Virus record (IMG/VR): IMGVR_UViG_3300030372_004501
Coordinates: 1 to 61,655 of that record
From: a virus
Lineage: Duplodnaviria > Caudoviricetes
Length of the DNA: 61,655 nt
Direction: 5' to 3' (one strand)
Below are positions 1 to 61,655 of this stretch, piece by piece. Every line of letters begins with the position of its first letter. The stretch's first letter is position 1. The position numbers were made by a program, and so were the translations under genes. The notes below the pieces were generated by a model. That model ran no database searches. It was given only the letters and a program-made list of their open reading frames with translations, and was not told where the DNA came from.

Positions 1-135
1 AGATTAAAAGAATGGGTTCTTATTGGTATGTTAGGGCAAGTACCAGTTAGAGATTCAGCAATAATTCCAACACATTGGAAAAAAATGAAAAACTTAGAGA
101 GTGGAATAGATAAATATTTCATCTTTAATAAATAG
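1..135 (+). CDS. 3' end of tail fibre/appendage protein with peptidase G2-like autocleavage C-terminus (partial)
   Basis: Frame 1 reads RLKEWVLIGMLGQVPVRDSAIIPTHWKKMK...FNK*; EWxxxGxLGQVxVRD resembles the phi29 gp12-type intramolecular chaperone tail. Confidence 0.6.
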   Translation, partial: RLKEWVLIGMLGQVPVRDSAIIPTHWKKMKNLESGIDKYFIFNK

Positions 136-143
136 GAGAATAA

Positions 144-1613
144 ATGGCATACGTAGGACAAGGAATTAAAAATGGCACGTTTAGTGTATTAGATACAAGT
201 GGAAATACTTATAATGGTTCTAATACAACTTTTAATTTAGGTACACAAGTAGGATCCCCTGCACAGCTTTTAGTCTCACACGACGGGGTAATTCAAAAAC
301 CCGTAACAGATTATACAATAGCTACAGGTGGAACACAGATTACATTTACGACTGCTCCTGCAAGTGGTGCGTCAATATTTATAACAGAAATATCTGGTGC
401 AGTAGGTGGCCCAATGAACCGTGATATAAACGGTGATGAATTAATTTTAGATGTTGATGGTGATACAAGCATTACAGCAGATACGGATGATCAGATAGAT
501 ATTAGAGTAGCTGGTACAGACCAAATTACCATTAAAGATGGTGCTGTATCTCCTGTTACAGATAATGATGTAGATTTAGGTACAACTTCTTTAGAATTTA
601 AAGATGGGTATTTTGATGGTACCTTACATTGCGATGTATTAGATTTAGCAGGAACAGAACACACTTCTATTTCAGCAGGTTTAACAGGTATTGATGACCA
701 ATCATCTTCTAATGATGACCAATTAACTATTGCAGATGGAGAAATATGTATTAATGAAGACTCTGATGATTTAGATTTTAGAATAGAAAGTAATTCAAAC
801 ACTCATGCTTTTTTTCTAGATGGGCAACATAATTCTCGTATAACTTGCGGTGCTTCTGCGGGGGAGAATGCAGGAGGATATACCTCTGTATTTACAGTAA
901 TACAACTAGATGATAATCCGGCTATGTCTTTACAAGCTAAAAAAAATAATGATGGTGGTCCTTCATTTGTTTTTGTTAAATCAAGAAACACAGCAGTAGG
1001 AAGTTTTACATCAGTTGCAAATAATGATGTTTTAGGCGGGATACGTTGGGCGGCTGATGATGGTGGTGACACAGAGACACAAGGTGGGGTTATAGATTGT
1101 AGAGTAGATGGAACACCCGGTGCAAATGATATGCCTACGAGAATGGGTTTAATGGTTACGCCAGATGGTGCAAATAGTGTTAATGAAAGATTTAGAATAT
1201 CACAAAATGGTGATTTAACTGCAAGTGATACAAGTATAGGTTCTTTATCAGATCAAAGATTAAAAGATAATATCAAAGATTATACCTATGATTTAGAAAC
1301 ATTTAAAAAATATAAACCAAGAACTTTTGATTGGAAAAATCCTGTAGAGCACAGTGGTAGAACAGATAATAGAGGATTTATTGCACAAGAAATTAAAACA
1401 GTTGATGATTACTGGACATATGAATATGAAATAAACAAAGAAAATGCAGATTATAGTATTATCTACAACGATGATGGTTCTTTAAAAGATGGAAAAAAAG
1501 CAATGGCTTCTAAATTAGATAAAACAGATGCTATGTATATTTCCGTTATACAACAATTAATAACAAAAATAGAAACACTTGAAACTAAAGTTAAAGCATT
1601 AGAGGATGCTTAA
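144..1613 (+). CDS. Tail fibre protein with C-terminal intramolecular chaperone (peptidase S74)
   Basis: Thr/Gly/Asp-rich beta repeats; SDQRLKDNIKD...GFIAQE...coiled-coil C-terminus typical of S74 domains; AGGAG RBS. Confidence 0.85.
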   Translation: MAYVGQGIKNGTFSVLDTSGNTYNGSNTTFNLGTQVGSPAQLLVSHDGVIQKPVTDYTIATGGTQITFTTAPASGASIFITEISGAVGGPMNRDINGDELILDVDGDTSITADTDDQIDIRVAGTDQITIKDGAVSPVTDNDVDLGTTSLEFKDGYFDGTLHCDVLDLAGTEHTSISAGLTGIDDQSSSNDDQLTIADGEICINEDSDDLDFRIESNSNTHAFFLDGQHNSRITCGASAGENAGGYTSVFTVIQLDDNPAMSLQAKKNNDGGPSFVFVKSRNTAVGSFTSVANNDVLGGIRWAADDGGDTETQGGVIDCRVDGTPGANDMPTRMGLMVTPDGANSVNERFRISQNGDLTASDTSIGSLSDQRLKDNIKDYTYDLETFKKYKPRTFDWKNPVEHSGRTDNRGFIAQEIKTVDDYWTYEYEINKENADYSIIYNDDGSLKDGKKAMASKLDKTDAMYISVIQQLITKIETLETKVKALEDA

Positions 1614-2008
1614 TGCTACTAGGTCACGGAACAATAGGACAATTTGCAGTAGCCGAAGCGCTATCTGGACTTGTTGTTAATGCAGGAACAGTTGATGTTT
1701 CCATGGGCCAAGCGGCAACGTTTAGTATTGGAACAGAAACAGTTACAGGTACTGCAGAATTTGCTGTTACAACAGCTGGTGCAGGAACATTTAGTTTAGG
1801 CACTGAGGTAGCGACTGGTGGAGCAGACATTGATGTGACAAGTGCTGGAGTACCAACATTTAGCATTGGTGATGAAACAGCGTTTGGTGAAGCATTCCAG
1901 AACTTAATTTCATTTAGTACTGGTGAACCAAACTTCTTTATTTGGAATCAAACTGATGATAGCGAAACATCAACATGGTCTAATGTAGAACCAGGATCAA
2001 GTGATTAG
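1613..2008 (+). CDS. Putative virion/tail protein
   Basis: TAATG-coupled; repeated TFSIG/TFSLG units; lies in tail module. Confidence 0.55.
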   Translation: MLLGHGTIGQFAVAEALSGLVVNAGTVDVSMGQAATFSIGTETVTGTAEFAVTTAGAGTFSLGTEVATGGADIDVTSAGVPTFSIGDETAFGEAFQNLISFSTGEPNFFIWNQTDDSETSTWSNVEPGSSD

Positions 2009-2016
2009 GATATAAT

Positions 2017-2484
2017 ATGGCAGATGATGCAAGTATAACATTAAGCGCAACTATCTTACCAGATGAGATTTCTAAAACTATTAGTGGATCTATGACGGTG
2101 ACACCGGATGATGCAAATGATAAATGGTACTACAAGTTAACAGCAGTAACTACTACTAGTGCTGATTTAATTGCTGGTCGCTTTATTGATTATACTGCCG
2201 TTGATCAGGATACTGATATGACAGCGGTAAGTACAAGTGATAAAGTAAAATTTTTATTTATTAAGAACACAAGCACAGCAGATGGTATTGTAATATGCTT
2301 AGATGGTGGAACAGCGGCTAATGATTTAGCTGATGGAATTTTTATTGGTCCAGAACAATCATGGTTTGGAAGACTTCCAAACGTGACAGTTGCTAATATT
2401 CATGCTATATCTTCTGATGTAGCAGACGCTGGCGATGCAACAGCAAATGCAATCGTTGCTGCTTTAATAGACGACGTGGCATAA
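2017..2484 (+). CDS. Putative virion structural protein
   Basis: Acidic Ala/Thr/Asp-rich ORF with RBS in tail module. Confidence 0.55.
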   Translation: MADDASITLSATILPDEISKTISGSMTVTPDDANDKWYYKLTAVTTTSADLIAGRFIDYTAVDQDTDMTAVSTSDKVKFLFIKNTSTADGIVICLDGGTAANDLADGIFIGPEQSWFGRLPNVTVANIHAISSDVADAGDATANAIVAALIDDVA

Positions 2485-2493
2485 GGAGGATAA

Positions 2494-3495
2494 ATGGCTT
2501 CAACATATTCAAGTTCACTAAACCTAGAGCTTCAAGCAACTGGTGAAAACTCAGGAACATGGGGAACAATAACAAATAACAATTTACAAAAGCTGGAATC
2601 AGCTATTAAAGGATATGTATCTGTAGCTGTTGCTAGCACTTCTGATTCTTTGACTGCATCTGATGGTTCTACAACAGATGAACAAAGTAATGCGATAATT
2701 AAATTAACAGGCACACTTACTGGTAATACAACCATGCAGTGTGAAGCTGTAGAGTCCTGGTATATTGTTGATAATGCTACAAGCATGGGGACATATACAT
2801 TAGGATTTAAACCAGCAGGTGGAACAGCTGCTTCGCTTGTATCAAGTTCAAAACATTTACTTTATTCTGACGGATCAACTATGTTTGATGTATTAGCGGA
2901 TTGTGGAAACATTTCAGCAAATGGTACATTGACTGTGGCAGGTAATGTTGAATTCGATGGTGGTAGTTTTATATTTAATCAATCATCAGCAGACGTTGAT
3001 TTTAGAATTGAAGGAAACGGAGATGCTAACTTATTTTTTACTGATGCAGGAAACGATCGTGTTGGAATTAAAACAGGTTCACCTTCAACAGAATTACACG
3101 TTGTAGGTGGAGTTAAAGCAACAGGTAGTATTGATTTTGATGGTGGTGGATTTGTATTTAATGAATCTCACGCTGCAGTTGATTTTAGAATAGAAACAGA
3201 TACTTTAACACATGCTTTTTTTGCTGATGGTTCTGCTGATAAAATTGGTTTTGGTACATCTACACCTGCAGATGCAAGTGTAGAAATTAATCAAGCTAAT
3301 TCTTCTGGTGCTATTGCATGTTTATCATTAGATCAAGACGATACAGATCAACCTTTTATTAAATTTGATGGAACAACTGCTTCTGATCAAAGTAAAAGTC
3401 TTTCAACAGATACAAGTGTAGGATCATTAACAGGACATATTCGTGTTGATATTAACGGAACGGATTTTTGGATACCTTACTACGCAACTAACTAG
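2494..3495 (+). CDS. Tail fibre / fibre-attachment protein
   Basis: N-terminal MASTYSS..LELQATGENSGTWG motif common in marine podovirus tail proteins; repeated NxxxxxxDFRIE units. Confidence 0.7.
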   Translation: MASTYSSSLNLELQATGENSGTWGTITNNNLQKLESAIKGYVSVAVASTSDSLTASDGSTTDEQSNAIIKLTGTLTGNTTMQCEAVESWYIVDNATSMGTYTLGFKPAGGTAASLVSSSKHLLYSDGSTMFDVLADCGNISANGTLTVAGNVEFDGGSFIFNQSSADVDFRIEGNGDANLFFTDAGNDRVGIKTGSPSTELHVVGGVKATGSIDFDGGGFVFNESHAAVDFRIETDTLTHAFFADGSADKIGFGTSTPADASVEINQANSSGAIACLSLDQDDTDQPFIKFDGTTASDQSKSLSTDTSVGSLTGHIRVDINGTDFWIPYYATN

Positions 3496-3503
3496 GAGCT
3501 TTT

Positions 3504-5381
3504 ATGCCATTACAAAAACTTAGAGTAGCACCTGGTATAGATAAACAAAATACCGAATACGGTGCAGAAGGTAAATGGGTAGATAGTGATAATGTACGCT
3601 TTCGTTATGGACAACCTGAAAAAATTGGTGGTTGGGAAAAAGTTTCAAGCGACGCTCTCCTTGGTGCAACTCGCGCTATACTTACATGGTCCAGTAATGC
3701 CGGCGTTAACTACGCTATGTACGGAACTAATAAAAAACTATATGCATATTCTGAGGGAAGTTATGCAGATATAACACCGACGCGTGGAACAGGATCTATT
3801 ACACAATTTGCAACAACGTCAGGATCAAAAACAGTTACAGTTACAGATGCATCACACGGCGCATTAATTGGTGATCATGTTACTATTTCAAGTGTTAGTG
3901 GTGCTATTGGTGGAATTACGCAAGCTAATTTACAAAATGAATTTGAAATATTAACAGCAGTTGATGCTAATACTTACACGATTGAGTCACCAGCTGCAGC
4001 ATCATCTTCAGCAACAGGTGCAACAGCAACCGCAACTTATCAAATAAATTCAGGACCAGCTACATCAATATACGGATATGGATGGGGCGCTAGTGTGTGG
4101 GATTCAACAGGTGATACTGATAAAGGCACGTGGAATGTTACACGTGAAGGACTAACAGGTCCACAAGAAGTAAAATTATCAGCAGAAAACTGGGCACTTG
4201 ATAACTGGGGTGAAGATGTATTAGCACAAAAATTTGATGGTAGTTTATATTATTGGGACACATCATCAGGATTATCTAGTAATGTGGCAGCAAGAACAAA
4301 TGTTTCTAATGCACCAACTAAATCAAGATTTATGTTAGTATCTGGTGATGATCGTCACGTTATTTGTTTTGGCACTGAAACAACAATAGGTACAACTACA
4401 ACACAAGATAATATGTTTATACGTTGGTCAGATCAAGAAGATACAAATACGTGGACACCGACTGCAACTAACACTGCTGGATCACAAAGACTTACTGCAG
4501 GAAATAAAATTAATGCAGCTGTTAGATCTAGGGGTGCAATTCTTATTTGGACTGATATGGCATTATATCAAATGCAATTTGTTGGACCACCTTTTACTTT
4601 TGGATTTAAACAATTAGGTGATAATTGTGGTGCAGTAGGAAGTGATGCTGCTATTGATGTTAGTGGTAGAACTTACTGGATGGGCAATGATTCATTCTTT
4701 ACTTTTGATGGTGCTGTGAAAAAAATACCTTGTAGTGTACAAGATTATGTGTTTGATGACATAAATAAAAACGCTCTAAATGAAGTTTTTTGTGCATCAA
4801 ATTCAGACTTTAATGAAATTATATGGTTTTATCCATCAGCAGATTCACTACAAATAGATAGACATGTAACTTATAATTACGCAGAAAATTTATGGTACAC
4901 TGGATCATTGTCTAGAAGCACTTGGGCTGATAGAGGTGTTTATCCAAATCCATATGCAACTGAGTTTGATTCAAGTGATACAACATCTACAATTTCAACT
5001 ATCTATGGTAATAAATCTGGGCGTACTTTTGTTTATGCACACGAAGAAGGTGTTAATGATGATGGTTCTGCTATGAATTGTCATATTGAATCAGGTGATA
5101 TTGATCTTGGCGAAGGAGATAATTTATTATCTATCTCACGTTTTATACCCGACTTTAAAAATCAAGTTGGTAATGTTGACATAACAGTTAAATCAAGATC
5201 TTACCCAGCAACAACACAAACAACACACGGACCATTTGAAATTGCAACAACAACAGAAAAACAAGACACGCGAATAAGAGGAAGACAACTTGCACTTCGT
5301 GTATCAAGTGATGCCGTCGATGATAAATGGCGATACGGAACTATTAGATTTGATGGTAAACCAGACGGAATGAGAGGATAA
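3504..5381 (+). CDS. Tail tubular protein B / packaged-DNA stabilisation protein (beta-propeller)
   Basis: 625 aa with Trp-containing propeller-like repeats (IRWSDQED, EIIWFYPS, WRYGTIRFD); position upstream of internal proteins. Confidence 0.75.
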   Translation: MPLQKLRVAPGIDKQNTEYGAEGKWVDSDNVRFRYGQPEKIGGWEKVSSDALLGATRAILTWSSNAGVNYAMYGTNKKLYAYSEGSYADITPTRGTGSITQFATTSGSKTVTVTDASHGALIGDHVTISSVSGAIGGITQANLQNEFEILTAVDANTYTIESPAAASSSATGATATATYQINSGPATSIYGYGWGASVWDSTGDTDKGTWNVTREGLTGPQEVKLSAENWALDNWGEDVLAQKFDGSLYYWDTSSGLSSNVAARTNVSNAPTKSRFMLVSGDDRHVICFGTETTIGTTTTQDNMFIRWSDQEDTNTWTPTATNTAGSQRLTAGNKINAAVRSRGAILIWTDMALYQMQFVGPPFTFGFKQLGDNCGAVGSDAAIDVSGRTYWMGNDSFFTFDGAVKKIPCSVQDYVFDDINKNALNEVFCASNSDFNEIIWFYPSADSLQIDRHVTYNYAENLWYTGSLSRSTWADRGVYPNPYATEFDSSDTTSTISTIYGNKSGRTFVYAHEEGVNDDGSAMNCHIESGDIDLGEGDNLLSISRFIPDFKNQVGNVDITVKSRSYPATTQTTHGPFEIATTTEKQDTRIRGRQLALRVSSDAVDDKWRYGTIRFDGKPDGMRG

Positions 5382-5382
5382 C

Positions 5383-5553
5383 ATGGCAAAAATAACAGTA
5401 CCACTATTACCACACGCAACGCCAGAGTATAATCAATCACAAATGGCACAACTAATTCAAACATTAGAGCAATTAATTTTTGCTCTTAATAATACATACA
5501 CTTCAGAACCACTTAGAAATGATAATGAAGCTGTAGCATGGTTTTTAGAATAA
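5383..5553 (+). CDS. Small hypothetical virion-associated protein (56 aa)
   Basis: MAKITVPLLPHATPEYNQSQMAQL...AWFLE*; GAGGA RBS; fills the gap exactly (not in ORF track). Confidence 0.7.
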   Translation: MAKITVPLLPHATPEYNQSQMAQLIQTLEQLIFALNNTYTSEPLRNDNEAVAWFLE

Positions 5554-5928
5554 ATGGCAAACGTATATACAAATTATAAAGCAGTTTTATCCAATAGTGC
5601 TCTTACAACATTGTATACAGTAGGCTCAGAAACCACAGCTATTATTAAATCAATTCGTGTATCTAATGTAGATGCTCAAAATGATTGTAAAATATCAATT
5701 TATCTAGTAGATACTAGTAGTGTTAGTTTTAATTTACAGACCGATAGATCTGTTCAAAGTTTAACTACAGAAGAATTATTGTCTGCTGGAAGCTTAGATC
5801 AAGATTCGGCAGATTCTTCCGTTGGTTCACCTTGTCCTTTGGTGGCTAAAGAATCAGAGGTAATTAAGGTACAGGCTGAAAATGGTGGTGATTTACACGT
5901 AATTCTAAGTGTGTTAGAGATAAGTTAA
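5554..5928 (+). CDS. Putative virion structural protein
   Basis: Abuts previous stop; beta-rich, ends SVLEIS like many small tail-associated proteins. Confidence 0.6.
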   Translation: MANVYTNYKAVLSNSALTTLYTVGSETTAIIKSIRVSNVDAQNDCKISIYLVDTSSVSFNLQTDRSVQSLTTEELLSAGSLDQDSADSSVGSPCPLVAKESEVIKVQAENGGDLHVILSVLEIS

Positions 5929-5949
5929 TCATTGCAATGAGGATAAAAA

Positions 5950-6183
5950 ATGGCTATAAATGAAAATACTACCGTGTTAGCTGGAAAAACAACTATTTCA
6001 GCACCTGATGTAGAAACTAAATCTACAATCAAACACGCAAAAACAGGGAAGGTTTATGCAAGTGAATCAGAAGCAGAGGCCGATGTCAATGACCCTGCAA
6101 CTAATACAAAACAAGAGGATATAAAAAGAGACGTGGCAATCAGTGTAAACAAATTACCAGATATATTAGGAGGGAGTTCATAA
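5950..6183 (+). CDS. Hypothetical protein
   Basis: GAGGA RBS; TAATG-coupled to next gene. Confidence 0.6.
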   Translation: MAINENTTVLAGKTTISAPDVETKSTIKHAKTGKVYASESEAEADVNDPATNTKQEDIKRDVAISVNKLPDILGGSS

Positions 6184-7421
6184 TGCATCCATTATTAATG
6201 GCAGCCTTAATTGGCGGCGTAACAGGTGGCGGAACAGCTTATATGTCAGGACGTGACCCACTAAGAGGTGCATTAATAGGCGCCGGAACTGGTGCAGCTA
6301 CAGCAGGAATAGGAAGTATATTTTCTCCAGCAGCAACAGCAGCAAAAGAAGCAGCTCTTAGAGGTTCTTTACTTTCACAAGCATCAGGTCAAGTTCCTGC
6401 GCAAGCAGCAAGCATGGTTACAAAACAAGCAGCAGCAGAAGCAGCTAAAAAAGCTGCAATTGCAAATTTAGGATTTAAAGAACAATTTAAACAAGCATTA
6501 ACAGGTGGATTTCCTGCTGATAAACTAGGTGCATATAAGTATGGTATATTACCAACTGTATCTGGCATGGGAGAATATTTATTAAATCCACGTGCAGAAG
6601 ATGATCCAAAGAAAAGATTTAGACCACCACTTAATATGTTTTATGGACGTAATCCAGGAAGATTTATGTTTGGAGAGTTTACTGATCCAGAAAAAATAAA
6701 AGAAATTTACAGTGATAGAGAAGATCCATATTATTTCCCTGAAGGTGCAGGATACGCTGGAGGTGGAATAGCATCTCTTCGACCACACTATCAAGAAGGT
6801 GGAGACACAAGTGGGCAAATGGGTGCAATGGCATCACGTGTATCATCATATCTTGCGGAACAAGGTATAGAGCCTACAATGGAAAATGTGCAAGATGTAA
6901 TAGAAAAAATTTTAGAACAACAAAATCGTGCCTATGAACCTTTAACAGGTATAGGTGGACAACTTCAACGAATGACACAGCAATATGCTTCTCCAATGGG
7001 AGAACAAATGCAAGATGAAACAGGACGTCCACAAATGAATATGGGAGGTAATCCAAGAAGATACTACCAAGAAGGTGGTATGGGTACGCCTATGTCTCCT
7101 ATGTTACCAACTGGCGATTTGGACATGCGTCCAGGTGGAGAACCAGTGGGCCCAGGAACCGGGGTATCAGATGATATACCAGCTATGTTAAGTGATGGCG
7201 AATTTGTTATGACGGCAGCAGCTGTTGAAGGTGCTGGTGGAGGAGATCGTGGATTGGGATCAGAGCGTATGATGAACATGATGCGTAACTTTGAACAAGG
7301 TGGACAACCATCTCAAGAGTCACAAGGACTTGGTTCAATGGAAGAAACAACTGTGACTGAAATGATCGGACCAGAAGGAATGATGATGGAGGAAGATACA
7401 ATGATGGAAGGTATGATATAA
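6183..7421 (+). CDS. Putative internal virion protein with tape-measure-type GPGTGxSDxIPAxLSxGEFV domain and six xxxGG motifs
   Basis: Gly/Ala-rich N-terminus; GPGTGVSDDIPAMLSDGEFVMTAAAV starting at 7149; YAGGG, YQEGG x2, MNMGG, MRPGG, FEQGG. Confidence 0.65.
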   Translation: MHPLLMAALIGGVTGGGTAYMSGRDPLRGALIGAGTGAATAGIGSIFSPAATAAKEAALRGSLLSQASGQVPAQAASMVTKQAAAEAAKKAAIANLGFKEQFKQALTGGFPADKLGAYKYGILPTVSGMGEYLLNPRAEDDPKKRFRPPLNMFYGRNPGRFMFGEFTDPEKIKEIYSDREDPYYFPEGAGYAGGGIASLRPHYQEGGDTSGQMGAMASRVSSYLAEQGIEPTMENVQDVIEKILEQQNRAYEPLTGIGGQLQRMTQQYASPMGEQMQDETGRPQMNMGGNPRRYYQEGGMGTPMSPMLPTGDLDMRPGGEPVGPGTGVSDDIPAMLSDGEFVMTAAAVEGAGGGDRGLGSERMMNMMRNFEQGGQPSQESQGLGSMEETTVTEMIGPEGMMMEEDTMMEGMI

Positions 7422-7428
7422 AAAGAAA

Positions 7429-7881
7429 GTGAGTTGGGACTTTGTAACAGAAAGGGATATACCATCTCTTCTGCAATTAACAATAGACACATACAAGGAG
7501 TCTGAATGGAGTGATACTGATTGGGATATAAAAAAGATAGAGCGTATGTTGTATCGAGCGATCAATGAACCTCATCAATTTTTTATCAAAGTTATGCGTA
7601 AAGATAAAATAATTGGATATCTTTTAGGTCACTATCAAGATTACTTTCACAATGACAAATTGTTTGCGACTGAAGATTTTATTTATGTTGTGCCTTCAAA
7701 ACGTGGAGGAGCAACAGCTCTGAAGATGATGCGTTTATTCATCAACTGGGCAAAAGGCATAGGAGTAAAGGAGATTTATTTTGAACCATCGGTTAACAAA
7801 AAAGATATTACACGATTTGATTCTTTCGCCAAGAAATTGGGGATGGAAGAATATTGTAAACATTATAGGATTAAAGTATGA
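7429..7881 (+). CDS. GNAT-family acetyltransferase-like protein
   Basis: FIYVVPSKRGGATALKMMRLFINWAKGIG matches GNAT motif A; GTG start. Confidence 0.75.
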   Translation: MSWDFVTERDIPSLLQLTIDTYKESEWSDTDWDIKKIERMLYRAINEPHQFFIKVMRKDKIIGYLLGHYQDYFHNDKLFATEDFIYVVPSKRGGATALKMMRLFINWAKGIGVKEIYFEPSVNKKDITRFDSFAKKLGMEEYCKHYRIKV

Positions 7882-8738
7882 GTAAGCCATCGGCACCACC
7901 AATGCCACCTGACGTTACAACTCAGACGCAATACGTACGTGAAGCACCTGAGATAGAAGCACGTAAGTTAGGATTAATGGACACTGCTTCGCAGTTGGCG
8001 CAGACAGGTTTAACAATTCCAACACAACAAGTAGCTGGATTTGAACCAACACAAACACAAGCATTTCAAAGACAACAAGCTGGATTAGGAACTTATGAAC
8101 CATTCTTAGGGGCAGCAGCACAATATGCAGGACAAACAACTGGTGCTTATGATCCACAATCTTATCAACAATTTTTAAATCCATACCAAGATTACGTAAC
8201 ACAAGGTATTGAAGATCAATTTGCTAAAATGCAAAACCAAGCTGCAGCAAGAGGAGTTCAAACAGGTGCGTTTGGTGGAGCTCGAGAAGGAATTCAATCT
8301 GCTGAACTTGGAGCACAACAAGCACAGACCGTAGGACAATCACTAGCTCAAGGTTATGGCGCAGCACAACAACAAGCAATGGGGTCTTTCCAAGATCAAC
8401 AAAGAAGATTACAACAAGCTGCACAATTTAGTGCAGGTTTAGGACAACAATTACAACAACAACAAGCTGCCGATGTTACTGGTCTTTTACAAACTGGAAC
8501 AATGCAACAACAAAGATCACAAATGGAAGAGGACGCTAAGTTTAAACAACAAATGGCACAACTTTATGAGCCGTATCAACGTACTGGATTTGTATCAGAC
8601 ATTTATCAAGGCGCACCAACAAGTGCATCTTCATTAACAATGTCTACTGCACCAGGAACTAACCCATTAGCACAAGCCGTTGGCGCTGGAATTACGGGTC
8701 TTGCAGCGTACCAAGGATTTGCGAATCAGAAAAATTAG
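7878..8738 (+). CDS. Gln-rich internal virion / DNA transfer (pilot-like) protein
   Basis: Very Gln/Ala/Gly-rich helical sequence, GAFGGAR motif, hydrophobic Gly-rich C-terminus. Confidence 0.65.
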   Translation: MSKPSAPPMPPDVTTQTQYVREAPEIEARKLGLMDTASQLAQTGLTIPTQQVAGFEPTQTQAFQRQQAGLGTYEPFLGAAAQYAGQTTGAYDPQSYQQFLNPYQDYVTQGIEDQFAKMQNQAAARGVQTGAFGGAREGIQSAELGAQQAQTVGQSLAQGYGAAQQQAMGSFQDQQRRLQQAAQFSAGLGQQLQQQQAADVTGLLQTGTMQQQRSQMEEDAKFKQQMAQLYEPYQRTGFVSDIYQGAPTSASSLTMSTAPGTNPLAQAVGAGITGLAAYQGFANQKN

Positions 8739-8743
8739 GTCGC

Positions 8744-11041
8744 ATGAATAGAAAAATATTAAGCAGACCTATGTTTCAAAACCGTCCACATTATTGGATT
8801 GCGGGTCCTGTTATAAAAGGTTCCAAAGCAACACTAGGTAAAATTCCTTTTATTGGTCCAAAGATTAAAAAAGGACTTGAAACTTTTGACAAATTTGATT
8901 TAGGATATGATCCTGTTAAAGGACCTATTCCTATTAAGAGAAAAGGATTTATAAAAGAAAGTTTAATTCCCACTAGAAAAACAGGTAAAGTTGCATCAGG
9001 CACGACTTATGGAATGGTGGGGTATAATCTTTTAAAAGAAGATGAAAATGTTCGTGAGGTAAAAGAGCAATCTGTTATTACAGATGATAATAATGTTATT
9101 AGTAAAGAGAAAATTGTAAATCCTAATATTTTAGATAAAATTGAATCTGCTAAAGATAATGTAGTTACTAAAATAACAGGAAACGCTAATGCCAATAAAG
9201 ATGAAAATTTTCAAGGAGGAAATGTTTTATCAGGTGATATATTTGCCACAAAAAATGAAACAGTAGAAAACACAGAGGAAGCTGCAAATAGTGAAGATGC
9301 TTTAAATATGAATCAGCAATTTTCTCCTTACTTAACTCCAAGTAATGCAGGGGAAGCAGCAGAATTAGAAAAAATTGACATGACTCGTGTTCGAGCTATG
9401 ACTGAACAATTAAGAGAACTCGTTGGTGATCCAGGAAAAAGAGATAATATTAATTTATTAATGCAACTTGGTTCAGCGTTAATGACAGGTAAAACATTAA
9501 GAGGTGGTCTTGCTGGATTTTTTGATGTTGCAGGACAAGCTGGTCTTCAAGTTCTTCCTCAAATGCTTGAAGTTTCTAATAGAAGAAATGCAAGAGATCA
9601 AGAATTAGCACTTGCAGCATTTCAATTAATACAAGAACAAAAAGGTGATGAAGCATTTGGTCCAGGAAAAGGAACAATGATTTATCCACACAAAATTACT
9701 TACCAAATGAATGAGGATGGTAGCTTCTTTAAAGATGACAATAATCAATATGTAGCTGTGGGATACACTCCAGTTGGTTCAGGTTTTGGTTTTAGTAAAG
9801 ATTTACAATCAAAAGCATTTATGGATGCTAATGCTTCACTTACTGCGCAAGGACTTCCTCCACTCTTTACATTGCTAGATGCAGCAACAACTGGTGAAAC
9901 AGGAGCGTTTGGTGCATTTGGTGAAGGTGAAATAGGAATGGAATCTCCAGGAGGACGTGATGAAAGAGAAAAATATGCAACTGTTTTAGAACGTGGCTTA
10001 CCTAAGATAGCTGAGATGTTAAACTTTATTACGTTATATTCAAATGGAACATATAACTCTGATAAATATGTGGGTCCTACAGGTTTATTTGCAGAAACAG
10101 CAAGAAGAGTTTTAGCACCTTGGGAACAAATTGCTGCGATTGCACCATGGATGGGTTCAACAGAAGCAGAAGTTGGAAACAGTATGGCTAAATCTTATTC
10201 AGAAGCTTTTGATCAATTAGAAAATTATTGGATGCAAAACATTGATACAGATAATGGTAAATTAGTAGATGTGTTTGAGACAGATAAGTTAAATACTGAT
10301 GGAACATTTACAGACACAGAAGGAATTTATGCAGGACAAACTTATACATACCGTGATGAAGGTGGAGCATTAAGAACAGGACAAACAGAAGTAGGTGATA
10401 TATATGAAACACCTTTATCTATAAGAATAAAAATTGGTGCGCAAGCATCGCCTTGGAAAGAAGGTACTGTTGGTATCATGGAACAATACAAAAACCAAAT
10501 AGGTATGATTGTTGCACGTTATAAACAACCTACAGGTCGTTTACTTGCAGATACAATTGCTGACTCTAAACGAGACGTTGATTTAACGCCAGGCATTATC
10601 TCTAATCCAAATGATATTGTTAATAGACAATTTAGATATTTTAAAAATTTCTTAGAAGATTGGAAAAGAAACTTAGAAGCAGCAGGAGTTGAAGTTACAG
10701 CAGAACTTATTGATGACCGTTTTGGTGCAGCTGATGGTTCTGGTGGCGGTCTTGCTTTAATTAACAAAGCTATCATACAATATAATGTTTGGGGATTATT
10801 AAAAGAAAAAGATACTAACTCTGCAATTCTTCCATCGTATGGCACGTGGGTTAAATTTCCAGGAGCAATATATCCTGGTGATGAAGCAGGTAATACTTTA
10901 TCAAGTATTATGGATCAGTTTCGTGAAGGAATTGGAAGCACTGAAGGTGGAACAATGGATGATAATTATTACATACCAGAGGACTTTGACACAGAGTCAT
11001 ATATAGAAGATTATTTTGATAAATTGGAGGGAATTCAATAA
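8744..11041 (+). CDS. Large putative internal virion (ejection) protein
   Basis: 765 aa ORF between pilot-like and largest internal gene; no recognisable enzymatic motif. Confidence 0.55.
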   Translation: MNRKILSRPMFQNRPHYWIAGPVIKGSKATLGKIPFIGPKIKKGLETFDKFDLGYDPVKGPIPIKRKGFIKESLIPTRKTGKVASGTTYGMVGYNLLKEDENVREVKEQSVITDDNNVISKEKIVNPNILDKIESAKDNVVTKITGNANANKDENFQGGNVLSGDIFATKNETVENTEEAANSEDALNMNQQFSPYLTPSNAGEAAELEKIDMTRVRAMTEQLRELVGDPGKRDNINLLMQLGSALMTGKTLRGGLAGFFDVAGQAGLQVLPQMLEVSNRRNARDQELALAAFQLIQEQKGDEAFGPGKGTMIYPHKITYQMNEDGSFFKDDNNQYVAVGYTPVGSGFGFSKDLQSKAFMDANASLTAQGLPPLFTLLDAATTGETGAFGAFGEGEIGMESPGGRDEREKYATVLERGLPKIAEMLNFITLYSNGTYNSDKYVGPTGLFAETARRVLAPWEQIAAIAPWMGSTEAEVGNSMAKSYSEAFDQLENYWMQNIDTDNGKLVDVFETDKLNTDGTFTDTEGIYAGQTYTYRDEGGALRTGQTEVGDIYETPLSIRIKIGAQASPWKEGTVGIMEQYKNQIGMIVARYKQPTGRLLADTIADSKRDVDLTPGIISNPNDIVNRQFRYFKNFLEDWKRNLEAAGVEVTAELIDDRFGAADGSGGGLALINKAIIQYNVWGLLKEKDTNSAILPSYGTWVKFPGAIYPGDEAGNTLSSIMDQFREGIGSTEGGTMDDNYYIPEDFDTESYIEDYFDKLEGIQ

Positions 11042-14000
11042 TGGCAATATTAGATGTAGTTCCTGTAGCAAGAAAATTTCAAGATCGTAAACCAGCTTCA
11101 CAACCCATTAGTGAATATACTAGCATTGATAAAGGTGGAAGACCCATCACAGCTGCCGAACAAAATATTCGTGATGATAGAGAAAGATTTATAGATCCAG
11201 TATTTGATCCCATTAAAGGTGCTGCCTCTAGAGCTGTTAGAAGAATAGGGGACGTATTTACTCCTGGAGGAACTCCATTTATGGATCAATACAGGAAACA
11301 AGAAAGACAAAAAGCAGCTCAAGAAATTAGTTTTGAAAAGAAAATGCAACTTCGAAGAGAAAATCCTAAGGATGTTGTTCGTGCACGTGCAACTAATATG
11401 TTTGATGCAGCTGTTAGAAAATATAATGATACAGGAAATCCAGAAACATTAAAAATGGCAGAAGAAAGTATTATTAAAATGATTCGTCTATCTGGATACG
11501 CGCCACAAGAATTTAATCTTCCAGGAACAATTGACATTTCTAATGTTGACCCTGATCCGTTTAAATTAGATACAACACGACCTAATCCTTTTCCAGAATT
11601 AGAGATTTCAGCAGAAGTTATTATGGGAACAGGAGCTAGTTTGTATGGTGCAACGAACACGGGTGCTAGAAATTTTGCAAACGCTTTTAAAAGAGGAGCA
11701 AAAATAGGGTCAAAAGCTCCCGTACCAGGCGCATGGAAATTTGCAGCAAGTGTTCTTGGTGGGGCATTTGGTGTAGGTGCAGCGTACTTTGGTTATGAGT
11801 TAGGATTAGATTTATATAATCAAGCTAATAAAGCTAGAGCAACAATGCAAGGACGTGATCCTAAAACATATGCAATCAACAGACCGGGTCTAGGTGCTAG
11901 ATTATATAGATCAGCAGATCTTGCAGCAACAGATGCGCTTCTAGGAACAGTTATTCTTGGCACAAGACCAGCTTATAATTCATTAAGAAATATTACTAGA
12001 ACATACGTAGGTGGAGTTGGAACAGAAGGAGCGGCAAAAATTAAAAGAGGACAAGAACTTTTTGATAAGTTTCCTACAGGTGGATACGGAGTAGAAGGTA
12101 AATTACCCGCAGAACTTGGCAGTATACCTATTACACCAGTTCCTGGTGGACCAAGATTACAAGTTGGTCAAACTGGTTTAGATGATGTAGCTGAACTTAG
12201 AAGAGGATTATTTCCTTTTTATTGGGGTAATATTGAACGTGGTGCAGGAGAAATGCCTATTCAAGGAACACCTTATTCTATTTCTACATTAGGTAATCCA
12301 ATGTCAGGAACAGTTATTCAAACAGGTGGTAGATTTCCTTTTCTTGGTAGTAAAATAAAACAAAATTTAGAAGAACAAGGTGACATATTAATTAATTTAT
12401 TTCACAATATGTTTGCAGCTTACGCACCAACCGTAGCAACTCGTGAATTAATGTCACATAATATATTAATGGCAAAAAGAAAAACAGCCTCACGTTATCT
12501 TGCTAATTTAAAAAGAAAATTAAATCGTTTTAGAAGACACGCAAGAGAAACAGGGTATGTAATTGATGGATCACCAATACGTTTTACAATGGAAGGTGTT
12601 CTTGATAGTGTGCCAAAAGCAAGATTTTTAGATGATACAGGAGCATACAGAACAGATGTAAAAATTGGTTTAGGTCCTGAAATAAGATTCCCGGAAGGAG
12701 AAAAGTCTTTTTATAATTGGGTTAATAATACACTTCAAGGAATGCTGGGCCCACGATCAAAATTTTCTGTTATTGAATTAGAAAAATTATTTAAAGACAT
12801 AGAAACTTACGCTAGACGATACAAAGATAATCCAGATGTAATGGATCATTTATCTAGAATAAAAAGATCAACAGAAGCGTCTTTAGGAACAATAGAAAAC
12901 AGCGAAGCAAGAAGATTGCTTGATGATTTTGATAACTATGCAACAAACGGAATGTTACTTTTTGATAGTTCTGCTGGAAGAGCATTTAATGCAGTGGATA
13001 AATTTGGATTTACTTTAAGACTTGCGGAACAAGGACCAAGAGCTGCGGATGATTTATTTGCTACAGCTTTTGATGCTGCGAGACCAGAAGCTATTAGATC
13101 TTTTAGACATATTGTGGGACCAGATGTATTTAATCAAACAACAAGAAGATTCATACAAAATGCTTTTGAAGATTCTATTGAAGCAGGACCAAAAGAAGGA
13201 ATAAAACAAATTGATTTTAAAAAGTTTAGATCTATTTTAGGTCTTAATGATAAAGCTGGAAATAAATATGCAGCGTTAAAAGAAATGCTTCCTGGTGCAA
13301 CACCTACTTCTTCAGTAGGACGTGAAGCAACAGCAACAACTCCAGGTGGATTTAGTTCTAAAGATTTTGATGCTACTATTAAACCAGGTGGTTTAATTCC
13401 AGGCGCAGTAATGGAAGGTGTTGAAAGCAGCACTGCTAAATTACCTACAGTTAATGATTTAGAAGCATGGGCTGATATGGTTGAAGATGTATTTAAATTT
13501 GGTATTCCTGATGTTAGTACATTCATTGCCAGAAGAGCACAAATTTCTGGTCTTCGTGGTGCGATTAGATCTTTTATGCCTTTATCAAATGTGGGATCAC
13601 AACATGCTATAGCAGCTGGTGGTGGTGCAGCAACTGGTGCTTTTGGTACAGGAATTCCAATTGGAATTATATTAGGAACTCTTTTGACTCGTCATTTTAC
13701 AAAAATTATGACTAACCCAATTAACCTACGTGTATATAAAAACGCTATTGATTATAAATTACCAGAACGTGCAAGAAATGCAGCTATTGTTCGTTTATTT
13801 CATTTATTTAGAAATGAAATAGAAGACATAGATAAAGATCTTGAACAATTAGAATATCAATCCACACAACCAGCGAAAAGAAGTTTTGTAGATAGAGCAA
13901 CAGAAAACATTGGAAATGTAATACAAAAGGTTATGCCAGCACGTTCAGAACCACAAGCACAAGTTCAACCAACAATACAAACACCTCCACAACAAGTTAC

Positions 14001-14184
14001 ACCAACTGGTGGAGATGTGGGTGGAACACAACTTGCTTCTACAGCTCCAGTAGCAGGTTCATCTCTTGCGGAGAGTGATACTTTAAATCCAGGAGCAGCA
14101 CAAGCATTGTATGAGGGTGATACAGATGCAGCCTTAGCAGCACAGTATGCAGCTGGAGGTGGATTAATGACCTTAAGGAGATAG
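11041..14184 (+). CDS. Large putative internal virion (ejection) protein
   Basis: 1047 aa; two Gly-rich hydrophobic segments; C-terminal YAAGGGL motif. Confidence 0.6.
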   Translation: MAILDVVPVARKFQDRKPASQPISEYTSIDKGGRPITAAEQNIRDDRERFIDPVFDPIKGAASRAVRRIGDVFTPGGTPFMDQYRKQERQKAAQEISFEKKMQLRRENPKDVVRARATNMFDAAVRKYNDTGNPETLKMAEESIIKMIRLSGYAPQEFNLPGTIDISNVDPDPFKLDTTRPNPFPELEISAEVIMGTGASLYGATNTGARNFANAFKRGAKIGSKAPVPGAWKFAASVLGGAFGVGAAYFGYELGLDLYNQANKARATMQGRDPKTYAINRPGLGARLYRSADLAATDALLGTVILGTRPAYNSLRNITRTYVGGVGTEGAAKIKRGQELFDKFPTGGYGVEGKLPAELGSIPITPVPGGPRLQVGQTGLDDVAELRRGLFPFYWGNIERGAGEMPIQGTPYSISTLGNPMSGTVIQTGGRFPFLGSKIKQNLEEQGDILINLFHNMFAAYAPTVATRELMSHNILMAKRKTASRYLANLKRKLNRFRRHARETGYVIDGSPIRFTMEGVLDSVPKARFLDDTGAYRTDVKIGLGPEIRFPEGEKSFYNWVNNTLQGMLGPRSKFSVIELEKLFKDIETYARRYKDNPDVMDHLSRIKRSTEASLGTIENSEARRLLDDFDNYATNGMLLFDSSAGRAFNAVDKFGFTLRLAEQGPRAADDLFATAFDAARPEAIRSFRHIVGPDVFNQTTRRFIQNAFEDSIEAGPKEGIKQIDFKKFRSILGLNDKAGNKYAALKEMLPGATPTSSVGREATATTPGGFSSKDFDATIKPGGLIPGAVMEGVESSTAKLPTVNDLEAWADMVEDVFKFGIPDVSTFIARRAQISGLRGAIRSFMPLSNVGSQHAIAAGGGAATGAFGTGIPIGIILGTLLTRHFTKIMTNPINLRVYKNAIDYKLPERARNAAIVRLFHLFRNEIEDIDKDLEQLEYQSTQPAKRSFVDRATENIGNVIQKVMPARSEPQAQVQPTIQTPPQQVTPTGGDVGGTQLASTAPVAGSSLAESDTLNPGAAQALYEGDTDAALAAQYAAGGGLMTLRR

Positions 14185-14186
14185 AT

Positions 14187-14324
14187 ATGGTATCGGCAGT
14201 TAAAAAAATATTAAAAACTATGAAAAAATTAAAAAAAATTAAAAATCTTAAAAAACGTCCTATGCGTAATATTAAAGTTAAAAATTATGCAAAAAGAAAT
14301 TATGGAAAAGGCGGAAAAGTATAA
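14187..14324 (+). CDS. Small Lys-rich protein ending in YGKGGKV (45 aa)
   Basis: MVSAVKKILKTMKKLKKIKNLKKRPMRNIKVKNYAKRNYGKGGKV*; AAGGAG RBS; TAATG overlap with next gene (not in ORF track). Confidence 0.75.
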   Translation: MVSAVKKILKTMKKLKKIKNLKKRPMRNIKVKNYAKRNYGKGGKV

Positions 14325-14530
14325 TGAGTTTAAGAGATACAGTTTGGATAGTTGGAATTATTCTTGCCCTTGGTGTAACATGGGGCATGACATCACAACG
14401 TATTTCTGCAATGGAATCCGATATGGATCGTATGGAACAAGCCATACAACTATTTACAAAAATAGAATCAAGAATCGCTGTCATAGAGGCAGAGGTTAAA
14501 AACATAAATAAAAAATTGGATAGGTTATAA
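14324..14530 (+). CDS. Small membrane protein (one TM helix + coiled coil), possible holin/lysis accessory
   Basis: VWIVGIILALGVTWG hydrophobic helix; directly precedes endolysin. Confidence 0.55.
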   Translation: MSLRDTVWIVGIILALGVTWGMTSQRISAMESDMDRMEQAIQLFTKIESRIAVIEAEVKNINKKLDRL

Positions 14531-15036
14531 TGCAAAAAAATTATCAAAAATGTTTAGAGACAATATTACATCACGAAGGTGGTTATGTTAATCACCCAGA
14601 AGATCCAGGAGGAGAAACTAATTTAGGTGTTACTAAAAGAGTTTATGAAGAACATGGTGGTACTAAAGATATGAAAGAATTAACAGTAGAAGATGTAGCA
14701 CCAATTTATAAAAAAGGTTATTGGGATAAAATGAAAGGTGATGATTTACCTAATGGTTTAGATTTATGTGTATTTGATTTTGGTGTAAATGCAGGACCTG
14801 GTAGAGCCGCTAAATTTTTACAAAAAATGATTGGTACTACAGTAGATGGTGGCATTGGACCTATGACCTTGGCTAAAGTAAATGAGTATGTTGGTGACAA
14901 TGGTTTAAAAGAAAGTATAAAACAATATCAATCTGCTAGACAAGAATACTATGAAAACCTTTCTACTTTTAATACTTTTGGAAAAGGTTGGACAAGAAGG
15001 GTAGAGGAGACTACTAAACTAGCATTAGAAATATAG
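14530..15036 (+). CDS. Endolysin, glycoside hydrolase family 108 with peptidoglycan-binding C-terminus
   Basis: HEGGYVNHPEDPGGETNLGVT catalytic motif; VDGGIGPMTL; FGKGWTRR. Confidence 0.93.
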   Translation: MQKNYQKCLETILHHEGGYVNHPEDPGGETNLGVTKRVYEEHGGTKDMKELTVEDVAPIYKKGYWDKMKGDDLPNGLDLCVFDFGVNAGPGRAAKFLQKMIGTTVDGGIGPMTLAKVNEYVGDNGLKESIKQYQSARQEYYENLSTFNTFGKGWTRRVEETTKLALEI

Positions 15037-15045
15037 TGAAATTTT

Positions 15046-15708
15046 ATGAGTGGGATAATAAATTTTTTATTAAAAAGTAAAAAAGTTCCATTAAAACTTA
15101 AGTTAAAAATTGTAGACTTAAATTTTAGAAAATTTAAAGCAAATGAAATTAAAAATAATCTTAAAGCAAATACACCTTTAAAATTATATCGTGCAGAAAA
15201 TTATCCAGGGCAAGCCCCATTTATGCGTCCTGATACAGACCCTAAAAAAGAATTTGTAGGTCGTTGGTTTACAACTGATAAAAATTTTGTTAATAGATTT
15301 GCTACTAACACACCTGATACTAAAGCAATTAAGACACTTACAGTTGATCCACCTATTAAAGCTAATCCTGTTGATAGACATAAAACAATTAGTGAATTAA
15401 TAAAAGATAGAAAAAAATTAAAAGATTGGACTCCTAATATGGGAATGGGTGAAAATCTTGATGCAATTACCACTAGCTATAAAGGTGGAAAAGATTCTTT
15501 TATGACAAGATTAGAAAGTTATTTAAATTCTTCTTTAAGAGATTCAATAACTTTAACTCCTCCAAAAGAAATAGCATCCACTTCAAAAATTAATACATGG
15601 CTTAGTCTTTTAGCAATTTTAAAAAATAAAAATCCACGAATGTTTAAGGAAATTTTGAATTTAATTAAAGCTAAACGAATAGGATTAAAAACTGGCGGAA
15701 TAGTCTAA
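15046..15708 (+). CDS. Basic hypothetical protein with possible ADP-ribosyltransferase-like core
   Basis: LYRAE...GRWFTTDKNFVNRFA resembles ART strands 1-2; C-terminal LKTGGIV. Confidence 0.4.
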   Translation: MSGIINFLLKSKKVPLKLKLKIVDLNFRKFKANEIKNNLKANTPLKLYRAENYPGQAPFMRPDTDPKKEFVGRWFTTDKNFVNRFATNTPDTKAIKTLTVDPPIKANPVDRHKTISELIKDRKKLKDWTPNMGMGENLDAITTSYKGGKDSFMTRLESYLNSSLRDSITLTPPKEIASTSKINTWLSLLAILKNKNPRMFKEILNLIKAKRIGLKTGGIV

Positions 15709-15711
15709 TTT

Positions 15712-15726
15712 GTGGTATAATACCAC
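15712..15726 (+). promoter_or_regulatory. Extended -10 promoter embedded in inverted repeat GTGGTA-TAA-TACCAC
   Basis: TG-g-TATAAT with hexamer at 15716-15721, 5 nt before the GTG start. Confidence 0.6.
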
Positions 15727-16395
15727 GTGCAAATAACACAGAAATATAATTACGCAGATCTCAAACGTCAGGATGGTGATACAAGATTGTATTTAACACC
15801 TGATGGTGAAGCATTACCATCCGTTACATCTATACTAGGTAAAACTAAGGATAAATCATTTTTAAAAAAATGGCGTCAAAAAGTTGGCGAGAAAAAAGCT
15901 GAGGAAATAATTCAAAATTCTGCCCAGATTGGAACCGCGCTCCACCTATATATAGAACGTTTTGTGAACGGAGATAAATACAAAGATCTTACAAAAATAG
16001 GCATACAAGCAGAAAAAATGGCGCAAAAGATTATAGATGAGGCATTTGCAGATATAACAGAAATATGGGGATCAGAAGTACATTTATATTATCCTGGTCG
16101 TTATGCGGGGACAACAGATATGATTGGTGTTTACAAAGGAAGACCCACAATCATTGATTTTAAGCAGACTAACAGGCCAAAAAAACGTGAGTGGATACAA
16201 GACTACCTCATGCAGCTTTCTGCATACGCAGTGGCTCATAATAAGCTATTTAACACCGAAATAGACCAGGGTGTAGTGCTCATGTGTTCACGTGATTTGA
16301 CATTTCAACGATTTGAGCTCTTAGGTGAAAATTTCACTCGTGCCTGTGATGCTTTTATGAAAAAACTTGATTTATATAACGAAAGCATGATATAA
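15727..16395 (+). CDS. PD-(D/E)XK exonuclease
   Basis: LPSVTSIL, GTALH, SEVHL..YAGTTD..IIDFKQ, YLMQLSAYA motifs. Confidence 0.88.
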   Translation: MQITQKYNYADLKRQDGDTRLYLTPDGEALPSVTSILGKTKDKSFLKKWRQKVGEKKAEEIIQNSAQIGTALHLYIERFVNGDKYKDLTKIGIQAEKMAQKIIDEAFADITEIWGSEVHLYYPGRYAGTTDMIGVYKGRPTIIDFKQTNRPKKREWIQDYLMQLSAYAVAHNKLFNTEIDQGVVLMCSRDLTFQRFELLGENFTRACDAFMKKLDLYNESMI

Positions 16396-16401
16396 TACAT
16401 A

Positions 16402-16452
16402 TAGGATGCCATAATGGGTCCTACAATCTTGCTTTAATAGGAGGTTTATATG
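16402..16452 (+). promoter_or_regulatory. ROSE-like RNA thermometer in hsp20 5' UTR
   Basis: TGaTATAAT promoter (16388-16396), hairpin 16402-16423, then AATCTTGCT-TTAAT-AGGAGGTT pairing the SD with a bulged G (UUGCU signature). Confidence 0.65.
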
Positions 16453-16845
16453 AATGAATTAGAGCTATTACGTAACCATTTTCTTGGTTTTCACAATGAC
16501 TTTTTTGATAGTTTCAGAAGAGTTTCAACTTATCCACCATACAATATAAAAGAAAAAGATGACAAAGGTGTCATTGAATTTGCTGTAGCTGGGTTCGCTG
16601 AGAAAGATTTGAAAGTTGAGGTTAAAGATCAAACCTTGCATGTTTATGGATGCAAGGAAGAAAAGAAATCAGAAGATTTTTATCACAAGGGAATATCGGA
16701 TAGAACTTTCCAAAAAAGTTTTCGTCTTCACGAACATATCATTGTTAATGGAGCGGAGCTGAAGGATGGTCTTTTAAAAGTGGCGTATCACCGTGATATA
16801 CCAGAGTCCGAAAAACCAAAACAAATTAAAATTAAATCCAATTAG
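16450..16845 (+). CDS. hsp20: Small heat-shock protein (Hsp20/IbpA family)
   Basis: YPPYNI, EFAVAGF, FYHKGISDRTF, AELKDGLL, C-terminal KPKQIKI (IxI) motif. Confidence 0.95.
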   Translation: MNELELLRNHFLGFHNDFFDSFRRVSTYPPYNIKEKDDKGVIEFAVAGFAEKDLKVEVKDQTLHVYGCKEEKKSEDFYHKGISDRTFQKSFRLHEHIIVNGAELKDGLLKVAYHRDIPESEKPKQIKIKSN

Positions 16846-18274
16846 AAAGTTCTTCACCACTAATTTCTTTAGCGATATTAACTTTATTCCGAAGGGACTT
16901 AATGATCTTTTCATCTACAGTCCCTTTGGCTACCATATCTATATATAGTACCGAGTTCTTTTGTCCTATACGATGGGCTCTATCTTCTGATTGAAGTCTT
17001 TTCTCTAGATCATAATTATTAGAATAATATATAACTGTACTAGCAGCTGTTAGTGTAATTCCGTATCCACCAGTTTGTGTATTACCAATAAAAAATCTAC
17101 AACTATTTTTACTGTTTTGGAAATCATAAATACATTGTTGTCTATCCTCTGCCTTAGTTGCACCATAATAAGTACAATAAGAATCCTCTCCATATTCTTT
17201 TTTAATTGCTTTTTCTATGTTTAATATATCATGAATATAATTAGCCCAGATAATTACTTTTCCAGTAGTCTCCCCTAGTACCTGCATTAATTCATCTAGT
17301 CTATTATTTTTAAGATTTAATGTTTCACCACTATCTGTTTTCATATGACCACATGTTATTTGATGAAGTCTTAATAATTGTGTTAAAACATTAACAGCAG
17401 TAAGAGATTGACCTTTTAAAAAAGTCATAGCATTAGCTTTCATATCTTTATAAGCTAATTGTTGTTCATCTGTTAATTCTACTTCACGTCTTGTGTATAC
17501 CTTATCTGGTAAGTCCAAACAATCTTTCTTTAATATACGGTATGAGTGAGGTGATACCAATTGCCCTAATTGTGCCAAGTTTTTAAATTTAACAATCTTC
17601 TGGTATTTATGCGTGCCACCAGCAGCATTTGCTGTTATAACAACTGCATAGCGAGTTCTAAATGCGTAATAACTTTGTTGACCAAGTATCTCAGGATCTA
17701 GGAAATCCATCTGTGCCCATAAATCCATTGGTGACTGGGTTACTGGAGATCCTGTTAATATTCGTCGGTATTTGGCTTCTTTGGCTAATGATAAAATATT
17801 TTTAGTTCTTTTAGCTTGTGGATTTTTAATAGTTGTGCTTTCATCCACTATCATCATAGATTTACCTATTAAAAATAAATGAGCAAATTCAACACCTCTC
17901 TTTGTAGATAATGCTTCAACGTTTATTACCATTATTTTAAATCTAAAGTCGTCTGCACTTTTAATATCTTTTAATTGTTGTTTATAGGTAGCGCTTGTGG
18001 ATTGTTTCCAAGCGACAACATGTTTTTCTACATAATCTGGAACATGCGTGGGTATTTCCTGCTCTACCCACGTCATATATGTTCCTTTTGGAGCAACTAT
18101 TAAAACACGGTCTATCTTTCCTTGGTTATATAAAATACATGCGTTATCTAATGCTATTTTAGTTTTACCGGTTCCCATTTCAGCAAAGATAGCAAAAGCT
18201 TCCTTATTCCAGCATTTTTTTAATGCATCTTTTTGATGTTCGTATGGTTCTGTTTTAAATTTGTACATTGCCAT
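16832..18274 (-). CDS. SNF2-family (SF2) DNA helicase
   Basis: EMGTGKT, IVDES, LTGSP, GGYGITL, QSEDRAHRIGQ motifs. Confidence 0.93.
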   Translation of the reverse strand: MAMYKFKTEPYEHQKDALKKCWNKEAFAIFAEMGTGKTKIALDNACILYNQGKIDRVLIVAPKGTYMTWVEQEIPTHVPDYVEKHVVAWKQSTSATYKQQLKDIKSADDFRFKIMVINVEALSTKRGVEFAHLFLIGKSMMIVDESTTIKNPQAKRTKNILSLAKEAKYRRILTGSPVTQSPMDLWAQMDFLDPEILGQQSYYAFRTRYAVVITANAAGGTHKYQKIVKFKNLAQLGQLVSPHSYRILKKDCLDLPDKVYTRREVELTDEQQLAYKDMKANAMTFLKGQSLTAVNVLTQLLRLHQITCGHMKTDSGETLNLKNNRLDELMQVLGETTGKVIIWANYIHDILNIEKAIKKEYGEDSYCTYYGATKAEDRQQCIYDFQNSKNSCRFFIGNTQTGGYGITLTAASTVIYYSNNYDLEKRLQSEDRAHRIGQKNSVLYIDMVAKGTVDEKIIKSLRNKVNIAKEISGEELSNWI

Positions 18275-18707
18275 ACCATTTTGGTGGATGTTTCCAACCA
18301 GCTAATTTTGCTTTGTAATACTTGTTGTATGCATTTATAAAATTGTCACATTTGTATTCGTCTGGCATACATTGTGGCGGTTCTGAAAAATTAATATAAC
18401 TACCTTTTAATGATAAAAATTCATTAATAACTTTTTGAGATGCATGAAATTTACCATAACGAGCAGTATATTCTTTAGATAATTCTTGGGCGTGCTCAAG
18501 AGCCCATGAAAAATTATGATTATTATCTCCAACCCATCTAGTCATGGGATGATTAGGATATGCAGCTTTATAACCAATATCAAAACCATTGCGTTTAGCA
18601 GCTGTAGATAACATTTGTGTGGTTTCTAGCACCATTTTTACTACATGCTTATCACATTGCATACGTGCAGCATGTAAAGGATCCTTATGCAGGAAAAAAA
18701 TATTCAT
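18255..18707 (-). CDS. Pyrimidine-dimer DNA glycosylase-like protein (T4 endonuclease V-related)
   Basis: MNIFFL..DP..AA..QCDKHVVKMVLE..QMLST, NHPMTRW, PPQCMPDEYK. Confidence 0.75.
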   Translation of the reverse strand: MNIFFLHKDPLHAARMQCDKHVVKMVLETTQMLSTAAKRNGFDIGYKAAYPNHPMTRWVGDNNHNFSWALEHAQELSKEYTARYGKFHASQKVINEFLSLKGSYINFSEPPQCMPDEYKCDNFINAYNKYYKAKLAGWKHPPKWYGNVQI

Positions 18708-18725
18708 ATATACCTTTCTTAATTC

Positions 18726-18763
18726 TTGCCTTTAATTATATACCATGTTATAATACTATTCAA
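18726..18763. promoter_or_regulatory. Overlapping divergent sigma70 promoters
   Basis: Plus: TTGCCT(18726)-N17-TATAAT(18749); minus: TTGAAT(18763)-N17-TATAAT(18740). Confidence 0.8.
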
Positions 18764-18774
18764 GAAATAAAATT

Positions 18775-19080
18775 ATGACAGTTTACGTTTTACAAGAAAT
18801 GGGAAGAAATATTAGATCTGCTGAGAAATTTGGTGATTTAAAAGTTTTACTTCCGGATAATAAACAAATAGTTTTATCTTCTGGACCATTGACTCATAAA
18901 TTAAAAAAAGAGTTATCCACATTTTGTGATGATGACTACTTGCTATTGATTGGTGATCCTGCTATAATTGCACTTGCTGGTGCGATTGCTAGCGAAATGA
19001 ATAGAGGCAAATTCAAAGTTCTAAAATGGGACCGCGATGAAAAGAAATACTACGATTTAGAAATAGATTTGAGAGGATAA
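18775..19080 (+). CDS. Conserved hypothetical phage protein
   Basis: First gene of replication operon; DDYLLLIGDP motif. Confidence 0.7.
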   Translation: MTVYVLQEMGRNIRSAEKFGDLKVLLPDNKQIVLSSGPLTHKLKKELSTFCDDDYLLLIGDPAIIALAGAIASEMNRGKFKVLKWDRDEKKYYDLEIDLRG

Positions 19081-19081
19081 C

Positions 19082-19651
19082 ATGACAAGTTTAGACCCAA
19101 AAGATTTAGATTTAGTTTCCCAAATGAAAATGGATGCGGGGAGCACGGCCCAGGACAACATGGGTAAGATTGGTGCTGTTGCAAATGATGTAGCAGATAC
19201 TGATAAAGAAATTTCTGATTTAGAAGATCAGCTTAAAAAGAAAAAAGATTATAAAAAACATTTATCAGAAAATGTACTACCTAACTTATTTTCAGAAGTT
19301 GGGTTATCAGAGTTAAAACTAGCCGATGGCAGACACTTAAAGGTTTCCAATTTTTATGGTGCATCTATTAAAGAAGCTAAAAAAGAAGCAGCATTTAATT
19401 GGTTAAGAGCAAATGGATTTGGTGATTTAATAAAGAACCAAGTCTCTTGTAGCTTTGGGAGGGATGAAGATGAGAAAGCTAGAGGATTGATTGATACTTT
19501 GAATGAAAAGGGATATCAATCTTCACAACGTGAATGGGTCGAACCTTCCACCCTTCGCGCATTCATACGAGAGCAACATGAAGCAGGTAAAGCATTACCT
19601 ATGGATTTGTTAGGCGCTTTCGTAGGACAAAAAACAACGATAAAAGAATAG
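19082..19651 (+). CDS. Conserved hypothetical protein of replication module
   Basis: Coiled coil then AFNWLR..GFGDLIK...VEPSTLRAFIRE; GAGGA RBS. Confidence 0.7.
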   Translation: MTSLDPKDLDLVSQMKMDAGSTAQDNMGKIGAVANDVADTDKEISDLEDQLKKKKDYKKHLSENVLPNLFSEVGLSELKLADGRHLKVSNFYGASIKEAKKEAAFNWLRANGFGDLIKNQVSCSFGRDEDEKARGLIDTLNEKGYQSSQREWVEPSTLRAFIREQHEAGKALPMDLLGAFVGQKTTIKE

Positions 19652-19663
19652 GAGAAAAAGGCC

Positions 19664-20470
19664 ATGGCAAAAGCACAGGCAGTCGCAAAAGCGGCAAAAC
19701 TAGATCTAGCAGTTCTTGCTAGTGATTCTAAAGATGCGAGCGGTTTCGGTAATCTTGACATGTCAAGAGATATTGCAATCCCTTACATCAACATACTACA
19801 ATCCAATAGTCCTCAACTTAATCCGTCAAAAGCGGAACATGTTGAAGGGGCTAAAGTTGGACAGTTCTATAATACTGTCTCACAAGAAGTCAGTGATTCA
19901 CTTAACGTGATTCCTGTTCTTTACCAACTACGATACGTAGAATGGAAACCACGTGAGCAAGGTGGAGGATTCGTTGAATCACACCACGCTGATAGTGGAA
20001 TCTTAAGTAAAACTAAACGTGATCAGGTCACTTTTAAAGATGTATTATCTAATGGTAATTACATTGCAACAACTGCATACCACTATGTCCTTGTACAAGG
20101 AAAAGATGGTACATGGTCACAAGCTGTTATTAGCATGACATCTACTCAATTAAAAAAGAGCAGACGTTGGAATAGCTTGATGTTGACACAAAAAGTTAGT
20201 GGTCCATCGGGAAGTTTTACTCCACCAACATACGCAGTCATTTATAAGCTATCTACTGTTAGCGAATCTAATGATCGTGGTAGTTGGTTTGGGTATCAAG
20301 TTGAGAAAGCAGGTCAAGTTGAGGATGCTGATATTTATAATGAGGCAAAATCATTTTCAACCGCAGCATCAAGAGGAGATGTCGAAGCTAAACCTACTGT
20401 AGAGGGGGAGCCTGTAAAAGAGGCACCTAAATCTAACAATACAGAAAGCAACGAAGACGTACCATTTTAG
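19664..20470 (+). CDS. Putative single-stranded DNA-binding protein
   Basis: In replication operon; acidic C-terminus NEDVPF like SSB tails. Confidence 0.55.
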   Translation: MAKAQAVAKAAKLDLAVLASDSKDASGFGNLDMSRDIAIPYINILQSNSPQLNPSKAEHVEGAKVGQFYNTVSQEVSDSLNVIPVLYQLRYVEWKPREQGGGFVESHHADSGILSKTKRDQVTFKDVLSNGNYIATTAYHYVLVQGKDGTWSQAVISMTSTQLKKSRRWNSLMLTQKVSGPSGSFTPPTYAVIYKLSTVSESNDRGSWFGYQVEKAGQVEDADIYNEAKSFSTAASRGDVEAKPTVEGEPVKEAPKSNNTESNEDVPF

Positions 20471-20494
20471 GTAGTCTTCTAAACTGGAGGTTTA

Positions 20495-21985
20495 GTGGAA
20501 AGATTCAAATCGATATTTGAAGGCTTAGACGTAGCTTATGGTCAGCACCAATCCGAGGGGAAACGTGCTGACGGTAAGCAAGAGGGTAAATCCTATATTG
20601 TCAAGCAAGAAGTTAAAGATGAATTATGGACAGAACACCTTAATGGAAATGGTCCTTCTTTAGGGATCATTCCTATTAAGGCTGATAACACAGCTAGATG
20701 GGGGTGCATTGATATTGACACTTACCCAATTGATTACAAAAAAATTATAAATAGTATTAGAAATTTACAGTTACCACTGGTGCCATGCAGATCCAAAAGT
20801 GGAGGAATGCATATATTTTTATTTTTTAAAAACCCAGTATCCGCCAGATTAGTACGAGAGAAATTGCGAGAGGTTGCTTCAGGTCTTGGATATTCCGCTG
20901 TAGAAGTATTCCCCAAGCAATCAACCATACTAATAGAAAAAGGAGATCTAGGTAATTTTTTAAATCTTCCATATTATAATTCAAAAAATACAACGAGATA
21001 TGCCTATAAAGATGATGGAACAGCAGCAACATTGCCGGAGTTCTATTCTTTATATGATAAATATGTTGTAGAGGATATAGACAAAGTTGCAATCCAGGTA
21101 TCTGATGAAGTCATAAAGGATGGACCACCGTGTTTACAACAGCTATGTACACAAGGTTTTCCAGAAGGAACACGAAACAATGGTTTATTTAATATTGGAG
21201 TTTATTTACGTAAGTTTGATCCAGATAATTGGAAATCATTATTAGAAAAATATAATCAAGATTACATGACACCACCTCTATCAGCATCAGAGGTTGTGAC
21301 AGTACAGAAACAATTAGAGAAAAAAGAATACAATTATAGATGCAAAGAACCACCTATTAATTCCTATTGCAATGCTAAAGTATGTAGAGGAAGAAAACAT
21401 GGTATAGGTGGTAACGGCGCATCACTAGAGTTTAGTGCATTAACAAAATTAGAAACAGATCCACCAGTGTGGTTTTTAGATGTTGGTGATGCACGAATGG
21501 AATTACAAACAGAGGAGCTGCAGATACAAACTAAGTTTCAAAAAAAATGTATGAATAGTTTGAATCACATGCCTCCTTTAGTAAAACAGTCAGTATGGCA
21601 GGAGAATATTGAAAGATTAATGACTAATCTTATCAAGATCCCTGTTTCTGATGATGGGTCTTTGGCCGGTCAGTTTGAAGCTTTCCTCCAGGAGTTTTGT
21701 ACTGATCGTGCCCAGGCTCTAAATCGCGATGAATTATTATTACGTAAACCATGGACTGAGGACGGAATTACTTGGTTTAGATTAAAAGATTTACAGGACT
21801 ATCTTACACGAAATAAATTTACTTATTTCAATACAGGTCAATTAGTACAAGCACTAAGACACTTAAAAGGTAAGAGTGAGAAATATAATCTTAAAGGTAG
21901 AACAGTGAGAGTGTGGGGTGTGCCTGCATATCAGCAACAAGATTCTGCATTTGATATAAAGGAGGTTGATGGTGCCCCATTCTAA
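20495..21985 (+). CDS. Primase/primase-polymerase (AEP-like + PriCT-like domain)
   Basis: WGCIDID, RSKSGGMHIF, GNFLNLPY, GPPCL...EGTRNNGLF. Confidence 0.8.
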   Translation: MERFKSIFEGLDVAYGQHQSEGKRADGKQEGKSYIVKQEVKDELWTEHLNGNGPSLGIIPIKADNTARWGCIDIDTYPIDYKKIINSIRNLQLPLVPCRSKSGGMHIFLFFKNPVSARLVREKLREVASGLGYSAVEVFPKQSTILIEKGDLGNFLNLPYYNSKNTTRYAYKDDGTAATLPEFYSLYDKYVVEDIDKVAIQVSDEVIKDGPPCLQQLCTQGFPEGTRNNGLFNIGVYLRKFDPDNWKSLLEKYNQDYMTPPLSASEVVTVQKQLEKKEYNYRCKEPPINSYCNAKVCRGRKHGIGGNGASLEFSALTKLETDPPVWFLDVGDARMELQTEELQIQTKFQKKCMNSLNHMPPLVKQSVWQENIERLMTNLIKIPVSDDGSLAGQFEAFLQEFCTDRAQALNRDELLLRKPWTEDGITWFRLKDLQDYLTRNKFTYFNTGQLVQALRHLKGKSEKYNLKGRTVRVWGVPAYQQQDSAFDIKEVDGAPF

Positions 21986-22274
21986 ATTACCAAAGATTAA
22001 AAAAGGCATGGTAGCTGAACAAATAGCTATACAATATTTATTAGAGAAAGGATTTTTTGTATTTAAAAATTTGTATGGTGTAGGTCCAGCAGATTTAATA
22101 GCAATAAATGAAAAAGGTAAAGTTAATATATATGATGTTAAAAGTGAAAGTTATCGCAAGACTTGGAAACCTGGAACAAGGATACCTAGAGCATTAACGT
22201 TAGAGCAAAGAAAATTAAAAATGCAATTTATATTTGTAGATAAGGATGGTACATGCAAAGTAAGACAAAGATAA
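21966..22274 (+). CDS. Small PD-(D/E)XK nuclease (resolvase/YraN-like)
   Basis: GMVAEQIA...GFFVF...GPADLIA...YDVK. Confidence 0.7.
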   Translation: MMVPHSKLPKIKKGMVAEQIAIQYLLEKGFFVFKNLYGVGPADLIAINEKGKVNIYDVKSESYRKTWKPGTRIPRALTLEQRKLKMQFIFVDKDGTCKVRQR

Positions 22275-23758
22275 TACTTGGTCCTCCTGGTACGGGGAAA
22301 ACACATACGTTATTAAATCGTGTGGAAGAAGAATTGGCACGTGGCACACCACCAGATCGTATTGCTTTTCTAGCCTTTACTAAGAAAGCAGCAACCGAGG
22401 CACGCGACCGGGCAATGAAGAAGTTTGATTTAGAAGAACAACATCTTCCTTATTTTAGAACATTACATTCATTTGCATTTCATCAGTTAGGTTTAACTAA
22501 AGCAGAAGTTATGTCTCGTGATAATTATAAAGAATTTGCACAATCATTTGGTATGGATTTAGGATCTGTGACAGATGGTGCTGATTCCGGGGGTGTATTT
22601 ACAACAGATAATATGTTGATAAATGAGGTTAATTTAGCTCGTATGAAGTGTATGGAATTAGAACATCATTATAATCATTCTAATTTACAAGATGTATCAT
22701 GGCATGCATTGCTTAGAGCCCAACGATCGCTTGAAGAATTTAAAAAGAAAAAAGAAATATTTGATTTTACAGACATGATTGAATTATATTTAGAGTCTGG
22801 TCCAGTTCCTAAACTAGATGTAGTATTTATAGATGAGGCACAAGATCTATGCGCATTACAATGGCGCATGGTAGATAAGATTTCTCAAAATGCTAAAAAG
22901 ATTTATGTATGTGGGGATGATGATCAAGCTATATACACCTGGGCAGGAGCTGATGTTAGACACTTTATTAAATTACCAGGTGAAGTAGAAACATTAAAAC
23001 AGTCTTTTAGGTGTTCTAGTGTTATACAAAATTTATCCGGTAGAATAATAAATAGAGTTAAATTTAGACGAGCTAAGCAGTGGAAAGGCACAGACAGGGC
23101 AGGTTTTGTTCAATATCATAATTACCCAGAAGGAGTTGATTTAAAAGAATCTGGTAGTTGGTTAGTGCTTGCTAGAACTAATTATATGCTTGATGAAATA
23201 GAGCGCGATATAAGACTACAAGGTATGTTATATAAAAGAAATAATAAATTACCAGTATCTACTAAATTATTAAATGCTGTGGAGTCATGGAAAAAGTTAA
23301 ATAGAGAAGAAATAGTTCCACTTGTGGATGTAAAAAATATTTACTCTTATATGTCATCCCAAATTGGTATAGAAAGAGGACATAAGAATTTAAGAATGGC
23401 AGATAAAGAAGAGTATCAGTTAGAAGAATTAGTTATGCATCATGGATTACTGATGGCAGGTAGACCATGGGATGTAGCTTTTGATAAAGTAGGAAATAGA
23501 GATAAAGAATATTTACGTGCAATAGAGATGAGAGGGAATGTATCTACAAATCCTCAATTACATCTTAGTACTATTCACGGAGCAAAAGGAGGAGAAGCAG
23601 ATAATGTTATGTTGCTTACAGACTTATCAAGGAAGTCACAGGAAGCAATGGAAAAAGATTCAGACGATGAATGCCGTGTATTTTATGTAGGGGCTACACG
23701 CGCTCGTAACCAACTACATATAGTACAACCACAAAGAGAAGGAGGGTTCATAATATGA
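22253..23758 (+). CDS. UvrD/Rep-like SF1 helicase
   Basis: GPPGTGKT, LAFTKKAA, TLHS, IDEAQD, GDDDQAIY, STIHGAKGGE, FYVGATRA. Confidence 0.93.
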   Translation: MQSKTKIILGPPGTGKTHTLLNRVEEELARGTPPDRIAFLAFTKKAATEARDRAMKKFDLEEQHLPYFRTLHSFAFHQLGLTKAEVMSRDNYKEFAQSFGMDLGSVTDGADSGGVFTTDNMLINEVNLARMKCMELEHHYNHSNLQDVSWHALLRAQRSLEEFKKKKEIFDFTDMIELYLESGPVPKLDVVFIDEAQDLCALQWRMVDKISQNAKKIYVCGDDDQAIYTWAGADVRHFIKLPGEVETLKQSFRCSSVIQNLSGRIINRVKFRRAKQWKGTDRAGFVQYHNYPEGVDLKESGSWLVLARTNYMLDEIERDIRLQGMLYKRNNKLPVSTKLLNAVESWKKLNREEIVPLVDVKNIYSYMSSQIGIERGHKNLRMADKEEYQLEELVMHHGLLMAGRPWDVAFDKVGNRDKEYLRAIEMRGNVSTNPQLHLSTIHGAKGGEADNVMLLTDLSRKSQEAMEKDSDDECRVFYVGATRARNQLHIVQPQREGGFII

Positions 23759-24054
23759 GCATGACTAAAGAAGAAATATTAAAGAAAGCTAAAGATCTTA
23801 TCAGCGGTGATAGGAATGACACACATGGAGATGCATTTCAAAATCATGCAGAAATTGCAGAATTTTGGAATATATTTTTAGATAAAAAGTTACGACCAAT
23901 GGCAAGTATTACAGCTGAGGATGTAGCATTGATGATGGTTTTGATGAAGATATCAAGGAATAACCAAGGCAAGAAAAACAATTTGGATAACTTCATTGAT
24001 ATGTGTGGTTATGCAGCAATAGCAGGAGAAATTAATGACTCAGGATCTTTTTAA
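23755..24054 (+). CDS. DUF6378-like all-helical nucleotide hydrolase-related protein
   Basis: DRNDTHGD..N...IA..W...VALMMVLMKISR...DNFIDMCGYAA pattern. Confidence 0.75.
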   Translation: MSMTKEEILKKAKDLISGDRNDTHGDAFQNHAEIAEFWNIFLDKKLRPMASITAEDVALMMVLMKISRNNQGKKNNLDNFIDMCGYAAIAGEINDSGSF

Positions 24055-25879
24055 GACAGTGACTTCACAGTGGGTAGCACCCACAGAATTTCCACGTATA
24101 GAGAAACGCGTGGCTATCGACTTGGAGACTTGTGATCCAGAGCTCGTGAAACATGGCCCAGGGTGGCCAACTAAAAGAGGAAAAGTTATTGGTATCGCAG
24201 TAGCAACAGCTTCTTTTAAAGCTTATTATCCTATCGCTCATGATGGGGGTGGTAATATGGATGAAAAGAAAATTATTAAATATATCAAATCTATTTGTGA
24301 AGATGATTCAATTGAAAAAGTGTTTCATAATGCGCAATATGATATTGGATGGCTTAGTGTTCTAGGAATAGAAGTTAAAGGTCGATTACATGACACTATG
24401 GTAGCAGCAGCTCTTATAGATGAGAATAGATACTCATATACACTTAATAGTATAGTACATGAATATCTAGGTGAATTTAAGAATGAACAAAAACTTAAAG
24501 AAGCTGCTGATGCATTTGGTGTAGATCCAAAATCTGAAATGTATAAATTACCAGCAGAGTTTGTTGGTGAGTATGCAGAAGCAGATGCTGATCTTACATA
24601 TAAATTACATGAAAAATTATCATGGGAGATTGTTAAAGATAATCTTACAACAGTGTATGATGTGGAATGTAAACTAATTCATGTTATTTTTAAAATGACA
24701 CAACGTGGTGTTAGATTTGATACTTATAAATGTGTTGAATTAAACAAAAAATTTCACAACAAAGAAAAGAAATTAATGAAACGCATTAAAGATTTAACTA
24801 ATTTGGATATAGAAATATGGGCTGCGGCATCAATATCAAAAGCATTTGATGCTTTGAGTTTACCATATGAAAGAACAGATAAGACTAATGCGCCATCATT
24901 TACTAAAATGTTTTTGACAGATCATCCACATGAACTGCCAAGATTAATTATGCAAGCACGTGAATTAAATAAGTTAAGAGGTACATTTTTGCATGGACTA
25001 ATGAATCATACAGAGGAGGGTAGAATACATGCTCACATTAACCAAATTAGGTCTGATAGTGGAGGTACTGTCTCTGGTAGGTTTTCTTATAATCATCCTA
25101 ATTTACAGCAGGTTCCGAGTAGGGGGCAATTCGCGAAAGAAATTAGGAAGTTATTTATACCAGAACCAGGAGAGTACTGGCTTAAAGCAGACTACTCACA
25201 ACAAGAACCAAGATTACTCACGCACTGGGCGTGCCTCGTCGAACAACCAGGTGCTAGGGAAGTACAGGAAGCATATAATAAAAAAGACCTCGACTTTCAC
25301 CAACAAACAGCAGAAATGGCAGGATGCGAGAGACGTCTTGCGAAGACTATTGGATTAGGTGTTATGTATGGTATGGGATATAATAAATTAGCTCGTGAGT
25401 TAGATTTAGAGCCCCAGGAAGCTAAAGTTATGCTTAATGATTTCCGGGCTCGTGTACCATTCATGCAAGGAATGCTTGAAGCAGTTATGAATAGAGCTAA
25501 TTCTAAGGGTGTTATTCGTACATTACTTGGAAGAAAATGTAGATTTGATTTATGGGAGCCAACACAATGGGGCGTACATAAACCATTACCATTAAATCAA
25601 GCTAAGGTTGAATATGGTGATGCAATTAAAAGATATGGCACATATAAAGCACTTAATAGATTAATTCAGGGTTCAGCTGCTGATCAAACTAAAAAAGCGA
25701 TGGTTGACGTGTACGAAAATTTAGGTATTATTCCTCTTATCCAAGTGCACGATGAATTGGATTGTTCTGTTAAGGACGAGAAACAAGCAAATGAGGTTAA
25801 GGAAGTGATGGAAACTTGTGTTAAGTTGGAAGTGCCTTCTAAAACTGATATTGATTTAGGAGAAAGTTGGGGCGGATGA
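24035..25879 (+). CDS. polA: DNA polymerase, family A, with 3'-5' exonuclease
   Basis: IDLET, HNAQYD, YAEAD, PNLQQVP, ADYSQQEPRL, RRLAKTIGLGVMYG, IQGSAAD, QVHDEL. Confidence 0.97.
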   Translation: MTQDLFKTVTSQWVAPTEFPRIEKRVAIDLETCDPELVKHGPGWPTKRGKVIGIAVATASFKAYYPIAHDGGGNMDEKKIIKYIKSICEDDSIEKVFHNAQYDIGWLSVLGIEVKGRLHDTMVAAALIDENRYSYTLNSIVHEYLGEFKNEQKLKEAADAFGVDPKSEMYKLPAEFVGEYAEADADLTYKLHEKLSWEIVKDNLTTVYDVECKLIHVIFKMTQRGVRFDTYKCVELNKKFHNKEKKLMKRIKDLTNLDIEIWAAASISKAFDALSLPYERTDKTNAPSFTKMFLTDHPHELPRLIMQARELNKLRGTFLHGLMNHTEEGRIHAHINQIRSDSGGTVSGRFSYNHPNLQQVPSRGQFAKEIRKLFIPEPGEYWLKADYSQQEPRLLTHWACLVEQPGAREVQEAYNKKDLDFHQQTAEMAGCERRLAKTIGLGVMYGMGYNKLARELDLEPQEAKVMLNDFRARVPFMQGMLEAVMNRANSKGVIRTLLGRKCRFDLWEPTQWGVHKPLPLNQAKVEYGDAIKRYGTYKALNRLIQGSAADQTKKAMVDVYENLGIIPLIQVHDELDCSVKDEKQANEVKEVMETCVKLEVPSKTDIDLGESWGG

Positions 25880-26388
25880 ACTGGTTATGTGCAACATTAA
25901 TGGTTTGTGTGTCCTTTAGTCACGTTATGGATTATACAAATAATGAAGAATTCATAGAAAATGTAGAAGCGTGCGTTATACATCAAAATTCTATGTATGA
26001 TGAATACGAAAGAGTCCCTGTAAATTTAGTTGTAGCACAAGCTATTCACGAATCCGAATGGGGTAGGTCTAGATTTGCTGTAGAAGGTAATAACCTCCTT
26101 GGGATCCGCACATTTGACTCAGCAGATGATCAACTAAAGCCACTTAATAAACCTAATGTGAGCTGGGGGCTTAGGATCTTTGAGACTAAGTGCGAATCCA
26201 TATCTTACTATATTGAATTGTTAAATAACAATCATCATTATAATGAGTTTAGGGAAGAACGATTAAACCAGCATTTCAGCGATGAAATAGACTTAGAAAA
26301 ACTAGCTATGACACTTGCAATTTATGCTGAAGACATATACTATACGCAAAAAATCATCAGAACATTAAAGGAACTAAATGACAACTAA
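25876..26388 (+). CDS. Secreted glucosaminidase (GH73/Bax-like) peptidoglycan hydrolase
   Basis: Hydrophobic N-terminus; VAQAIHESEWGRSRFA.EGNNLLGI, YAEDIYY; ATGA overlap with polA. Confidence 0.85.
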   Translation: MNWLCATLMVCVSFSHVMDYTNNEEFIENVEACVIHQNSMYDEYERVPVNLVVAQAIHESEWGRSRFAVEGNNLLGIRTFDSADDQLKPLNKPNVSWGLRIFETKCESISYYIELLNNNHHYNEFREERLNQHFSDEIDLEKLAMTLAIYAEDIYYTQKIIRTLKELNDN

Positions 26389-27469
26389 AAGTGGAGAAAA
26401 ACCCGGGTACAGAGCCCAAGGTAAAGCAAGAGCAGCTAATAAAAAAAATAATTTTGCTATTAACGCGGAGCAGATGGAATATGAAAGAAGAAAAGTTTTG
26501 GAGCAAATGTCTACGAAAATTGACCGTAAAAAGCTCAACAATATGGCAGCAGTTGCTGCAACTAAAGAACCTGAATATTTTGACGAAGAAGGAAACAAAA
26601 AAGAGCCAACATTACGGATATTATCACTCGGGGCAGGGGTTCAGTCATCCTGTCTCGCACTCATGGCGCAAGAAGGATTGACAAAACATAAGCCAGATTA
26701 CATGATATTTGCTGATACGGGGTGGGAGCCTAAATTTGTTTATGAACATGTTGAATATTTAAAAAAAGCAATAACAATTTGTCCACTCATTACTGTAGAA
26801 CGAAGTAATATTCGTGAAGATCTTATTCGTGCAGCGAACCCCATTAAAGGGTCAAATGAGGAACATAAATCTTTCGCCGGACGCGTACCAAATCCTCCAT
26901 TATTTGCTGCGCAACCAGGCGGAAGAGTTGGAATGCTATATCGCCAATGTACGCACGATTATAAGGTAATTCCTATTCAAAAAAAGATGAGGGAAATTTT
27001 AGGGGTTAAACCAAGACATAGAGTTAAGAAAGGAACAGTTGTAGAACAATGGATTGGTATATCTACTGATGAAGCCATGCGTATGAAAAATGCAAGGCTA
27101 CCATGGTTAGTATCACGTTGGCCTTTAATAGAAATGAAAATGTCCCGTATGGATTGTCTTCAGTGGTATCGTGACATTAAAAAACATCCAATGCCTGGTA
27201 AATCATCATGTATTGGGTGTCCTTACCATCACAATGATCAATGGAAAAACATGCAGAAGAACTATCCGGAAGATTTTGAAGATGCATGTGAGGTTGATGA
27301 TAAGATTAGACATGGGTTGAAGAATACCAAGGCGGAGTTGTTTTTACATAAATCAGCTAAGCCACTTAGAGAAATAAATTTCTTGGAGCCGAAGAAACAA
27401 GCAAGTTTATTTGGTGAAACATTTGATGAGGAATTCGCAGATGAATGCGAAGGGCTGTGTGGAGTATAG
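26378..27469 (+). CDS. PP-loop (PAPS-reductase/DndC-like) adenine-nucleotide alpha-hydrolase with Cys clusters
   Basis: LSLGAGVQS, FADTGWE, RQCT..YK, IGIS.DE, SSCIGCPYH, C-terminal ECEGLCG. Confidence 0.8.
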   Translation: MTTKSGEKPGYRAQGKARAANKKNNFAINAEQMEYERRKVLEQMSTKIDRKKLNNMAAVAATKEPEYFDEEGNKKEPTLRILSLGAGVQSSCLALMAQEGLTKHKPDYMIFADTGWEPKFVYEHVEYLKKAITICPLITVERSNIREDLIRAANPIKGSNEEHKSFAGRVPNPPLFAAQPGGRVGMLYRQCTHDYKVIPIQKKMREILGVKPRHRVKKGTVVEQWIGISTDEAMRMKNARLPWLVSRWPLIEMKMSRMDCLQWYRDIKKHPMPGKSSCIGCPYHHNDQWKNMQKNYPEDFEDACEVDDKIRHGLKNTKAELFLHKSAKPLREINFLEPKKQASLFGETFDEEFADECEGLCGV

Positions 27470-27573
27470 TGGCTAAAGTAGGACTAGCTAAACACAGAGG
27501 AAGACGAAAGCTTGGTAGGAAAAAAAGAAGAAAAAGATCTGCTAAGTGGAGAAATAAAAAAACAGGAAGGTAA
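27469..27573 (+). CDS. Very basic 34-aa peptide
   Basis: GTG start overlapping previous stop; MAKVGLAKHRGRRKLGRKKRRKRSAKWRNKKTGR*. Confidence 0.55.
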   Translation: MAKVGLAKHRGRRKLGRKKRRKRSAKWRNKKTGR

Positions 27574-27575
27574 TT

Positions 27576-27764
27576 ATGGAAAAAGAAAAAGTACAAGAAA
27601 GAAAGAAAGCATTACAAGATCAACATGATGATGTTAATCAAAAGATATCTCAAGGCAGAAATGCGTTGGGTAATTTAGAGGCAACATTGATGGGTTTGAA
27701 AGGTGCCATTTCACAAATTGATTGGGTGTTAGGATTATTTGTAGACGAAAAAAAAGAAAAATAG
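27576..27764 (+). CDS. Small coiled-coil protein
   Basis: Heptad pattern; GGAAGG RBS. Confidence 0.65.
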   Translation: MEKEKVQERKKALQDQHDDVNQKISQGRNALGNLEATLMGLKGAISQIDWVLGLFVDEKKEK

Positions 27765-27970
27765 TGACTGAAGATTTTTACGATCATATGAAAAGGGAAC
27801 AAGAATTATTAAATTTAAGTTATCAAGAGTCATTACGTCAAAAACACGAAAGAATGGCTGTTTGGGACCCTAAGGATAAAATGACGGTTTTCAGCCAAAT
27901 AAAAACGCTCATAATTGCCCGGTATCGGGGTTTAAGAACATGGGTGGTAGGATTCATCCCGGGTTTTTAA
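27764..27970 (+). CDS. Hypothetical protein
   Basis: GTG at 27764 overlaps previous stop; in frame with listed 27722..27970 ORF. Confidence 0.5.
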   Translation: MTEDFYDHMKREQELLNLSYQESLRQKHERMAVWDPKDKMTVFSQIKTLIIARYRGLRTWVVGFIPGF

Positions 27971-28134
27971 TGGTAAAAAAGATAAAATACTATTTCCAGA
28001 CATCTACGCAACGTGCGTTAATGTATCCGTACGAAAAATTAACTTCGTGGTATTACGGGCCGCGTTTAAAATGGATGAAGCTAGTTAAAGATGATAAAAG
28101 AAAGATTAGAAAGATACGTACAAATTCTAAATAA
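27970..28134 (+). CDS. Hypothetical protein
   Basis: TAATG coupling at 27970; overlaps start of sufE. Confidence 0.35.
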   Translation: MVKKIKYYFQTSTQRALMYPYEKLTSWYYGPRLKWMKLVKDDKRKIRKIRTNSK

Positions 28135-28516
28135 TATAGAAGATGCACAAGATAAATTTATGTGGATTATGGATTTTGGAAAAAATTCAGTAACAATTCC
28201 AGAACAGCATAAAGTTAAATCATTTGAAGTTCCTGGTTGCCAGTCACAGACATGGTTGATCCCACACTTTGTGGAAGATAATAAAATATATTTTACTGCT
28301 GACTCAGCTGCACTTATTTCTAAAGGCATGGTTTGTATTATTGCGGACGTGTACAGTGGCTCGAGTGCCCAGGACATTAATGAGTTTGATCAAAAAGAAT
28401 TCGATAAAATGAATCTTGATACATTGTTAACACCAGGAAGAAATAATGGCGTTCATAGCATGCTAAAAAAGGTTAAGTTCTATGCAAAAAAAGAAGATAA
28501 TAAAGTGGCTGTTTAG
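28091..28516 (+). CDS. sufE: SufE-family sulfur acceptor protein
   Basis: VPGCQSQTW (conserved Cys), ADSAALISKG, YSG, LLTPGRNNG. Confidence 0.92.
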   Translation: MIKERLERYVQILNNIEDAQDKFMWIMDFGKNSVTIPEQHKVKSFEVPGCQSQTWLIPHFVEDNKIYFTADSAALISKGMVCIIADVYSGSSAQDINEFDQKEFDKMNLDTLLTPGRNNGVHSMLKKVKFYAKKEDNKVAV

Positions 28517-28583
28517 ATCCTATGTCGTGTGGTCTTTATCTTTAGATGCAAGTATAGTTGTAGGTCTTATATACTACTTTTTT

Positions 28584-28649
28584 CTAAGATAATACGCCTA
28601 CTACCCAAAGAGTTCCAAAAATTATATAAGCTATAGTTACTGGTTCCAT
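28584..28649 (-). CDS. 21-aa single-TM peptide
   Basis: MEPVTIAYIIFGTLWVVGVLS*; TAATG-coupled to upstream gene. Confidence 0.5.
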   Translation of the reverse strand: MEPVTIAYIIFGTLWVVGVLS

Positions 28650-28954
28650 TAGTCCCACTTAGCCTTTGCACGTAGTGACCATCTTTCAAATGCTTCTGCA
28701 TCTATATCTTTTTTAACTAATGTAGCACCAGCTGGTACTTCATTATATAATGCAATTACTTCACCGTTTTCTATATGAACAATACCAGGACCACAAAAAG
28801 CATCTTTATCGTATCCCGTATTTTTTTTCTTCATTAGTCTTACTTCTTTCATACAAGAAGATAATGACTTCATAGGAATATATTGTGTCATTTGAGTATT
28901 TTGGTCATTCATGTTCCCGAAAACGAACATAAGTATCACGCTAATGACTTCCAT
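28649..28954 (-). CDS. Exported small protein with Cys pair
   Basis: Hydrophobic N-terminus; SCMK...AFCG. Confidence 0.6.
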   Translation of the reverse strand: MEVISVILMFVFGNMNDQNTQMTQYIPMKSLSSCMKEVRLMKKKNTGYDKDAFCGPGIVHIENGEVIALYNEVPAGATLVKKDIDAEAFERWSLRAKAKWD

Positions 28955-29333
28955 TTTGCCTCACTTTGTCCTCGAGCTTTTCTGTATCCAAAATTAATTT
29001 TTCGATATCTTGTTGAGCTCTTTTTATATTTACGGTATTACTCATCATACCCTCCATTTCTTCTTGCATAGCTTCAATTTGTGTAGCCATAAATTCAATT
29101 AACATGTCCTGTTGAGCATCCGCGGGCAGGGACCCCATTTCGCCTCTAGGCCATTTAATTCTAAATTCTGTATTTTTATCAACGTCAGAGATCATTAGTT
29201 TACCATTTGTCTCGATATTATTTAGGCGCTCAATAATCCCAAAATAGCTATAGACGCCAATCCCAACGGCCGCGAGAATACTAAGAAGGTTTCTCATAGG
29301 CATGCTGATCGCTGTATTATCGCTTACTTTCAT
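28941..29333 (-). CDS. Membrane-anchored coiled-coil protein
   Basis: MPMRNLLSILAAVGIGVYSYFGI TM helix; C-terminal coiled coil. Confidence 0.7.
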   Translation of the reverse strand: MKVSDNTAISMPMRNLLSILAAVGIGVYSYFGIIERLNNIETNGKLMISDVDKNTEFRIKWPRGEMGSLPADAQQDMLIEFMATQIEAMQEEMEGMMSNTVNIKRAQQDIEKLILDTEKLEDKVRQNGSH

Positions 29334-29334
29334 A

Positions 29335-29877
29335 CTATCCTCCTAAAGGATTTTCTAATGCTCTTTTAATCCTTTTATCTATTTTTTCTTCTAGCTCTTT
29401 TTGTGCTAGTTTTATTCTTTCCTCTAATTTTTTCATGTCTGCTTCAAGTGTATCAATAGTATCTTTAAGATCTTTTGCATTGTCTCTAGAATCTTCTTTT
29501 ACTTGTTGCTCAACATCATTAACAATTGACTCTACTCTGCGCACATCTTGACGTAGATCATTCTTAAGTTCATTGGCTACATCAGATACTAGTCTTATTT
29601 CTTGCATCATCATTTCCATTTCACCCATTAACATTTCAATTTCTGTTTGTAAAAGTTCTGTCTTACTAGACATTTCTTCTTTTGTTAGCGCAATGTTCTT
29701 ATCAAATTCAGATAGATCTGGAGCTACATAGTTCTGTATCTGTTCTTTCATGTTAAGGTAGTCTTTATAAAATTCAAAACCGCCCCACAATGCACCACCA
29801 GCTGTGGTTAAAGCCGTAAGTATGACAAAGATTTTGCCACCTCTAAATTTGATACCACCTACTTCTACTTCTGCCAT
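29335..29877 (-). CDS. Membrane-anchored long coiled-coil protein
   Basis: N-terminal TM (IFVILTALTTAGGALWGGF) then ~130 aa heptads ending ALENPL. Confidence 0.7.
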   Translation of the reverse strand: MAEVEVGGIKFRGGKIFVILTALTTAGGALWGGFEFYKDYLNMKEQIQNYVAPDLSEFDKNIALTKEEMSSKTELLQTEIEMLMGEMEMMMQEIRLVSDVANELKNDLRQDVRRVESIVNDVEQQVKEDSRDNAKDLKDTIDTLEADMKKLEERIKLAQKELEEKIDKRIKRALENPLGG

Positions 29878-31607
29878 TGAGAATCCACCATGTCATTCAT
29901 TAATCCATCGCTGCCTGCAAATAACAAATAAGCTGCAATGTTATTATCTGATATGGTTGTATCAGGTAATGTTATATCTGTAAAGAACCCAGCACGGTCA
30001 TTCAATGCCTGCTGGGTTTCAAAAAATGTCTTTGTATTACCAAGGACTTGCATAACTATAAGAGTTTTTGTTTGATTTGCTGAGTCATATTTACCCTTAT
30101 CTCCCATTTTTTTAACAATTTTTTTAGCAGCTTTTTCTTTTTGCTGTTGTTTTTTAATGGGTTTTTCTACAGGCTTCTCTTTGTCTTCAGCCTTATCTTC
30201 TGATTCATCCATATCGTCTTCGCTTCCTTCATCCTCAGAAGTCTCTGATGGGCTTTCTTCAGCTTCTGGCTCCTCTGCCACATTTTCATTAGATTCTTCT
30301 GTAGGTTCTTCAACAGGTTCATCATTTGTTTCCTCCATTTCAGGTTCAGCTTCTGGTTCAGGCTCAGTCATAGATTCTTCCATTTCTGGTTCTGTTTCAG
30401 TTGCTGTTTCAGGTTCCATCTCCGGTTCTGGCATATCCATCTCCGGTTCCGGCATGTCCATATCTAATTCTGCCACTTCCATTTCTGGTTCTGGCATATC
30501 CATATCTGGCATGTCAATATCCATTTCCATCTCTAATTCCATTTCTAATTCTATTTCCATACTAGCCATATCCATTTCCATTTCAGGCATGTCTATGTCA
30601 AAATCCATTTCGAAGTCCATTTCAAAATCCATTTCGAAGTCCATTTCCATTTCATATTCAACAGTTTCATATGACATTTCCATATCTGGTTCTTCAAATT
30701 CTGGTTCAAAATACATATCATCACCTGGTGCTTCTACAACATCATTGTGTTCAAATATATTTTCAACAATATCAATTACTTCAGTCTCTGTACTACCACC
30801 GTATGCTACCCACATTTCAACACTAAGTATATGTTCTGTAACTATTGTAGAAATTACATTGTAAAGTACGTTTATTTGTACATCATCAAAAAGCGGTCCA
30901 ATTGCGAGAGACACATCCCTTCCACCTACCTCTACAATTAATTTTGTAATTGTCCCCGCGAAATCAAATCCGCCTGTGTATTCTTGATAACCACTGGTTA
31001 CACCAGATTCAGATAAGATGTCAGTGCCTTGAAATATATTTGTATTACCATTACGTCCTGTAATATGCATATAAATACGATCTTGAGGATCTCTTTTATC
31101 AACTTTTATAGAATAATTAGTTCTACCACCATTTTCTATGTCGAGTTCTGATATATCAATGGTGTTAATAAATGTTGTACCCATTCCAGATACACCCATT
31201 GTTGATGTTGAATTACCACTACCTGTTATTTGTGCACATTTATCTGCTCCAAGATTGTAGCAGCTGTTGCCTGAGGGCATTGATGCGGGGCCCTGGCCTC
31301 CCCAGTCTATATCCATATCACCTTCATATTTAGATGATACATAATCATTATCACCATCAAGTATATCACCTGAGTCAGGATTTGTTGTAGTTATTGTTGT
31401 GGTTGTAGTTGTAGTTTCTGTTGTGACTGTATAGCCATCAGCCTCATATTCAATTGTTTCTACTTCATCTATGACAATTGTTTCTTCAACACCTGGAGTA
31501 CATAAACCGGTTGAAGTAACAGGACATTCTGCCCTAAGGGAAGAAGGCCACAATGCCAGAGTGCATAGCCATACCAGCAATAATAAACTTGAAAAGTTTT
31601 TGTCCAT
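29865..31607 (-). CDS. Secreted acidic protein with Met/Glu/Asp/Pro low-complexity repeats
   Basis: Signal-like N-terminus; (EMDF)n and (DMPEPEM)n repeats; four Cys in the mature N-terminal domain. Confidence 0.75.
   Translation of the reverse strand: MDKNFSSLLLLVWLCTLALWPSSLRAECPVTSTGLCTPGVEETIVIDEVETIEYEADGYTVTTETTTTTTTITTTNPDSGDILDGDNDYVSSKYEGDMDIDWGGQGPASMPSGNSCYNLGADKCAQITGSGNSTSTMGVSGMGTTFINTIDISELDIENGGRTNYSIKVDKRDPQDRIYMHITGRNGNTNIFQGTDILSESGVTSGYQEYTGGFDFAGTITKLIVEVGGRDVSLAIGPLFDDVQINVLYNVISTIVTEHILSVEMWVAYGGSTETEVIDIVENIFEHNDVVEAPGDDMYFEPEFEEPDMEMSYETVEYEMEMDFEMDFEMDFEMDFDIDMPEMEMDMASMEIELEMELEMEMDIDMPDMDMPEPEMEVAELDMDMPEPEMDMPEPEMEPETATETEPEMEESMTEPEPEAEPEMEETNDEPVEEPTEESNENVAEEPEAEESPSETSEDEGSEDDMDESEDKAEDKEKPVEKPIKKQQQKEKAAKKIVKKMGDKGKYDSANQTKTLIVMQVLGNTKTFFETQQALNDRAGFFTDITLPDTTISDNNIAAYLLFAGSDGLMNDMVDSQWQK
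30360..30700. repeat. Coding low-complexity tandem repeats (EMDF x4, MDMPEPE units)
   Basis: Plus strand shows repeated TCCATTTC(G/A)AA and TCCATCTCCGGTTC units. Confidence 0.8.
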
Positions 31608-32109
31608 CCGTTAGTCCAGTTGTTTGTTTTTCTTTTTGTTCAATTTCTATTTTTTTATACACTAATGATCCTTTAGGAACCATGTCAGGGTTTTCTTCCC
31701 ATCCTTTTCGTGCGTCTTCTCCTATAGCACCCATGTAAGGACAGTATGTCCCTGCCATATGCATGGCATCAAAAACGCGAGGATCAGCACAAAGTGTTGA
31801 TACCGCAGCAACTTTCATGCCCATAGAATAAAGAGATCTAGATAATTTTATACGTTCACAATTTTCATCAGTGATTGTGATTCCCGACGCAATTCCCAAA
31901 ACCTGGGTTTGTACGGCGGTTGACGCTGCAGTCTTACATATATCTGAGTTATTAACCACTACTGATGGTGCATTTGCGGTAGGTACAGATTTATCCGTTA
32001 CAACCGTCGAAGACACAGTGTTCGTATCAGCAGCAAATAAAGGTTTAGTCCACGTACAAATTAATATTAAAATAATTGATATTATTATTATTTTTAACCA
32101 AAATTTCAT
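31534..32109 (-). CDS. Exported Cys-containing protein with C-terminal TM
   Basis: Signal peptide; DICK, ENCERIK, TLC, TYCPY; hydrophobic C-terminus. Confidence 0.7.
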   Translation of the reverse strand: MKFWLKIIIISIILILICTWTKPLFAADTNTVSSTVVTDKSVPTANAPSVVVNNSDICKTAASTAVQTQVLGIASGITITDENCERIKLSRSLYSMGMKVAAVSTLCADPRVFDAMHMAGTYCPYMGAIGEDARKGWEENPDMVPKGSLVYKKIEIEQKEKQTTGLTDGQKLFKFIIAGMAMHSGIVAFFP

Positions 32110-32340
32110 TTATGCACCTGTTTTATTTAACCCTTTTATAGGAAAAGCTTCAAAGGGTAAACAAAAAGCATCTGTGACGATAGTATTCTTGTATTGTTGG
32201 GGTTTAGCTTCGTAATAATTTAAGTAATCAGTCACTGATTTCATACATTCTTCTTCTGTATTGTATAGTAATGCATTATATTTCACTGACGGCATGTTTG
32301 GTGAAGATATTAACATTAGCATAAGCCATATAGTTTTCAT
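32110..32340 (-). CDS. Exported small protein with Cys pair
   Basis: MKTIWLMLMLIS; EECM...AFCLP. Confidence 0.6.
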   Translation of the reverse strand: MKTIWLMLMLISSPNMPSVKYNALLYNTEEECMKSVTDYLNYYEAKPQQYKNTIVTDAFCLPFEAFPIKGLNKTGA

Positions 32341-32978
32341 TTTTGTTCCTTGAGATCGTAGAAATAATTAGTGTCATCTCCTGCGGTCCATTTAGTTTTG
32401 TTTTCGACCGAATAATACTCTGTTGATACTTTAAAGTCTGGTTGTAATGTTTCTGCAGGGGTTAAAGATTTATCGTAGAATAATACTCTATTATTAGGTT
32501 GAGCAGCATAATGCCCATTGTCTAATTCTAGTATATTAAACGATTTGTGCTCCTCTGGGACCTCTGAATAAGATGTATTTAAGGTATTACTGTCCGCATG
32601 GCAGTTATCAATCGTAAATAAGTATTCACCATAATACCATTTCTTTGATGGTGCAAGATATTTACAACGTACACCAGCAAGTGATTTTTTTTCTATTACA
32701 GTTAAATTATATGAGAATGCATCCCACAGTTCTAGTTCTTCTAGTTCGAGATTAAGCTTAATATTAGGAGAATTAACAAAAGCACTAATAGGGAGCTTAT
32801 CGTATAAAGCACCATATTCCGGCAAATACGTTTCAAAGTAAAGTGCTCTACCTTCAATTGACTTAACAGATATCCAAACACCTTCTACAAGTTCTCCCTG
32901 TCCTTTTTCATGATCATATAAATATTCCTTCTTAACATATACCTTTAACGGTGGTAGGTTAGCTACCAGGAACGACAT
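32337..32978 (-). CDS. Conserved hypothetical phage protein
   Basis: YVKKEYLYD, YDKLPISAF, LELWDAFSY, EHKS, AAQPNNR pattern seen in marine phage proteins of unknown function. Confidence 0.75.
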   Translation of the reverse strand: MSFLVANLPPLKVYVKKEYLYDHEKGQGELVEGVWISVKSIEGRALYFETYLPEYGALYDKLPISAFVNSPNIKLNLELEELELWDAFSYNLTVIEKKSLAGVRCKYLAPSKKWYYGEYLFTIDNCHADSNTLNTSYSEVPEEHKSFNILELDNGHYAAQPNNRVLFYDKSLTPAETLQPDFKVSTEYYSVENKTKWTAGDDTNYFYDLKEQK

Positions 32979-33142
32979 TATTTTTTCTTTTTAAAATCTT
33001 TACTCAACATTTTGTTGATAGCAGATTTAGAATAGCTCTGCTTAGCTAATGTAGGATGTTTTTTTAGTATATCCCATTCTTTACCTTGTTTTATTTTTTT
33101 TGCTATGCCTTTTCCACGCTTAGCTATTCCAAAGATACCCAT
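32978..33142 (-). CDS. Lys-rich 54-aa protein
   Basis: MGIFGIAKRGKGIAKK...DFKKKK*; TAATG-coupled at both ends (not in ORF track). Confidence 0.7.
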   Translation of the reverse strand: MGIFGIAKRGKGIAKKIKQGKEWDILKKHPTLAKQSYSKSAINKMLSKDFKKKK

Positions 33143-33570
33143 TATTTTTTCTTTTTCTTTTTAGGTTTTGTCTTTATACCGCTTGCATCTAGTATTGTTA
33201 TTTCCGGTCTTTCTTTTGATAATTTTATTTTGCGTCTATATATTGCTGCTGCATCTGATTCTTTATGGGGGTTTTTTTTAATACTTCCACCGACAGCTTT
33301 TTTAGGTTTTACGTATGAACCATCAGGATTAATTCGTCCAACCCATTTCTTTCCTGCACCAACAGGAGTCATAGGAGCTGGTGTCATTAATCTTTTTTGA
33401 ATAGCAGCTTTACTTTCTTTAATTAATCTTTTTGCTTTTTTTATTGTTTGATCGCGATCTACTTTTTGTGATGCTTTTTTAAATGTTTCTAATCTTTTTT
33501 TAGGATCAACTCCTTTTTTAGATTTTTTTAATAAACCAAATCCACGTTTAGCTGCTCCAAATATACCCAT
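33142..33570 (-). CDS. Lys-rich basic protein
   Basis: MGIFGAAKRGFG N-terminus; KAVGGSI motif; GGAG RBS. Confidence 0.7.
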   Translation of the reverse strand: MGIFGAAKRGFGLLKKSKKGVDPKKRLETFKKASQKVDRDQTIKKAKRLIKESKAAIQKRLMTPAPMTPVGAGKKWVGRINPDGSYVKPKKAVGGSIKKNPHKESDAAAIYRRKIKLSKERPEITILDASGIKTKPKKKKKK

Positions 33571-33579
33571 GATAATCTC

Positions 33580-33852
33580 CTATTTTAATTTGTAAGATTT
33601 AGGTCCACCCATTTGTTTTCTTCTTTTAACAAAATCAGAAACTTGTTTTTTCCTAGTTTTAGGTCCAGGTGTTCCTCTTGGTACTGGGTTATTTTTTAAC
33701 CAGTTTCTAAACCAATTAGGTATTGCTTCTTTTGTACCAGCTAGATCTCTTGCACCAGCTAAAGTTTTTCTTCTTGTTAAGAATTTAGAAGTTTCTTGAG
33801 CTTTCTTTGCTTTTTTTAATGCTTTTCCAGCTTTTTTTAATATTCCAACCAT
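33580..33852 (-). CDS. Lys-rich basic protein
   Basis: Amphipathic MVGILKKAGKALKKAKK; KQMGGP near C-terminus. Confidence 0.7.
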   Translation of the reverse strand: MVGILKKAGKALKKAKKAQETSKFLTRRKTLAGARDLAGTKEAIPNWFRNWLKNNPVPRGTPGPKTRKKQVSDFVKRRKQMGGPKSYKLK

Positions 33853-33853
33853 T

Positions 33854-33940
33854 TTATTTCCCCCTGAAATATGTTTTTTCAGGATGGTATATTAACCATT
33901 TCTTTATTCTTGTCCATATAATTCTTATTCGTTGTGTCAT
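33854..33940 (-). CDS. 28-aa peptide
   Basis: MTQRIRIIWTRIKKWLIYHPEKTYFRGK*; AAGG RBS; first ORF of minus operon. Confidence 0.5.
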   Translation of the reverse strand: MTQRIRIIWTRIKKWLIYHPEKTYFRGK

Positions 33941-33948
33941 GTAGCCTT

Positions 33949-33987
33949 AAAACGGGACCTCCCTGCAACGAATGTGCAGGAAAGTCC
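33949..33987 (-). terminator. Intrinsic terminator-like/attenuator hairpin in leader of minus-strand operon
   Basis: Minus strand GGACTTTCCTGCA-CATTCGT-TGCAGGGAGGTCC (13 bp incl. G-U) followed by CGTTTT. Confidence 0.55.
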
Positions 33988-34028
33988 ACCGAGATGAAAT
34001 GAAGTTGAGAACTTTATATGTACAGGAT

Positions 34029-34511
34029 GTTCTCGTTTTGTGCAAGAAAAAAATGCTTGACAGACTTATCCACAATTTAATGTTAAATAAATGTTCATAT
34101 TGACAAGATTTTTGATAAAAAACCTTCAAAAAAGTACACATATAGGTATGAAAAGATATTTTGCACTATCTCACCTTAAATTTATATAACATAGTATAAC
34201 CAATTAACCAGGAGTTAAATATGCCTAGAATTAGAAGTAAGAAAAAAGAAAAATTATCCCTTGAGGTTTATAAATTATCAACCGAGCTTATTCATACAGA
34301 ATCAGTCCAGAGCATGACCGATGCAATGCACACTGTTTATTGCTGGGGACTAGCTAATGCCCCTATTCATAAATTAAGGGCTTGGAAGAAGGAATTTAAA
34401 AAAGATATTAAAGATTATGAAGAAATGCTAGCAAGACCTGATGATTGTGAATAACCTGTGGATAACTTTATATAATTTGTCCTTGTTTTGTTCATAATGA
34501 TATGGTATAAT
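34029..34511. promoter_or_regulatory. Divergent control region with DnaA boxes, SOS-like boxes and sigma70 promoters
   Basis: TTATCCACA 34066; TGTGAATAA 34446 and TGTGGATAA 34457; GTTC-N7-GTTC-like boxes at 34029, 34082, 34479; TTGTTT(34483)-N17-TATAAT(34506). Confidence 0.65.
34221..34454 (+). CDS. Hypothetical protein
   Basis: AGGAG RBS; first plus-strand gene after divergence point. Confidence 0.6.
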   Translation: MPRIRSKKKEKLSLEVYKLSTELIHTESVQSMTDAMHTVYCWGLANAPIHKLRAWKKEFKKDIKDYEEMLARPDDCE

Positions 34512-34516
34512 ACGTG

Positions 34517-34708
34517 TAAATGAGGATGGTGCAACATTCTCGGAGTATGGCTGAACAACTGTAACAAAGTAGTAAGGCACACTTAAAGGGAAGTACGGAC
34601 ATGTGTCTGAGGTAACTGAGGGTGGTACTGAAGTACTAGTTAACATTTAGGAAATGTTGATTTGTCGGGAAAAGGTTGGGGGTAGTCAAAGAATCCCCCT
34701 ACTCACTT
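34517..34708 (+). ncRNA. Candidate multi-stem structured ncRNA (~190 nt)
   Basis: Starts just after strong promoter; at least six helices, long-range closing stem GAGTA/TACTC, possible pseudoknot TGGCT/AGTCA; no ORF. Confidence 0.6.
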
Positions 34709-34720
34709 AATGAGATTGAG

Positions 34721-34981
34721 ATGATAGAGAAATTATTAGATATGTTAAGTATTAAAAGATTTGAAGAGTGGATTAATAAATCCAAGAAAGGCGATAAGGT
34801 TACTTATTACCGTGGGTATATTATGGCACCACATTTACAGAAATTTTCACCAACCACAGATGATAGACGAGTTAATAGTTTAAAAAAGCGTATACAACGT
34901 GCATATGACCATAATTTTATTACACTTGTACAAAAAAGACACGGCGATTTGGACTATGAATACATAGCAGTGAGAGTATAA
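34721..34981 (+). CDS. Hypothetical protein
   Basis: ATG at 34721 (or 34742) in frame with listed ORF; YYRG...YEYIAVR. Confidence 0.6.
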   Translation: MIEKLLDMLSIKRFEEWINKSKKGDKVTYYRGYIMAPHLQKFSPTTDDRRVNSLKKRIQRAYDHNFITLVQKRHGDLDYEYIAVRV

Positions 34982-35079
34982 TGTGGGGCATGTTTTGGTT
35001 TTCTATGCTTCCAATAAAAATTGCTTTGGTATGTCTAGTGGCATATTACATTTATAGCTGGTTAATAGGATTACTATGA
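34981..35079 (+). CDS. 32-aa membrane peptide
   Basis: MWGMFWFSMLPIKIALVCLVAYYIYSWLIGLL*; coupled to both neighbours. Confidence 0.6.
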   Translation: MWGMFWFSMLPIKIALVCLVAYYIYSWLIGLL

Positions 35080-35585
35080 GTAAATTTGATAATTATATAA
35101 TGGAGCATTATGAAAGCCAGGAGGAAAGTATGGCAGATACACCAGAGGAAAAGAAATATATAGCCGAGCGTGATAAGTTAAGAAAAGAAGAACCACGTAA
35201 GTGGGACCACATACAAAAAGAACGTGATAAAATACGCGAGAAGAAAGCGTCCCAGGCCCTTGCAGATCAAGAAGCAATAAAAGATTTAGACTATAGCCCA
35301 CCAACAGTAACATTTGAACAACCACCAGAAGGCACAGAAATAGGTGGCATGAAGTCATTTCATGTTGAGAAAGGTGAAGAAAAGAACACATATGAGATTA
35401 CAACTAAGCGTGAGATAACATTTCAATATTTAATTCGTGCTAAGAATGAAGAAGATGCAATGATACGTACACTTGGTTTTGTCAGTAAAGATGGTAGTGG
35501 GCAGCGTGAAGATGTTAAGCGTCCTATGTATTCATCAAGACCTTTTATACGTGAATGGATTGATAAAATAAAGAAGGTTGGATGA
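35076..35585 (+). CDS. Hypothetical protein
   Basis: ATGA-coupled ORF in early operon. Confidence 0.65.
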   Translation: MSKFDNYIMEHYESQEESMADTPEEKKYIAERDKLRKEEPRKWDHIQKERDKIREKKASQALADQEAIKDLDYSPPTVTFEQPPEGTEIGGMKSFHVEKGEEKNTYEITTKREITFQYLIRAKNEEDAMIRTLGFVSKDGSGQREDVKRPMYSSRPFIREWIDKIKKVG

Positions 35586-36229
35586 GCGAAAATTTAGAAT
35601 TAAAATATGATATATATCAACCATTTGGGCCGAGTATATTAAAAACTACATTGCCACAAGGATTTGTTAATCTATTGAACATTGAAGCTGATCGTATATT
35701 ACATGATGAGAAATTAAGTAAGGAACATGATTGGTCACATAATCTTGCAGGTAATGTTAAAAAAGAAGTTGCAATTGATCAGAATAAAATTCCAAATTTC
35801 CCAGAGTTTATGATTACAATGGCAAAGGCATATTATAAACATACTATTAATGCAGAGCCAGTAGAAGGAAGTAAAGTTGGTTTTCGTGTGTGGGTAGTAT
35901 CACAATACGCAGGTGATTTTAATCCAATGCACATTCATGATGCTAATTTATCTGGTGTTGCATTTTTAAAAATACCACCAGGATTTGATAAAGAATATGA
36001 AAAAGAGGACCATCATCCAACAGCTGGATGTTTAGAGTTTCTTGGTTCAATGCCCAACCATTTTGCAAGACATAGTTATATTGCAAAACCAAAAATTGGA
36101 GATTTTTATTTGTTTCCTTCATGGCTTACACACCAGGTGTATCCATTTAGGTCAGAAGGTGAGCGACGTTCGCTTGCATTTAATATACACTTTACAATGG
36201 ATAAGCCAATAAAAGGTGTAAACGTCTAG
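35582..36229 (+). CDS. 2OG-Fe(II) oxygenase-like protein
   Basis: FNPMHIH..LSG, GDFYLFPSWLTH.VYPF, ERRSLAFN. Confidence 0.85.
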   Translation: MSENLELKYDIYQPFGPSILKTTLPQGFVNLLNIEADRILHDEKLSKEHDWSHNLAGNVKKEVAIDQNKIPNFPEFMITMAKAYYKHTINAEPVEGSKVGFRVWVVSQYAGDFNPMHIHDANLSGVAFLKIPPGFDKEYEKEDHHPTAGCLEFLGSMPNHFARHSYIAKPKIGDFYLFPSWLTHQVYPFRSEGERRSLAFNIHFTMDKPIKGVNV

Positions 36230-36239
36230 GAGAAATAGA

Positions 36240-36353
36240 ATGAAGATAGAAGTTATAAGTAAAGATGCTGTTTATATTACTATAAATGGAACTGTTTATT
36301 ACATTGATGATTCAACTGGTGAAAGATTGATGAAAAAATGGAAGGAGAAGTAG
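36240..36353 (+). CDS. 37-aa hypothetical protein
   Basis: MKIEVISKDAVYITINGTVYYIDDSTGE...; AGGAG RBS (not in ORF track). Confidence 0.6.
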   Translation: MKIEVISKDAVYITINGTVYYIDDSTGERLMKKWKEK

Positions 36354-36354
36354 A

Positions 36355-37098
36355 ATGACTAAAGAAATAAGAAAAACTAAAAATTATGATCAATTCATTT
36401 TTATGGATGATAATAGAAAAATTAATCCTACCAAAGTGGAAAGATTAAAAAAATCAATGGCAAAGAGTGGATTTATTCCAGTGCCAATTGTTGTCAACAA
36501 TAGAAATGAAGTTATTGATGGGCAACATCGTTTGGAAGCAGCTAAAAGTTTAAATTTAGCATTACATTATTTTTCAGCAGGAGGAATGGGCATTGAAGAG
36601 ACGCGTGTTCTCAATCAAAATGGCACACCATGGAAAAACAAGGAACATCTTCACACCTACATGGTGAGAGAAGAAAAGGAATATCCTAATTCTTATTGGG
36701 ATCAACCCTATCATCAGTTTTTTCACATTCAAAAAACGTACAAGCTTCACTTTCAAATTATACTTACATTAATTGGAATACATGATTTTACCGTTGGAGG
36801 TGAACTTTTTAAAGAAGGAAGATTAAAGATAAATAATTTTTCTAAACTTGAAAAAGACGCAAAATATCTTCATTCGATGAAAGATTATCATGAGTGGTGG
36901 AGAAATCGTCCTTTTATGGCAGCTATGTGTGTTGTTATGTCACAACGTGCTTTTAATCGCGATAGATGGATTAGAAAAGTATCCCTTAACCGCGCAAAAT
37001 TATATCGTTGCACTAATAAGACTGATTATATAGGACGCATAGAGTGGGTTTATAACTGGAACGATCGCAACAAAGTTACTTTTAAGAGAACAACATGA
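36355..37098 (+). CDS. ParB/Srx-like N-terminal domain protein
   Basis: NR.I....VERLKKSM...PIVVN...VIDGQHRLEAAK. Confidence 0.8.
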   Translation: MTKEIRKTKNYDQFIFMDDNRKINPTKVERLKKSMAKSGFIPVPIVVNNRNEVIDGQHRLEAAKSLNLALHYFSAGGMGIEETRVLNQNGTPWKNKEHLHTYMVREEKEYPNSYWDQPYHQFFHIQKTYKLHFQIILTLIGIHDFTVGGELFKEGRLKINNFSKLEKDAKYLHSMKDYHEWWRNRPFMAAMCVVMSQRAFNRDRWIRKVSLNRAKLYRCTNKTDYIGRIEWVYNWNDRNKVTFKRTT

Positions 37099-37364
37099 TA
37101 AAAGAAGTTGCAGCAGCTGGTAAAAAAATTTATGATACTCTTGTTAAAGCTGAAGATGAAATGTGGGATTTTAATGAAGTTGTGAATGAATTACAGACGC
37201 ACGTTAAAGTTCATGGTGTTACATTTCCCACATTAATGTTAATAGAGATTATAGATAAATTTGTAGAGGATAAGCCAAATCGTGAAAATAGAACACCTGA
37301 TGAGCGTCATGTACAGGAAGGATTTGATCGTGTCAGCGCAAAGTGGATGGGTAAAGCGAATTAA
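37095..37364 (+). CDS. Hypothetical protein
   Basis: ATGA-coupled ORF. Confidence 0.6.
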   Translation: MIKEVAAAGKKIYDTLVKAEDEMWDFNEVVNELQTHVKVHGVTFPTLMLIEIIDKFVEDKPNRENRTPDERHVQEGFDRVSAKWMGKAN

Positions 37365-37369
37365 ATTTG

Positions 37370-37648
37370 ATGGAAATAAAAACTATACCCATGGTACGCG
37401 TCACGTGGATGGATGCTTTGGATGGTGACACTGGATGGCAGGATTTGGAAACAATAATGAAGGGTGAACTTGCAACCTGCATGGATGTAGGTTGGATGGT
37501 CAAGAATAATGAAAATTGTGTTGTCATTATGGGCTCGTGGTGCACGGACCCGGATGATAAACATGGAGGAAGATATATTACCATACCAAAAGGGTGGGTA
37601 AAGAAAATTGAATATTTATATGTTGGACATGCAGACGTACGAAATTAA
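37370..37648 (+). CDS. Conserved hypothetical phage protein
   Basis: VRVTWMDA...GW...C..VGW...ITIPKGWV pattern. Confidence 0.65.
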   Translation: MEIKTIPMVRVTWMDALDGDTGWQDLETIMKGELATCMDVGWMVKNNENCVVIMGSWCTDPDDKHGGRYITIPKGWVKKIEYLYVGHADVRN

Positions 37649-38024
37649 TTTATGGCTTGATAAAAAGATTATTGAAAAAATTGTCAAGCAATTTGAAAAG
37701 GATGAGGATGTAATGGCATATATCAAGGATAATTTTGATACTACACCAGATCCAGAGTTTCCTGCATTAGATCCAGAGCGTGGTTATACGAGGCCTAAGG
37801 CTTCTAAGTATATTATTACATGGGCTAAAGTTCATACATATGTAAGGAAGAAAGGACCAACACGTCTTGAGTTGACTGAAGATGAGAAAGAGATACATAA
37901 GACATTAGAGAAATCCATAACAAAAGAAGCAATTGATGAATGGGGTCGAAATGAAATGCTACGTGAAGTAAGAAAAAATTATTGGAGTAACCCAAATGCC
38001 AAAGGGCTCAAAGACATTAGATAA
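37629..38024 (+). CDS. Hypothetical protein
   Basis: ATG at 37629 in frame with listed 37608 ORF. Confidence 0.55.
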   Translation: MQTYEINLWLDKKIIEKIVKQFEKDEDVMAYIKDNFDTTPDPEFPALDPERGYTRPKASKYIITWAKVHTYVRKKGPTRLELTEDEKEIHKTLEKSITKEAIDEWGRNEMLREVRKNYWSNPNAKGLKDIR

Positions 38025-38232
38025 ACAAGGACTCACTCCACGTCAGATGGAGGTATATAATCTTATTAAGGATTATATTAATGCGAATGGATTTGCGCCG
38101 TCGTATGAAGAAATAAAACAGCTTATGGGCTCGAGGTCCAAGGCCCATGTGCATGCATTTGTGCACCAATTAATCAGAAGAGGATGGATAGGAAGAGGAA
38201 ATGGCAGAAATAGGTCAATTTATATTTTGTAA
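37996..38232 (+). CDS. LexA-like winged-helix DNA-binding protein lacking the peptidase domain
   Basis: LTPRQMEVY..I......G.APSYEEI...SKAHVH....L.RRGWI.R....RSI matches LexA N-terminal domain; only 78 aa. Confidence 0.85.
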   Translation: MPKGSKTLDKQGLTPRQMEVYNLIKDYINANGFAPSYEEIKQLMGSRSKAHVHAFVHQLIRRGWIGRGNGRNRSIYIL

Positions 38233-38233
38233 T

Positions 38234-38489
38234 GTGGCACTACTAGTGGTATATTTGCTAAAAAGTTTTTTTTATTTTGTTACCGGGGATCAAACTGGTG
38301 CCACAGTGACACAATTGATGATTAATTCTTATAAATCAATTAGTTATTATGTGTCACCTATGTGTCACTACTCTAGACAACGCAAGGCACTTTTTTGTTT
38401 TTTAGAAAATAAAATGAGTAAAAACTCAACTATACTGCGGGGTACAGCATGGTAGATAAAAGATTAAGTGGTGCCACAAGTGGTGCCAC
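38234..38489. repeat. Cluster of seven GTGNCAC palindromes around terS start
   Basis: At 38234, 38298, 38306, 38351, 38362, 38471, 38483. Confidence 0.8.
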
Positions 38490-39057
38490 AAATATGGCAA
38501 AAAAGTATCCAATCCGTGATGATGGATTGACAGATAAACAACGTGTGTTTGTGAAGATATATGCTGAGAATGAAGGTAGATTGACACCAACAGAGTGCGC
38601 AAGACAAGCTGGATATAAGGAGGATAGAGCTAATACAACAGCATCTGAATTATTAAATGGTAAAAGATTTCCAAGAGTAGTAGAAGCTGTAATTGCACGC
38701 AGAGCTGAAATTGAAAAAACACATGAGGTTAAATTAAATAAACATGTACAAGAGTTGGCAAGATTGCGTGAGAAGTCTTTGTCTGAAAAGTCTTATTCTG
38801 CTGCTGTTAATGCTGAGCGGTTGCGGGGGCAGGCTGCAGGATTGTACATCGATAGAAAAGAAATACGAACGGGTTCAATTGACTCTATGTCTAGAGACGA
38901 CGTTTTAAAACAATTAAAAGAGTTAGGATTAACAGGTGAATTTAAAAAAGAAAATAATAAAACTGTCTTATCGGTCGAAACAAAATCCAATAGCGAAGGA
39001 CCTAAAGACATCACTGAAGTATCATCAGAGGGTGGTGAAAAGCAAGAAGAAGTATGA
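38449..39057 (+). CDS. terS: Terminase small subunit
   Basis: LTDKQRVFV..Y......T.CARQAGY....A...ASELL HTH; SAAVNAE.LRG...GLY; start may be 38494. Confidence 0.85.
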   Translation: MVDKRLSGATSGATNMAKKYPIRDDGLTDKQRVFVKIYAENEGRLTPTECARQAGYKEDRANTTASELLNGKRFPRVVEAVIARRAEIEKTHEVKLNKHVQELARLREKSLSEKSYSAAVNAERLRGQAAGLYIDRKEIRTGSIDSMSRDDVLKQLKELGLTGEFKKENNKTVLSVETKSNSEGPKDITEVSSEGGEKQEEV

Positions 39058-39467
39058 CCGTAAAGACGGAAACAAATTTTTGGAAGAGTGTAAAAATATC
39101 ATTAGAGGGTGGTAATTATATTTTTTCTCGTTTGGAAAGCTACGTTACTCCAGGATTCCCAGATTGTTTAATATTTCATAAAGACGTAGGTTTCTTCACA
39201 CTTGAGTTAAAGGTCGTCAATAGTAGTAATAAAGTGACACTATCACCATTCCAAATTGCATGGAATATGCGTCATGCATTAGCAGGAGCACCATCTTATA
39301 TCCTGGTTAGCCTGCCTGTCAGCGGCGATGTCAAATTGTTTCATGGCTGCAAAACCAAGGACCTCGGCGAAAGTAATGTGTTTCAAGTGCCCGGGTTGTA
39401 TGAAGGAAGGCTCGCGGACCTAGATTTGTGTCAAGTGGTTTCAAACTCCCAAACTCCCCATACATAA
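39054..39467 (+). CDS. VRR-NUC / Holliday-junction resolvase-like nuclease
   Basis: E..FW...RLES...PGFPD...LELK...LSPFQIAW. Confidence 0.75.
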   Translation: MTVKTETNFWKSVKISLEGGNYIFSRLESYVTPGFPDCLIFHKDVGFFTLELKVVNSSNKVTLSPFQIAWNMRHALAGAPSYILVSLPVSGDVKLFHGCKTKDLGESNVFQVPGLYEGRLADLDLCQVVSNSQTPHT

Positions 39468-39870
39468 ATTTCTTGTTGATAACCTGTGGATAAGTCGCAG
39501 CTGGTTCCCCGGCGCGCGATCCCGTTAACCTGACAAGTTAAAACTCCCAAAACCCTTATTTTCCGCCAAAAATTTCTTGATGCCTTCCCTAAATTAGCCC
39601 GGGCCCTTCACCAGGAAGCTGAGATGCCAGTCCCAAACTCCCAAACTCCCCAATGTTTCTCCCGTTTTTTTGCGAATCTTGTTCCTGCAGCTCCACGCAC
39701 CGGGCGCGCCGGGGATTCCCGATCAGAGATGATTCGTACCAGTTGGGTAGCTGTCCAAGTTCCGTGAAGCTCGAAAAAGTTATCCACAATTAATTTGAAA
39801 TAGTTGTATATTTCGTGATTCGGAAATGTTATAATAAGATAATTCATTAAGAATTAGAAATGGAGTTACT

Positions 39871-40074
39871 ATGGATCAAGATTTAATAAGAGTATTAGAA
39901 AGGATTGCTAATACTTTAGAAGAAAACAACGAAGTTCTAAATAGGATTGCGAATCACTATGATGGGGTTGTTCCTGTTATGACACGCAATGCTAAACGTG
40001 TTGAGGAAGCACACGAAGAAGCACAGAAAAGTTTCTTGGGCAATCTATTCGGAGAGCCAGAAACACAAAATTAA
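39871..40074 (+). CDS. Small hypothetical early protein
   Basis: TGtTATAAT at 39827-39835, GGAG RBS, downstream hairpin 40082-40108. Confidence 0.7.
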   Translation: MDQDLIRVLERIANTLEENNEVLNRIANHYDGVVPVMTRNAKRVEEAHEEAQKSFLGNLFGEPETQN

Positions 40075-40382
40075 ACCATAGGTTTGGGGGATTCAAACTC
40101 CCCCAAACTCCCTTGTGTATAAACTGTGGATATCCTGTGGATAAGTCGCGCCCGGGAAACCAGGGCCCGCTGCGCAAACTCCCAAACTCCCTTTCGTACA
40201 AAAACCTAAGGTTTCTGGGATTTTTTGTGGGCTGCTTCAGGCACCGGGCGCGCCGGTACTTCTTCCGCTTCCTTCGGAATAAAATGGCAGATTTGTTGAT
40301 GTCCCGGGTTGACAATTGGCGTTCCAGGAGCTATAAACGCAGATGCAGCAGGAGCTGCAGGTTGGGAAGAAAGAGAGATGAC

Positions 40383-40457
40383 ATGGATTACTTAATGATG
40401 ATAATACCCTTGAAAATAGCCTTTATTATATGGATGATTTGGTATTTAACTCCCTAA
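40383..40457 (+). CDS. 24-aa membrane peptide
   Basis: MDYLMMIIPLKIAFIIWMIWYLTP*; upstream TTGACA(40309)-N17-TATAAA(40332). Confidence 0.5.
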   Translation: MDYLMMIIPLKIAFIIWMIWYLTP

Positions 40458-40829
40458 AACTCCCAAACTCCCTATTGTCAAACTTTGGTCGTGGTTCTTG
40501 GGTCTCGGAGCTCTGACGCACCGGGCGCGCCCGGGTTTCCATCAGGGAAAAGTGAAAATCCCACACGATTTAGTTATCCACAAGAAAAAGAAAGATGAGG
40601 TTGTGATGGATTACATTTGATGATATAATGATGACAAGTAGCTAGACAAGTGTAAGACTAGAAGCATCTTGTGATAATTTCCTACTGAGGCAAGATAAAC
40701 GGTGTTAATCGGCTCTTGCCTCAAACTCCCAAACTCCCAAACTCCTAACACATCAAACTATCAACATGATTCGATTTCCCGGGGCAGCGGGATCCTCCTT
40801 CCAGCAGGTAATGATGCTGATGTTTAGGC

Positions 40830-40857
40830 AAAAAAAAACTAGCCCCGAAGGGCTAGT
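40830..40857 (-). terminator. Rho-independent terminator (minus strand)
   Basis: ACTAGCCC-TTCG-GGGCTAGT followed by a T8 run on minus strand. Confidence 0.9.
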
Positions 40858-40950
40858 GATACTCGATTATTATTATGATTGTCATAATAACCCCCTTTAT
40901 ATTGTTTCCATTTGGGTTATCGAGTTATAGGATTAACGATTATTTGGGAA

Positions 40951-41238
40951 TTAACTATCAGTTAATCCTAATCTTTTCATAAGATATCCAATGTCGTTTT
41001 GTAAATGGTGTAATAAATCTTTTCCTCCCTCATCTGCATTTTGACTAGCCCATTCAACTATTGAATTACATAGTATTCCAGATATTAACTTCCAATCTGG
41101 ACTCTTAGTCTTTGGTAGTTTAGATAGTACTTCTTCAAGATTAACATCACCAACTTGTTTTGTTTTAACATAAGCTGTTAGTTCCTCAACAAGTGGTGCA
41201 ATATTAACATTGTTTGTTGTTATTATTTCGTTAGGCAT
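40951..41238 (-). CDS. Hypothetical protein
   Basis: AAGGGA RBS; own promoter TTGACA(41331)-N18-TACAAT and terminator. Confidence 0.7.
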   Translation of the reverse strand: MPNEIITTNNVNIAPLVEELTAYVKTKQVGDVNLEEVLSKLPKTKSPDWKLISGILCNSIVEWASQNADEGGKDLLHHLQNDIGYLMKRLGLTDS

Positions 41239-41490
41239 AATTAATTCCCTTTCTATTTCTAGCTCATTAGTAGCATGAACACATAACCATTGATATAGTT
41301 AATTGTATTAAGTTGTGGATAACTATGTCAATAGCTAATAGTAGTAAGTTGTGGATAACCTGTGGATAACTCGCCCGGGATACTCCTTATTGCGGCTCGC
41401 TTCGCTCGCCGCCCGGTCCCAATCTTCGATGGGGGTAACCCCCCCTTTTGCGTCTACCTCCCCTAGAGCCGACGAAGATTGAGTTTGAGA

Positions 41491-41519
41491 GTGACAAACA
41501 CCACATAAAACGTTATAAT
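41491..41519 (+). promoter_or_regulatory. sigma70-like promoter for terL
   Basis: GTGACA-N17-TATAAT. Confidence 0.6.
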
Positions 41520-41545
41520 GTCTTTCTTAAAAAAATTTTTAAAAA

Positions 41546-43003
41546 ATGGAAAACGTTTCTAGTTTAGAATCCTTAGATACAAACACATTAAAGTTAATTC
41601 TCAAAAATGCTTTGGAAGATAAGCGTGAAAAAATTCAAGGTGATTTTTTAAGTTTTGTTAAAGAGGTTTGGCCTGAGTTTGTTGAAGGTAAACACCACAA
41701 AATTTATGCGGAAAAACTTAATCGTATTGCAAATGGTGAGCTTAAAAGACTTATTGTCAATATGCCACCAAGACACACAAAATCAGAATTTGCATCAAAC
41801 TTATTTCCGGCGTTCTTCATGGGTCGTCATCCAAAAGCCAAGCTTATTCAAACAACACACACAGGAGAATTAGCAATCAGGTTTGGACGTAAGGCAAAAA
41901 ATCTGATAGAATCAAGTGAATATGAAAAAGTTTTTCCCACAGTTAAACTTGCTGCTGATTCTAAAGCAGCTGGTCGTTGGGAGTCTAATCATGGTGGTGA
42001 GTATTTTGCTGCCGGCGTTGGCGGTGCTATTACTGGGCGTGGGGCTGATTTACTCATTATTGATGATCCTCATTCGGAACAAGATGCTCTTTCTCCTACT
42101 GTTCTTGAGTCTCATTATGATTGGTATACTTCTGGACCAAGACAACGTCTTCAACCTGGTGGTGCGATAGTTATAGTCATGACGCGTTGGTCAGTGAAAG
42201 ATCTCACTGGTAAATTGCTCGAGGCTCAAGGAAAAGATGAATTAACAGACAAATGGGAGGTTGTTGAGTTTCCTGCGATCATAAATGATAAACCTATGTG
42301 GGGTAATTTTTGGTCTTTGAAAGGATTACTCGGTGTTAAAGCTTCAATTCCGCTTACAAAGTGGCAAGCGCAGTGGATGCAGTCACCAACATCCGAAGAA
42401 GGAGCTCTAATTAAGCGTGAATGGTGGAAAATATGGGAAAAAAGTGAAATTCCAAACCTAGATTACATAATTCAGTCGTATGATACAGCTTTTTCCAAAA
42501 AAGAAACAGCAGATTACTCCGCAATTACAACTTGGGGCATTTTTGATCCCGATGATAACACTGGATCAGCATTAATTTTGCTTGATGCAAAAAAAGGACG
42601 ATGGAATTTTCCAGAATTGAAGAAAAAAGCACTTGAAGAGTATAAATATTGGGAACCAGAGCAAGTAATTATTGAAGCAAAAGCATCTGGAACACCACTT
42701 ACACACGAATTACAAAAAATGGGCATACCAGTTTTAAACTTTACACCGTCAAAAGGAAATGATAAGCATTCTAGAGTAAATAGTGTCTCTCCACTTTTTG
42801 AATCTGGAAAAATTTGGGCACCGGACGAAAAATTTGCGGAAGAAGTGATAGAAGAATGCGCTGCATTCCCATTTGGAGACAATGATGACTACGTGGATTC
42901 TACCACGCAAGCTTTAATGAAATATAGACAAGGTTACTACGTTGAATTAAAAGATGACTTCGTAGAAGAAAGTGTATATGTTGAGAATAGGGAGTATTAT
43001 TAA
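41546..43003 (+). CDS. terL: Terminase large subunit
   Basis: NMPPRHTKS (Walker A), ITGRGADLLIIDDP, MTRW, SYDTA...DYSA, IEAKASG, DDYVDS. Confidence 0.96.
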   Translation: MENVSSLESLDTNTLKLILKNALEDKREKIQGDFLSFVKEVWPEFVEGKHHKIYAEKLNRIANGELKRLIVNMPPRHTKSEFASNLFPAFFMGRHPKAKLIQTTHTGELAIRFGRKAKNLIESSEYEKVFPTVKLAADSKAAGRWESNHGGEYFAAGVGGAITGRGADLLIIDDPHSEQDALSPTVLESHYDWYTSGPRQRLQPGGAIVIVMTRWSVKDLTGKLLEAQGKDELTDKWEVVEFPAIINDKPMWGNFWSLKGLLGVKASIPLTKWQAQWMQSPTSEEGALIKREWWKIWEKSEIPNLDYIIQSYDTAFSKKETADYSAITTWGIFDPDDNTGSALILLDAKKGRWNFPELKKKALEEYKYWEPEQVIIEAKASGTPLTHELQKMGIPVLNFTPSKGNDKHSRVNSVSPLFESGKIWAPDEKFAEEVIEECAAFPFGDNDDYVDSTTQALMKYRQGYYVELKDDFVEESVYVENREYY

Positions 43004-44205
43004 TGAAATCACAAGGCATTTTATCGAGGTACGTGCGACCGGGGTATTCAAGAGGTCAATACGTCCAAGAAGCAAAAAAAGATGATATTGGTGGCGGTAT
43101 TAGAGACTACGATAAAAAACGAAGAGAATTTTTTAGAAATCCTAATTTAGTTTTATTTAAAAGAACAAGAAAGAGCGATGATAATCCTTATGATTATGAA
43201 GTTGAAGAATTAGACGTATCACAATTTGATCCTAAAAAAGTTAAGGATGGAACACAATTAATAATTCAATATAGTGGTGAAACAGGAGAGTTAATTCCTG
43301 GAACTGGTTTTGATGGCAGTATTGGTTTGGAAGATGCACCTTTTTTATTTTATTCTAGTCCAGGTGATGTCAGAAAATTATTAGATTCTACTGATTATGA
43401 TGATATGATTTACGGTAAACCTTTCGCGGACGATGCAACATTTCTTGATAAGGTAAAAGAAAGAACAAAAATGATGGGAAGAGGTATTGTAGGATTTGCA
43501 AAAAATCTTCCTGAAATGTCAATTGGTGCTTATCGTTTTTTACAACCAATTGATGCATTAGGTGGTATTGGACCCGTAGACACTCTTTTCCCAAAAAGTG
43601 AAGAACAAAAAAAACAAGTAGACGAAATGTATGAGTTTCCAGGTTATAGTAATTTAATGAGAGAAAAATATGGTATTGAACCTTTTCAAACACCTAAAGG
43701 TGTTTTTGGTGGTATACTTGATGCAGATGAATCTTTATATAAAGATACTTTAGTTGATGATCGAATGAAAGCAGGATTAATGCAACAAAGAGAATTATAT
43801 GATGTATTACAAATGTATGGTGATGATGAACTTAGAGCAGAATTAGAGGAAGAAGGCGCGAGCCCAGAAGAAATTCAAGAATATTTTGATATTAAAAACA
43901 TGACAGAGGAAGATTTTAAAGATTTAAAATATTATTCAGACCGTGATGCTTTATCACATGATATTCCAGGAGCATTTAGTAGTATTGCAGGAACTCTTCC
44001 CCTTGCAGCTGGACCACTTGGTGTCGTGGGCCAAGGAGCAAATCTCATAAGTAAAGGAAATAGATTAAGTCAAATGATAAGCAAATTAAGAAAGCCTGCT
44101 AAAGTTAAGGCGTTAGATGCAGGTGTTGGAACTGGTGTTATTCCAGGAAGTTTAGAAGCTCTAGGAAGAGAAGTTATACCAAGTGTAACAGATAAATTTG
44201 AGTAA
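43003..44205 (+). CDS. Hypothetical protein (possible virion cargo)
   Basis: 400 aa ORF TAATG-coupled between terL and next gene. Confidence 0.6.
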   Translation: MKSQGILSRYVRPGYSRGQYVQEAKKDDIGGGIRDYDKKRREFFRNPNLVLFKRTRKSDDNPYDYEVEELDVSQFDPKKVKDGTQLIIQYSGETGELIPGTGFDGSIGLEDAPFLFYSSPGDVRKLLDSTDYDDMIYGKPFADDATFLDKVKERTKMMGRGIVGFAKNLPEMSIGAYRFLQPIDALGGIGPVDTLFPKSEEQKKQVDEMYEFPGYSNLMREKYGIEPFQTPKGVFGGILDADESLYKDTLVDDRMKAGLMQQRELYDVLQMYGDDELRAELEEEGASPEEIQEYFDIKNMTEEDFKDLKYYSDRDALSHDIPGAFSSIAGTLPLAAGPLGVVGQGANLISKGNRLSQMISKLRKPAKVKALDAGVGTGVIPGSLEALGREVIPSVTDKFE

Positions 44206-46511
44206 TGGCGATAGATAAAATACAAAAAGGTAAACGTTTATTAGAGCTTTTTAATAAGCTTAAAAAACCATTACCTGAAGTTAAAAACAAACTTCAACAA
44301 TCATTAGAAAATTTATCCGTTTCAATGAATAAGCAACGATTGACACTTGATGAAAGCGGCGAGGCTATCGGCCCAGGTGTTCATAATTACCAGAAGTTCG
44401 GTAAAAATGATTTTGAAGCGAGACAAAATTTTAGAAAAGATTATTATAAAGATCATCCAGAAGAATTAGCGGATTTAGAAATTGTTGCAAAAGCAGATGA
44501 AATTGTTGAACCTAAACAAATAACAAAAAAGAAATTTCCCTACCTTGATCCTGAAAACAATGCTAGAATTGTAACTGGCCCAAGAGAAGGATTAATGCGC
44601 TACCAGCTGCGTGGAACAATGGATCCTAACGACGTTAAACCTGTACAAAAATATGCTGTGTATGATTGGTGGGATGATGCTACAAATTCAATTAGAAAAA
44701 GTCCAAAATTTAAACACGTTAAAGATGATCAAGGTAATATTATAATGAAAGAAGAATTTAACATAGGTGGTGTTGTTAATAAGTTAAAAACAATTGGTTC
44801 TTTAACGAAAGGATTAAAAGCAGCAGAACCACTTGGTCCTGTATCCAAAGGACAAATGAAATTAGCTGCACCAAAAGGACCTTATTCAATAGCAGATCAA
44901 TCTGGTGTAAGGGTATTAGATAAAGATTTTGATACGGTAGAAGATGCACAAAAAGCTTTACAGGAATTATCAACATTAAGAACACAAGATGCATCAACAT
45001 TTAGAATATTTGGAGCACGTCCACCTAAGACAGCAAAAGGTGTATCTTACGGTGCACCAGAAGTAAAAACAGTTTCAAAACAAGATGAGGCACGTATGCC
45101 TTCTATGTTTTGGAAATCACGTGAAGAAATTGCAGAAGCAAACCAGAATGTGATGAGTGGAAAACAATGGCTTGCATATTTAAAGAATAAAGGTGTGGGC
45201 GATACAGAATTAAAAGATACATCATTAGGATATCATTTAATGTCAACTCCAAATGATAAAATAAAAAAATCAGAACTTTTATTAGAGTTTGATGAAATGG
45301 CACCTAAAATAGAAGCAAAGGTACTTGGATGGCGTGATACGAACTCACTTGTAAAAGATGCTAGATCTTTTATTAATAGTGTAATAAAAAGCCCACCCGT
45401 TTACATGGATCAAAAATCAAGAAGAATAATAAATAATATATATCCAGAAATGAATAGAATGAAAGAGATTCCTACAGGACCACAAATGGTGCGATTAAAA
45501 GAAATTGTAAATAAATCTTTTAAAGATGAGTTTGGTATTGATGAAATTATTGGCAAGGGACTTGACCCCGCAAAAAAAATGCCATTTATGGCAAAGAAAT
45601 TAGCACTTGTATTTGATGATATACTTAATCAAAAAGGAATTCAATATAATGTTGCAGGAAAACCAAAACACGCAGGCGACCAAACCATGAGTGGTGGACA
45701 AAATTACCAGGAAATTTTATTTTCCTACAAACCTGGTGTCTATAGACAAAATGAGAAAATATTTACAGAAGGTCATGATTTTGGTGCACAATCACCAGAT
45801 AACATGTTTGTGTGGGTTCGTTTCTCAGATAGAAATGATGAATATGGAAGAAAAATATTATTTGTAGAAGAAATACAATCAGACATGCACCAAGGTGCAC
45901 GTGGAAAGAAAAATAGTCCAGGGAAAGGATATGTTCCACGAAAAGACCTTTATGACCCTGATTCTTTAGAAGTTTCAAAAATAGAAACTGCTCTTGCAAA
46001 AATACAAAATCAAGTTGATGAAGCTGGTGGACTTAATGTTGGACCACTTCGTGCACAACAAGCAAAACTTATTAAAGAAAGTAAAAAATTAAAACCTGGT
46101 AAAAAAAGATATAAAGAATCATCTGATACGCCTGAAGGACCTTTCGCAGATTCAAAAGATTATGGACGATTTATAATGCAATACTTACTTCGTGCAGCAA
46201 AAGAAAGTGGTGATTATGACGGCGTTGCATTAGCGAGTGGTAAAATAAAAGGCCAGAGTAAAGTTGGATTTTATACTAACATTATGGTTCCACAAATGAA
46301 GAAAATATCAAAAAAAACAGGTGCAAAGTTTGATGAAACTGTTATAGTTGATGGAAATGGTGTACCACAAGACAATATTCCTGTCTTGCTTTTAAAAGAT
46401 AAAAAAGGTATACTACCATCAACAGAAAAAATGAAAAGCGGAATTTCAGCATACAACACGGGAGGATTGGTTAGAGATGCATTTGAACCTATTGTATCCC
46501 CTTTAATTTAA
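44205..46511 (+). CDS. Large multidomain protein with polyvalent-protein-like C-terminal domain
   Basis: QWLAYLK.KGV...EL, GGQNYQEIL, WVRFSDR...LFVEEIQSD.HQ, YDGVA motifs; FNIGG and YNTGG tags. Confidence 0.55.
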   Translation: MAIDKIQKGKRLLELFNKLKKPLPEVKNKLQQSLENLSVSMNKQRLTLDESGEAIGPGVHNYQKFGKNDFEARQNFRKDYYKDHPEELADLEIVAKADEIVEPKQITKKKFPYLDPENNARIVTGPREGLMRYQLRGTMDPNDVKPVQKYAVYDWWDDATNSIRKSPKFKHVKDDQGNIIMKEEFNIGGVVNKLKTIGSLTKGLKAAEPLGPVSKGQMKLAAPKGPYSIADQSGVRVLDKDFDTVEDAQKALQELSTLRTQDASTFRIFGARPPKTAKGVSYGAPEVKTVSKQDEARMPSMFWKSREEIAEANQNVMSGKQWLAYLKNKGVGDTELKDTSLGYHLMSTPNDKIKKSELLLEFDEMAPKIEAKVLGWRDTNSLVKDARSFINSVIKSPPVYMDQKSRRIINNIYPEMNRMKEIPTGPQMVRLKEIVNKSFKDEFGIDEIIGKGLDPAKKMPFMAKKLALVFDDILNQKGIQYNVAGKPKHAGDQTMSGGQNYQEILFSYKPGVYRQNEKIFTEGHDFGAQSPDNMFVWVRFSDRNDEYGRKILFVEEIQSDMHQGARGKKNSPGKGYVPRKDLYDPDSLEVSKIETALAKIQNQVDEAGGLNVGPLRAQQAKLIKESKKLKPGKKRYKESSDTPEGPFADSKDYGRFIMQYLLRAAKESGDYDGVALASGKIKGQSKVGFYTNIMVPQMKKISKKTGAKFDETVIVDGNGVPQDNIPVLLLKDKKGILPSTEKMKSGISAYNTGGLVRDAFEPIVSPLI

Positions 46512-46512
46512 T

Positions 46513-49020
46513 ATGGCAGATCAAAACAAAAATAATATTGATAAAGCATTAGAAGCGCTTAATCTAGGATTAGATATGGAACCGGATGCAGGATTAGAAG
46601 TTCCAGTGGATAATACTGTTGAATTTGATCCTGAATTTGAATTACAAGAAGATGGGTCGGCAATTATTCCTGATGATACTCCAATGCAACCACCAACTGA
46701 TCATGGTGCTAATTTAGCAGAGTTTGTAGAAGAAGAGGAACTTGGACGATTAGCAAGTGACTTAATTGGATTTTTTGAAAGTGATAAAGATACAAGAAAA
46801 GATTGGGAAGATACGTATATCAAAGGACTTGATATGCTTGGGTTTAAATATGAAGACCGTACACAACCTTTTGAAGGTGCAAGCGGCGTTGTTCATCCTC
46901 TTTTAGCAGAATCCGTTACACAATTTCAAGCACAAGCATATAAAGAACTTCTTCCAGCAAGCGGACCAGTTAATTGTCAAATTATAGGTGATACAACACC
47001 ACAGATAGAAGAACAAGCAATGCGTGTCAAAGAATTTATGAATTACCAACTTACAACTGTTATGAAAGAGTATGATCCTGAATTAGATCAAATGCTTTTT
47101 TATTTACCTCTTGCAGGTTCAGCTTTTAAAAAAATTTATTTTGATGGTCAACTTAACCGTGCTGTTTCTAAATTTATATCTAGTGAAGATTTAATAATAG
47201 ATTATTTTGCAACTGATATAGAAAGCGCACAACGTGTTACACATTGTATTAAAATGAGTAGCAATGATTTAAGAAAAAATCAAGTAAGCGGATTTTACCG
47301 TGACGTTGAACTACAAGGTGGAACTGTTGAAACATCAGACATAGAAGATAAAGTTAATGTATTAGAAGGAACAGAACAAACGCATGGGTCAGATGATGAA
47401 GAACATTTAGTATTAGAAGTTCATACATATTTAGATTTAAAAGGATTTGAAGATCCTAATGGTATTAAACTTCCTTACATTGTAACAATTGATAAATTTT
47501 CCCAAGAAGTTTTGTCTATTAGACGAAACTGGGATGAAAATGACGAAACAAAAAATAAAAAACAATATTTTGTACACTTTAAATTCCTCCCAGGACTAGG
47601 GTTTTATGGCTTTGGTCTAATACATATGCTAGGTGGGTTATCAAGAACTGCAACAAGTGTTTTGCGGCAATTAATTGATGCAGGTACTCTTGCTAACTTA
47701 CCAGCAGGTTTCAAGGCACGTGGCATGCGCATACGTGATCATGATGAACCTTTACAACCAGGAGAATTTAGAGATGTAGATGTAACAGGAACTTCTATTA
47801 AAGAATCACTATTACCTCTTCCTTATAAAGAACCAAGTACAACTTTATTTCAATTATTAGGATTTGCAGTTGACGCGGGTAAATCATTTGCAGCAATAGC
47901 AGATATGAAAATGGGTGAAGGTAATGAACAAAATCCTGTTGGCACTACATTAGCTTTGTTGGAAAGAGGAACAAGAGTTATGAGTGCAATTCACAAAAGA
48001 ATGCACTATGCACAAAAATTAGAGTTTACATTATTAGCAGATGTTCTTAAATCATATTTACCGCCGGAATACCCTTACATGGTTTCAGGTGGAAATAAAT
48101 CTATTAAAGCTCAAGATTTTGATGAACGTGTAGATATTATTCCAATTAGTGACCCTAATATATTTTCTATGTCACAACGTATTATGTTGGCACAACAACA
48201 ATTACAATTAGCGCAATCAAATCCAATGTTACATAATGTACGTGAAGCGTATAGAAGAATGTATATGGCGATGGGTGTGGATAATGTGGATGCAATTTTA
48301 AAACCAGATCCTAATATTCCTAAACCTAAAAGTCCTGCAATGGAAAATGCATTATCAATGCGTGGTGAACAACCACAAGCGTTTGCAAAACAAAATCATC
48401 CTGAACACATGAAAACTCATGCTGATTTTATTGCTACAAGAATGGTTCAAATTAATCCACAACTTTATGCAATGATGGAATCACACATATTAGAACATAT
48501 TGCATTACTTGCAGCAGAACAAGTGGAACAAGAAATGATGAAAGAGACACAACAAGTTACACAAATGATGCAACAAGCACAACAAAATCCTCAAATGGCA
48601 CAACAAGCACAAATGGCACAACAACAATTGATGGAACAAAAAGAATCTAGAATTGCTGCTGTGGAAGCAGAGTTAGTTCAAAAAATGCTTGAAGAAGAAA
48701 GAAGACGAACAGAAGAGATGGCTGATGACCCACTTGTTAAACTTAAACAACAAGAAATTGATCTTCGTGCTATGGAAACATTAATAAAACAAAAAGAAGA
48801 AAAAGAACGATTGAAAAAAGACTTTACAATTGATACAGAAAGATTAGACTTGGATCGTGATAAATTAGAAGCTCAAATAGGAGTTGATCTAATAAAACAA
48901 CAGACTGCGGATGCTGATTTACAAAGCAAAGAAAAATTAGCTACATTAAAAGAAAATATGTCTGTCGTGCGCGAACAAATGAAGGGTAAAGTAAATGGAA
49001 CGAAACCTAAAAAAGATTAA
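46513..49020 (+). CDS. Portal protein
   Basis: 835 aa after terL; R..WE..Y..GL, HPLLAESVTQFQAQA, LPLAGSAFKK, PGLGFYGFGL, PGEFRDVD; Gln-rich coiled-coil tail (P22-like). Confidence 0.9.
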   Translation: MADQNKNNIDKALEALNLGLDMEPDAGLEVPVDNTVEFDPEFELQEDGSAIIPDDTPMQPPTDHGANLAEFVEEEELGRLASDLIGFFESDKDTRKDWEDTYIKGLDMLGFKYEDRTQPFEGASGVVHPLLAESVTQFQAQAYKELLPASGPVNCQIIGDTTPQIEEQAMRVKEFMNYQLTTVMKEYDPELDQMLFYLPLAGSAFKKIYFDGQLNRAVSKFISSEDLIIDYFATDIESAQRVTHCIKMSSNDLRKNQVSGFYRDVELQGGTVETSDIEDKVNVLEGTEQTHGSDDEEHLVLEVHTYLDLKGFEDPNGIKLPYIVTIDKFSQEVLSIRRNWDENDETKNKKQYFVHFKFLPGLGFYGFGLIHMLGGLSRTATSVLRQLIDAGTLANLPAGFKARGMRIRDHDEPLQPGEFRDVDVTGTSIKESLLPLPYKEPSTTLFQLLGFAVDAGKSFAAIADMKMGEGNEQNPVGTTLALLERGTRVMSAIHKRMHYAQKLEFTLLADVLKSYLPPEYPYMVSGGNKSIKAQDFDERVDIIPISDPNIFSMSQRIMLAQQQLQLAQSNPMLHNVREAYRRMYMAMGVDNVDAILKPDPNIPKPKSPAMENALSMRGEQPQAFAKQNHPEHMKTHADFIATRMVQINPQLYAMMESHILEHIALLAAEQVEQEMMKETQQVTQMMQQAQQNPQMAQQAQMAQQQLMEQKESRIAAVEAELVQKMLEEERRRTEEMADDPLVKLKQQEIDLRAMETLIKQKEEKERLKKDFTIDTERLDLDRDKLEAQIGVDLIKQQTADADLQSKEKLATLKENMSVVREQMKGKVNGTKPKKD

Positions 49021-49237
49021 AGAGTATATAGAAAAGACTCAAAAGCTTGTTTTATCGGAAACAACAGAGCTTCCAGATGATCAACTTTTGTTTTGTGCTG
49101 CAATGGTTTCTGTGATAAGAGATATTTACTTGACAAAATTGGGACCTGAACAAACCCATATGATATTTGATCAACTAGCGGCTAGTTTTGAGATTATGGA
49201 TAATTACATAACTCACGAAAGCCCAACGATACATTAG
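48995..49237 (+). CDS. Hypothetical protein
   Basis: Short helical ORF after portal. Confidence 0.55.
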   Translation: MERNLKKIKEYIEKTQKLVLSETTELPDDQLLFCAAMVSVIRDIYLTKLGPEQTHMIFDQLAASFEIMDNYITHESPTIH

Positions 49238-49245
49238 GAGAAAAA

Positions 49246-49782
49246 ATGGTTACAGGATTATCAGCAACAATTATAAGACGATTGAGAAATCAAATGGCGA
49301 AATCATCAAAAAGTACAGCGCGTGAGCGTGCAATTGCAAGAGCTGGGAAAAAAGGACAAAAAGGACCACTTGCTAGAATATTATCAAAATCAAGAACAGG
49401 AAAACCAAGTCCACACGTAGATCCTCCTAAACGAAAAAGAATGACGTCAGATGACTATAAGAAGTTTTTGGATAAATATGCACCAAAACCAAAAAAAATA
49501 CGAAAAACGACACCAATGAAAAAAGGTGGACCAGCTGATAAACGTGACCCAGGATTCATGAAAAGAATGAAACCTGGAGCAAAACAAAGAGATACATACA
49601 CAACCACTTTTCATAAAAGTAAAGAAGCAGCTAAAAAAGATAAAGGAAAGCTTGGTACACCTGGAGAAAAAATGAGAACAATTAGGGGTAAAATAGCGGC
49701 TGGAAAAGCACGTACTAAAAAAGTGTTAAGAGGTGGTTTTGATATAGGTAAGAAAATACGTTATCAAAGACGAGGAAAATAA
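49246..49782 (+). CDS. Lys/Arg-rich basic protein
   Basis: AGGAG RBS; MKKGGPA motif. Confidence 0.7.
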   Translation: MVTGLSATIIRRLRNQMAKSSKSTARERAIARAGKKGQKGPLARILSKSRTGKPSPHVDPPKRKRMTSDDYKKFLDKYAPKPKKIRKTTPMKKGGPADKRDPGFMKRMKPGAKQRDTYTTTFHKSKEAAKKDKGKLGTPGEKMRTIRGKIAAGKARTKKVLRGGFDIGKKIRYQRRGK

Positions 49783-50219
49783 TGGCTCTTGATAAAGTAT
49801 TAAAGATATTTAAAAAAGCTAAAGATTTAAAGTCTGGCGTGAAAACTGCCATTAAAGAAGTTGGTAAAGAAAAATTTAAAAAACACGCAAAAAACGTTCC
49901 AGAAGTAGTTCGCGGCAATATTCTTAAAAAAGATATTAAAAAAGGTAAAAAACAGGCTGCTAAAACTAAAGCTGTTCCACATCAACCAATTAGATATACT
50001 AAGGAAGAGCTTAAACGAATGCGAAGTGAAGCGAGAGCTTCACAACGAGGTGTTAAAGCTTGGAAGACAAGAAAAAAAGCAGTTAAAGAAGGAAAAAAAC
50101 CGGATCGACACTCTCTTCTTGGTAAAAAAGGATATAATTATCACTTGCTAAGTGAAGGTGGTTCTGTTAGAAAATCACGCCCCGCAAAACGCGGATGGGG
50201 CGCAACTAAACGAAAATAG
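49782..50219 (+). CDS. Lys-rich basic protein
   Basis: TAATG-coupled; LSEGGSV then AKRGWGA. Confidence 0.7.
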   Translation: MALDKVLKIFKKAKDLKSGVKTAIKEVGKEKFKKHAKNVPEVVRGNILKKDIKKGKKQAAKTKAVPHQPIRYTKEELKRMRSEARASQRGVKAWKTRKKAVKEGKKPDRHSLLGKKGYNYHLLSEGGSVRKSRPAKRGWGATKRK

Positions 50220-50227
50220 GAGGAAAT

Positions 50228-50362
50228 ATGAAGTTATTGAAAGATATTTGGGGACATCTCAAAGAATGGAATGACTGGGGAATGAAGGACTGGATTAAAG
50301 CCGGTATCGTTGCCATAGTTGTTTTAATTGTCCTTAAAGCAATAATATTGCCGGGTGCTTAA
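50228..50362 (+). CDS. 44-aa membrane protein
   Basis: MKLLKDIWGHLKEWNDWGMKDWIKAGIVAIVVLIVLKAIILPGA*; AGGAGG RBS (not in ORF track). Confidence 0.7.
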   Translation: MKLLKDIWGHLKEWNDWGMKDWIKAGIVAIVVLIVLKAIILPGA

Positions 50363-51342
50363 TGGCTGACGCTAGAGAACGATACATAGCAAAATCAAAC
50401 ACTCCAGCAATAGGAAGTTATGGTGGTGGAGAAGACTTTGGATCTCCTTTTGTAGGAGGCCAAGGTCAACCACCAGGAACAACGAATGAAGCTAGTGTAC
50501 CTTATGGTGGTAGCACACCTACAGTCGCACCCCCACGTAGTAGTAGTGGTAATACGAACCTAGATAATATAGTTTTAAACACAACAGGTTCTGGAGCTAC
50601 AGGTGGAGAAGATAAATTATCTTCTAGTGCTAATTTTTTTGGAGTAGGACTAAATGATCCATTTGGATTAGACCCAAAATTTGGAATTGATAATTATTAT
50701 AAATATCTTATGGATCAACAAGAGGCTACAGGAAATCAATTTTTACCTGATTATACAAAAAATTTAATTACTAATGAACCAGCTGAAGCTAACCTTATGC
50801 CCAATATACCCAATGTTCCAAATACAGGATTTGATTTGAATCCATTACCTGGAGTTCTAGGTGGAGGAGAGCCTGGTATAGGTTATAAAGGAGATAATTT
50901 TAGTTTTGGTCTTGATATTGATCCTAATCTTAATTTAGGAAATATGTCTATTAATCCTACAGCAACAGCAAATTTTCAATATAGTTTTGATAAAGGTGGA
51001 CCAGTTGGTGGACCAGAAATCGATCAAAGTGGAATTGCATCATTATATCCAGAAATGTCTGAAAAACCACGTAAATCTTTTGGCGCAACAAGAGAAAATG
51101 TAGGGGAACAATTAGAAGCATTTAGAAATGCTCCAGTTCACGTTGATCCACCTAACATAGGATTTATGGGTGAAAAAATACCAGCACCATTATTTGATCG
51201 TGCAATGAAATATTTAGAAAGTTTGCCTCCTTCTGAAAGAGCAGTTATAGAAGAAATGTTTAGAGAAAATATAATGAAAAAAAGAATGCAAGAGATTGAA
51301 GAAATGCAACAATCACAATCAATTCCTACTTTAGATGCTTAA
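50362..51342 (+). CDS. Gly/Pro/Asn-rich hypothetical protein
   Basis: Low-complexity; FDKGGPV and SGIASL motifs. Confidence 0.6.
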   Translation: MADARERYIAKSNTPAIGSYGGGEDFGSPFVGGQGQPPGTTNEASVPYGGSTPTVAPPRSSSGNTNLDNIVLNTTGSGATGGEDKLSSSANFFGVGLNDPFGLDPKFGIDNYYKYLMDQQEATGNQFLPDYTKNLITNEPAEANLMPNIPNVPNTGFDLNPLPGVLGGGEPGIGYKGDNFSFGLDIDPNLNLGNMSINPTATANFQYSFDKGGPVGGPEIDQSGIASLYPEMSEKPRKSFGATRENVGEQLEAFRNAPVHVDPPNIGFMGEKIPAPLFDRAMKYLESLPPSERAVIEEMFRENIMKKRMQEIEEMQQSQSIPTLDA

Positions 51343-51727
51343 CTTATTATTAAAACCATTATTGGGCGTTGCCTCTCAAGCCGTCACTGGCTTTGTAGAA
51401 ACAAAAAAAGCGAAAGCTCAATTAAAACTAACAGAAGTACAAGCAGCAACTAAATTAAAACAAGACCAGATCGCCGGAAAAGTGGCGTGGGAAGCATCGG
51501 CCGTGGACCAAATGAAAGGGTCGTGGAAAGATGAGCTAATTTTAATTTGCCTTTTAGGGCCTGCCGTTTTAGTATTTTTTCCAGGAATGACTGCACATAT
51601 AGAAGCTGGGTTTGTTGCACTGCAACAACTCCCGGATTATTACAAACATTTATTATATATCGCTTGTTCAGCAAGCTTTGGCATAAAAGGCGCTAAAGGT
51701 GCAATGGGTTTAATTAAGAAAAAATAG
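51335..51727 (+). CDS. Holin-like membrane protein (GTA 3TM-holin-like)
   Basis: SWKDE + TM helix, GFVALQQLPDYY + TM ending SFG. Confidence 0.6.
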   Translation: MLNLLLKPLLGVASQAVTGFVETKKAKAQLKLTEVQAATKLKQDQIAGKVAWEASAVDQMKGSWKDELILICLLGPAVLVFFPGMTAHIEAGFVALQQLPDYYKHLLYIACSASFGIKGAKGAMGLIKKK

Positions 51728-51736
51728 GAGGCTAGT

Positions 51737-52144
51737 ATGGTAATGTCATCATTAATAAAATCAGCAAAAAAATTAAAGAAACACATGGGTAAGGTAAAAT
51801 CTAGACCTAGAGGGCCAGCAGGTGGACCAACTCCGAAAAAGAAAAAAATGAAAGCAGGTGGCGTTGCCATGAAAGCCGACATCAATAAAAATAAAAAAAT
51901 TGAACCTTGGGAAGCAGCTCGATCTAGAGCTATTACAAAATCAATGGCTAAAAAGAAAACAGGAATGAAAAAAGGTGGATCTGTTAAAAAAGGCACACAT
52001 GTAACAAAAGAAGGTAAAACAGCTAAAAAAGGATTGTGGTATAATATTCATCAAAAAAGAAAACGTGGTGAAACCATGAGAAAGAAAGGTGCTAAAGGTG
52101 CACCAACAGCAGCAGCGTTGAAAAGAAGTCAAAGCCGTGGCTAA
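51737..52144 (+). CDS. Lys-rich basic protein
   Basis: MKAGGV and MKKGGSV motifs; KKGLWYNIH.KRKR...GAPT module. Confidence 0.7.
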   Translation: MVMSSLIKSAKKLKKHMGKVKSRPRGPAGGPTPKKKKMKAGGVAMKADINKNKKIEPWEAARSRAITKSMAKKKTGMKKGGSVKKGTHVTKEGKTAKKGLWYNIHQKRKRGETMRKKGAKGAPTAAALKRSQSRG

Positions 52145-52418
52145 AACGGCAGCATGGCAACGTAAAGAAGGTAAAAGCAAATCGGGTGGATTAAATCGTA
52201 AAGGTATTGCATCTTATCGTGCTAAAAATCCTGGCTCTAAACTTAAGATGGCAGTTACAACAAAACCATCTAAATTAAAAAAAGGATCTAAATCTGCTAA
52301 AAGAAGAAAAAGTTTTTGTGCTAGAATGTCTGGTATGAAAAAAAGTCGTACAAGTGCAAAAACAGCAAATGATCCTAATTCTAGAATAAATAAATCCTTG
52401 CGAAAATGGAATTGTTAG
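52137..52418 (+). CDS. Basic conserved phage protein (DUF6321-like)
   Basis: AWQRKEGK..SGGLN.KG..SY...RRKSFCARM...SRINKSLRKWNC. Confidence 0.7.
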   Translation: MAKTAAWQRKEGKSKSGGLNRKGIASYRAKNPGSKLKMAVTTKPSKLKKGSKSAKRRKSFCARMSGMKKSRTSAKTANDPNSRINKSLRKWNC

Positions 52419-52426
52419 TATATAAT
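52398..52426 (+). promoter_or_regulatory. sigma70 promoter for groES/scaffold/capsid operon
   Basis: TTGCGA-N17-TATAAT. Confidence 0.7.
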
Positions 52427-52434
52427 TTGCATGA

Positions 52435-52629
52435 ATGAATGATGAAAACGCCATTTATTTAATCTTAAAAAAGATTAGGGCGCGAAAAGAAGAGTTAAAA
52501 GAAATCATAGCAGCTGGATTACCTAGCTGGGATGAGTACAACAAAACCGTAGGAGAGAATAAAGCCTACGCAATTATGGAACAGGAAATACAAGACCTGC
52601 AGAAAGACGAAGATGGCAGTAATACCTAA
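52435..52629 (+). CDS. Small conserved head-module protein
   Basis: Helical 64 aa with W.EY...VG motif, upstream of groES. Confidence 0.65.
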   Translation: MNDENAIYLILKKIRARKEELKEIIAAGLPSWDEYNKTVGENKAYAIMEQEIQDLQKDEDGSNT

Positions 52630-53110
52630 AAGAAAATTTGCTTTAGAAGAAAAAGATTTATCAATTGAAGCAGATAAAAATAATGAAGTAGCAGAAGAAA
52701 AAGAAAATCGTTTTCTTAAAAAAATACAAGAAGATGCTGCAGCTAATATAGAGCACTTACCAACAGATAAAGTATTAGAACGTTTACCAAATCCAACAGG
52801 GTGGCGTTTATTAGTTTTACCATACAAGGGACAAGGTAAAACAAAAGGTGGTGTAATATTAACAGATGAAACAATGCAAGAGCGTACCTATACAACAGTC
52901 ACAGGTTTAGTATTAAAAGTTGGACCAGATGCATATAAAGATGAAACAAGATTTCCAGATGGACCTTGGTGTAAGAAAAACGATTGGATTATATTTGGTC
53001 GTTATGCTGGATCAAGATTTGGAATAGAAGGTGGTGAAGTGAGAATACTTAATGATGACGAGATAATTGCTGTGGTAAAAGACCCAGAGGATATCTTGCA
53101 ATATAAATAA
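52613..53110 (+). CDS. groES: Co-chaperonin GroES (Cpn10) with N-terminal extension
   Basis: P.GWRLLV...KTKGGVIL...G.VLKVGP...RYAG......RILNDDEIIAVV. Confidence 0.92.
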   Translation: MAVIPKRKFALEEKDLSIEADKNNEVAEEKENRFLKKIQEDAAANIEHLPTDKVLERLPNPTGWRLLVLPYKGQGKTKGGVILTDETMQERTYTTVTGLVLKVGPDAYKDETRFPDGPWCKKNDWIIFGRYAGSRFGIEGGEVRILNDDEIIAVVKDPEDILQYK

Positions 53111-53121
53111 CAGGAGGAAAA

Positions 53122-54090
53122 ATGCCTGCAGAACAAGCAACTAAAATAGAGCCACAATCAGAAGCTGACGCAAAAATGGTAGACTTACCAGATAATGGTC
53201 CAGCTATTGATGTGGAACTTCCCATTAAATCTAAAAAAACTATTAATCCTGATCCAGAACCGGAAGCAGTTGAAACAGAAGTTAAAACTGAAGAATCTGA
53301 AAAGCAAACGGCATCTAATGAGGAAATGGAAGATTATGGGAAAAAAGTACAATCCCGTATAGATAAATTAACAAAAAAGTTAAGAGAATCTGAAAGACGT
53401 GAACAAGCAGCCACTGAATACGCTAAAAATGTATATAGTGAAAATAAAAGTTTACAAGAAAAAGCTTCAGCTTTGGATGATGGATATGTTGATCAATATA
53501 ATACACGAGTTCAAAGTGAATTAGAAGCTGTTAAGAAACAATTAAAAACAGCAGTTGAAACAGGTGATATTGATGGACAAGTAGCAGCAAATCAAGCTTT
53601 AGCCAGATTATCTGTTGAATCTGAAAGAGTTCAAGCAACACAAGCCAAGAAAGAAAAATTAAAAAAACAACAAGGAGAACAAAAAGATGGTCAACAATAC
53701 CAGGATCAATATGTTGCTCCTCAAATGCCACCTCCACCTACTCCAGACCCTAGAGCTGAAAGTTGGGCGGAAAAAAATGAATGGTTTGGTAAAGATGAAC
53801 CAATGACCTTGACATCTTTCTCAATTCATCGTAAACTGGTAGAGAAAGGTATTGACCCATCGACAGATGAGTATTATACTGAAATTGACAAACAAATGCG
53901 TGAAAATTTCCCGCATAAGTTTGAAGATACAAAACAAGTTTCGCCACCTTCTCAGACAGTAGCCTCTGCTAATAGAGGTGCTCCTGTTAAGGCGCGCAAA
54001 GGTACTGTGAGACTCACACCATCACAAGTAGCCATAGCAAAAAAACTAGGTGTGCCACTAAGCGAATATGCGAAGTACGTGAAGGAGTAG
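53122..54090 (+). CDS. Capsid scaffolding protein
   Basis: Acidic N-terminus, long coiled coil, W...N.WFG, C-terminal LT.SQ..IAKKLGV...EYAKY. Confidence 0.7.
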   Translation: MPAEQATKIEPQSEADAKMVDLPDNGPAIDVELPIKSKKTINPDPEPEAVETEVKTEESEKQTASNEEMEDYGKKVQSRIDKLTKKLRESERREQAATEYAKNVYSENKSLQEKASALDDGYVDQYNTRVQSELEAVKKQLKTAVETGDIDGQVAANQALARLSVESERVQATQAKKEKLKKQQGEQKDGQQYQDQYVAPQMPPPPTPDPRAESWAEKNEWFGKDEPMTLTSFSIHRKLVEKGIDPSTDEYYTEIDKQMRENFPHKFEDTKQVSPPSQTVASANRGAPVKARKGTVRLTPSQVAIAKKLGVPLSEYAKYVKE

Positions 54091-54094
54091 GCAT

Positions 54095-54565
54095 ATGAAT
54101 AAAAATATAAAAACAAATAAACTACCATCACGCGAGTCTGAAACCCGAGTTAAAACCGAACGAAGGAAACCATGGGCTCCACCGTCTCAGTTAGACGCAC
54201 CACCTGCACCAGCTGGTTTTAAACATCGCTGGATAAGGGCTGAAACAGTAGGACAGATGGATCAAAAAAATGTATCCGCTAGACTACGCGAAGGTTGGGA
54301 ATTTGTCAGAGCTGACGAATATCCTGATGTTCAATGGCCTGCAATAGACTCAGGTAGATATAACGGTGTCATAGCTGTTGGGGGTTTAATGCTAGCAAGG
54401 ATTCCAGAGGAAACTGTTAAAGAGCGTGAAAAACATTTTGCACAAGTAACGCAAGATAAAGATGACGCAATTGCTAACGATCCTTTGAAGGACCAACATC
54501 CTAGCATGCCTATCTCAAATGAGAGAAGCTCTCGCGTAACATTTGGTGGCGGTAAGAAGAACTAG
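54095..54565 (+). CDS. Conserved head-associated protein
   Basis: W.PPS.L.AP....G..HRWIR...REGWEFV...GGLMLARIP between scaffold and capsid genes. Confidence 0.65.
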   Translation: MNKNIKTNKLPSRESETRVKTERRKPWAPPSQLDAPPAPAGFKHRWIRAETVGQMDQKNVSARLREGWEFVRADEYPDVQWPAIDSGRYNGVIAVGGLMLARIPEETVKEREKHFAQVTQDKDDAIANDPLKDQHPSMPISNERSSRVTFGGGKKN

Positions 54566-54576
54566 TTTTTCTCCCC

Positions 54577-54623
54577 ATAAGTTACAAAAATTTATACATT
54601 CATGGTGAGTGTATATGACTTAT
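54577..54623 (+). promoter_or_regulatory. Long intergenic stem-loop upstream of capsid genes
   Basis: ATAAGTTA/TGACTTAT and TATACATTCA-TGG-TGAGTGTATA helices with 8-nt bulge. Confidence 0.55.
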
Positions 54624-54641
54624 TAACATGAGGATAAAATC

Positions 54642-55241
54642 ATGGCTAACGTTGACGCGGCCTTTGGGTACAGACCTATTGGAGCAGTTGGCAGTGGCGT
54701 TAATAATGCAGGTACTACCCTGTACACCATCGAAGACAATTACAGTACATCTATTTTTAAAGGTGACCACGTAATGGCGTCTGGAGGTTACATCATAGCT
54801 GGAACAGCTTCTGGTGCAACTAATGTTGGTGTTTTTAACGGTTGCTTCTATATTGATCCAACTAGTAAGAAACCTACATGGTCAAATTACTACGCTCAGA
54901 CAAATGTAACCGCAACTGGTTCCATTTCTGGGTCAACTAATATCGACGCATACATCTATGATAATCCATTCACTCTTTTTGAGGCTCAATGTGATGGCAC
55001 TATAGCTAAAACAGATATTGGTAAAAATACTGATTCTGTGCTTGGTACTTCTAGCACTGTAAATGGTCTGTCTGTGACAGAAATTGACAGTGGTTCTGAA
55101 GCTACTACAGCTGGCTTACAGGTTAAAATCATTGGGATTACAAAAGATCCGGAAAATGACGATGCTTCCAGTGCAAATGCTAACTGGTATATAATGTGGA
55201 ATGAACACGTTAAATTAGGCACCGGCATTACTGGAACGTAA
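54642..55241 (+). CDS. Minor capsid/decoration protein
   Basis: MANVDAAFG.RP, IFKGD.V, GVFNGC.Y; directly precedes MCP. Confidence 0.65.
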   Translation: MANVDAAFGYRPIGAVGSGVNNAGTTLYTIEDNYSTSIFKGDHVMASGGYIIAGTASGATNVGVFNGCFYIDPTSKKPTWSNYYAQTNVTATGSISGSTNIDAYIYDNPFTLFEAQCDGTIAKTDIGKNTDSVLGTSSTVNGLSVTEIDSGSEATTAGLQVKIIGITKDPENDDASSANANWYIMWNEHVKLGTGITGT

Positions 55242-55259
55242 TAGTTAGGAGAAAATTAA

Positions 55260-56165
55260 ATGGCAATTTCAAGAATGCAATTGGTCAAAGAATTGGAACC
55301 TGGCTTGAACGCTTTGTTTGGATTAGAGTATGACCGATACGAAAACCAGCACACAGAAATTTTCGATGCAGAAAGTTCTGATCGTGCATTCGAGGAAGAA
55401 GTAATGTTAGGTGGGTTTGGTAATGCAGAAGTAAAACCGGAAGGATCTGGTGTTGTATATGAATCAGCACAAGAAACTTTCACTTCTCGTTATACTCACG
55501 AAACTATTGCTTTAGCTTTCTCATTAACTGAAGAAGCTGTAGAGGATAATCTTTACGACAAAATCAGCACTCGATACACAAAAGCATTGGCACGTTCAAT
55601 GGCAAACACTAAGCAAATAAAAGCTGCTAACGTTCTTAACAGAGCGTTTAACAGTTCTTATCTTGGTGGTGATGATAAGGAGCTTTGTGCTACTGATCAC
55701 ACTACTATGGCTGGTGACCAGAAGAACGAATTGTCAACTGCTGCTGACTTGAACGAAACTTCGCTCGAGCAAGCAATGATCGACATTGCTGGTATGAAGG
55801 ACGAAAGAGGAATGAAAATTGCTCTTCGTGGAATGAAAATGATCATTCCTGTAAATCTTCAATTTACAGCTGAAAGGTTGATGAAATCTGCAGGTAGAGT
55901 AGGAACTGCTGATAATGACATCAATGCAATCAAATCTATGGGAATGGTTCCACAAGGATATGTGGTTAACAATTTCTTAACTGATACTGATGCATTTTTC
56001 ATTAAAACAGATGCTCCTAATGGACTGAAAATGTTCACTAGAGCTCCTATTAGAACTGCAATGGAAGGCGACTTCGATACTGGAAATGTTAGATATAAAG
56101 CAAGAGAAAGATACAGCTTTGGCTGGTCTGACTGGCGTGGAATATTTGGCTCTCCAGGAGCTTAA
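55260..56165 (+). CDS. Major capsid protein (Mu gpT-like family)
   Basis: MAISR.QL.KELEPGLNALFG, SDRAFEEEV, DFDTGNVRYKARERYSFGWSDWRG. Confidence 0.92.
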   Translation: MAISRMQLVKELEPGLNALFGLEYDRYENQHTEIFDAESSDRAFEEEVMLGGFGNAEVKPEGSGVVYESAQETFTSRYTHETIALAFSLTEEAVEDNLYDKISTRYTKALARSMANTKQIKAANVLNRAFNSSYLGGDDKELCATDHTTMAGDQKNELSTAADLNETSLEQAMIDIAGMKDERGMKIALRGMKMIIPVNLQFTAERLMKSAGRVGTADNDINAIKSMGMVPQGYVVNNFLTDTDAFFIKTDAPNGLKMFTRAPIRTAMEGDFDTGNVRYKARERYSFGWSDWRGIFGSPGA

Positions 56166-56171
56166 ATCTTT

Positions 56172-56198
56172 TAGTGGGGCGCATTATGTGCCCCACTA
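56172..56198 (+). terminator. GC-rich hairpin after MCP (terminator-like, no U-tract)
   Basis: TAGTGGGGCGC-ATTAT-GTGCCCCACTA. Confidence 0.55.
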
Positions 56199-56199
56199 T

Positions 56200-56272
56200 A
56201 CCTAGTATAACAAGTTATACAGACTGGCTAGGCAGACGATATAGAGACTGTATGACAATAGGTCTATATGAC
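56200..56272 (+). ncRNA. Pseudoknotted RNA element downstream of MCP (possibly Mu-gpT-DE motif)
   Basis: GTTATACAG/CTGTATGAC stem, CCTAGT/GCTAGG and ATATAGA/TCTATAT cross-pairings; located after a gpT-like gene. Confidence 0.5.
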
Positions 56273-56285
56273 CGAGGAGAATATC

Positions 56286-57197
56286 ATGGCTAATACTAGC
56301 TTTGTGGGTCCGGTAAGATCCAAAAACAACTATAAGTTATATAGTACTACTGCTTCAACAGGTGTTGAGCACGATAGAACTATGGGTGATCCTGCAAAAG
56401 ATGCAAGACGCTATTACTTAGAAGAATGGTTTACAAAGAAACCAGGTCTTAATGCAGTAGCTATTATAGACCCTGATGCGGATTCAGCTTCTGCTTTAGC
56501 AGCATTTGTTATTGCTAACAGAGACTTTGAAACATTAGGTACTAACATGACAACTGCTTTGACTACTTTTTCAGCTACACACGGTGGTATTTTAATGACT
56601 ACTGCTGGTGCTGATCAGGATCAAGCAATTCTTTTACCTCACTTAGATACTAACCAAACAGCTTGGAGTGGAACTAAATGGGGAACTGAAAACTCAGTAG
56701 AATGGGAATGTTCAATTTCCTTACCTGCAATTGATAACCAAAAAGTTTGGGCTGGTTTAAAGTTAACTAATGATCAATTAGTTGCAACTGATAACAACCA
56801 AATCTTTTTTAAGTTTCAAACAGACGCTACTAACAGTGAAGCTTTTAGTGATTATAGCTATTGGCACTTAGTACACAGTATTGGTGGAACTGACTATATC
56901 AGTCAAATTCCAGTTACTGTTGCAGCCGATACACCTTATCACTTGAAAATTTCTATTGGTAGTGATAGAAAAGCTACATGTTTTATAAATGGTGTACAGT
57001 ACAATGTTACTAGCACATCAGGTAGCACAGGGGGAACTGCAGTAACAGCAGTGCAACCAGGTGTTGCAGCAGCTAAAACAGCGGCTTTAACTAATGATAC
57101 GGATTTAATTCCATACATTGGTATTGAAGCAGGTGCGGCAGCAGCTGAGGCAATAAACGTTCACTACCAAGCAATTAGTAGAAACGTTTTTGAATAA
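56286..57197 (+). CDS. Virion structural protein (head fibre/decoration-like)
   Basis: GAGGAG RBS before ATG 56286; MANTSF.GPVRS.N N-terminus; beta-sandwich-like body. Confidence 0.65.
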   Translation: MANTSFVGPVRSKNNYKLYSTTASTGVEHDRTMGDPAKDARRYYLEEWFTKKPGLNAVAIIDPDADSASALAAFVIANRDFETLGTNMTTALTTFSATHGGILMTTAGADQDQAILLPHLDTNQTAWSGTKWGTENSVEWECSISLPAIDNQKVWAGLKLTNDQLVATDNNQIFFKFQTDATNSEAFSDYSYWHLVHSIGGTDYISQIPVTVAADTPYHLKISIGSDRKATCFINGVQYNVTSTSGSTGGTAVTAVQPGVAAAKTAALTNDTDLIPYIGIEAGAAAAEAINVHYQAISRNVFE

Positions 57198-57208
57198 ACA
57201 ACTTTAAT

Positions 57209-57236
57209 GGAGCGGGGGTGAAAACCCCCTCTCTCC
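57209..57236 (+). terminator. Intergenic hairpin
   Basis: GGGGGT-GAAA-ACCCCC core with GNRA loop, flanked by GGAG and CTCC. Confidence 0.45.
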
Positions 57237-57249
57237 AACAGGAGGACAA

Positions 57250-57666
57250 ATGGCAGACGCAGTAACAAGTCAAACATTAGCAGACGGTGATAAAATCGCT
57301 GTTATAAAACTTACAAATATATCAGATGGAACTGGAGAAAGTTCAGTAAAAAAAGTTGATGTATCAGCTTTAGCAACTAACTCAGCAGGAGCAGCATGTG
57401 CTCATGCAACAATTAATCAAATTTGGTATGATATAGGTGGTATGCGCGTAGCTCTAGAATGGAATGCAACTTCAAACGTTGTTGCAGCAGTTTTAGGTGG
57501 AAGTGCAGCAGCAGGTAATGTTTCAGGGTATATGGATTTTAGATCATTCGGTGGTCTTAAAAATACATTAGCATCTGGATACGATGGTGATATTGACTTA
57601 ACAACTCATGGTCATACAAACCACGACCACTATACTATTATACTAGAAGTATCTAAAAATTATTAG
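57250..57666 (+). CDS. Virion structural protein
   Basis: MADAVTSQT..DG...TNISDGTGES.V.KVDVSAL...GDI..TT. Confidence 0.65.
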   Translation: MADAVTSQTLADGDKIAVIKLTNISDGTGESSVKKVDVSALATNSAGAACAHATINQIWYDIGGMRVALEWNATSNVVAAVLGGSAAAGNVSGYMDFRSFGGLKNTLASGYDGDIDLTTHGHTNHDHYTIILEVSKNY

Positions 57667-57674
57667 AGGTTTAA

Positions 57675-58424
57675 ATGGCTTATTCAGGCACACAAACCTT
57701 TAACTTATCAATAGAGGAAATAATTCAAGAAGCGCATGAGCGTTGTCAATTAGAAGTACGTGAAGGATATGATTTAAAAACTGCTAGAAGATCTATAAAC
57801 TTAATGTTAGCAGAATGGGCAAATCGTGGTTTAAATTTATGGACCATAGAATATGCAACACAAACTTTAACAGCTGGCACTAATTATTATTCTATTGATC
57901 AAAAGGTAATAGATATAGTAGATGCAGTGGTAACAACCACTACAGGTGCTACATCTAATTTAGAAGGTGATAGTAACACAACAGATGTTGCTATGAATAG
58001 AATTTCTAGAACTGAATATATGAATTTAGCTAAAAAAGAAAATTCATCTAGTGGTGACTCTAGGCCCACTCAATTTGCTTTAATACCAGGACAAGTAACT
58101 GTTGGAGGATCTTCTTCTAGTGGTAGACCAGAAAATGATATGACACTGTTTTTATATCCAAGTCCAGATAAAGCCTACATATTTAAATATTTTTATATGG
58201 GAAGAATACAAGATGCAGGTGACTATACTAATAATGCAGATGTACCTTTTTATTTTTTACCTTGTTTGACTGCAGGATTAGCTTACTATATAAGTTTAAA
58301 AAAAGCACCTATGTTAAGTGCAAATTTAAAATCGGTGTACGACGAAGAATTTAATCGTGCTAGAGATAACGATCGCGAAAGAGTGTCTTTCAGGGTTGAA
58401 CCAGCAGTGGCTTATAGGCCATAG
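57675..58424 (+). CDS. Head-tail adaptor / tail tubular protein A-like
   Basis: TARRSINLMLAEWANRGLNLWT, RISR.EY, RP.QF, LYP.PD, GLAYY. Confidence 0.7.
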   Translation: MAYSGTQTFNLSIEEIIQEAHERCQLEVREGYDLKTARRSINLMLAEWANRGLNLWTIEYATQTLTAGTNYYSIDQKVIDIVDAVVTTTTGATSNLEGDSNTTDVAMNRISRTEYMNLAKKENSSSGDSRPTQFALIPGQVTVGGSSSSGRPENDMTLFLYPSPDKAYIFKYFYMGRIQDAGDYTNNADVPFYFLPCLTAGLAYYISLKKAPMLSANLKSVYDEEFNRARDNDRERVSFRVEPAVAYRP

Positions 58425-58437
58425 GAGATAAGTGAAG

Positions 58438-58527
58438 ATGGCAAAATGTGAAAAATGTGGTTGTGATTGCGATTGTAAAGACAATTGTCAATGTACAAAC
58501 TGTGAATGTAAAAAGGAGGAAAAATGA
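58438..58527 (+). CDS. Metallothionein-like Cys-rich peptide (29 aa, 9 Cys)
   Basis: MAKCEKCGCDCDCKDNCQCTNCECKKEEK*; AGGAG RBS; ATGA overlap with next gene. Confidence 0.7.
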   Translation: MAKCEKCGCDCDCKDNCQCTNCECKKEEK

Positions 58528-58757
58528 GTAATCCAAATTGGAATAAAGATTCTAACGCTGGAAGAAATTCTAAAGGTGGAGTAAAAGGAAATTGGAGTAA
58601 CAGAGGAACTATTTCTGTACCTAATCCTACACCTAAAGAAAAAGAAAAAACTATTTCTATTGCTAAAGGTACTATTACAGGTACTGCAAAAGGAATGGGT
58701 GCAGCTACTAAAGGTGGAAAATATAGTTGGGTTGGACCTAAAGATTCTAAATGGTAG
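58524..58757 (+). CDS. Small basic protein
   Basis: AAGGAGG RBS; KGMGAATKGG motif. Confidence 0.65.
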   Translation: MSNPNWNKDSNAGRNSKGGVKGNWSNRGTISVPNPTPKEKEKTISIAKGTITGTAKGMGAATKGGKYSWVGPKDSKW

Positions 58758-58762
58758 GATAG

Positions 58763-59257
58763 ATGGCTTACGCTAACGGAAAATACGCTAAATTTATTTC
58801 TGATCGTAGTGGTATGGAATATCCTTATAAAGAAATGGTGAAGGAGTGGAATGGTGCACGTGTTCACAGAAGTGAATTTGAACCAAAAGCTCCACAAGAA
58901 GAACCACATAAATATATTCCAGATCCTGAAGCTTTACAATTTCCAAGACCAGATAGAACAGAAAACGCAGTTGCAACATTATTACCTCGTAATCCTTTTA
59001 GATTTACAGCTAGTAGTGCAACAGTATCAGTATTTGAACCTGATCATGGAAGAGCTAGTAGTGATACTGTGAGATTTAGAGATGTCACAGGAAATTTATT
59101 TGGAGCTTCTGTGACTGAATTAGAAGATGAAAGTGGTTATAGTATAACAAAAACAGATGATGATTTTTATACTTTCACGGTGTCAACAGCACCAGGAATA
59201 ACAGGAAATGGCGGTGGAGGTTTTGCTTCTGCTGGACCAGCAACATTGAGTAACTAA
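58763..59257 (+). CDS. Conserved virion-associated protein
   Basis: YA.GKYA..ISDRSG..YPY..M..EWNG..VH..EFEPK.PQ, then small beta domain. Confidence 0.65.
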   Translation: MAYANGKYAKFISDRSGMEYPYKEMVKEWNGARVHRSEFEPKAPQEEPHKYIPDPEALQFPRPDRTENAVATLLPRNPFRFTASSATVSVFEPDHGRASSDTVRFRDVTGNLFGASVTELEDESGYSITKTDDDFYTFTVSTAPGITGNGGGGFASAGPATLSN

Positions 59258-59952
59258 TGACAACATACGCAGAATTAACACAACAGATTTTAGATTATAC
59301 TGAAACTAGCACTGATGTATTATCATCAACTAGAACAAATGATTTTATTGAACACACTGAAAATAGAATATTAAGAGAAGTAGATATAGATGCTTTTAAA
59401 TCGCATCAAGTATCAACAGTTACCGCAAGTAACGCTTTTGTATCATTACCTGGTGGGTCTTCCCCAGATCCAACATCACTCGCTACAATTAGAACAGTCC
59501 ATATTTGGCCTGCTTCAGGTACTGCAACAAGAACATTTTTAGAGCAAAAAGATTTAAGTTATATGAATGAATATTGGCCTAACAGAGCGTCTACAAGCAC
59601 ACCAAAATATTGGGCGTGGTGGGATCATAACACAATTTACCTTGCGCCGACGCCGGATTCAGCGTATAACATCGAATTAGGAATTACTAGACTACCTACA
59701 AGACTTTCTAGTAGTAACACAACCTCTTGGTTGGGTAATAATGCTCCATCAGCATTATTATATGGATGTCTTGCCGAAGCCTTCAAATTCTTGAAGGGAC
59801 CAGCTGAAATGCTGCAATTATACGAACAATCATATCAACGTGCCATTCAAGGTTTAGCTATTGAGCAACAAGGAAGGCATCGAAGAGATGAGTACATGCA
59901 AGGGGAACTAAGAATTCCTTTGCAACAAGAACAAAAATCCACAGGAGGATAG
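59257..59952 (+). CDS. Head-tail adaptor protein
   Basis: MTTYAEL...I..Y, FI...E.RI, PKYW, LAPTPD..Y, W....AP..LLYG.L.EA..FLKG. Confidence 0.7.
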   Translation: MTTYAELTQQILDYTETSTDVLSSTRTNDFIEHTENRILREVDIDAFKSHQVSTVTASNAFVSLPGGSSPDPTSLATIRTVHIWPASGTATRTFLEQKDLSYMNEYWPNRASTSTPKYWAWWDHNTIYLAPTPDSAYNIELGITRLPTRLSSSNTTSWLGNNAPSALLYGCLAEAFKFLKGPAEMLQLYEQSYQRAIQGLAIEQQGRHRRDEYMQGELRIPLQQEQKSTGG

Positions 59953-59955
59953 AAC

Positions 59956-60387
59956 ATGGCAATAACTCAAGCTGTCTGCACTAGTTTTAAACAAGAAATA
60001 CTTGTTGAAGGACATGATTTCACAGCTACAACTGGTGACACTTTCAAAATTGCATTGTATACAAGTTCAGCTACATTAAGTGCTTCTACTACCGCTTATT
60101 CAAGTTCCAATGAAGTTTCTAACTCAGGAACTTATACAGCAGGAGGAGGAAATTTAACAAGTGTAACACCAACTACTTCAGGAACAACTGCTATTTGTGA
60201 TTTTGCTGACGCTTCTTTCACATCAGCGACAATTACAGCTCGTGGAGCATTAATTTATAACAGTAGTAATTCTAATAAAGCAGTATGTGTGTTGGACTTT
60301 GGAGGAGATAAAACTTCTACAAGCGGAACGTTTACAATTCAGTTTCCTACAGCCGATGCAAGTGATGCTATATTAAGATTAGCATAG
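59956..60387 (+). CDS. Conserved tail-associated structural protein
   Basis: MAITQA.CTSFK.E.L, FKIALYTS, YTAGG..L, ARGALIYN, LDFGGDK. Confidence 0.7.
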   Translation: MAITQAVCTSFKQEILVEGHDFTATTGDTFKIALYTSSATLSASTTAYSSSNEVSNSGTYTAGGGNLTSVTPTTSGTTAICDFADASFTSATITARGALIYNSSNSNKAVCVLDFGGDKTSTSGTFTIQFPTADASDAILRLA

Positions 60388-60396
60388 GAGAAATAA

Positions 60397-61655
60397 ATGG
60401 CATTAGTCATTAATGATCGCGTAAAGGAAACGACTACTACTACAGGAACGGGAGCTGTATCTCTTGGTGGTGCTACCACTGGGTTTGAAGCTTTTTCAGC
60501 AGGCGTAGGTAATTCTAATACTACTTACTATGTTATTGCTCATCAAACAGCAAATGAATGGGAAGTTGGTTTAGGAACACTAGACGGTGATAGTTCTGAT
60601 CTTACACGTACAACAGTTATATCTTCTTCAAACAGCGATAGTGCTGTTGATTTTGCTGCAGGAACAAAAGATGTTTTCTGTACAGTGCCTGCTAGTAAAT
60701 TACTCGTAGAAGACGCTAACAACGATATAACTATAGGCCGTAATTTAACAGTTACTGGTGATCTTACAATATCCGGTGATGACATTACTATGGCTACTAA
60801 CACTAGTGGTGCGGCTCTTATTGGTGATGGTACAAATTTTAATCCTGTTGCTATATCTGGTGATATAACAATAGGAACAACTGGAACAGCAGCAATTGGA
60901 TCTGGTGTTATTGTTAATGCAGATGTAAATAGTTCTGCTGCAATAGCTATGTCTAAAACTGCTTTTACAGCAGGAACTGGTGTAAGTTTATCAACTAACA
61001 CTTTAAATGTAGATGCAGCACAAACAGGTATTACATCAATTTTAGCAACAGATGTTAAAATTGGTGAAGATGATCAAACTAAAGTAGATTTTGAAACAGC
61101 AAATACAATTAATTTTTATGCTGATAATGAAAAGCAATTAATACTTACAGACGGTGCTTTAACACCTGGCTCTAACGCTATTGTTGATTTAGGCACAGAT
61201 GCTTTAGAATTTAAAGATGCTTATTTTGATGGAACTTTAGAAGCTGACGCAATTACTGTTGGCGGAACAAATATTTCTGCCATCTATAGTGCTATAGCGG
61301 GAAGTTCAAGTATTGTAACAACTGGAGCATTAGATTCTGGTTCAATTACTTCTGGATTTGGAACTATTGACACTGGCTCATCAACTATTACAACAACAGG
61401 ATTAATTACTGGTGGCTCATTAGATATTGATAATGTTTTAATTAATGGGACAACTATAGGCCACACAGACGACACTGATTTAATAACTGTGGCAGATGGA
61501 TTAGTAACTGTTGCGGGTGAAATATCTGTAACTACTCTTGACATTGGTGGAACTAATGTGGCGTCTACTGCTGCTGAATTAAATATTGTAGATGGTAATA
61601 CATCTGCAACATCAACGACTTTAGCAGATGCAGATAGATTAGTAACAAACGATAA
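60397..61655 (+). CDS. Tail fibre protein (partial, runs off window end)
   Basis: AGGAG RBS; MALVINDRVKETTTTTGTG...EWEVGLGT...FAAGTKDVFCT; no stop seen up to 61655. Confidence 0.8.
   Translation, partial: MALVINDRVKETTTTTGTGAVSLGGATTGFEAFSAGVGNSNTTYYVIAHQTANEWEVGLGTLDGDSSDLTRTTVISSSNSDSAVDFAAGTKDVFCTVPASKLLVEDANNDITIGRNLTVTGDLTISGDDITMATNTSGAALIGDGTNFNPVAISGDITIGTTGTAAIGSGVIVNADVNSSAAIAMSKTAFTAGTGVSLSTNTLNVDAAQTGITSILATDVKIGEDDQTKVDFETANTINFYADNEKQLILTDGALTPGSNAIVDLGTDALEFKDAYFDGTLEADAITVGGTNISAIYSAIAGSSSIVTTGALDSGSITSGFGTIDTGSSTITTTGLITGGSLDIDNVLINGTTIGHTDDTDLITVADGLVTVAGEISVTTLDIGGTNVASTAAELNIVDGNTSATSTTLADADRLVTND

What the first reader, a model, noticed from the sequence alone, without database searches (positions are those of the whole stretch)
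6183..58757. A genome-wide xxxGG peptide tag on ~12 unrelated proteins plus a candidate reader/protease domain
Seen: a [YFMLK]-x-x-G-G-x-[VIA]-like motif recurs in otherwise dissimilar proteins. ORF 6183 has YAGGGI (6753), YQEGG (6789, 7065), MNMGG (7035), MRPGG (7125) and FEQGG (7290). Others are YAAGGGL (14146), YGKGGKV* (14301), LKTGGIV* (15685), KAVGGSI (33280-33300 minus), KQMGGP (33601-33618 minus), FNIGGVV (44757), YNTGGLV (46452), MKKGGPA (49516), LSEGGSV (50148), FDKGGPV (50986), MKAGGVA (51848), MKKGGSV (51965), and a weaker ATKGG in 58524. Degenerate versions start 8744 (RPHYWIAGPV) and 43003 (RPGYSRGQYV), echoing RPHYQEGG. Many copies lie near the C-terminus or at apparent domain borders. 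ORF 6183 also carries GPGTGVSDDIPAMLSDGEFV (7149-7208). Recalled: siphophage tape-measure C-termini (e.g. lambda gpH, which is C-terminally processed) have FAxGG followed by a ..GEFV domain in cis. Inference: here the domain works in trans as a receptor or Glu-peptidase for the tag, forming a sorting/maturation system that loads diverse cargo (basic peptides, ART-like and polyvalent-like proteins) into the virion for injection.
Basis: partly seen in the sequence, partly recalled or inferred. Interest (0 to 1): 0.88.

Follow-up and report, generated by a model that had tools for sequence, protein, structure and literature searches.

The report
Conserved GG junction tag on phage cargo
A marine short-tailed phage marks the ends and joints of a set of otherwise unrelated particle proteins with one short glycine-glycine motif, the same motif that flanks the cleaved end of phage lambda's tail ruler protein, so it is probably a shared loading or cutting signal, although neither binding nor cutting has been shown.

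Summary
The window is a 92%-complete podophage record distantly related to Pelagibacter phage HTVC023P. All listed strings exist. The motif is real. In 57 to 65 relatives of ORF 44205 the two glycines are the only invariant columns of the last 60 residues. 30 of 30 aligned relatives of ORF 15046 end in xxGG plus a short tail. In 81 related loci the motif concentrates in a few cargo families and is absent from scaffold, GroES and other neighbours.

It sits where genes split and fuse: 154 of 326 junction contexts against 4.8% expected. The same small cargo domain (DUF6321) is preceded by [LIV]xE in phages that encode a T4-type head protease, and by xxGG here.

ORF 6183's GEFV stretch matches tape-measure families and lambda gpH. 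It is one unstructured end-module, itself flanked by the motif, present in over 6,000 protein clusters. Nothing supports it as a trans reader or protease, and no protease family was found in the record.

Best reading: a lineage-specific recognition signal for loading and probably cutting virion-internal cargo. The scan has noted this GG/GEFV theme before on other DNA.

The parts
6183..7421 (+). ORF 6183 (412 aa): N-terminal glycine-zipper hydrophobic segment, then six xxxGG motifs (YAGGG 6753, YQEGG 6789, MNMGG 7035, YQEGG 7065, MRPGG 7125, FEQGG 7290), the GEFV module and a Met/Glu-rich tail
   Evidence: five of the six motifs kept in 3-5 distinct homologues; YAGGG in 1 of 4
7113..7325 (+). 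GG-GEFV end-module (aa 311-381 of ORF 6183), the only copy in the record
   Evidence: Module HMM E 2.6e-31, no other window protein below E 0.7. PHROG tape-measure families, E 3.2e-8 to 1e-4. 6301 cluster representatives at E <= 1e-3. Invariant G..GPGTGTSD.(I/V)PA.LS.GEFV.
8783..8812 (+). Degenerate N-terminal copy RPHYWIAGPV in ORF 8744 (765 aa)
   Evidence: Relatives read RQHYGPGG, RQHYNPGG and RPKRWIGG; HTVC023P gp82 reads RHFKEGG
14146..14166 (+). C-terminal YAAGGGL (then MTLRR*) of ORF 11041 (1047 aa)
   Evidence: Kept as AA[EQ]GGL in 4 of 4 homologues. HTVC023P gp83 ends FNRGGIADVRRK.
14187..14324 (+). 45-aa Lys-rich ORF ending YGKGGKV* (tag 14301-14321)
   Evidence: its one homologue, in L007, ends NYRRGGKI*
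15685..15705 (+). C-terminal LKTGGIV* of ORF 15046 (220 aa)
   Evidence: G217 and G218 invariant in 30 of 30 aligned homologues
33280..33300 (-). KAVGGSI in the Lys-rich ORF 33142..33570; weak form of the motif (K at -3)
   Evidence: no homologue among my loci, so conservation untested
33601..33618 (-). KQMGGP near the C-terminus of the Lys-rich ORF 33580..33852; weak form of the motif
   Evidence: conservation untested
43036..43065 (+). Degenerate N-terminal copy RPGYSRGQYV in ORF 43003 (400 aa)
   Evidence: The one homologue (L009) reads RPGFKEGG
44757..44777 (+). FNIGGVV in ORF 44205 (768 aa), at a module border
   Evidence: GG kept in 31 of 34 homologues. Relatives insert SLT-like or SleB-like stretches after it, recognised by eye only. 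Split ORFs start just after it.
46452..46472 (+). C-terminal YNTGGLV of ORF 44205, followed by FEPIVSPLI*
   Evidence: 65 of 65 homologues keep GG; the only invariant columns of the last 60 residues
49516..49536 (+). MKKGGPA in the Lys-rich ORF 49246 (178 aa)
   Evidence: No homologue among my loci. Same form as the repeated [MYL][KR][KR]GG of the small basic family in related loci.
50148..50168 (+). LSEGGSV in the Lys-rich ORF 49782 (145 aa)
   Evidence: The one homologue (L008) has AKGGSVRK at the same place, with different flanks
50986..51006 (+). FDKGGPV in ORF 50362 (326 aa, Gly/Pro/Asn-rich)
   Evidence: The homologue in L010 has four copies. 26 of 29 members of the like family in related loci carry the motif.
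51737..52144 (+). ORF 51737 (135 aa): basic head, MKAGG (51848), small module, MKKGG (51965), then 'domain B' (KKGLWYNIHQKRKR..GAPT)
   Evidence: Split ORFs in L051/53/55/56 start exactly after the MKKGG. Domain B is fused upstream of the GEFV module in 4 of 150 module proteins. MKAGG lies in a segment absent from homologues.
52137..52418 (+). DUF6321 cargo module (93 aa), here a separate ORF overlapping the end of 51737
   Evidence: Pfam PF19846, E 1.1e-17. In other phages it is preceded by xxGG or by [LIV]xE.
54536..54553 (+).
   Evidence: 13 of 13 family members in related loci end in V[TS]FGG plus 3-5 residues

Best explanation
The motif, a hydrophobic or aromatic residue, two residues, Gly-Gly, one residue, then usually Val/Ile, is a lineage-specific recognition signal. 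It marks the ends and joints of this phage's virion-internal (probably ejected) cargo proteins.

The cargo is a pool of small, mostly basic modules and a few larger proteins encoded among the head and internal-protein genes. Relatives string the same modules into longer proteins, or fuse them to a glycine-zipper protein that ends in the GG-GEFV module. In this phage they are split into separate genes that keep the motif at their ends.

I think the motif is read during particle assembly to load these proteins. It is probably also the place where fused forms are cut. In this it resembles the capsid-targeting sequence plus protease site of T4 internal proteins, and the still unexplained cut in the glycine-rich end of lambda gpH. 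The GEFV stretch of ORF 6183 is the terminal anchor element of the same system, not a separate reader enzyme.

Shown: the motif is conserved under selection, lies at module borders and at gene fission/fusion points, is confined to certain families, and is homologous to the tape-measure element.

Inferred: presence in the virion, binding to a common partner, cleavage, and delivery into the host.
For: 1. Selection on the motif itself. GG is kept in 65 of 65 and 31 of 34 homologues of ORF 44205 where flanks are 21-23% identical. The two G are the only invariant columns in a 57-sequence alignment. They are invariant in 30 of 30 aligned homologues of ORF 15046.

2. Family-specific distribution. In 453 ORFs downstream of the portal in 81 related loci, the motif is in 59 of 73 small basic proteins (42 of 73 in the last 25 aa, often in tandem arrays), 26 of 29 members of the 50362-like family and 13 of 13 of the 54095-like family. 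It is in 0 of 66, 0 of 21, 0 of 19 (GroES), 0 of 17 (scaffold-like) and 0 of 8 members of neighbouring families.

3. Module border. Where an ORF start aligns inside a longer homologue, 154 of 326 distinct junction contexts have GG in the preceding 6 residues, against 4.8% of positions (1262 of 26,224). These contexts lie in 4 cargo families with at least 7 different joints.

4. Same cargo, two joints. Of 119 DUF6321 domain starts in 120 longer proteins, 78 are preceded by [LIV]xE and about 15 by xxGG. In 80 viral loci, 30 are GG-type and 17 [LIV]xE-type. 3 of 5 [LIV]xE records encode a T4-type prohead protease (Peptidase_S77, E about 5e-34), against 0 of 5 GG-type records and none in the window. 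[LI]xE as the T4 gp21 cutting rule is recalled, not taken from a call. That gp21 trims internal proteins carrying a capsid-targeting sequence is in passages of PMC9958956.

5. Link to the GEFV module. Domain B of ORF 51737 is fused just upstream of the module in 4 of 150 module proteins, and a piece of ORF 8744 in 1 of 150. The module is present once in each of the 3 near-complete GG-type genomes (window and HTVC023P gp79; G006). It is absent from 4 of 4 large [LIV]xE records that are 62-94% complete.

6. Lambda gpH. It carries FATGG, GEFV, YATGG and MRDGG in its last 120 residues, which is 4 of the 8 [FYM]xxGG in lambda. It is cut in its glycine-rich region by an unknown protease at an unknown site (passages of PMC12617516). 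Cuts after GG at residues 710-737 would give fragments of 77.7-80.1 and 12.2-14.6 kDa, against about 78 and about 14 kDa reported.

7. Natural N-terminus after the motif. In 3 relatives a Tat-like SRRKFLK signal lies internally just after the motif. In a fourth the ORF begins there.
Against: - No protease of 7 families tested (Prok-JAB, NlpC/P60, S78, S77, S49, C39, C48) is in the 92%-complete record. A cut would therefore need an unknown phage enzyme, a host enzyme or self-cleavage.
- No virion proteome of this phage group was seen, so 'cargo' rests on gene position, composition and analogy.
- The motif is very short. Proteome-wide enrichment rests on a post hoc pattern, is not reproduced in HTVC023P, and a one-family matrix does not transfer.
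- Strict conservation at extreme C-termini (GG plus two residues) and tandem arrays with a period of about 8 residues fit a binding repeat better than a cut site, so loading without cutting is equally open.
- The junction statistic is pseudo-replicated. At family level only 4 of 29 query families show it, and most of the other 25 look like short alternative-frame ORFs.
- The GG-type records used for the protease and co-occurrence comparisons are mostly small fragments, 7-28% complete.
- T5 pb2, the other tape measure known to be cut, is cut after R1127, not after GG (PMC10038345).
Confidence: 0.5

Rival explanations
1. One reading: the GEFV domain of ORF 6183 acts in trans as the receptor or a Glu-dependent peptidase that binds or cuts the xxxGG tags of the other proteins.
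For: - One module per near-complete GG-type genome, 3 of 3, and none in 4 of 4 large [LIV]xE records.
- Cargo domains fused to it elsewhere, 5 of 150 module proteins.
- Invariant S, D and E residues in the module.
- The protease that cuts gpH in lambda is unknown (PMC12617516).
Against: - The module is about 70 residues with no confident fold: mean pLDDT 55.8, pTM 0.29, only two short helices.
- No solved relative at E <= 10 and no Pfam family at E <= 0.01.
- In all architectures it is the extreme C-terminal end of variable proteins, or a repeated joint inside giant proteins, flanked by the motif in cis. That is how an anchor or substrate behaves, not an enzyme.
Confidence: 0.12
2. Passive linker: xxxGG is only a turn-forming, flexible hinge between small modules. 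It is kept because proteins that must pass the tail channel need breakable joints, and because it tolerates gene fission and fusion. Nothing reads it.
For: - It lies at module borders and fission points.
- The predicted models around it have low confidence.
- Other lineages use quite different joints for the same domain.
Against: - A hinge does not explain the conserved aromatic or hydrophobic residue at -3 and the Val/Ile at +2.
- It does not explain invariance at extreme C-termini, where nothing is joined.
- It does not explain why the alternative joint in other lineages fits a known protease rule and goes with that protease gene.
Confidence: 0.2
3. DNA-binding turn: in the Lys-rich proteins the [MYL][KR][KR]GG repeats are minor-groove-binding turns, in the manner of SPKK or AT-hook motifs (recalled), for condensing the AT-rich genome. 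The other instances are unrelated.
For: - Tandem arrays with a period of about 8 residues in proteins with 30% Lys+Arg, encoded next to the portal.
- The genome is 33-38% G+C.
Against: - The same motif, equally conserved, occurs in acidic or neutral contexts: YQEGG, FEQGG, YNTGG, FDKGG.
- It also occurs in tape measure proteins.
Confidence: 0.08
4. Chance or composition: a 5- to 7-residue pattern picked by eye in glycine-rich structural proteins.
For: - The pattern is post hoc.
- [YFMLK]xxGG alone is 35 against 29.6 expected.
- HTVC023P shows no enrichment.
- At least 6 of the 17 regex hits are unrelated.
Against: Conservation across 24-71% identical homologues, with GG as the only invariant columns; the family-specific distribution; and the coincidence with gene fission points.
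Confidence: 0.03

Closest known systems
C-terminal GG-GEFV region of lambda-type tape measure proteins (lambda gpH residues about 730-785, inside the cleaved fragment gpHC)
   Same: - Same sequence element: [FY]xxGG, then G.G...(P)A....GE[FY]V, a helix, then [FY]xxGG.
- PHROG tape-measure families match ORF 6183 aa 313-377.
- gpH is cut in this glycine-rich region, and the fragment stays in the tail tip as a trimer on gpI (passages of PMC12617516 and PMC10721106).
   Different: - Here the element ends a 412-aa glycine-zipper protein of a short-tailed phage that has no tape measure.
- In lambda, 4 of the 8 [FYM]xxGG are in gpH in cis. Here the flanking motif is spread over about ten other proteins.
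- The direct BLASTP match to gpH is weak (E 0.24).
T4 internal proteins (IPI-III, Alt): capsid-targeting sequence plus gp21 prohead-protease site
   Same: - A short shared signal on unrelated, partly basic proteins encoded among head genes, used to load them into the head and then trimmed (passages of PMC9958956).
- The same DUF6321 cargo module carries [LIV]xE joints in phages with an S77 protease.
   Different: - The signal here is C-terminal or internal, not an N-terminal leader.
- It ends in Gly-Gly, not Glu.
- No prohead protease gene was found.
- Neither loading nor cutting has been shown.
Polyvalent proteins of phages and conjugative elements
   Same: Strings of small unrelated modules, thought to be delivered with the DNA. 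Relatives of the window's proteins show such strings.
   Different: - In the window the modules are split into separate genes.
- No diagnostic polyvalent-protein domain was matched: ART-PolyVal gave no hit and Pfam is empty for 44205 and 15046.
- I do not recall a shared GG joint being part of that description.
Adenovirus protease sites (M/I/L)XGG-X on basic core proteins (recalled)
   Same: A Gly-Gly site with an upstream hydrophobic residue on small, very basic DNA-associated virion proteins.
   Different: - The hydrophobic residue here is one position further from the GG.
- There is no clan-CE peptidase: Peptidase_C48 gave no hit, and adenain itself was not tested.
- The resemblance is of style only.

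Membership tests
Lambda-type tape measure C-terminal GG-GEFV element | Significant sequence match to tape measure families over the element | tested here: met
   phrog_5448 E 3.2e-8, phrog_25241 E 7e-6, phrog_6090 E 9e-6 and phrog_3547 E 1e-4, over aa 274-377
Lambda-type tape measure C-terminal GG-GEFV element | GE[FY]V core flanked on both sides by [FYM]xxGG | tested here: met
   MRPGG...GEFV...FEQGG in ORF 6183; FATGG...GEFV...YATGG in gpH
Lambda-type tape measure C-terminal GG-GEFV element | Carried by a tail tape measure protein of a long-tailed phage | tested here: not met
   The carrier is a 412-aa protein. The record is related to the podophage HTVC023P and has an SU10-type adaptor. No PHROG match outside the element.
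Lambda-type tape measure C-terminal GG-GEFV element | Proteolytic release of the C-terminal fragment during assembly | not testable with these tools
   Needs virion proteomics
T4-type capsid-targeting/protease-site cargo system | Unrelated cargo genes among head genes share one short signal | tested here: met
T4-type capsid-targeting/protease-site cargo system | A prohead protease gene in the genome | tested here: not met
   No S77, S78 or S49 match at E <= 1 in the 92%-complete record
T4-type capsid-targeting/protease-site cargo system | The signal is an N-terminal leader removed at an [LI]xE site | tested here: not met
   The signal is C-terminal or internal and ends in GG
Polyvalent proteins | Several unrelated small modules in one polypeptide | tested here: inconclusive
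   True of relatives. In the window the modules are mostly separate ORFs.
Polyvalent proteins | A diagnostic domain such as ART-PolyVal | tested here: not met
   PF18760 gave no match at E <= 1. The atlas gave only a lead at 0.82. The AF2 model was too poor to test the fold.
Gly-Gly-specific peptidase systems (JAB/ubiquitin-like, C39 double-glycine leader, clan CE) | A cognate peptidase encoded with the substrates | tested here: not met
   No match for Prok-JAB, C39 or C48. Adenain (C5) was not tested.

The most novel reading that the evidence does not exclude
The xxxGG motif is the cut-and-load signal of a so far unrecognised maturation system. It would be shared by proteins that leave the particle through the tail: podophage ejection and internal proteins on one side, siphophage tape measures on the other. 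The conserved GG-GEFV element, or a host enzyme, would perform or direct the cut. The decades-old unexplained cleavage of lambda gpH would then be one instance, and thousands of phage 'hypothetical' proteins would be readable as tagged cargo.
Probability: 0.2. Interest if true: 0.85.

Novelty: new variant of a known kind. Interest (0 to 1): 0.62.

Why it matters
HTVC023P-type phages are described in the abstract of PMC9599517 (search listing) as the most abundant and widespread pelagiphages. Most of their particle proteins have no annotation.

- A short signal that marks which proteins belong to the internal or ejected set would allow cargo to be read from sequence, including cell-wall hydrolases and possible host-modifying enzymes.
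- It would explain why the same small modules appear fused in one phage and split in the next.
- It gives a concrete, testable guess for where lambda gpH is cut. PMC12617516 states that both the site and the enzyme are unknown.
- If the signal suffices for loading, it could serve as a handle for packaging foreign proteins into podophage particles, as the T4 capsid-targeting sequence does.

Tried and rejected
- Family-derived scoring matrix. Built from 33 distinct C-termini of the ORF 44205 family and scanned over the other 84 window proteins. At threshold 6 it gave 5 hits against 2.72 +/- 1.58 in shuffles, and 2 against 1.13 at threshold 8. An earlier, wider matrix found only the protein it came from.
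- HTVC023P as an independent proteome. No enrichment, although orthologous ends do carry the motif.
- Alternative-frame ORFs as a control. 0 hits in 14,150 residues, but GG itself is about 9 times rarer there, so the control is uninformative.
- Solved structures. phmmer of ORF 6183 found nothing at E <= 10.
- Pfam and PHROGs. Both were empty for the tagged ORFs 8744, 11041, 15046, 43003, 44205, 50362 and 49246. Pfam was empty, and PHROGs gave only function-unknown or marginal families, for 49782 and 51737. Pfam alone was run on 33142 and 33580 and was empty. Pfam on seven small basic proteins of related loci, two GEFV-module proteins (P0013, P0043) and ORF 14187 gave only two chance-level matches.
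- AF2 of ORF 6183 aa 300-412 with a 47-row alignment: mean pLDDT 55.8. AF2 of ORF 15046 with 30 rows: 56.1. Both were too poor for a fold search, so none was run.
- Complex prediction of the GEFV module (alignment A1) with the ORF 44205 C-terminal 60 residues (A2). The verdict was 'no answer' (score 0.00, controls not folded). It counts neither for nor against binding.
- Protein atlas. ORFs 44205 and 15046 fall in unnamed viral clusters. The only named lead was ART-PolyVal at 0.82.
- Literature searches.
  - 'GEFV' with 'phage' returned 100 papers; the 10 listed were all on gastro-oesophageal valves.
  - 'polyvalent proteins' plus four other terms returned 1 paper, whose listed title and abstract do not mention such a motif.
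  - 'DUF6321' returned 0 papers.
  - 'HTVC023P' returned 10 papers, seen as listing only.
  - Within these searches I found no description of the motif. Supplements were closed, so virion proteomes in supplements may bear on this.
- T5 pb2 as a second cleaved tape measure. It is cut after R1127, so it gives no support for GG.
- Co-occurrence across 46 records. It was limited by fragment size: 29 of the 30 GG-type records are under 30% complete.
- Sequence look-up of ORF 51737 in earlier findings: nothing.

Full report
WHAT THE WINDOW IS

The window is a whole virus record of 61,655 bases with an estimated completeness of 92%. G+C is 33-38%. Its terminase-to-portal region is about 65% identical in DNA to Pelagibacter phage HTVC023P and HTVC027P. 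I worked with 85 ORFs totalling 19,590 residues.

The late block runs from the large terminase (41546) across the record's ends to ORF 15046, in this order:
- Portal 46513 (phrog_1216).
- A run of small Lys-rich ORFs.
- A DUF6321 ORF at 52137.
- A GroES-like ORF at 52613. It shares the KTKGGVI stretch with HTVC023P gp36, which is annotated co-chaperone GroES.
- A coiled-coil, scaffold-like ORF at 53122.
- Capsid protein 55260 and an SU10-type adaptor 57675.
- Fibre-like ORFs.
- A virion structural protein at 3504 (phrog_3287).
- ORF 6183, a GNAT at 7429, and large ORFs with no family match at 7878, 8744 and 11041.
- A GH108 lysozyme at 14530.

The replication genes lie between 15727 and 28516.

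THE OBSERVATION

All 21 strings exist. YGKGGKV* ends a 45-aa ORF that the 60-aa ORF list misses.

It was defined after the fact. At least 6 of the 17 hits are unrelated: GroES, terminase, fibre-like proteins and others.

Other simple statistics are mixed.
- In favour: GG falls in the last 25 residues of 18 of 85 proteins against 9.3 expected. [FYM]xxGG occurs 21 times in late genes against 2 elsewhere.
- Against: there is no single-position enrichment around the 140 GG sites. A one-family matrix does not transfer. HTVC023P shows no enrichment.

On statistics alone the case would be weak.

CONSERVATION

I fetched 80 loci around portal homologues, 6 around ORF 6183 homologues and 1 around an ORF 8744 homologue from IMG/VR. 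I called their ORFs and compared them with the window.

- ORF 44205 has 68 homologues. Its C-terminal aromatic-x-x-G-G is kept in 65 of 65 distinct sequences while the flanks are 23% identical. The internal FNIGG keeps its GG in 31 of 34. Other GG sites of the same protein are kept in 55 of 125.
- In a 57-row alignment of the last 60 residues (24-71% identity), G45 and G46 are the only invariant columns and Y42 is at least 90% conserved.
- ORF 15046 has 77 database homologues. I aligned 30 of them spanning 40-89% identity. All 30 carry G[LY]xxGG near the end; 29 follow it with two residues and the stop, one with a six-residue tail.
- The motifs of 6183, 11041, 14187, 49782, 50362 and 51737 are kept in their few homologues, sometimes where the flanks differ.
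- Two listed copies are not conserved: YAGGG of 6183 and MKAGG of 51737.
- Four proteins had no homologue in my loci: 33142, 33580, 49246 and 58524.

WHERE THE MOTIF SITS

Among 453 ORFs downstream of the portal in 81 loci, grouped into 56 families, the motif is concentrated in a few.
- Small basic proteins: 59 of 73, often as tandem [MYL][KR][KR]GG arrays, and 42 of 73 in the last 25 residues.
- A Gly/Pro-rich family like ORF 50362: 26 of 29.
- The ORF 54095 family: 13 of 13 at the C-terminus.
- A membrane-like family: 5 of 5.
- Five neighbouring families, including GroES and the scaffold-like protein, have none: 0 of 66, 21, 19, 17 and 8 members.

The motif also marks where genes split and fuse. 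When an ORF start aligns inside a longer homologue, 154 of 326 distinct contexts have GG within the 6 preceding residues, against 4.8% of positions. This is not 154 independent events. It comes from 4 of 29 query families, with at least 7 different joints. Most of the other 25 families look like short alternative-frame ORFs.

In relatives of ORF 44205, stretches that look like SLT-type or SleB-type wall hydrolases are inserted between two copies of the motif. I recognised these by eye and did not test them with Pfam.

THE GEFV STRETCH

Residues 313-377 of ORF 6183 match four tape-measure PHROG families. Residues 300-385 find 6301 cluster representatives at E <= 1e-3 and 876 at E <= 1e-10.

Two architectures appear among the best 150 hits:
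- proteins of about 80-630 aa with the match at the extreme C-terminus;
- giants of 1,000-5,300 aa with 3-5 copies.

In the 50 sequences I read, variable segments are joined by an extended form of the motif, roughly hydrophobic-A-x-G-G-x-[IV]-x-R-P-G-Y-x-x-G-G. ORF 6183's GYAGGGIASLRPHYQEGG follows it. The proteins end with the module.

Lambda gpH shows the same order: FATGG, GEFV, YATGG, MRDGG. Direct BLASTP to gpH is weak, E 0.24.

A module HMM finds one copy in the window and one in HTVC023P, in gp79.

As a monomer the module has no confident fold (mean pLDDT 55.8) and no solved relative.

It therefore behaves as an end or anchor element of variable proteins, as earlier follow-ups of this scan concluded on other DNA, and not as an enzyme domain.

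A NATURAL EXPERIMENT ON THE JOINT

ORF 52137 is a DUF6321 module, and 7,980 longer proteins contain it. In the 120 stored proteins there are 119 domain starts.
- 78 are preceded by [LIV]xE at a fixed short distance.
- 14 are at the N-terminus.
- 6 are preceded by the strict motif.
- About 9 more are preceded by xxGG with another residue at -3.

In 80 viral loci I counted 30 GG-type, 17 [LIV]xE-type, 11 ORF starts and 20 others.

- 3 of 5 [LIV]xE records encode a T4-type prohead protease; the other two are 62% and 26% complete.
- 0 of 5 GG-type records do, at 15-78% complete. Nor does the window.
- [LI]xE as the gp21 cutting rule is my recollection. Passages of PMC9958956 confirm that gp21 trims internal proteins carrying a capsid-targeting sequence. 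PMC7411985 gives AXE for the SPN3US enzyme.

So in this lineage the GG motif occupies the place that a protease site occupies on the same cargo in T4-like phages.

The GEFV profile hits the one largely complete GG-type record (E 9e-10). It hits none of the 4 large [LIV]xE records.

Domain B of ORF 51737 is fused directly upstream of the module in 4 of 150 module proteins.

CUT OR ONLY BOUND?

For a cut:
- the protease-site analogy above;
- the exact coincidence with gene fission points;
- three relatives with an internal Tat-like signal just after the motif, and a fourth whose ORF starts there;
- lambda gpH, which is cleaved in its glycine-rich region at an unknown site by an unknown enzyme. 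Fragment sizes for cuts after GG at residues 710-737 fit the reported values.

Against a cut, or for binding only:
- seven protease families are absent from the record;
- the motif is strictly kept at extreme C-termini, where a cut would remove two residues;
- the tandem arrays would yield 8-residue peptides;
- T5 pb2 is cut after Arg.

I therefore commit only to a recognition signal for loading and probably cutting of virion-internal cargo, at 0.5.

COMPARISON AND NOVELTY

The element is homologous to the tape-measure C-terminal region, but its carrier is not a tape measure. The system works like the T4 capsid-targeting and protease system. It fails two of that system's defining features, the N-terminal leader and the prohead protease gene.

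It is a new variant of a known kind of system. The scan has already noted the GG/GEFV theme on other DNA. What this window adds:
- the spread of the motif over about ten separate genes in one genome;
- the fission/fusion evidence;
- the two-joint comparison on one cargo domain.

I found no paper on the motif in the searches listed under Tried and rejected.

Noticed in passing
L018 (ORF 2..3847, residue 261), L040 (6064..10008, residue 350), L059 (5679..10001, residue 353), L022 (1852..5646, residue 22): Relatives of ORF 44205 carry a twin-arginine-like signal (SRRKFLK plus an Ala-rich stretch). In three it lies deep inside a 1,281-1,440-aa protein, just after an xxxGG motif. In the fourth the ORF starts there. 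An internal export signal in a presumed particle protein is unexplained.
   Followed up: partly
window 14187..14324, 15046..15708, 33142..33570(-), 33580..33852(-), 49782..50219, 51737..52144: Six of the eight window proteins with more than 25% Lys+Arg, and ORF 15046, begin with a similar cationic amphipathic stretch of the type M..(I/L)(I/L)KK..K..KK. They may therefore carry a second shared element at the N-terminus.
   Followed up: no
window 24035..25879, 29335..29877(-), 59257..59952: Three proteins end exactly in Gly-Gly: the DNA polymerase ...ESWGG*, a coiled-coil membrane protein ...NPLGG*, and a structural-module protein ...KSTGG*. About 0.5 would be expected by composition.
   Followed up: no
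L090 (lambda) 14276..14875: Lambda gpK matches NlpC/P60 (E 3.4e-13) and, below the cut-off, the C-terminal part of Prok-JAB (E 6e-5). JAB enzymes cut after Gly-Gly in ubiquitin-like systems (recalled). gpK is therefore a candidate for the unknown enzyme that cuts gpH; I did not test this.
   Followed up: no
P0229-P0348 and L091-L170: DUF6321 is a very widespread small basic module with at least 7,980 longer fusion proteins. It is joined to many other small modules, including HicA-like and zeta-toxin-like Pfam families, by lineage-specific joints: EEVE(L/Q)(I)DE in large phages, xAxGG in others.
   Followed up: partly
P0043, P0048, P0058, P0061, P0068, P0070, P0075: One subgroup of proteins that end in the GEFV module also starts with a GE.V-like stretch (...GDTYIVHAAEGETV(I/V)P...), so the element seems to sit at both ends.
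   Followed up: no
window 7429..7881: A GNAT acetyltransferase gene (Pfam E 4.2e-7) lies inside the internal-protein gene block, directly after ORF 6183. One GEFV-module protein from elsewhere (P0026) begins with what looks, by eye only, like the GNAT's N-terminal stretch; BLASTP at E <= 1e-3 did not report it.
   Followed up: no

What the first reader, a model, noticed from the sequence alone, without database searches (positions are those of the whole stretch)
34517..34708. Highly structured ~190-nt RNA with long-range closure and possible pseudoknot
Directly after TGgTATAAT come: hairpin TGAGGATG/CATTCTCG (34521-34542); GAGTA (34543) closing with TACTC (34700); TGGCT (34548) complementary to AGTCA (34684) in the loop of the GGGGG/CCCCC hairpin (34678-34699); short ACTG/TAGT hairpin; AGGCACA/TGTGTCT; TGGTAC-TGAA-GTACTA; TTAACATTT-AGG-AAATGTTGA. 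Many G-U pairs favour the plus strand, it is G-rich relative to the genome, and there is no ORF. This complexity suggests a ribozyme, riboswitch or RNP scaffold. I do not recognise the family. It sits under both DnaA and SOS-like boxes.
Basis: partly seen in the sequence, partly recalled or inferred. Interest (0 to 1): 0.78.

Follow-up and report, generated by a model that had tools for sequence, protein, structure and literature searches.

The report
Uncatalogued manA-like leader RNA in pelagiphage
The flagged stretch is a real, tightly folded RNA of about 190 bases at the start of a transcript of a marine phage related to phages of Pelagibacter; it is a distant, uncatalogued cousin of the known manA RNA, which a 2026 preprint reports to build RNA-only cages, so it is a new variant and not a new class.

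Summary
The RNA is real. It lies at about 34518-34709 (+), just after an extended -10 promoter and 16-37 nt before a small gene. Pattern scans fetched more than 160 distinct relatives from marine viral contigs. On two separate sets, 95.7% and 93.6% of pair cells form standard pairs, against 36-49% when partners are slid. Compensatory changes occur in 31 and 42 of 52 pairs.

Two do not hold. The proposed UGGCU:AGUCA pseudoknot is not supported. GCU pairs locally, and the last loop covaries with the 3' foot of the preceding hairpin.

The family is recognisable. Rfam manA (RF01745) matches full length at 36.1 bits, below its 55.2 cut-off. My model finds the canonical manA of cyanophage P-SSM2 in return. 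The ends are shared and the middle differs.

The host phage resembles HTVC023P-type pelagiphages. New features are a self-complementary loop (UGCA in 154 of 166) and cassette-like gain and loss. Function is untested: a leader whose fold or self-assembly tunes the downstream gene, or an autonomous assembling RNA. This scan has noted other manA relatives elsewhere.

The parts
34476..34511 (+). Conserved promoter block ending in the extended -10 TGGTATAAT (34503-34511). The transcript is inferred to start near 34518.
   Evidence: The block is nearly identical in relatives L002-L004, L006 and L007, with or without the RNA. The simple sigma-70 scan did not call it because the -35 is weak. -10-like hexamers are enriched 5-24 nt upstream of the first hairpin in 164 relatives. 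The start site is not mapped.
34518..34709 (+). The whole structured RNA, a manA-like variant of type A.
   Evidence: The Rfam manA hit covers 34522-34709 at 36.1 bits. My model R1 covers 34511-34712 at 222.9 bits. Covariation is shown.
34522..34541 (+). P0, the 5' hairpin. Stem 34522-28/34535-41, loop GUGCAA containing the self-complementary UGCA.
   Evidence: All 7 pairs covary. The loop holds UGCA in 154 of 166 distinct relatives, UCGA in 5 and CAUG in 2.
34543..34547 (+). P1 5' strand, GAGUA, the closing stem.
   Evidence: It pairs with 34700-34704. All 5 pairs show compensatory changes, with 100% and 99.2% of cells paired.
34548..34579 (+). J1/2 (UG) and P2. P2a is 34550-52/34576-78. The internal loop is GAACA/AA. 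P2b is 34558-62/34569-73.
   Evidence: This is the most conserved sequence of the family (invariant columns). It aligns to the CUGAAUAA...UAAGG hairpin of manA. The third P2a pair covaries in A5: UG 61, UA 14, AU 9, GC 4.
34580..34624 (+). P3, a long irregular hairpin. P3a is 34580-84/34620-24, P3b is 34587-88/34616-17, P3c is 34596-600/34605-09.
   Evidence: Nine of 12 pairs (A4) and 11 of 12 pairs (A5) show double changes. It takes the place of the three-hairpin subdomain of canonical manA.
34626..34635 (+). P4, UAC-UGAA-GUA. A conserved 3-bp hairpin or motif.
   Evidence: The sequence is conserved, but no pair shows double changes in A4 and 15 cells are mismatched. Support in A5 is weak. 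The structure is uncertain.
34636..34668 (+). P5. The extension is 34636-37/34667-68 and 34639/34666. The 9-bp stem is 34640-48/34652-60. A conserved UUUGU bulge lies at 34661-65.
   Evidence: The extension pair 34636:34668 reads CG 67, GU 14, GC 4 with none unpaired. All 9 stem pairs show double changes in A5.
34657..34662 (+). Site B, UUGAUU, the 3' foot of P5. It is complementary to AGUCAA of the last loop.
   Evidence: The complementarity is kept through more than 20 different sequence pairs, for example CCAAU:AUUGG, CCAAC:GUUGG, GGUCAUG:CAUGAUU and UCAUCC:GGAUGA. The observed mean score is 5.33 against 4.34 +- 0.10 when partners are permuted, and 0 of 2000 permutations reach it.
34669..34677 (+). 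J5/6, GAAAAGGUU, a conserved single-stranded joiner.
   Evidence: Invariant or nearly invariant in 75 sequences.
34678..34699 (+). P6, the last hairpin. Stem GGGGG/CCCCC, loop L6 UAGUCAAAGAAU (34683-34694). It abuts the P1 3' strand.
   Evidence: Two of 5 pairs covary and 100% of cells are paired. It aligns to the last hairpin of manA.
34700..34704 (+). P1 3' strand, UACUC.
   Evidence: See the P1 5' strand.
34721..34981 (+). Downstream gene, 86 aa from ATG 34721. The start shared with relatives is ATG 34742. Function unknown.
   Evidence: No Pfam or PHROG family matched. Relatives follow the RNA in 46 of 146 loci that have an ORF. The start ATGTTAAGTAT is conserved in L004 and L007, which lack the RNA.

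Best explanation
Positions 34518-34709 (+) encode a structured RNA of about 190 nt. It is transcribed from its own extended -10 promoter and forms the 5' leader of a small gene of unknown function.

Its architecture has these parts:
- A 5' hairpin (P0) with a self-complementary loop.
- A 5-bp closing stem (P1).
- Inside P1: a strongly conserved hairpin (P2), a long irregular hairpin (P3), a small UGAA hairpin (P4), a bulged hairpin (P5) and a last hairpin (P6) stacked against P1.

It belongs to an uncatalogued branch of the manA RNA superfamily. That branch is widespread in marine viral contigs, including relatives of HTVC023P-type pelagiphages.

Shown: the fold, the kinship, the leader position and the cassette-like gain and loss.

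Inferred: how it works. My best guess, at about 45%, is that the folded domain tunes stability or translation of the gene 16-37 nt downstream. Its conformation or self-association would set the state, through the palindromic P0 loop and the L6-to-P5-foot pairing that competes with the base of P5. A small-metabolite sensor is less likely.

The confidence given here (0.45) is for the whole statement including this mechanism. For the identity alone (a real folded RNA related to manA) I would say about 0.85.
For: Fold: 95.7% and 93.6% of pair cells are standard pairs on two different sets of contigs. Compensatory changes occur in 31 and 42 of 52 pairs. Slid controls give 36-49% paired.

Kinship:
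- Rfam manA matches positions 1-192 of its model at 36.1 bits, E 1e-7. A type-A relative scores 39.5 bits.
- In return, R1 finds the canonical manA of P-SSM2 (181.6 bits to Rfam) at 22.8 bits, E 6e-7, with the next best hit at 6 bits.
- Shared parts are P0, P1, the UG joiner, the CUGAAYAA/UAAGG hairpin, the last hairpin next to the P1 3' strand, and the CAC tail.

Leader position: 146 of 167 distinct members have an ORF starting within 90 nt, and 104 of those start 15-24 nt after P1.

Promoter: the promoter block is conserved in relatives.

Switch or assembly features:
- The P0 loop keeps a 4-6-nt palindrome in 161 of 166 members even where the letters change (UGCA, UCGA, CAUG).
- L6 covaries with the same 3' foot of P5 that the P5 5' strand pairs with.

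Cassette behaviour: the same promoter and gene occur without the RNA in L004, L003 and L007.

Phage group: TerL is 66-69% identical to HTVC027P and 023Pt_psg01, and PolA is 44-51% identical to four HTVC023P-type and related records.

Literature: manA RNAs self-assemble through kissing loops in vitro (preprint 10.64898/2026.07.01.735769, passages and section 8 read).
Against: - The score is below the Rfam cut-off. Type-B and more divergent members do not reach manA at E 0.01-0.1, so the kinship rests on the two ends of the molecule.
- Seventeen of 167 members have no ORF within 90 nt. One of them, in the published phage 023Pt_psg01, lies opposite to all flanking genes. A distant variant sits in a tRNA array. 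These cases argue for a function independent of a downstream gene.
- I found no terminator and no consistent pairing with the ribosome-binding site (and inspection).
- The gene is expressed from the same promoter without the RNA in relatives.
- Transcription is not shown. Two metatranscriptome runs hold contigs that cover only the element, at depth 2-3.5, and DNA carry-over cannot be excluded.
- The covariation counts come from alignments fitted to my own model.
Confidence: 0.45

Rival explanations
1. It is an autonomous RNA whose job does not concern the downstream gene. It would be a self-assembling particle or scaffold like the manA cages, or a decoy for a host factor. It rides at the 5' end of a transcript only to be made early and in quantity.
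For: - Seventeen of 167 members lack a downstream ORF.
- The 023Pt_psg01 copy has its own TTGACA/TATATA promoter and points against all neighbouring genes.
- A distant variant lies among 8 tRNA genes.
- It is gained and lost as a cassette between a fixed promoter and a fixed gene.
- The downstream genes fall into 30 or more unrelated families.
- The loop palindrome is conserved.
- Canonical manA forms decamers and a 60-mer in vitro (preprint, passages read).
- RNA-library contigs cover the element alone (a weak hint).
Against: - 146 of 167 members are followed by an ORF. The spacing is narrow, with 104 ORFs starting at 15-24 nt. That is not expected if position were irrelevant.
- No terminator or processing site separates the RNA from the gene.
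- Assembly was shown only in vitro at high RNA and Mg concentrations, and only for canonical manA.
Confidence: 0.33
2. It is a classical riboswitch. The core binds a small metabolite or ion, and the L6/P5 alternative pairing is the switch.
For: - Many invariant unpaired nucleotides sit in a multi-helix junction.
- Two mutually exclusive pairings both covary.
- It occupies a 5' UTR position.
- Weinberg et al. 2010 rated manA a probable riboswitch (PMC2864571, passages read).
Against: - The downstream genes share no function. None of the 9 representatives passed a curated Pfam cut-off. One, L038, has weak HTH-domain hits in Pfam and weak PHROG hits to transcriptional regulators.
- No expression platform was found: no terminator and no SD sequestration.
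- Some members have no gene to control.
- In the papers I could search, no ligand has been reported for manA since 2010.
Confidence: 0.12
3. It is a passive protective or translation-enhancing 5' structure with no sensing and no assembly.
For: - It begins within a few nucleotides of the inferred transcript start with a stable hairpin.
- It sits before many different genes, like a generic expression module.
Against: A 190-nt fold with about 60 invariant positions, a conserved palindromic loop and a covarying tertiary pairing is far more than 5'-end protection needs.
Confidence: 0.08
4. It is not an RNA feature at all. The conservation would reflect a DNA-level element (operator or origin near the DnaA-like boxes) or a small protein gene.
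For: - TTATCCACA boxes lie just upstream.
- Minus-strand ORFs of 55 and 72 aa overlap the region.
Against: - Compensatory base-pair changes include many G-U pairs that would be A-C on the other strand.
- Orientation relative to the promoter and the downstream ORFs is fixed.
- The substitution pattern preserves helices and not codons.
Confidence: 0.02

Closest known systems
manA RNA motif (Rfam RF01745; Weinberg et al. 2010, PMC2864571; cryo-EM preprint 10.64898/2026.07.01.735769)
   Same: - A 5' hairpin comes first. A closing stem then encloses a multi-helix core.
- A UG joiner is followed by a hairpin with the CUGAAYAA / UAAGG internal loop.
- The last hairpin, GGGUA...AAUCCC-like, directly abuts the 3' strand of the closing stem, and a CAC tail follows.
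- The size is about 190 nt.
- It is found in marine phages, mostly just upstream of genes.
- The last loop is complementary to the preceding hairpin.
- The covariance-model hits are reciprocal.
   Different: - It scores 36.1 bits against a cut-off of 55.2.
- The central three-hairpin subdomain and the P7/P8 arm are replaced by one long irregular hairpin plus P4 and P5.
- The last loop pairs with the 3' foot of the P5 stem and not with a hairpin loop.
- The 5' hairpin loop is a conserved palindrome. It is GACG in P-SSM2.
- The phage is related to Pelagibacter phages, not cyanophages.
- The downstream genes are unknown small proteins, not mannose, nucleotide or photosynthesis genes.
HIV-1 dimerisation initiation site and other kissing-loop dimerisation hairpins (recalled; not fetched or compared here)
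   Same: A hairpin loop carries a 4-6-nt self-complementary sequence. It stays self-complementary when the letters change.
   Different: Here it is one element of a large fold in a phage RNA. Dimerisation has not been tested.
wcaG RNA motif (RF01761)
   Same: It is a marine phage RNA described together with manA (PMC2864571). A weak hit of 30.2 bits lies near a distant family member in L181.
   Different: It has no similarity to the window's RNA.

Membership tests
manA RNA (Rfam RF01745) | The covariance-model score reaches the curated gathering threshold of 55.2 bits. | tested here: not met
   The window scores 36.1 bits and has 0 matches at gathering. Eighteen relatives' loci gave 0 matches at gathering. 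The best relative scores 39.5 bits, and nine other loci gave none at E 0.01. Five divergent loci gave none at E 0.1.
manA RNA (Rfam RF01745) | A 5' hairpin is followed by a closing stem that encloses the core. | tested here: met
   P0 and P1 align to model positions 1-16 and to the bracketed outer stem. Covariation is 7 of 7 and 5 of 5 pairs.
manA RNA (Rfam RF01745) | A UG joiner and a hairpin with the conserved CUGAAUAA / UAAGG internal loop. | tested here: met
   The window's GGCUGAACAA...GUAAGGC aligns to it with high posterior probability. These columns are invariant in 75 relatives.
manA RNA (Rfam RF01745) | A central subdomain with three hairpins, and the following two-tier arm (model positions about 66-160). 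| tested here: not met
   The Rfam alignment leaves this part unaligned or deleted. The comparative structure has one long hairpin P3, plus P4 and P5. For the canonical layout, compare P-SSM2.
manA RNA (Rfam RF01745) | The last hairpin, with a GGGUA...AAUCCC-type loop, abuts the 3' strand of the closing stem. | tested here: met
   Shown by the alignments. P6 is 100% paired.
manA RNA (Rfam RF01745) | The last loop is complementary to the loop of the preceding hairpin. This is the 'pseudoknot?' of 2010 and the L8-L9' kissing loop of the preprint. | tested here: inconclusive
   An analogous covarying complementarity exists, but it is to the 3' foot of the P5 stem and not to its loop. The L8/L9 complementarity is visible in P-SSM2 and in the Rfam consensus. 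Sequence cannot tell whether the pairing here is within one molecule or between molecules.
manA RNA (Rfam RF01745) | Homo-oligomerisation into pentamer-based closed assemblies. | not testable with these tools
   Known only from the preprint (passages and section 8 read). Its supplements and figures were not available to me.
manA RNA (Rfam RF01745) | Position in the 5' UTR of a gene. | tested here: met
   146 of 167 distinct members have an ORF within 90 nt. Seventeen do not, and four have too little downstream sequence.
Riboswitch (generic) | Association with genes of one pathway, and an expression platform. | tested here: not met
   There are 30 or more unrelated downstream protein families. 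None of 9 representatives passed a curated Pfam cut-off, and one has weak HTH hits. No terminator-like site lies in 34150-35100.
Self-cleaving ribozymes, tRNA or tmRNA | A match to a known catalytic or tRNA-like family. | tested here: not met
   No such Rfam match up to E 10. ARAGORN found 0 genes in the window. I could not test cleavage.

The most novel reading that the evidence does not exclude
The RNA is a concentration-sensing, self-assembling leader. As it accumulates during infection, the palindromic P0 loops kiss. L6 of one molecule then invades the foot of P5 of a neighbour, which is why both partners of that foot covary. This builds closed manA-like oligomers or cages in infected Pelagibacter cells. 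The assembly state would decide whether the attached early gene is translated, or would sequester a host factor. If so, the in vitro manA cages would have a natural biological setting in some of the most abundant viruses of the ocean.
Probability: 0.15. Interest if true: 0.85.

Novelty: new variant of a known kind. Interest (0 to 1): 0.56.

Why it matters
manA was for sixteen years an orphan riboswitch candidate. In 2026 it became, according to the preprint's own highlights, the first natural RNA reported to form an icosahedral 60-mer (preprint passages read). This finding shows that the fold has an uncatalogued branch that Rfam's threshold misses. That branch is present in more than 160 distinct sequences from marine viral contigs and in a published HTVC023P-type genome, where the stretch is unannotated. 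It offers three things:

1. A natural set of core-preserving, periphery-swapped variants, useful for learning which parts encode the fold and which encode assembly.
2. Two testable sequence signatures of RNA-RNA association: the palindromic loop, and the three-way covariation at the foot of P5.
3. A genetic setting that bears on the open question of what manA RNAs do. The RNA is a removable cassette between a fixed promoter and a fixed gene, and it is sometimes free-standing.

It is not a new class. This scan has already met other uncatalogued manA relatives on other DNA.

Tried and rejected
Rejected as drawn. The complementarity is 6 bp in type A and in GGUCA-type loops, but only 2-3 bp in type B, below the mean for shuffled loops. 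GCU is taken by P2a, whose third pair covaries. L6 follows another partner.
No better than shuffles.
- **RNAalifold on the plain MAFFT alignment A2.** It recovered only 23 pairs, because the two types are offset by three columns at P6 and P1. I therefore built a model from the type-A rows and re-aligned.
- **DNA similarity to 50,697 phage records.** Only four chance-level pieces of 37 bits or less. Megablast of 10 kb found nothing.
- **Other Rfam hits.** Yfr20 (E 1.4) and TtnuCD10 (E 9.1) are chance.
- **Pairing between the RNA and the ribosome-binding region.** I looked by eye at the P0 3' strand against GGAGAA, and at the freed P5 5' strand against the tail. Neither is conserved across types (alignments). 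No script was run for this.
- **An outer helix joining the 5' lead and the 3' tail.** It is present, with covariation by eye, in type B only (CGAAAG/CUUUCG, CAAAAG/CUUUUG). It is absent in the window's type.
- **Published relatives.** HTVC023P, HTVC027P and DSL-LC04 have no family member at E 0.01. Syn9 has no manA.
- **Sequencing runs.** Only contigs were available. X1 and X2 (RNA libraries, two studies) cover only 34531-34706 and 34543-34705, at depth 2 and 3.5. X3 and X4 are of unknown kind. The parts without cover, and the 30-100-fold higher summed depth on the element in X3 and X4, show sharing among many phages and not expression.
- **Genome collection scan.** Eleven of the 14 hits were chance matches by R1.
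- **Papers.**
  - Searches for 'manA motif', 'manA RNA', 'manA riboswitch' and 'RF01745' listed nine papers. I opened three, and in them found no ligand and no pelagiphage variant.
  - The search for 'pelagiphage' with RNA terms listed only its top 15 of 6,661, and none of those holds the word pelagiphage.
  - PMC9599517 has 0 occurrences of riboswitch, noncoding, non-coding, manA or Rfam in its main text.
Additional files 1-3 of PMC2864571, Table S7 of PMC9964418 and Figures S13-17 of the preprint may bear on which variants are already listed.
Full report
**What is there.** The window is a virus record of 61,655 bases, estimated 92% complete, with 32-40% G+C.
- Its large terminase is 68.6% identical to phage 023Pt_psg01, 66.0% to Pelagibacter phage HTVC027P and 56.2% to HTVC023P.
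- Its DNA polymerase A is 44-51% identical to 023Pt_psg01, DSL-LC04, HTVC023P and HTVC027P.
- It is therefore a relative of the HTVC023P-type pelagiphages.
- The flagged stretch lies between a 77-aa ORF (34221-34454) and an 86-aa ORF (34721-34981). Neither has a Pfam or PHROG family.
- A 2OG-Fe(II) oxygenase gene and a ParB-like gene follow further downstream.
- The stretch is preceded by TGGTATAAT (34503-34511).
- It is G-rich, at 28.1% G against 20.1% for the window.

**Is it more than chance?**
- On its own the sequence folds only marginally better than shuffles. The plus strand gives -50.5 kcal/mol, z -1.69, with 10 of 200 shuffles as good. The minus strand gives z -0.40.
- The decisive evidence is comparative. 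The downstream protein led to six related viral contigs. The conserved promoter is present in all that reach upstream. The RNA is present in two (L002, L006) and absent in three (L003, L004, L007).
- Three degenerate patterns taken from conserved single-stranded parts then fetched 109, 68 and at least 120 stretches from the viral collection.
- Seven of the first set were false hits and were dropped.
- I built a covariance model, R1, from 43 type-A sequences and a structure I derived by hand.
- R1 found exactly one match in 91 of 94 sources. The three misses are the relatives that lack the RNA.
- R1 found a match in 94 of 95 further sources, with scores running from 222 down to 25 bits.

**The fold.**

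| Measure | A4 (91 rows) | A5 (89 distinct rows, other contigs) |
|---|---|---|
| Pair cells forming standard pairs | 95.7% | 93.6% |
| Pairs with compensatory double changes | 31 of 52 | 42 of 52 |
| Covariation score | 0.449 | 0.585 |
| Covariation score, slid partners | 0.06-0.11 | 0.06-0.11 |

- With partners slid by 1-3 columns, 36-49% of cells are paired.
- These alignments were fitted to the model, which favours it. Even so, the margin is large. The closing stem shows five of five covarying pairs with no or almost no broken cell (GAGUA/UACUC, CCUCC/GGAGG, CUCUC/GAGAG and others).
- The structure in window coordinates:
  - P0: 34522-28/34535-41.
  - P1: 34543-47/34700-04.
  - P2a: 34550-52/34576-78. 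P2b: 34558-62/34569-73.
  - P3: 34580-34624, in three segments.
  - P4: 34626-28/34633-35, with a UGAA loop.
  - P5: 34640-48/34652-60. It has a three-pair extension (34636, 34637, 34639 with 34668, 34667, 34666) across a conserved UUUGU bulge.
  - P6: 34678-82/34695-99.
- P4 is supported by conservation only.
AGGCACA/TGTGTCT and the outer part of TGGTAC/GTACTA are 70.7% paired against 69.4% in shuffles.

**The pseudoknot.** UGGCU and AGUCA are indeed complementary in the window, and a G-U pair extends this to 6 bp. Three findings count against the pairing:
- The 5' partner is invariant, so it cannot covary.
- Its GCU belongs to P2a, whose third pair changes compensatorily in the wider set: UG 61, UA 14, AU 9, GC 4.
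- In type-B relatives the complementarity shrinks to 2-3 bp.

Instead, the centre of the last loop follows the 3' foot of P5:
- Observed pairs include AGUCAA:UUGAUU or UUGACU, CCAAU:AUUGG, CCAAG:CUUGG, CCAAC:GUUGG, GGUCAUG:CAUGAUU, GGUCACA:UGUGAUU, UCAUCC:GGAUGA and AAUCAUUU:AAAUGAUU, among others.
- Over 69 distinct loop and site combinations the mean helix score is 5.33. It is 4.34 +- 0.10 when sites are permuted among sequences, and 0 of 2000 permutations reach the observed value.
- That test does not correct for relatedness.
- The same nucleotides also pair, with covariation, with the 5' strand of P5. The two pairings exclude each other within one molecule.
- That pattern fits a conformational switch. 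It also fits pairing between molecules.

**What it is.**
- Rfam at its curated thresholds finds nothing in the window or in 18 relatives' loci.
- At relaxed thresholds one family stands out. manA (RF01745) matches over its full model at 36.1 bits, E 1e-7, against a cut-off of 55.2.
- A canonical manA from Prochlorococcus phage P-SSM2 scores 181.6 bits.
- My model finds that same place at 22.8 bits, E 6e-7, with the next best hit at 6 bits.
- The aligned parts are the two ends: P0, P1, the UG joiner, the hairpin with the CUGAAYAA / UAAGG internal loop, the last hairpin abutting P1, and the CAC tail.
- The middle differs. Canonical manA has a three-hairpin subdomain and a two-tier arm, where this family has P3, P4 and P5.
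- Type-B and more divergent members are not detected by the Rfam model at E 0.01-0.1.
- I therefore file it as a structural variant related to manA and not as a member under Rfam's definition.

**What is known of manA.**
- Weinberg et al. 2010 described it as a probable riboswitch. They found it in marine metagenomes, in T4-like cyanophages and in two gamma-proteobacteria, usually in 5' UTRs, with a questionable pseudoknot (PMC2864571, passages read).
- A July 2026 preprint reports cryo-EM structures of manA RNAs. They form octamers, decamers and a 60-subunit icosahedral cage from pentamers held by kissing loops: L5-L7', L8-L9', L3-L8' and a GNRA contact (10.64898/2026.07.01.735769; passages, section 8 and outline read; figures and supplements not seen).
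- In P-SSM2 and in the Rfam consensus, the last loop (ACAG) is complementary to the loop of the preceding hairpin (CUGU). That appears to correspond to L8-L9'. The numbering is my inference.
- The L6-to-P5-foot pairing found here sits at the equivalent place.

**A second association signature.**
- The P0 loop holds UGCA in 154 of 166 distinct members, mostly as UUGCAA or GUGCAA.
- Five members have UCGA, two have CAUG, and five have no palindrome.
- One palindrome replaced by another is what a symmetric loop-loop contact between two copies would select.
- The preprint's text does not mention palindromes.

**Setting.**
- Of 167 distinct members with the P1 3' strand in the locus, 146 have an ORF starting within 90 nt. 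For 104 of these the start lies 15-24 nt after P1.
- In the window the distance is 16 nt to ATG 34721, and 37 nt to the conserved ATG 34742.
- The ORFs fall into 30 or more unrelated families. The largest has 46 members (the window's protein) and the next has 35 (a 110-aa protein).
- None of the nine representatives passed a curated Pfam cut-off. One has weak helix-turn-helix hits.
- Seventeen members, mostly the divergent ones, have no such ORF.
  - In the published phage 023Pt_psg01 the RNA (59.1 bits) lies in an unannotated 408-nt gap. It has its own TTGACA/TATATA promoter and is on the strand opposite to all flanking genes.
  - In a 94.6-kb contig a distant variant (24.7 bits) sits within a tRNA array.
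- In L004 the same promoter is followed after about 24 nt by the same gene start, with no RNA. L003 and L007 carry other inserts in that slot.
- The RNA thus behaves as a removable cassette.
- A pattern scan of one genome per prokaryotic species gave 14 stretches, three of which R1 confirmed:
  - A contig of an uncultured alphaproteobacterial single-cell genome.
  - Two short contigs of metagenome-assembled genomes.
- The element is therefore essentially viral, as far as that pattern can see.

**Expression.**
- Only assembled contigs of public runs could be laid.
- In two RNA libraries from two studies, the only parts of a 2.4-kb stretch that are covered are 34531-34706 and 34543-34705, at depth 2 and 3.5.
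- That is compatible with a stable, abundant RNA. It is equally compatible with pooling of reads from many phages that share the element, or with DNA carry-over.
- Transcription is not shown.

**How it most likely works.**
- Shown: a conserved multi-helix fold, kinship with manA at both ends, a promoter-proximal leader position with narrow spacing in most members, cassette behaviour, a palindromic loop, and two competing covarying partners for the foot of P5.
- Inferred: the RNA folds as an independent domain, and its state affects the gene behind it. The state would be P5 closed against L6 engaged, or monomer against oligomer. I put this at about 45%.
- About 33% goes to an autonomous assembling or decoy RNA for which the leader position only provides early, strong synthesis.
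- About 12% goes to a small-molecule riboswitch.
- The rest goes to passive stabilisation or to error.

**Novelty and score.**
- The family is not in Rfam 15 as such.
- The nine papers listed for the manA terms, of which I opened three, and the main text of the paper on uncultivated HTVC023P-type genomes do not describe it. The search for 'pelagiphage' with RNA terms returned nothing relevant.
- It is a new variant of a known kind.
- This scan's earlier notes, which are unchecked AI notes, already list several uncatalogued manA relatives on other DNA. They also list a first-reader note on another genome with the same GAGTA/TACTC closure.
- The discovery of 'a manA cousin' is therefore not unique within the scan.
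- What this case adds is a large, well-aligned branch in relatives of abundant pelagiphages, plus two concrete, testable signatures of RNA-RNA association.

Noticed in passing
window 34446-34465, 39474-39493, 40114-40144, 41350-41369 and elsewhere: TTATCCACA (the DnaA-box consensus) occurs 12 times exactly. With up to one mismatch it occurs 40 times, against 23.0 +- 4.8 expected, and 0 of 100 shuffles reach 40. Several copies are in tandem at 11-bp spacing in non-coding zones. One pair lies about 50-70 nt upstream of the RNA's inferred start.
   Followed up: partly
L181:2198-2432 (94.6-kb IMG/VR contig); also L206:4011-4245: A distant manA-like element (R1 24.7 and 25.6 bits) lies inside a tRNA gene array, with 8 tRNAs in 4 kb of L181. 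It has no downstream ORF. A weak wcaG hit (30.2 bits, below the cut-off of 42) lies at L181:425-530 in the same array.
   Followed up: partly
L135:1292-1504 (-) = MW574966.1 10191-10403, phage 023Pt_psg01: A published complete HTVC023P-type genome has an unannotated 408-nt gap. It holds a divergent family member with its own TTGACA/TATATA promoter, on the strand opposite to all ten annotated flanking genes.
   Followed up: partly
L003:~100-350, L007:~2950-3000, L004:~2960-2990: The slot between the conserved promoter and the conserved start of the 86-aa gene is variable. It holds this RNA in some phages, about 24 nt in L004, and unrelated inserts of about 100-170 nt in L007 and L003. Rfam finds nothing in L003 at gathering thresholds. 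L007 was not scanned against Rfam.
   Followed up: no
Type-B relatives, e.g. L054:2921-3126, L060:473-678: Type-B members have an extra outermost helix joining the 5' lead and the 3' tail (CGAAAG/CUUUCG, CAAAAG/CUUUUG, ACAAAG/CUUUGU). It encloses P0 and P1. The window's type lacks it.
   Followed up: partly
window 33900-36300 in runs X3 and X4: In two runs of unknown kind, the summed contig depth on 34467-34709 is 30-100 times that of the flanking genes, and it is zero on 34143-34466. Many co-occurring phages therefore share the RNA element but not its left neighbour. One joined form skips 34108-34474.
   Followed up: no
L138:461-660 (contig of an uncultured alphaproteobacterial single-cell genome): A type-A copy (221.9 bits) lies on a 13.3-kb contig of a single-cell genome labelled Alphaproteobacteria. 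This is compatible with an infected SAR11-type cell. The contig's other genes were not examined.
   Followed up: no
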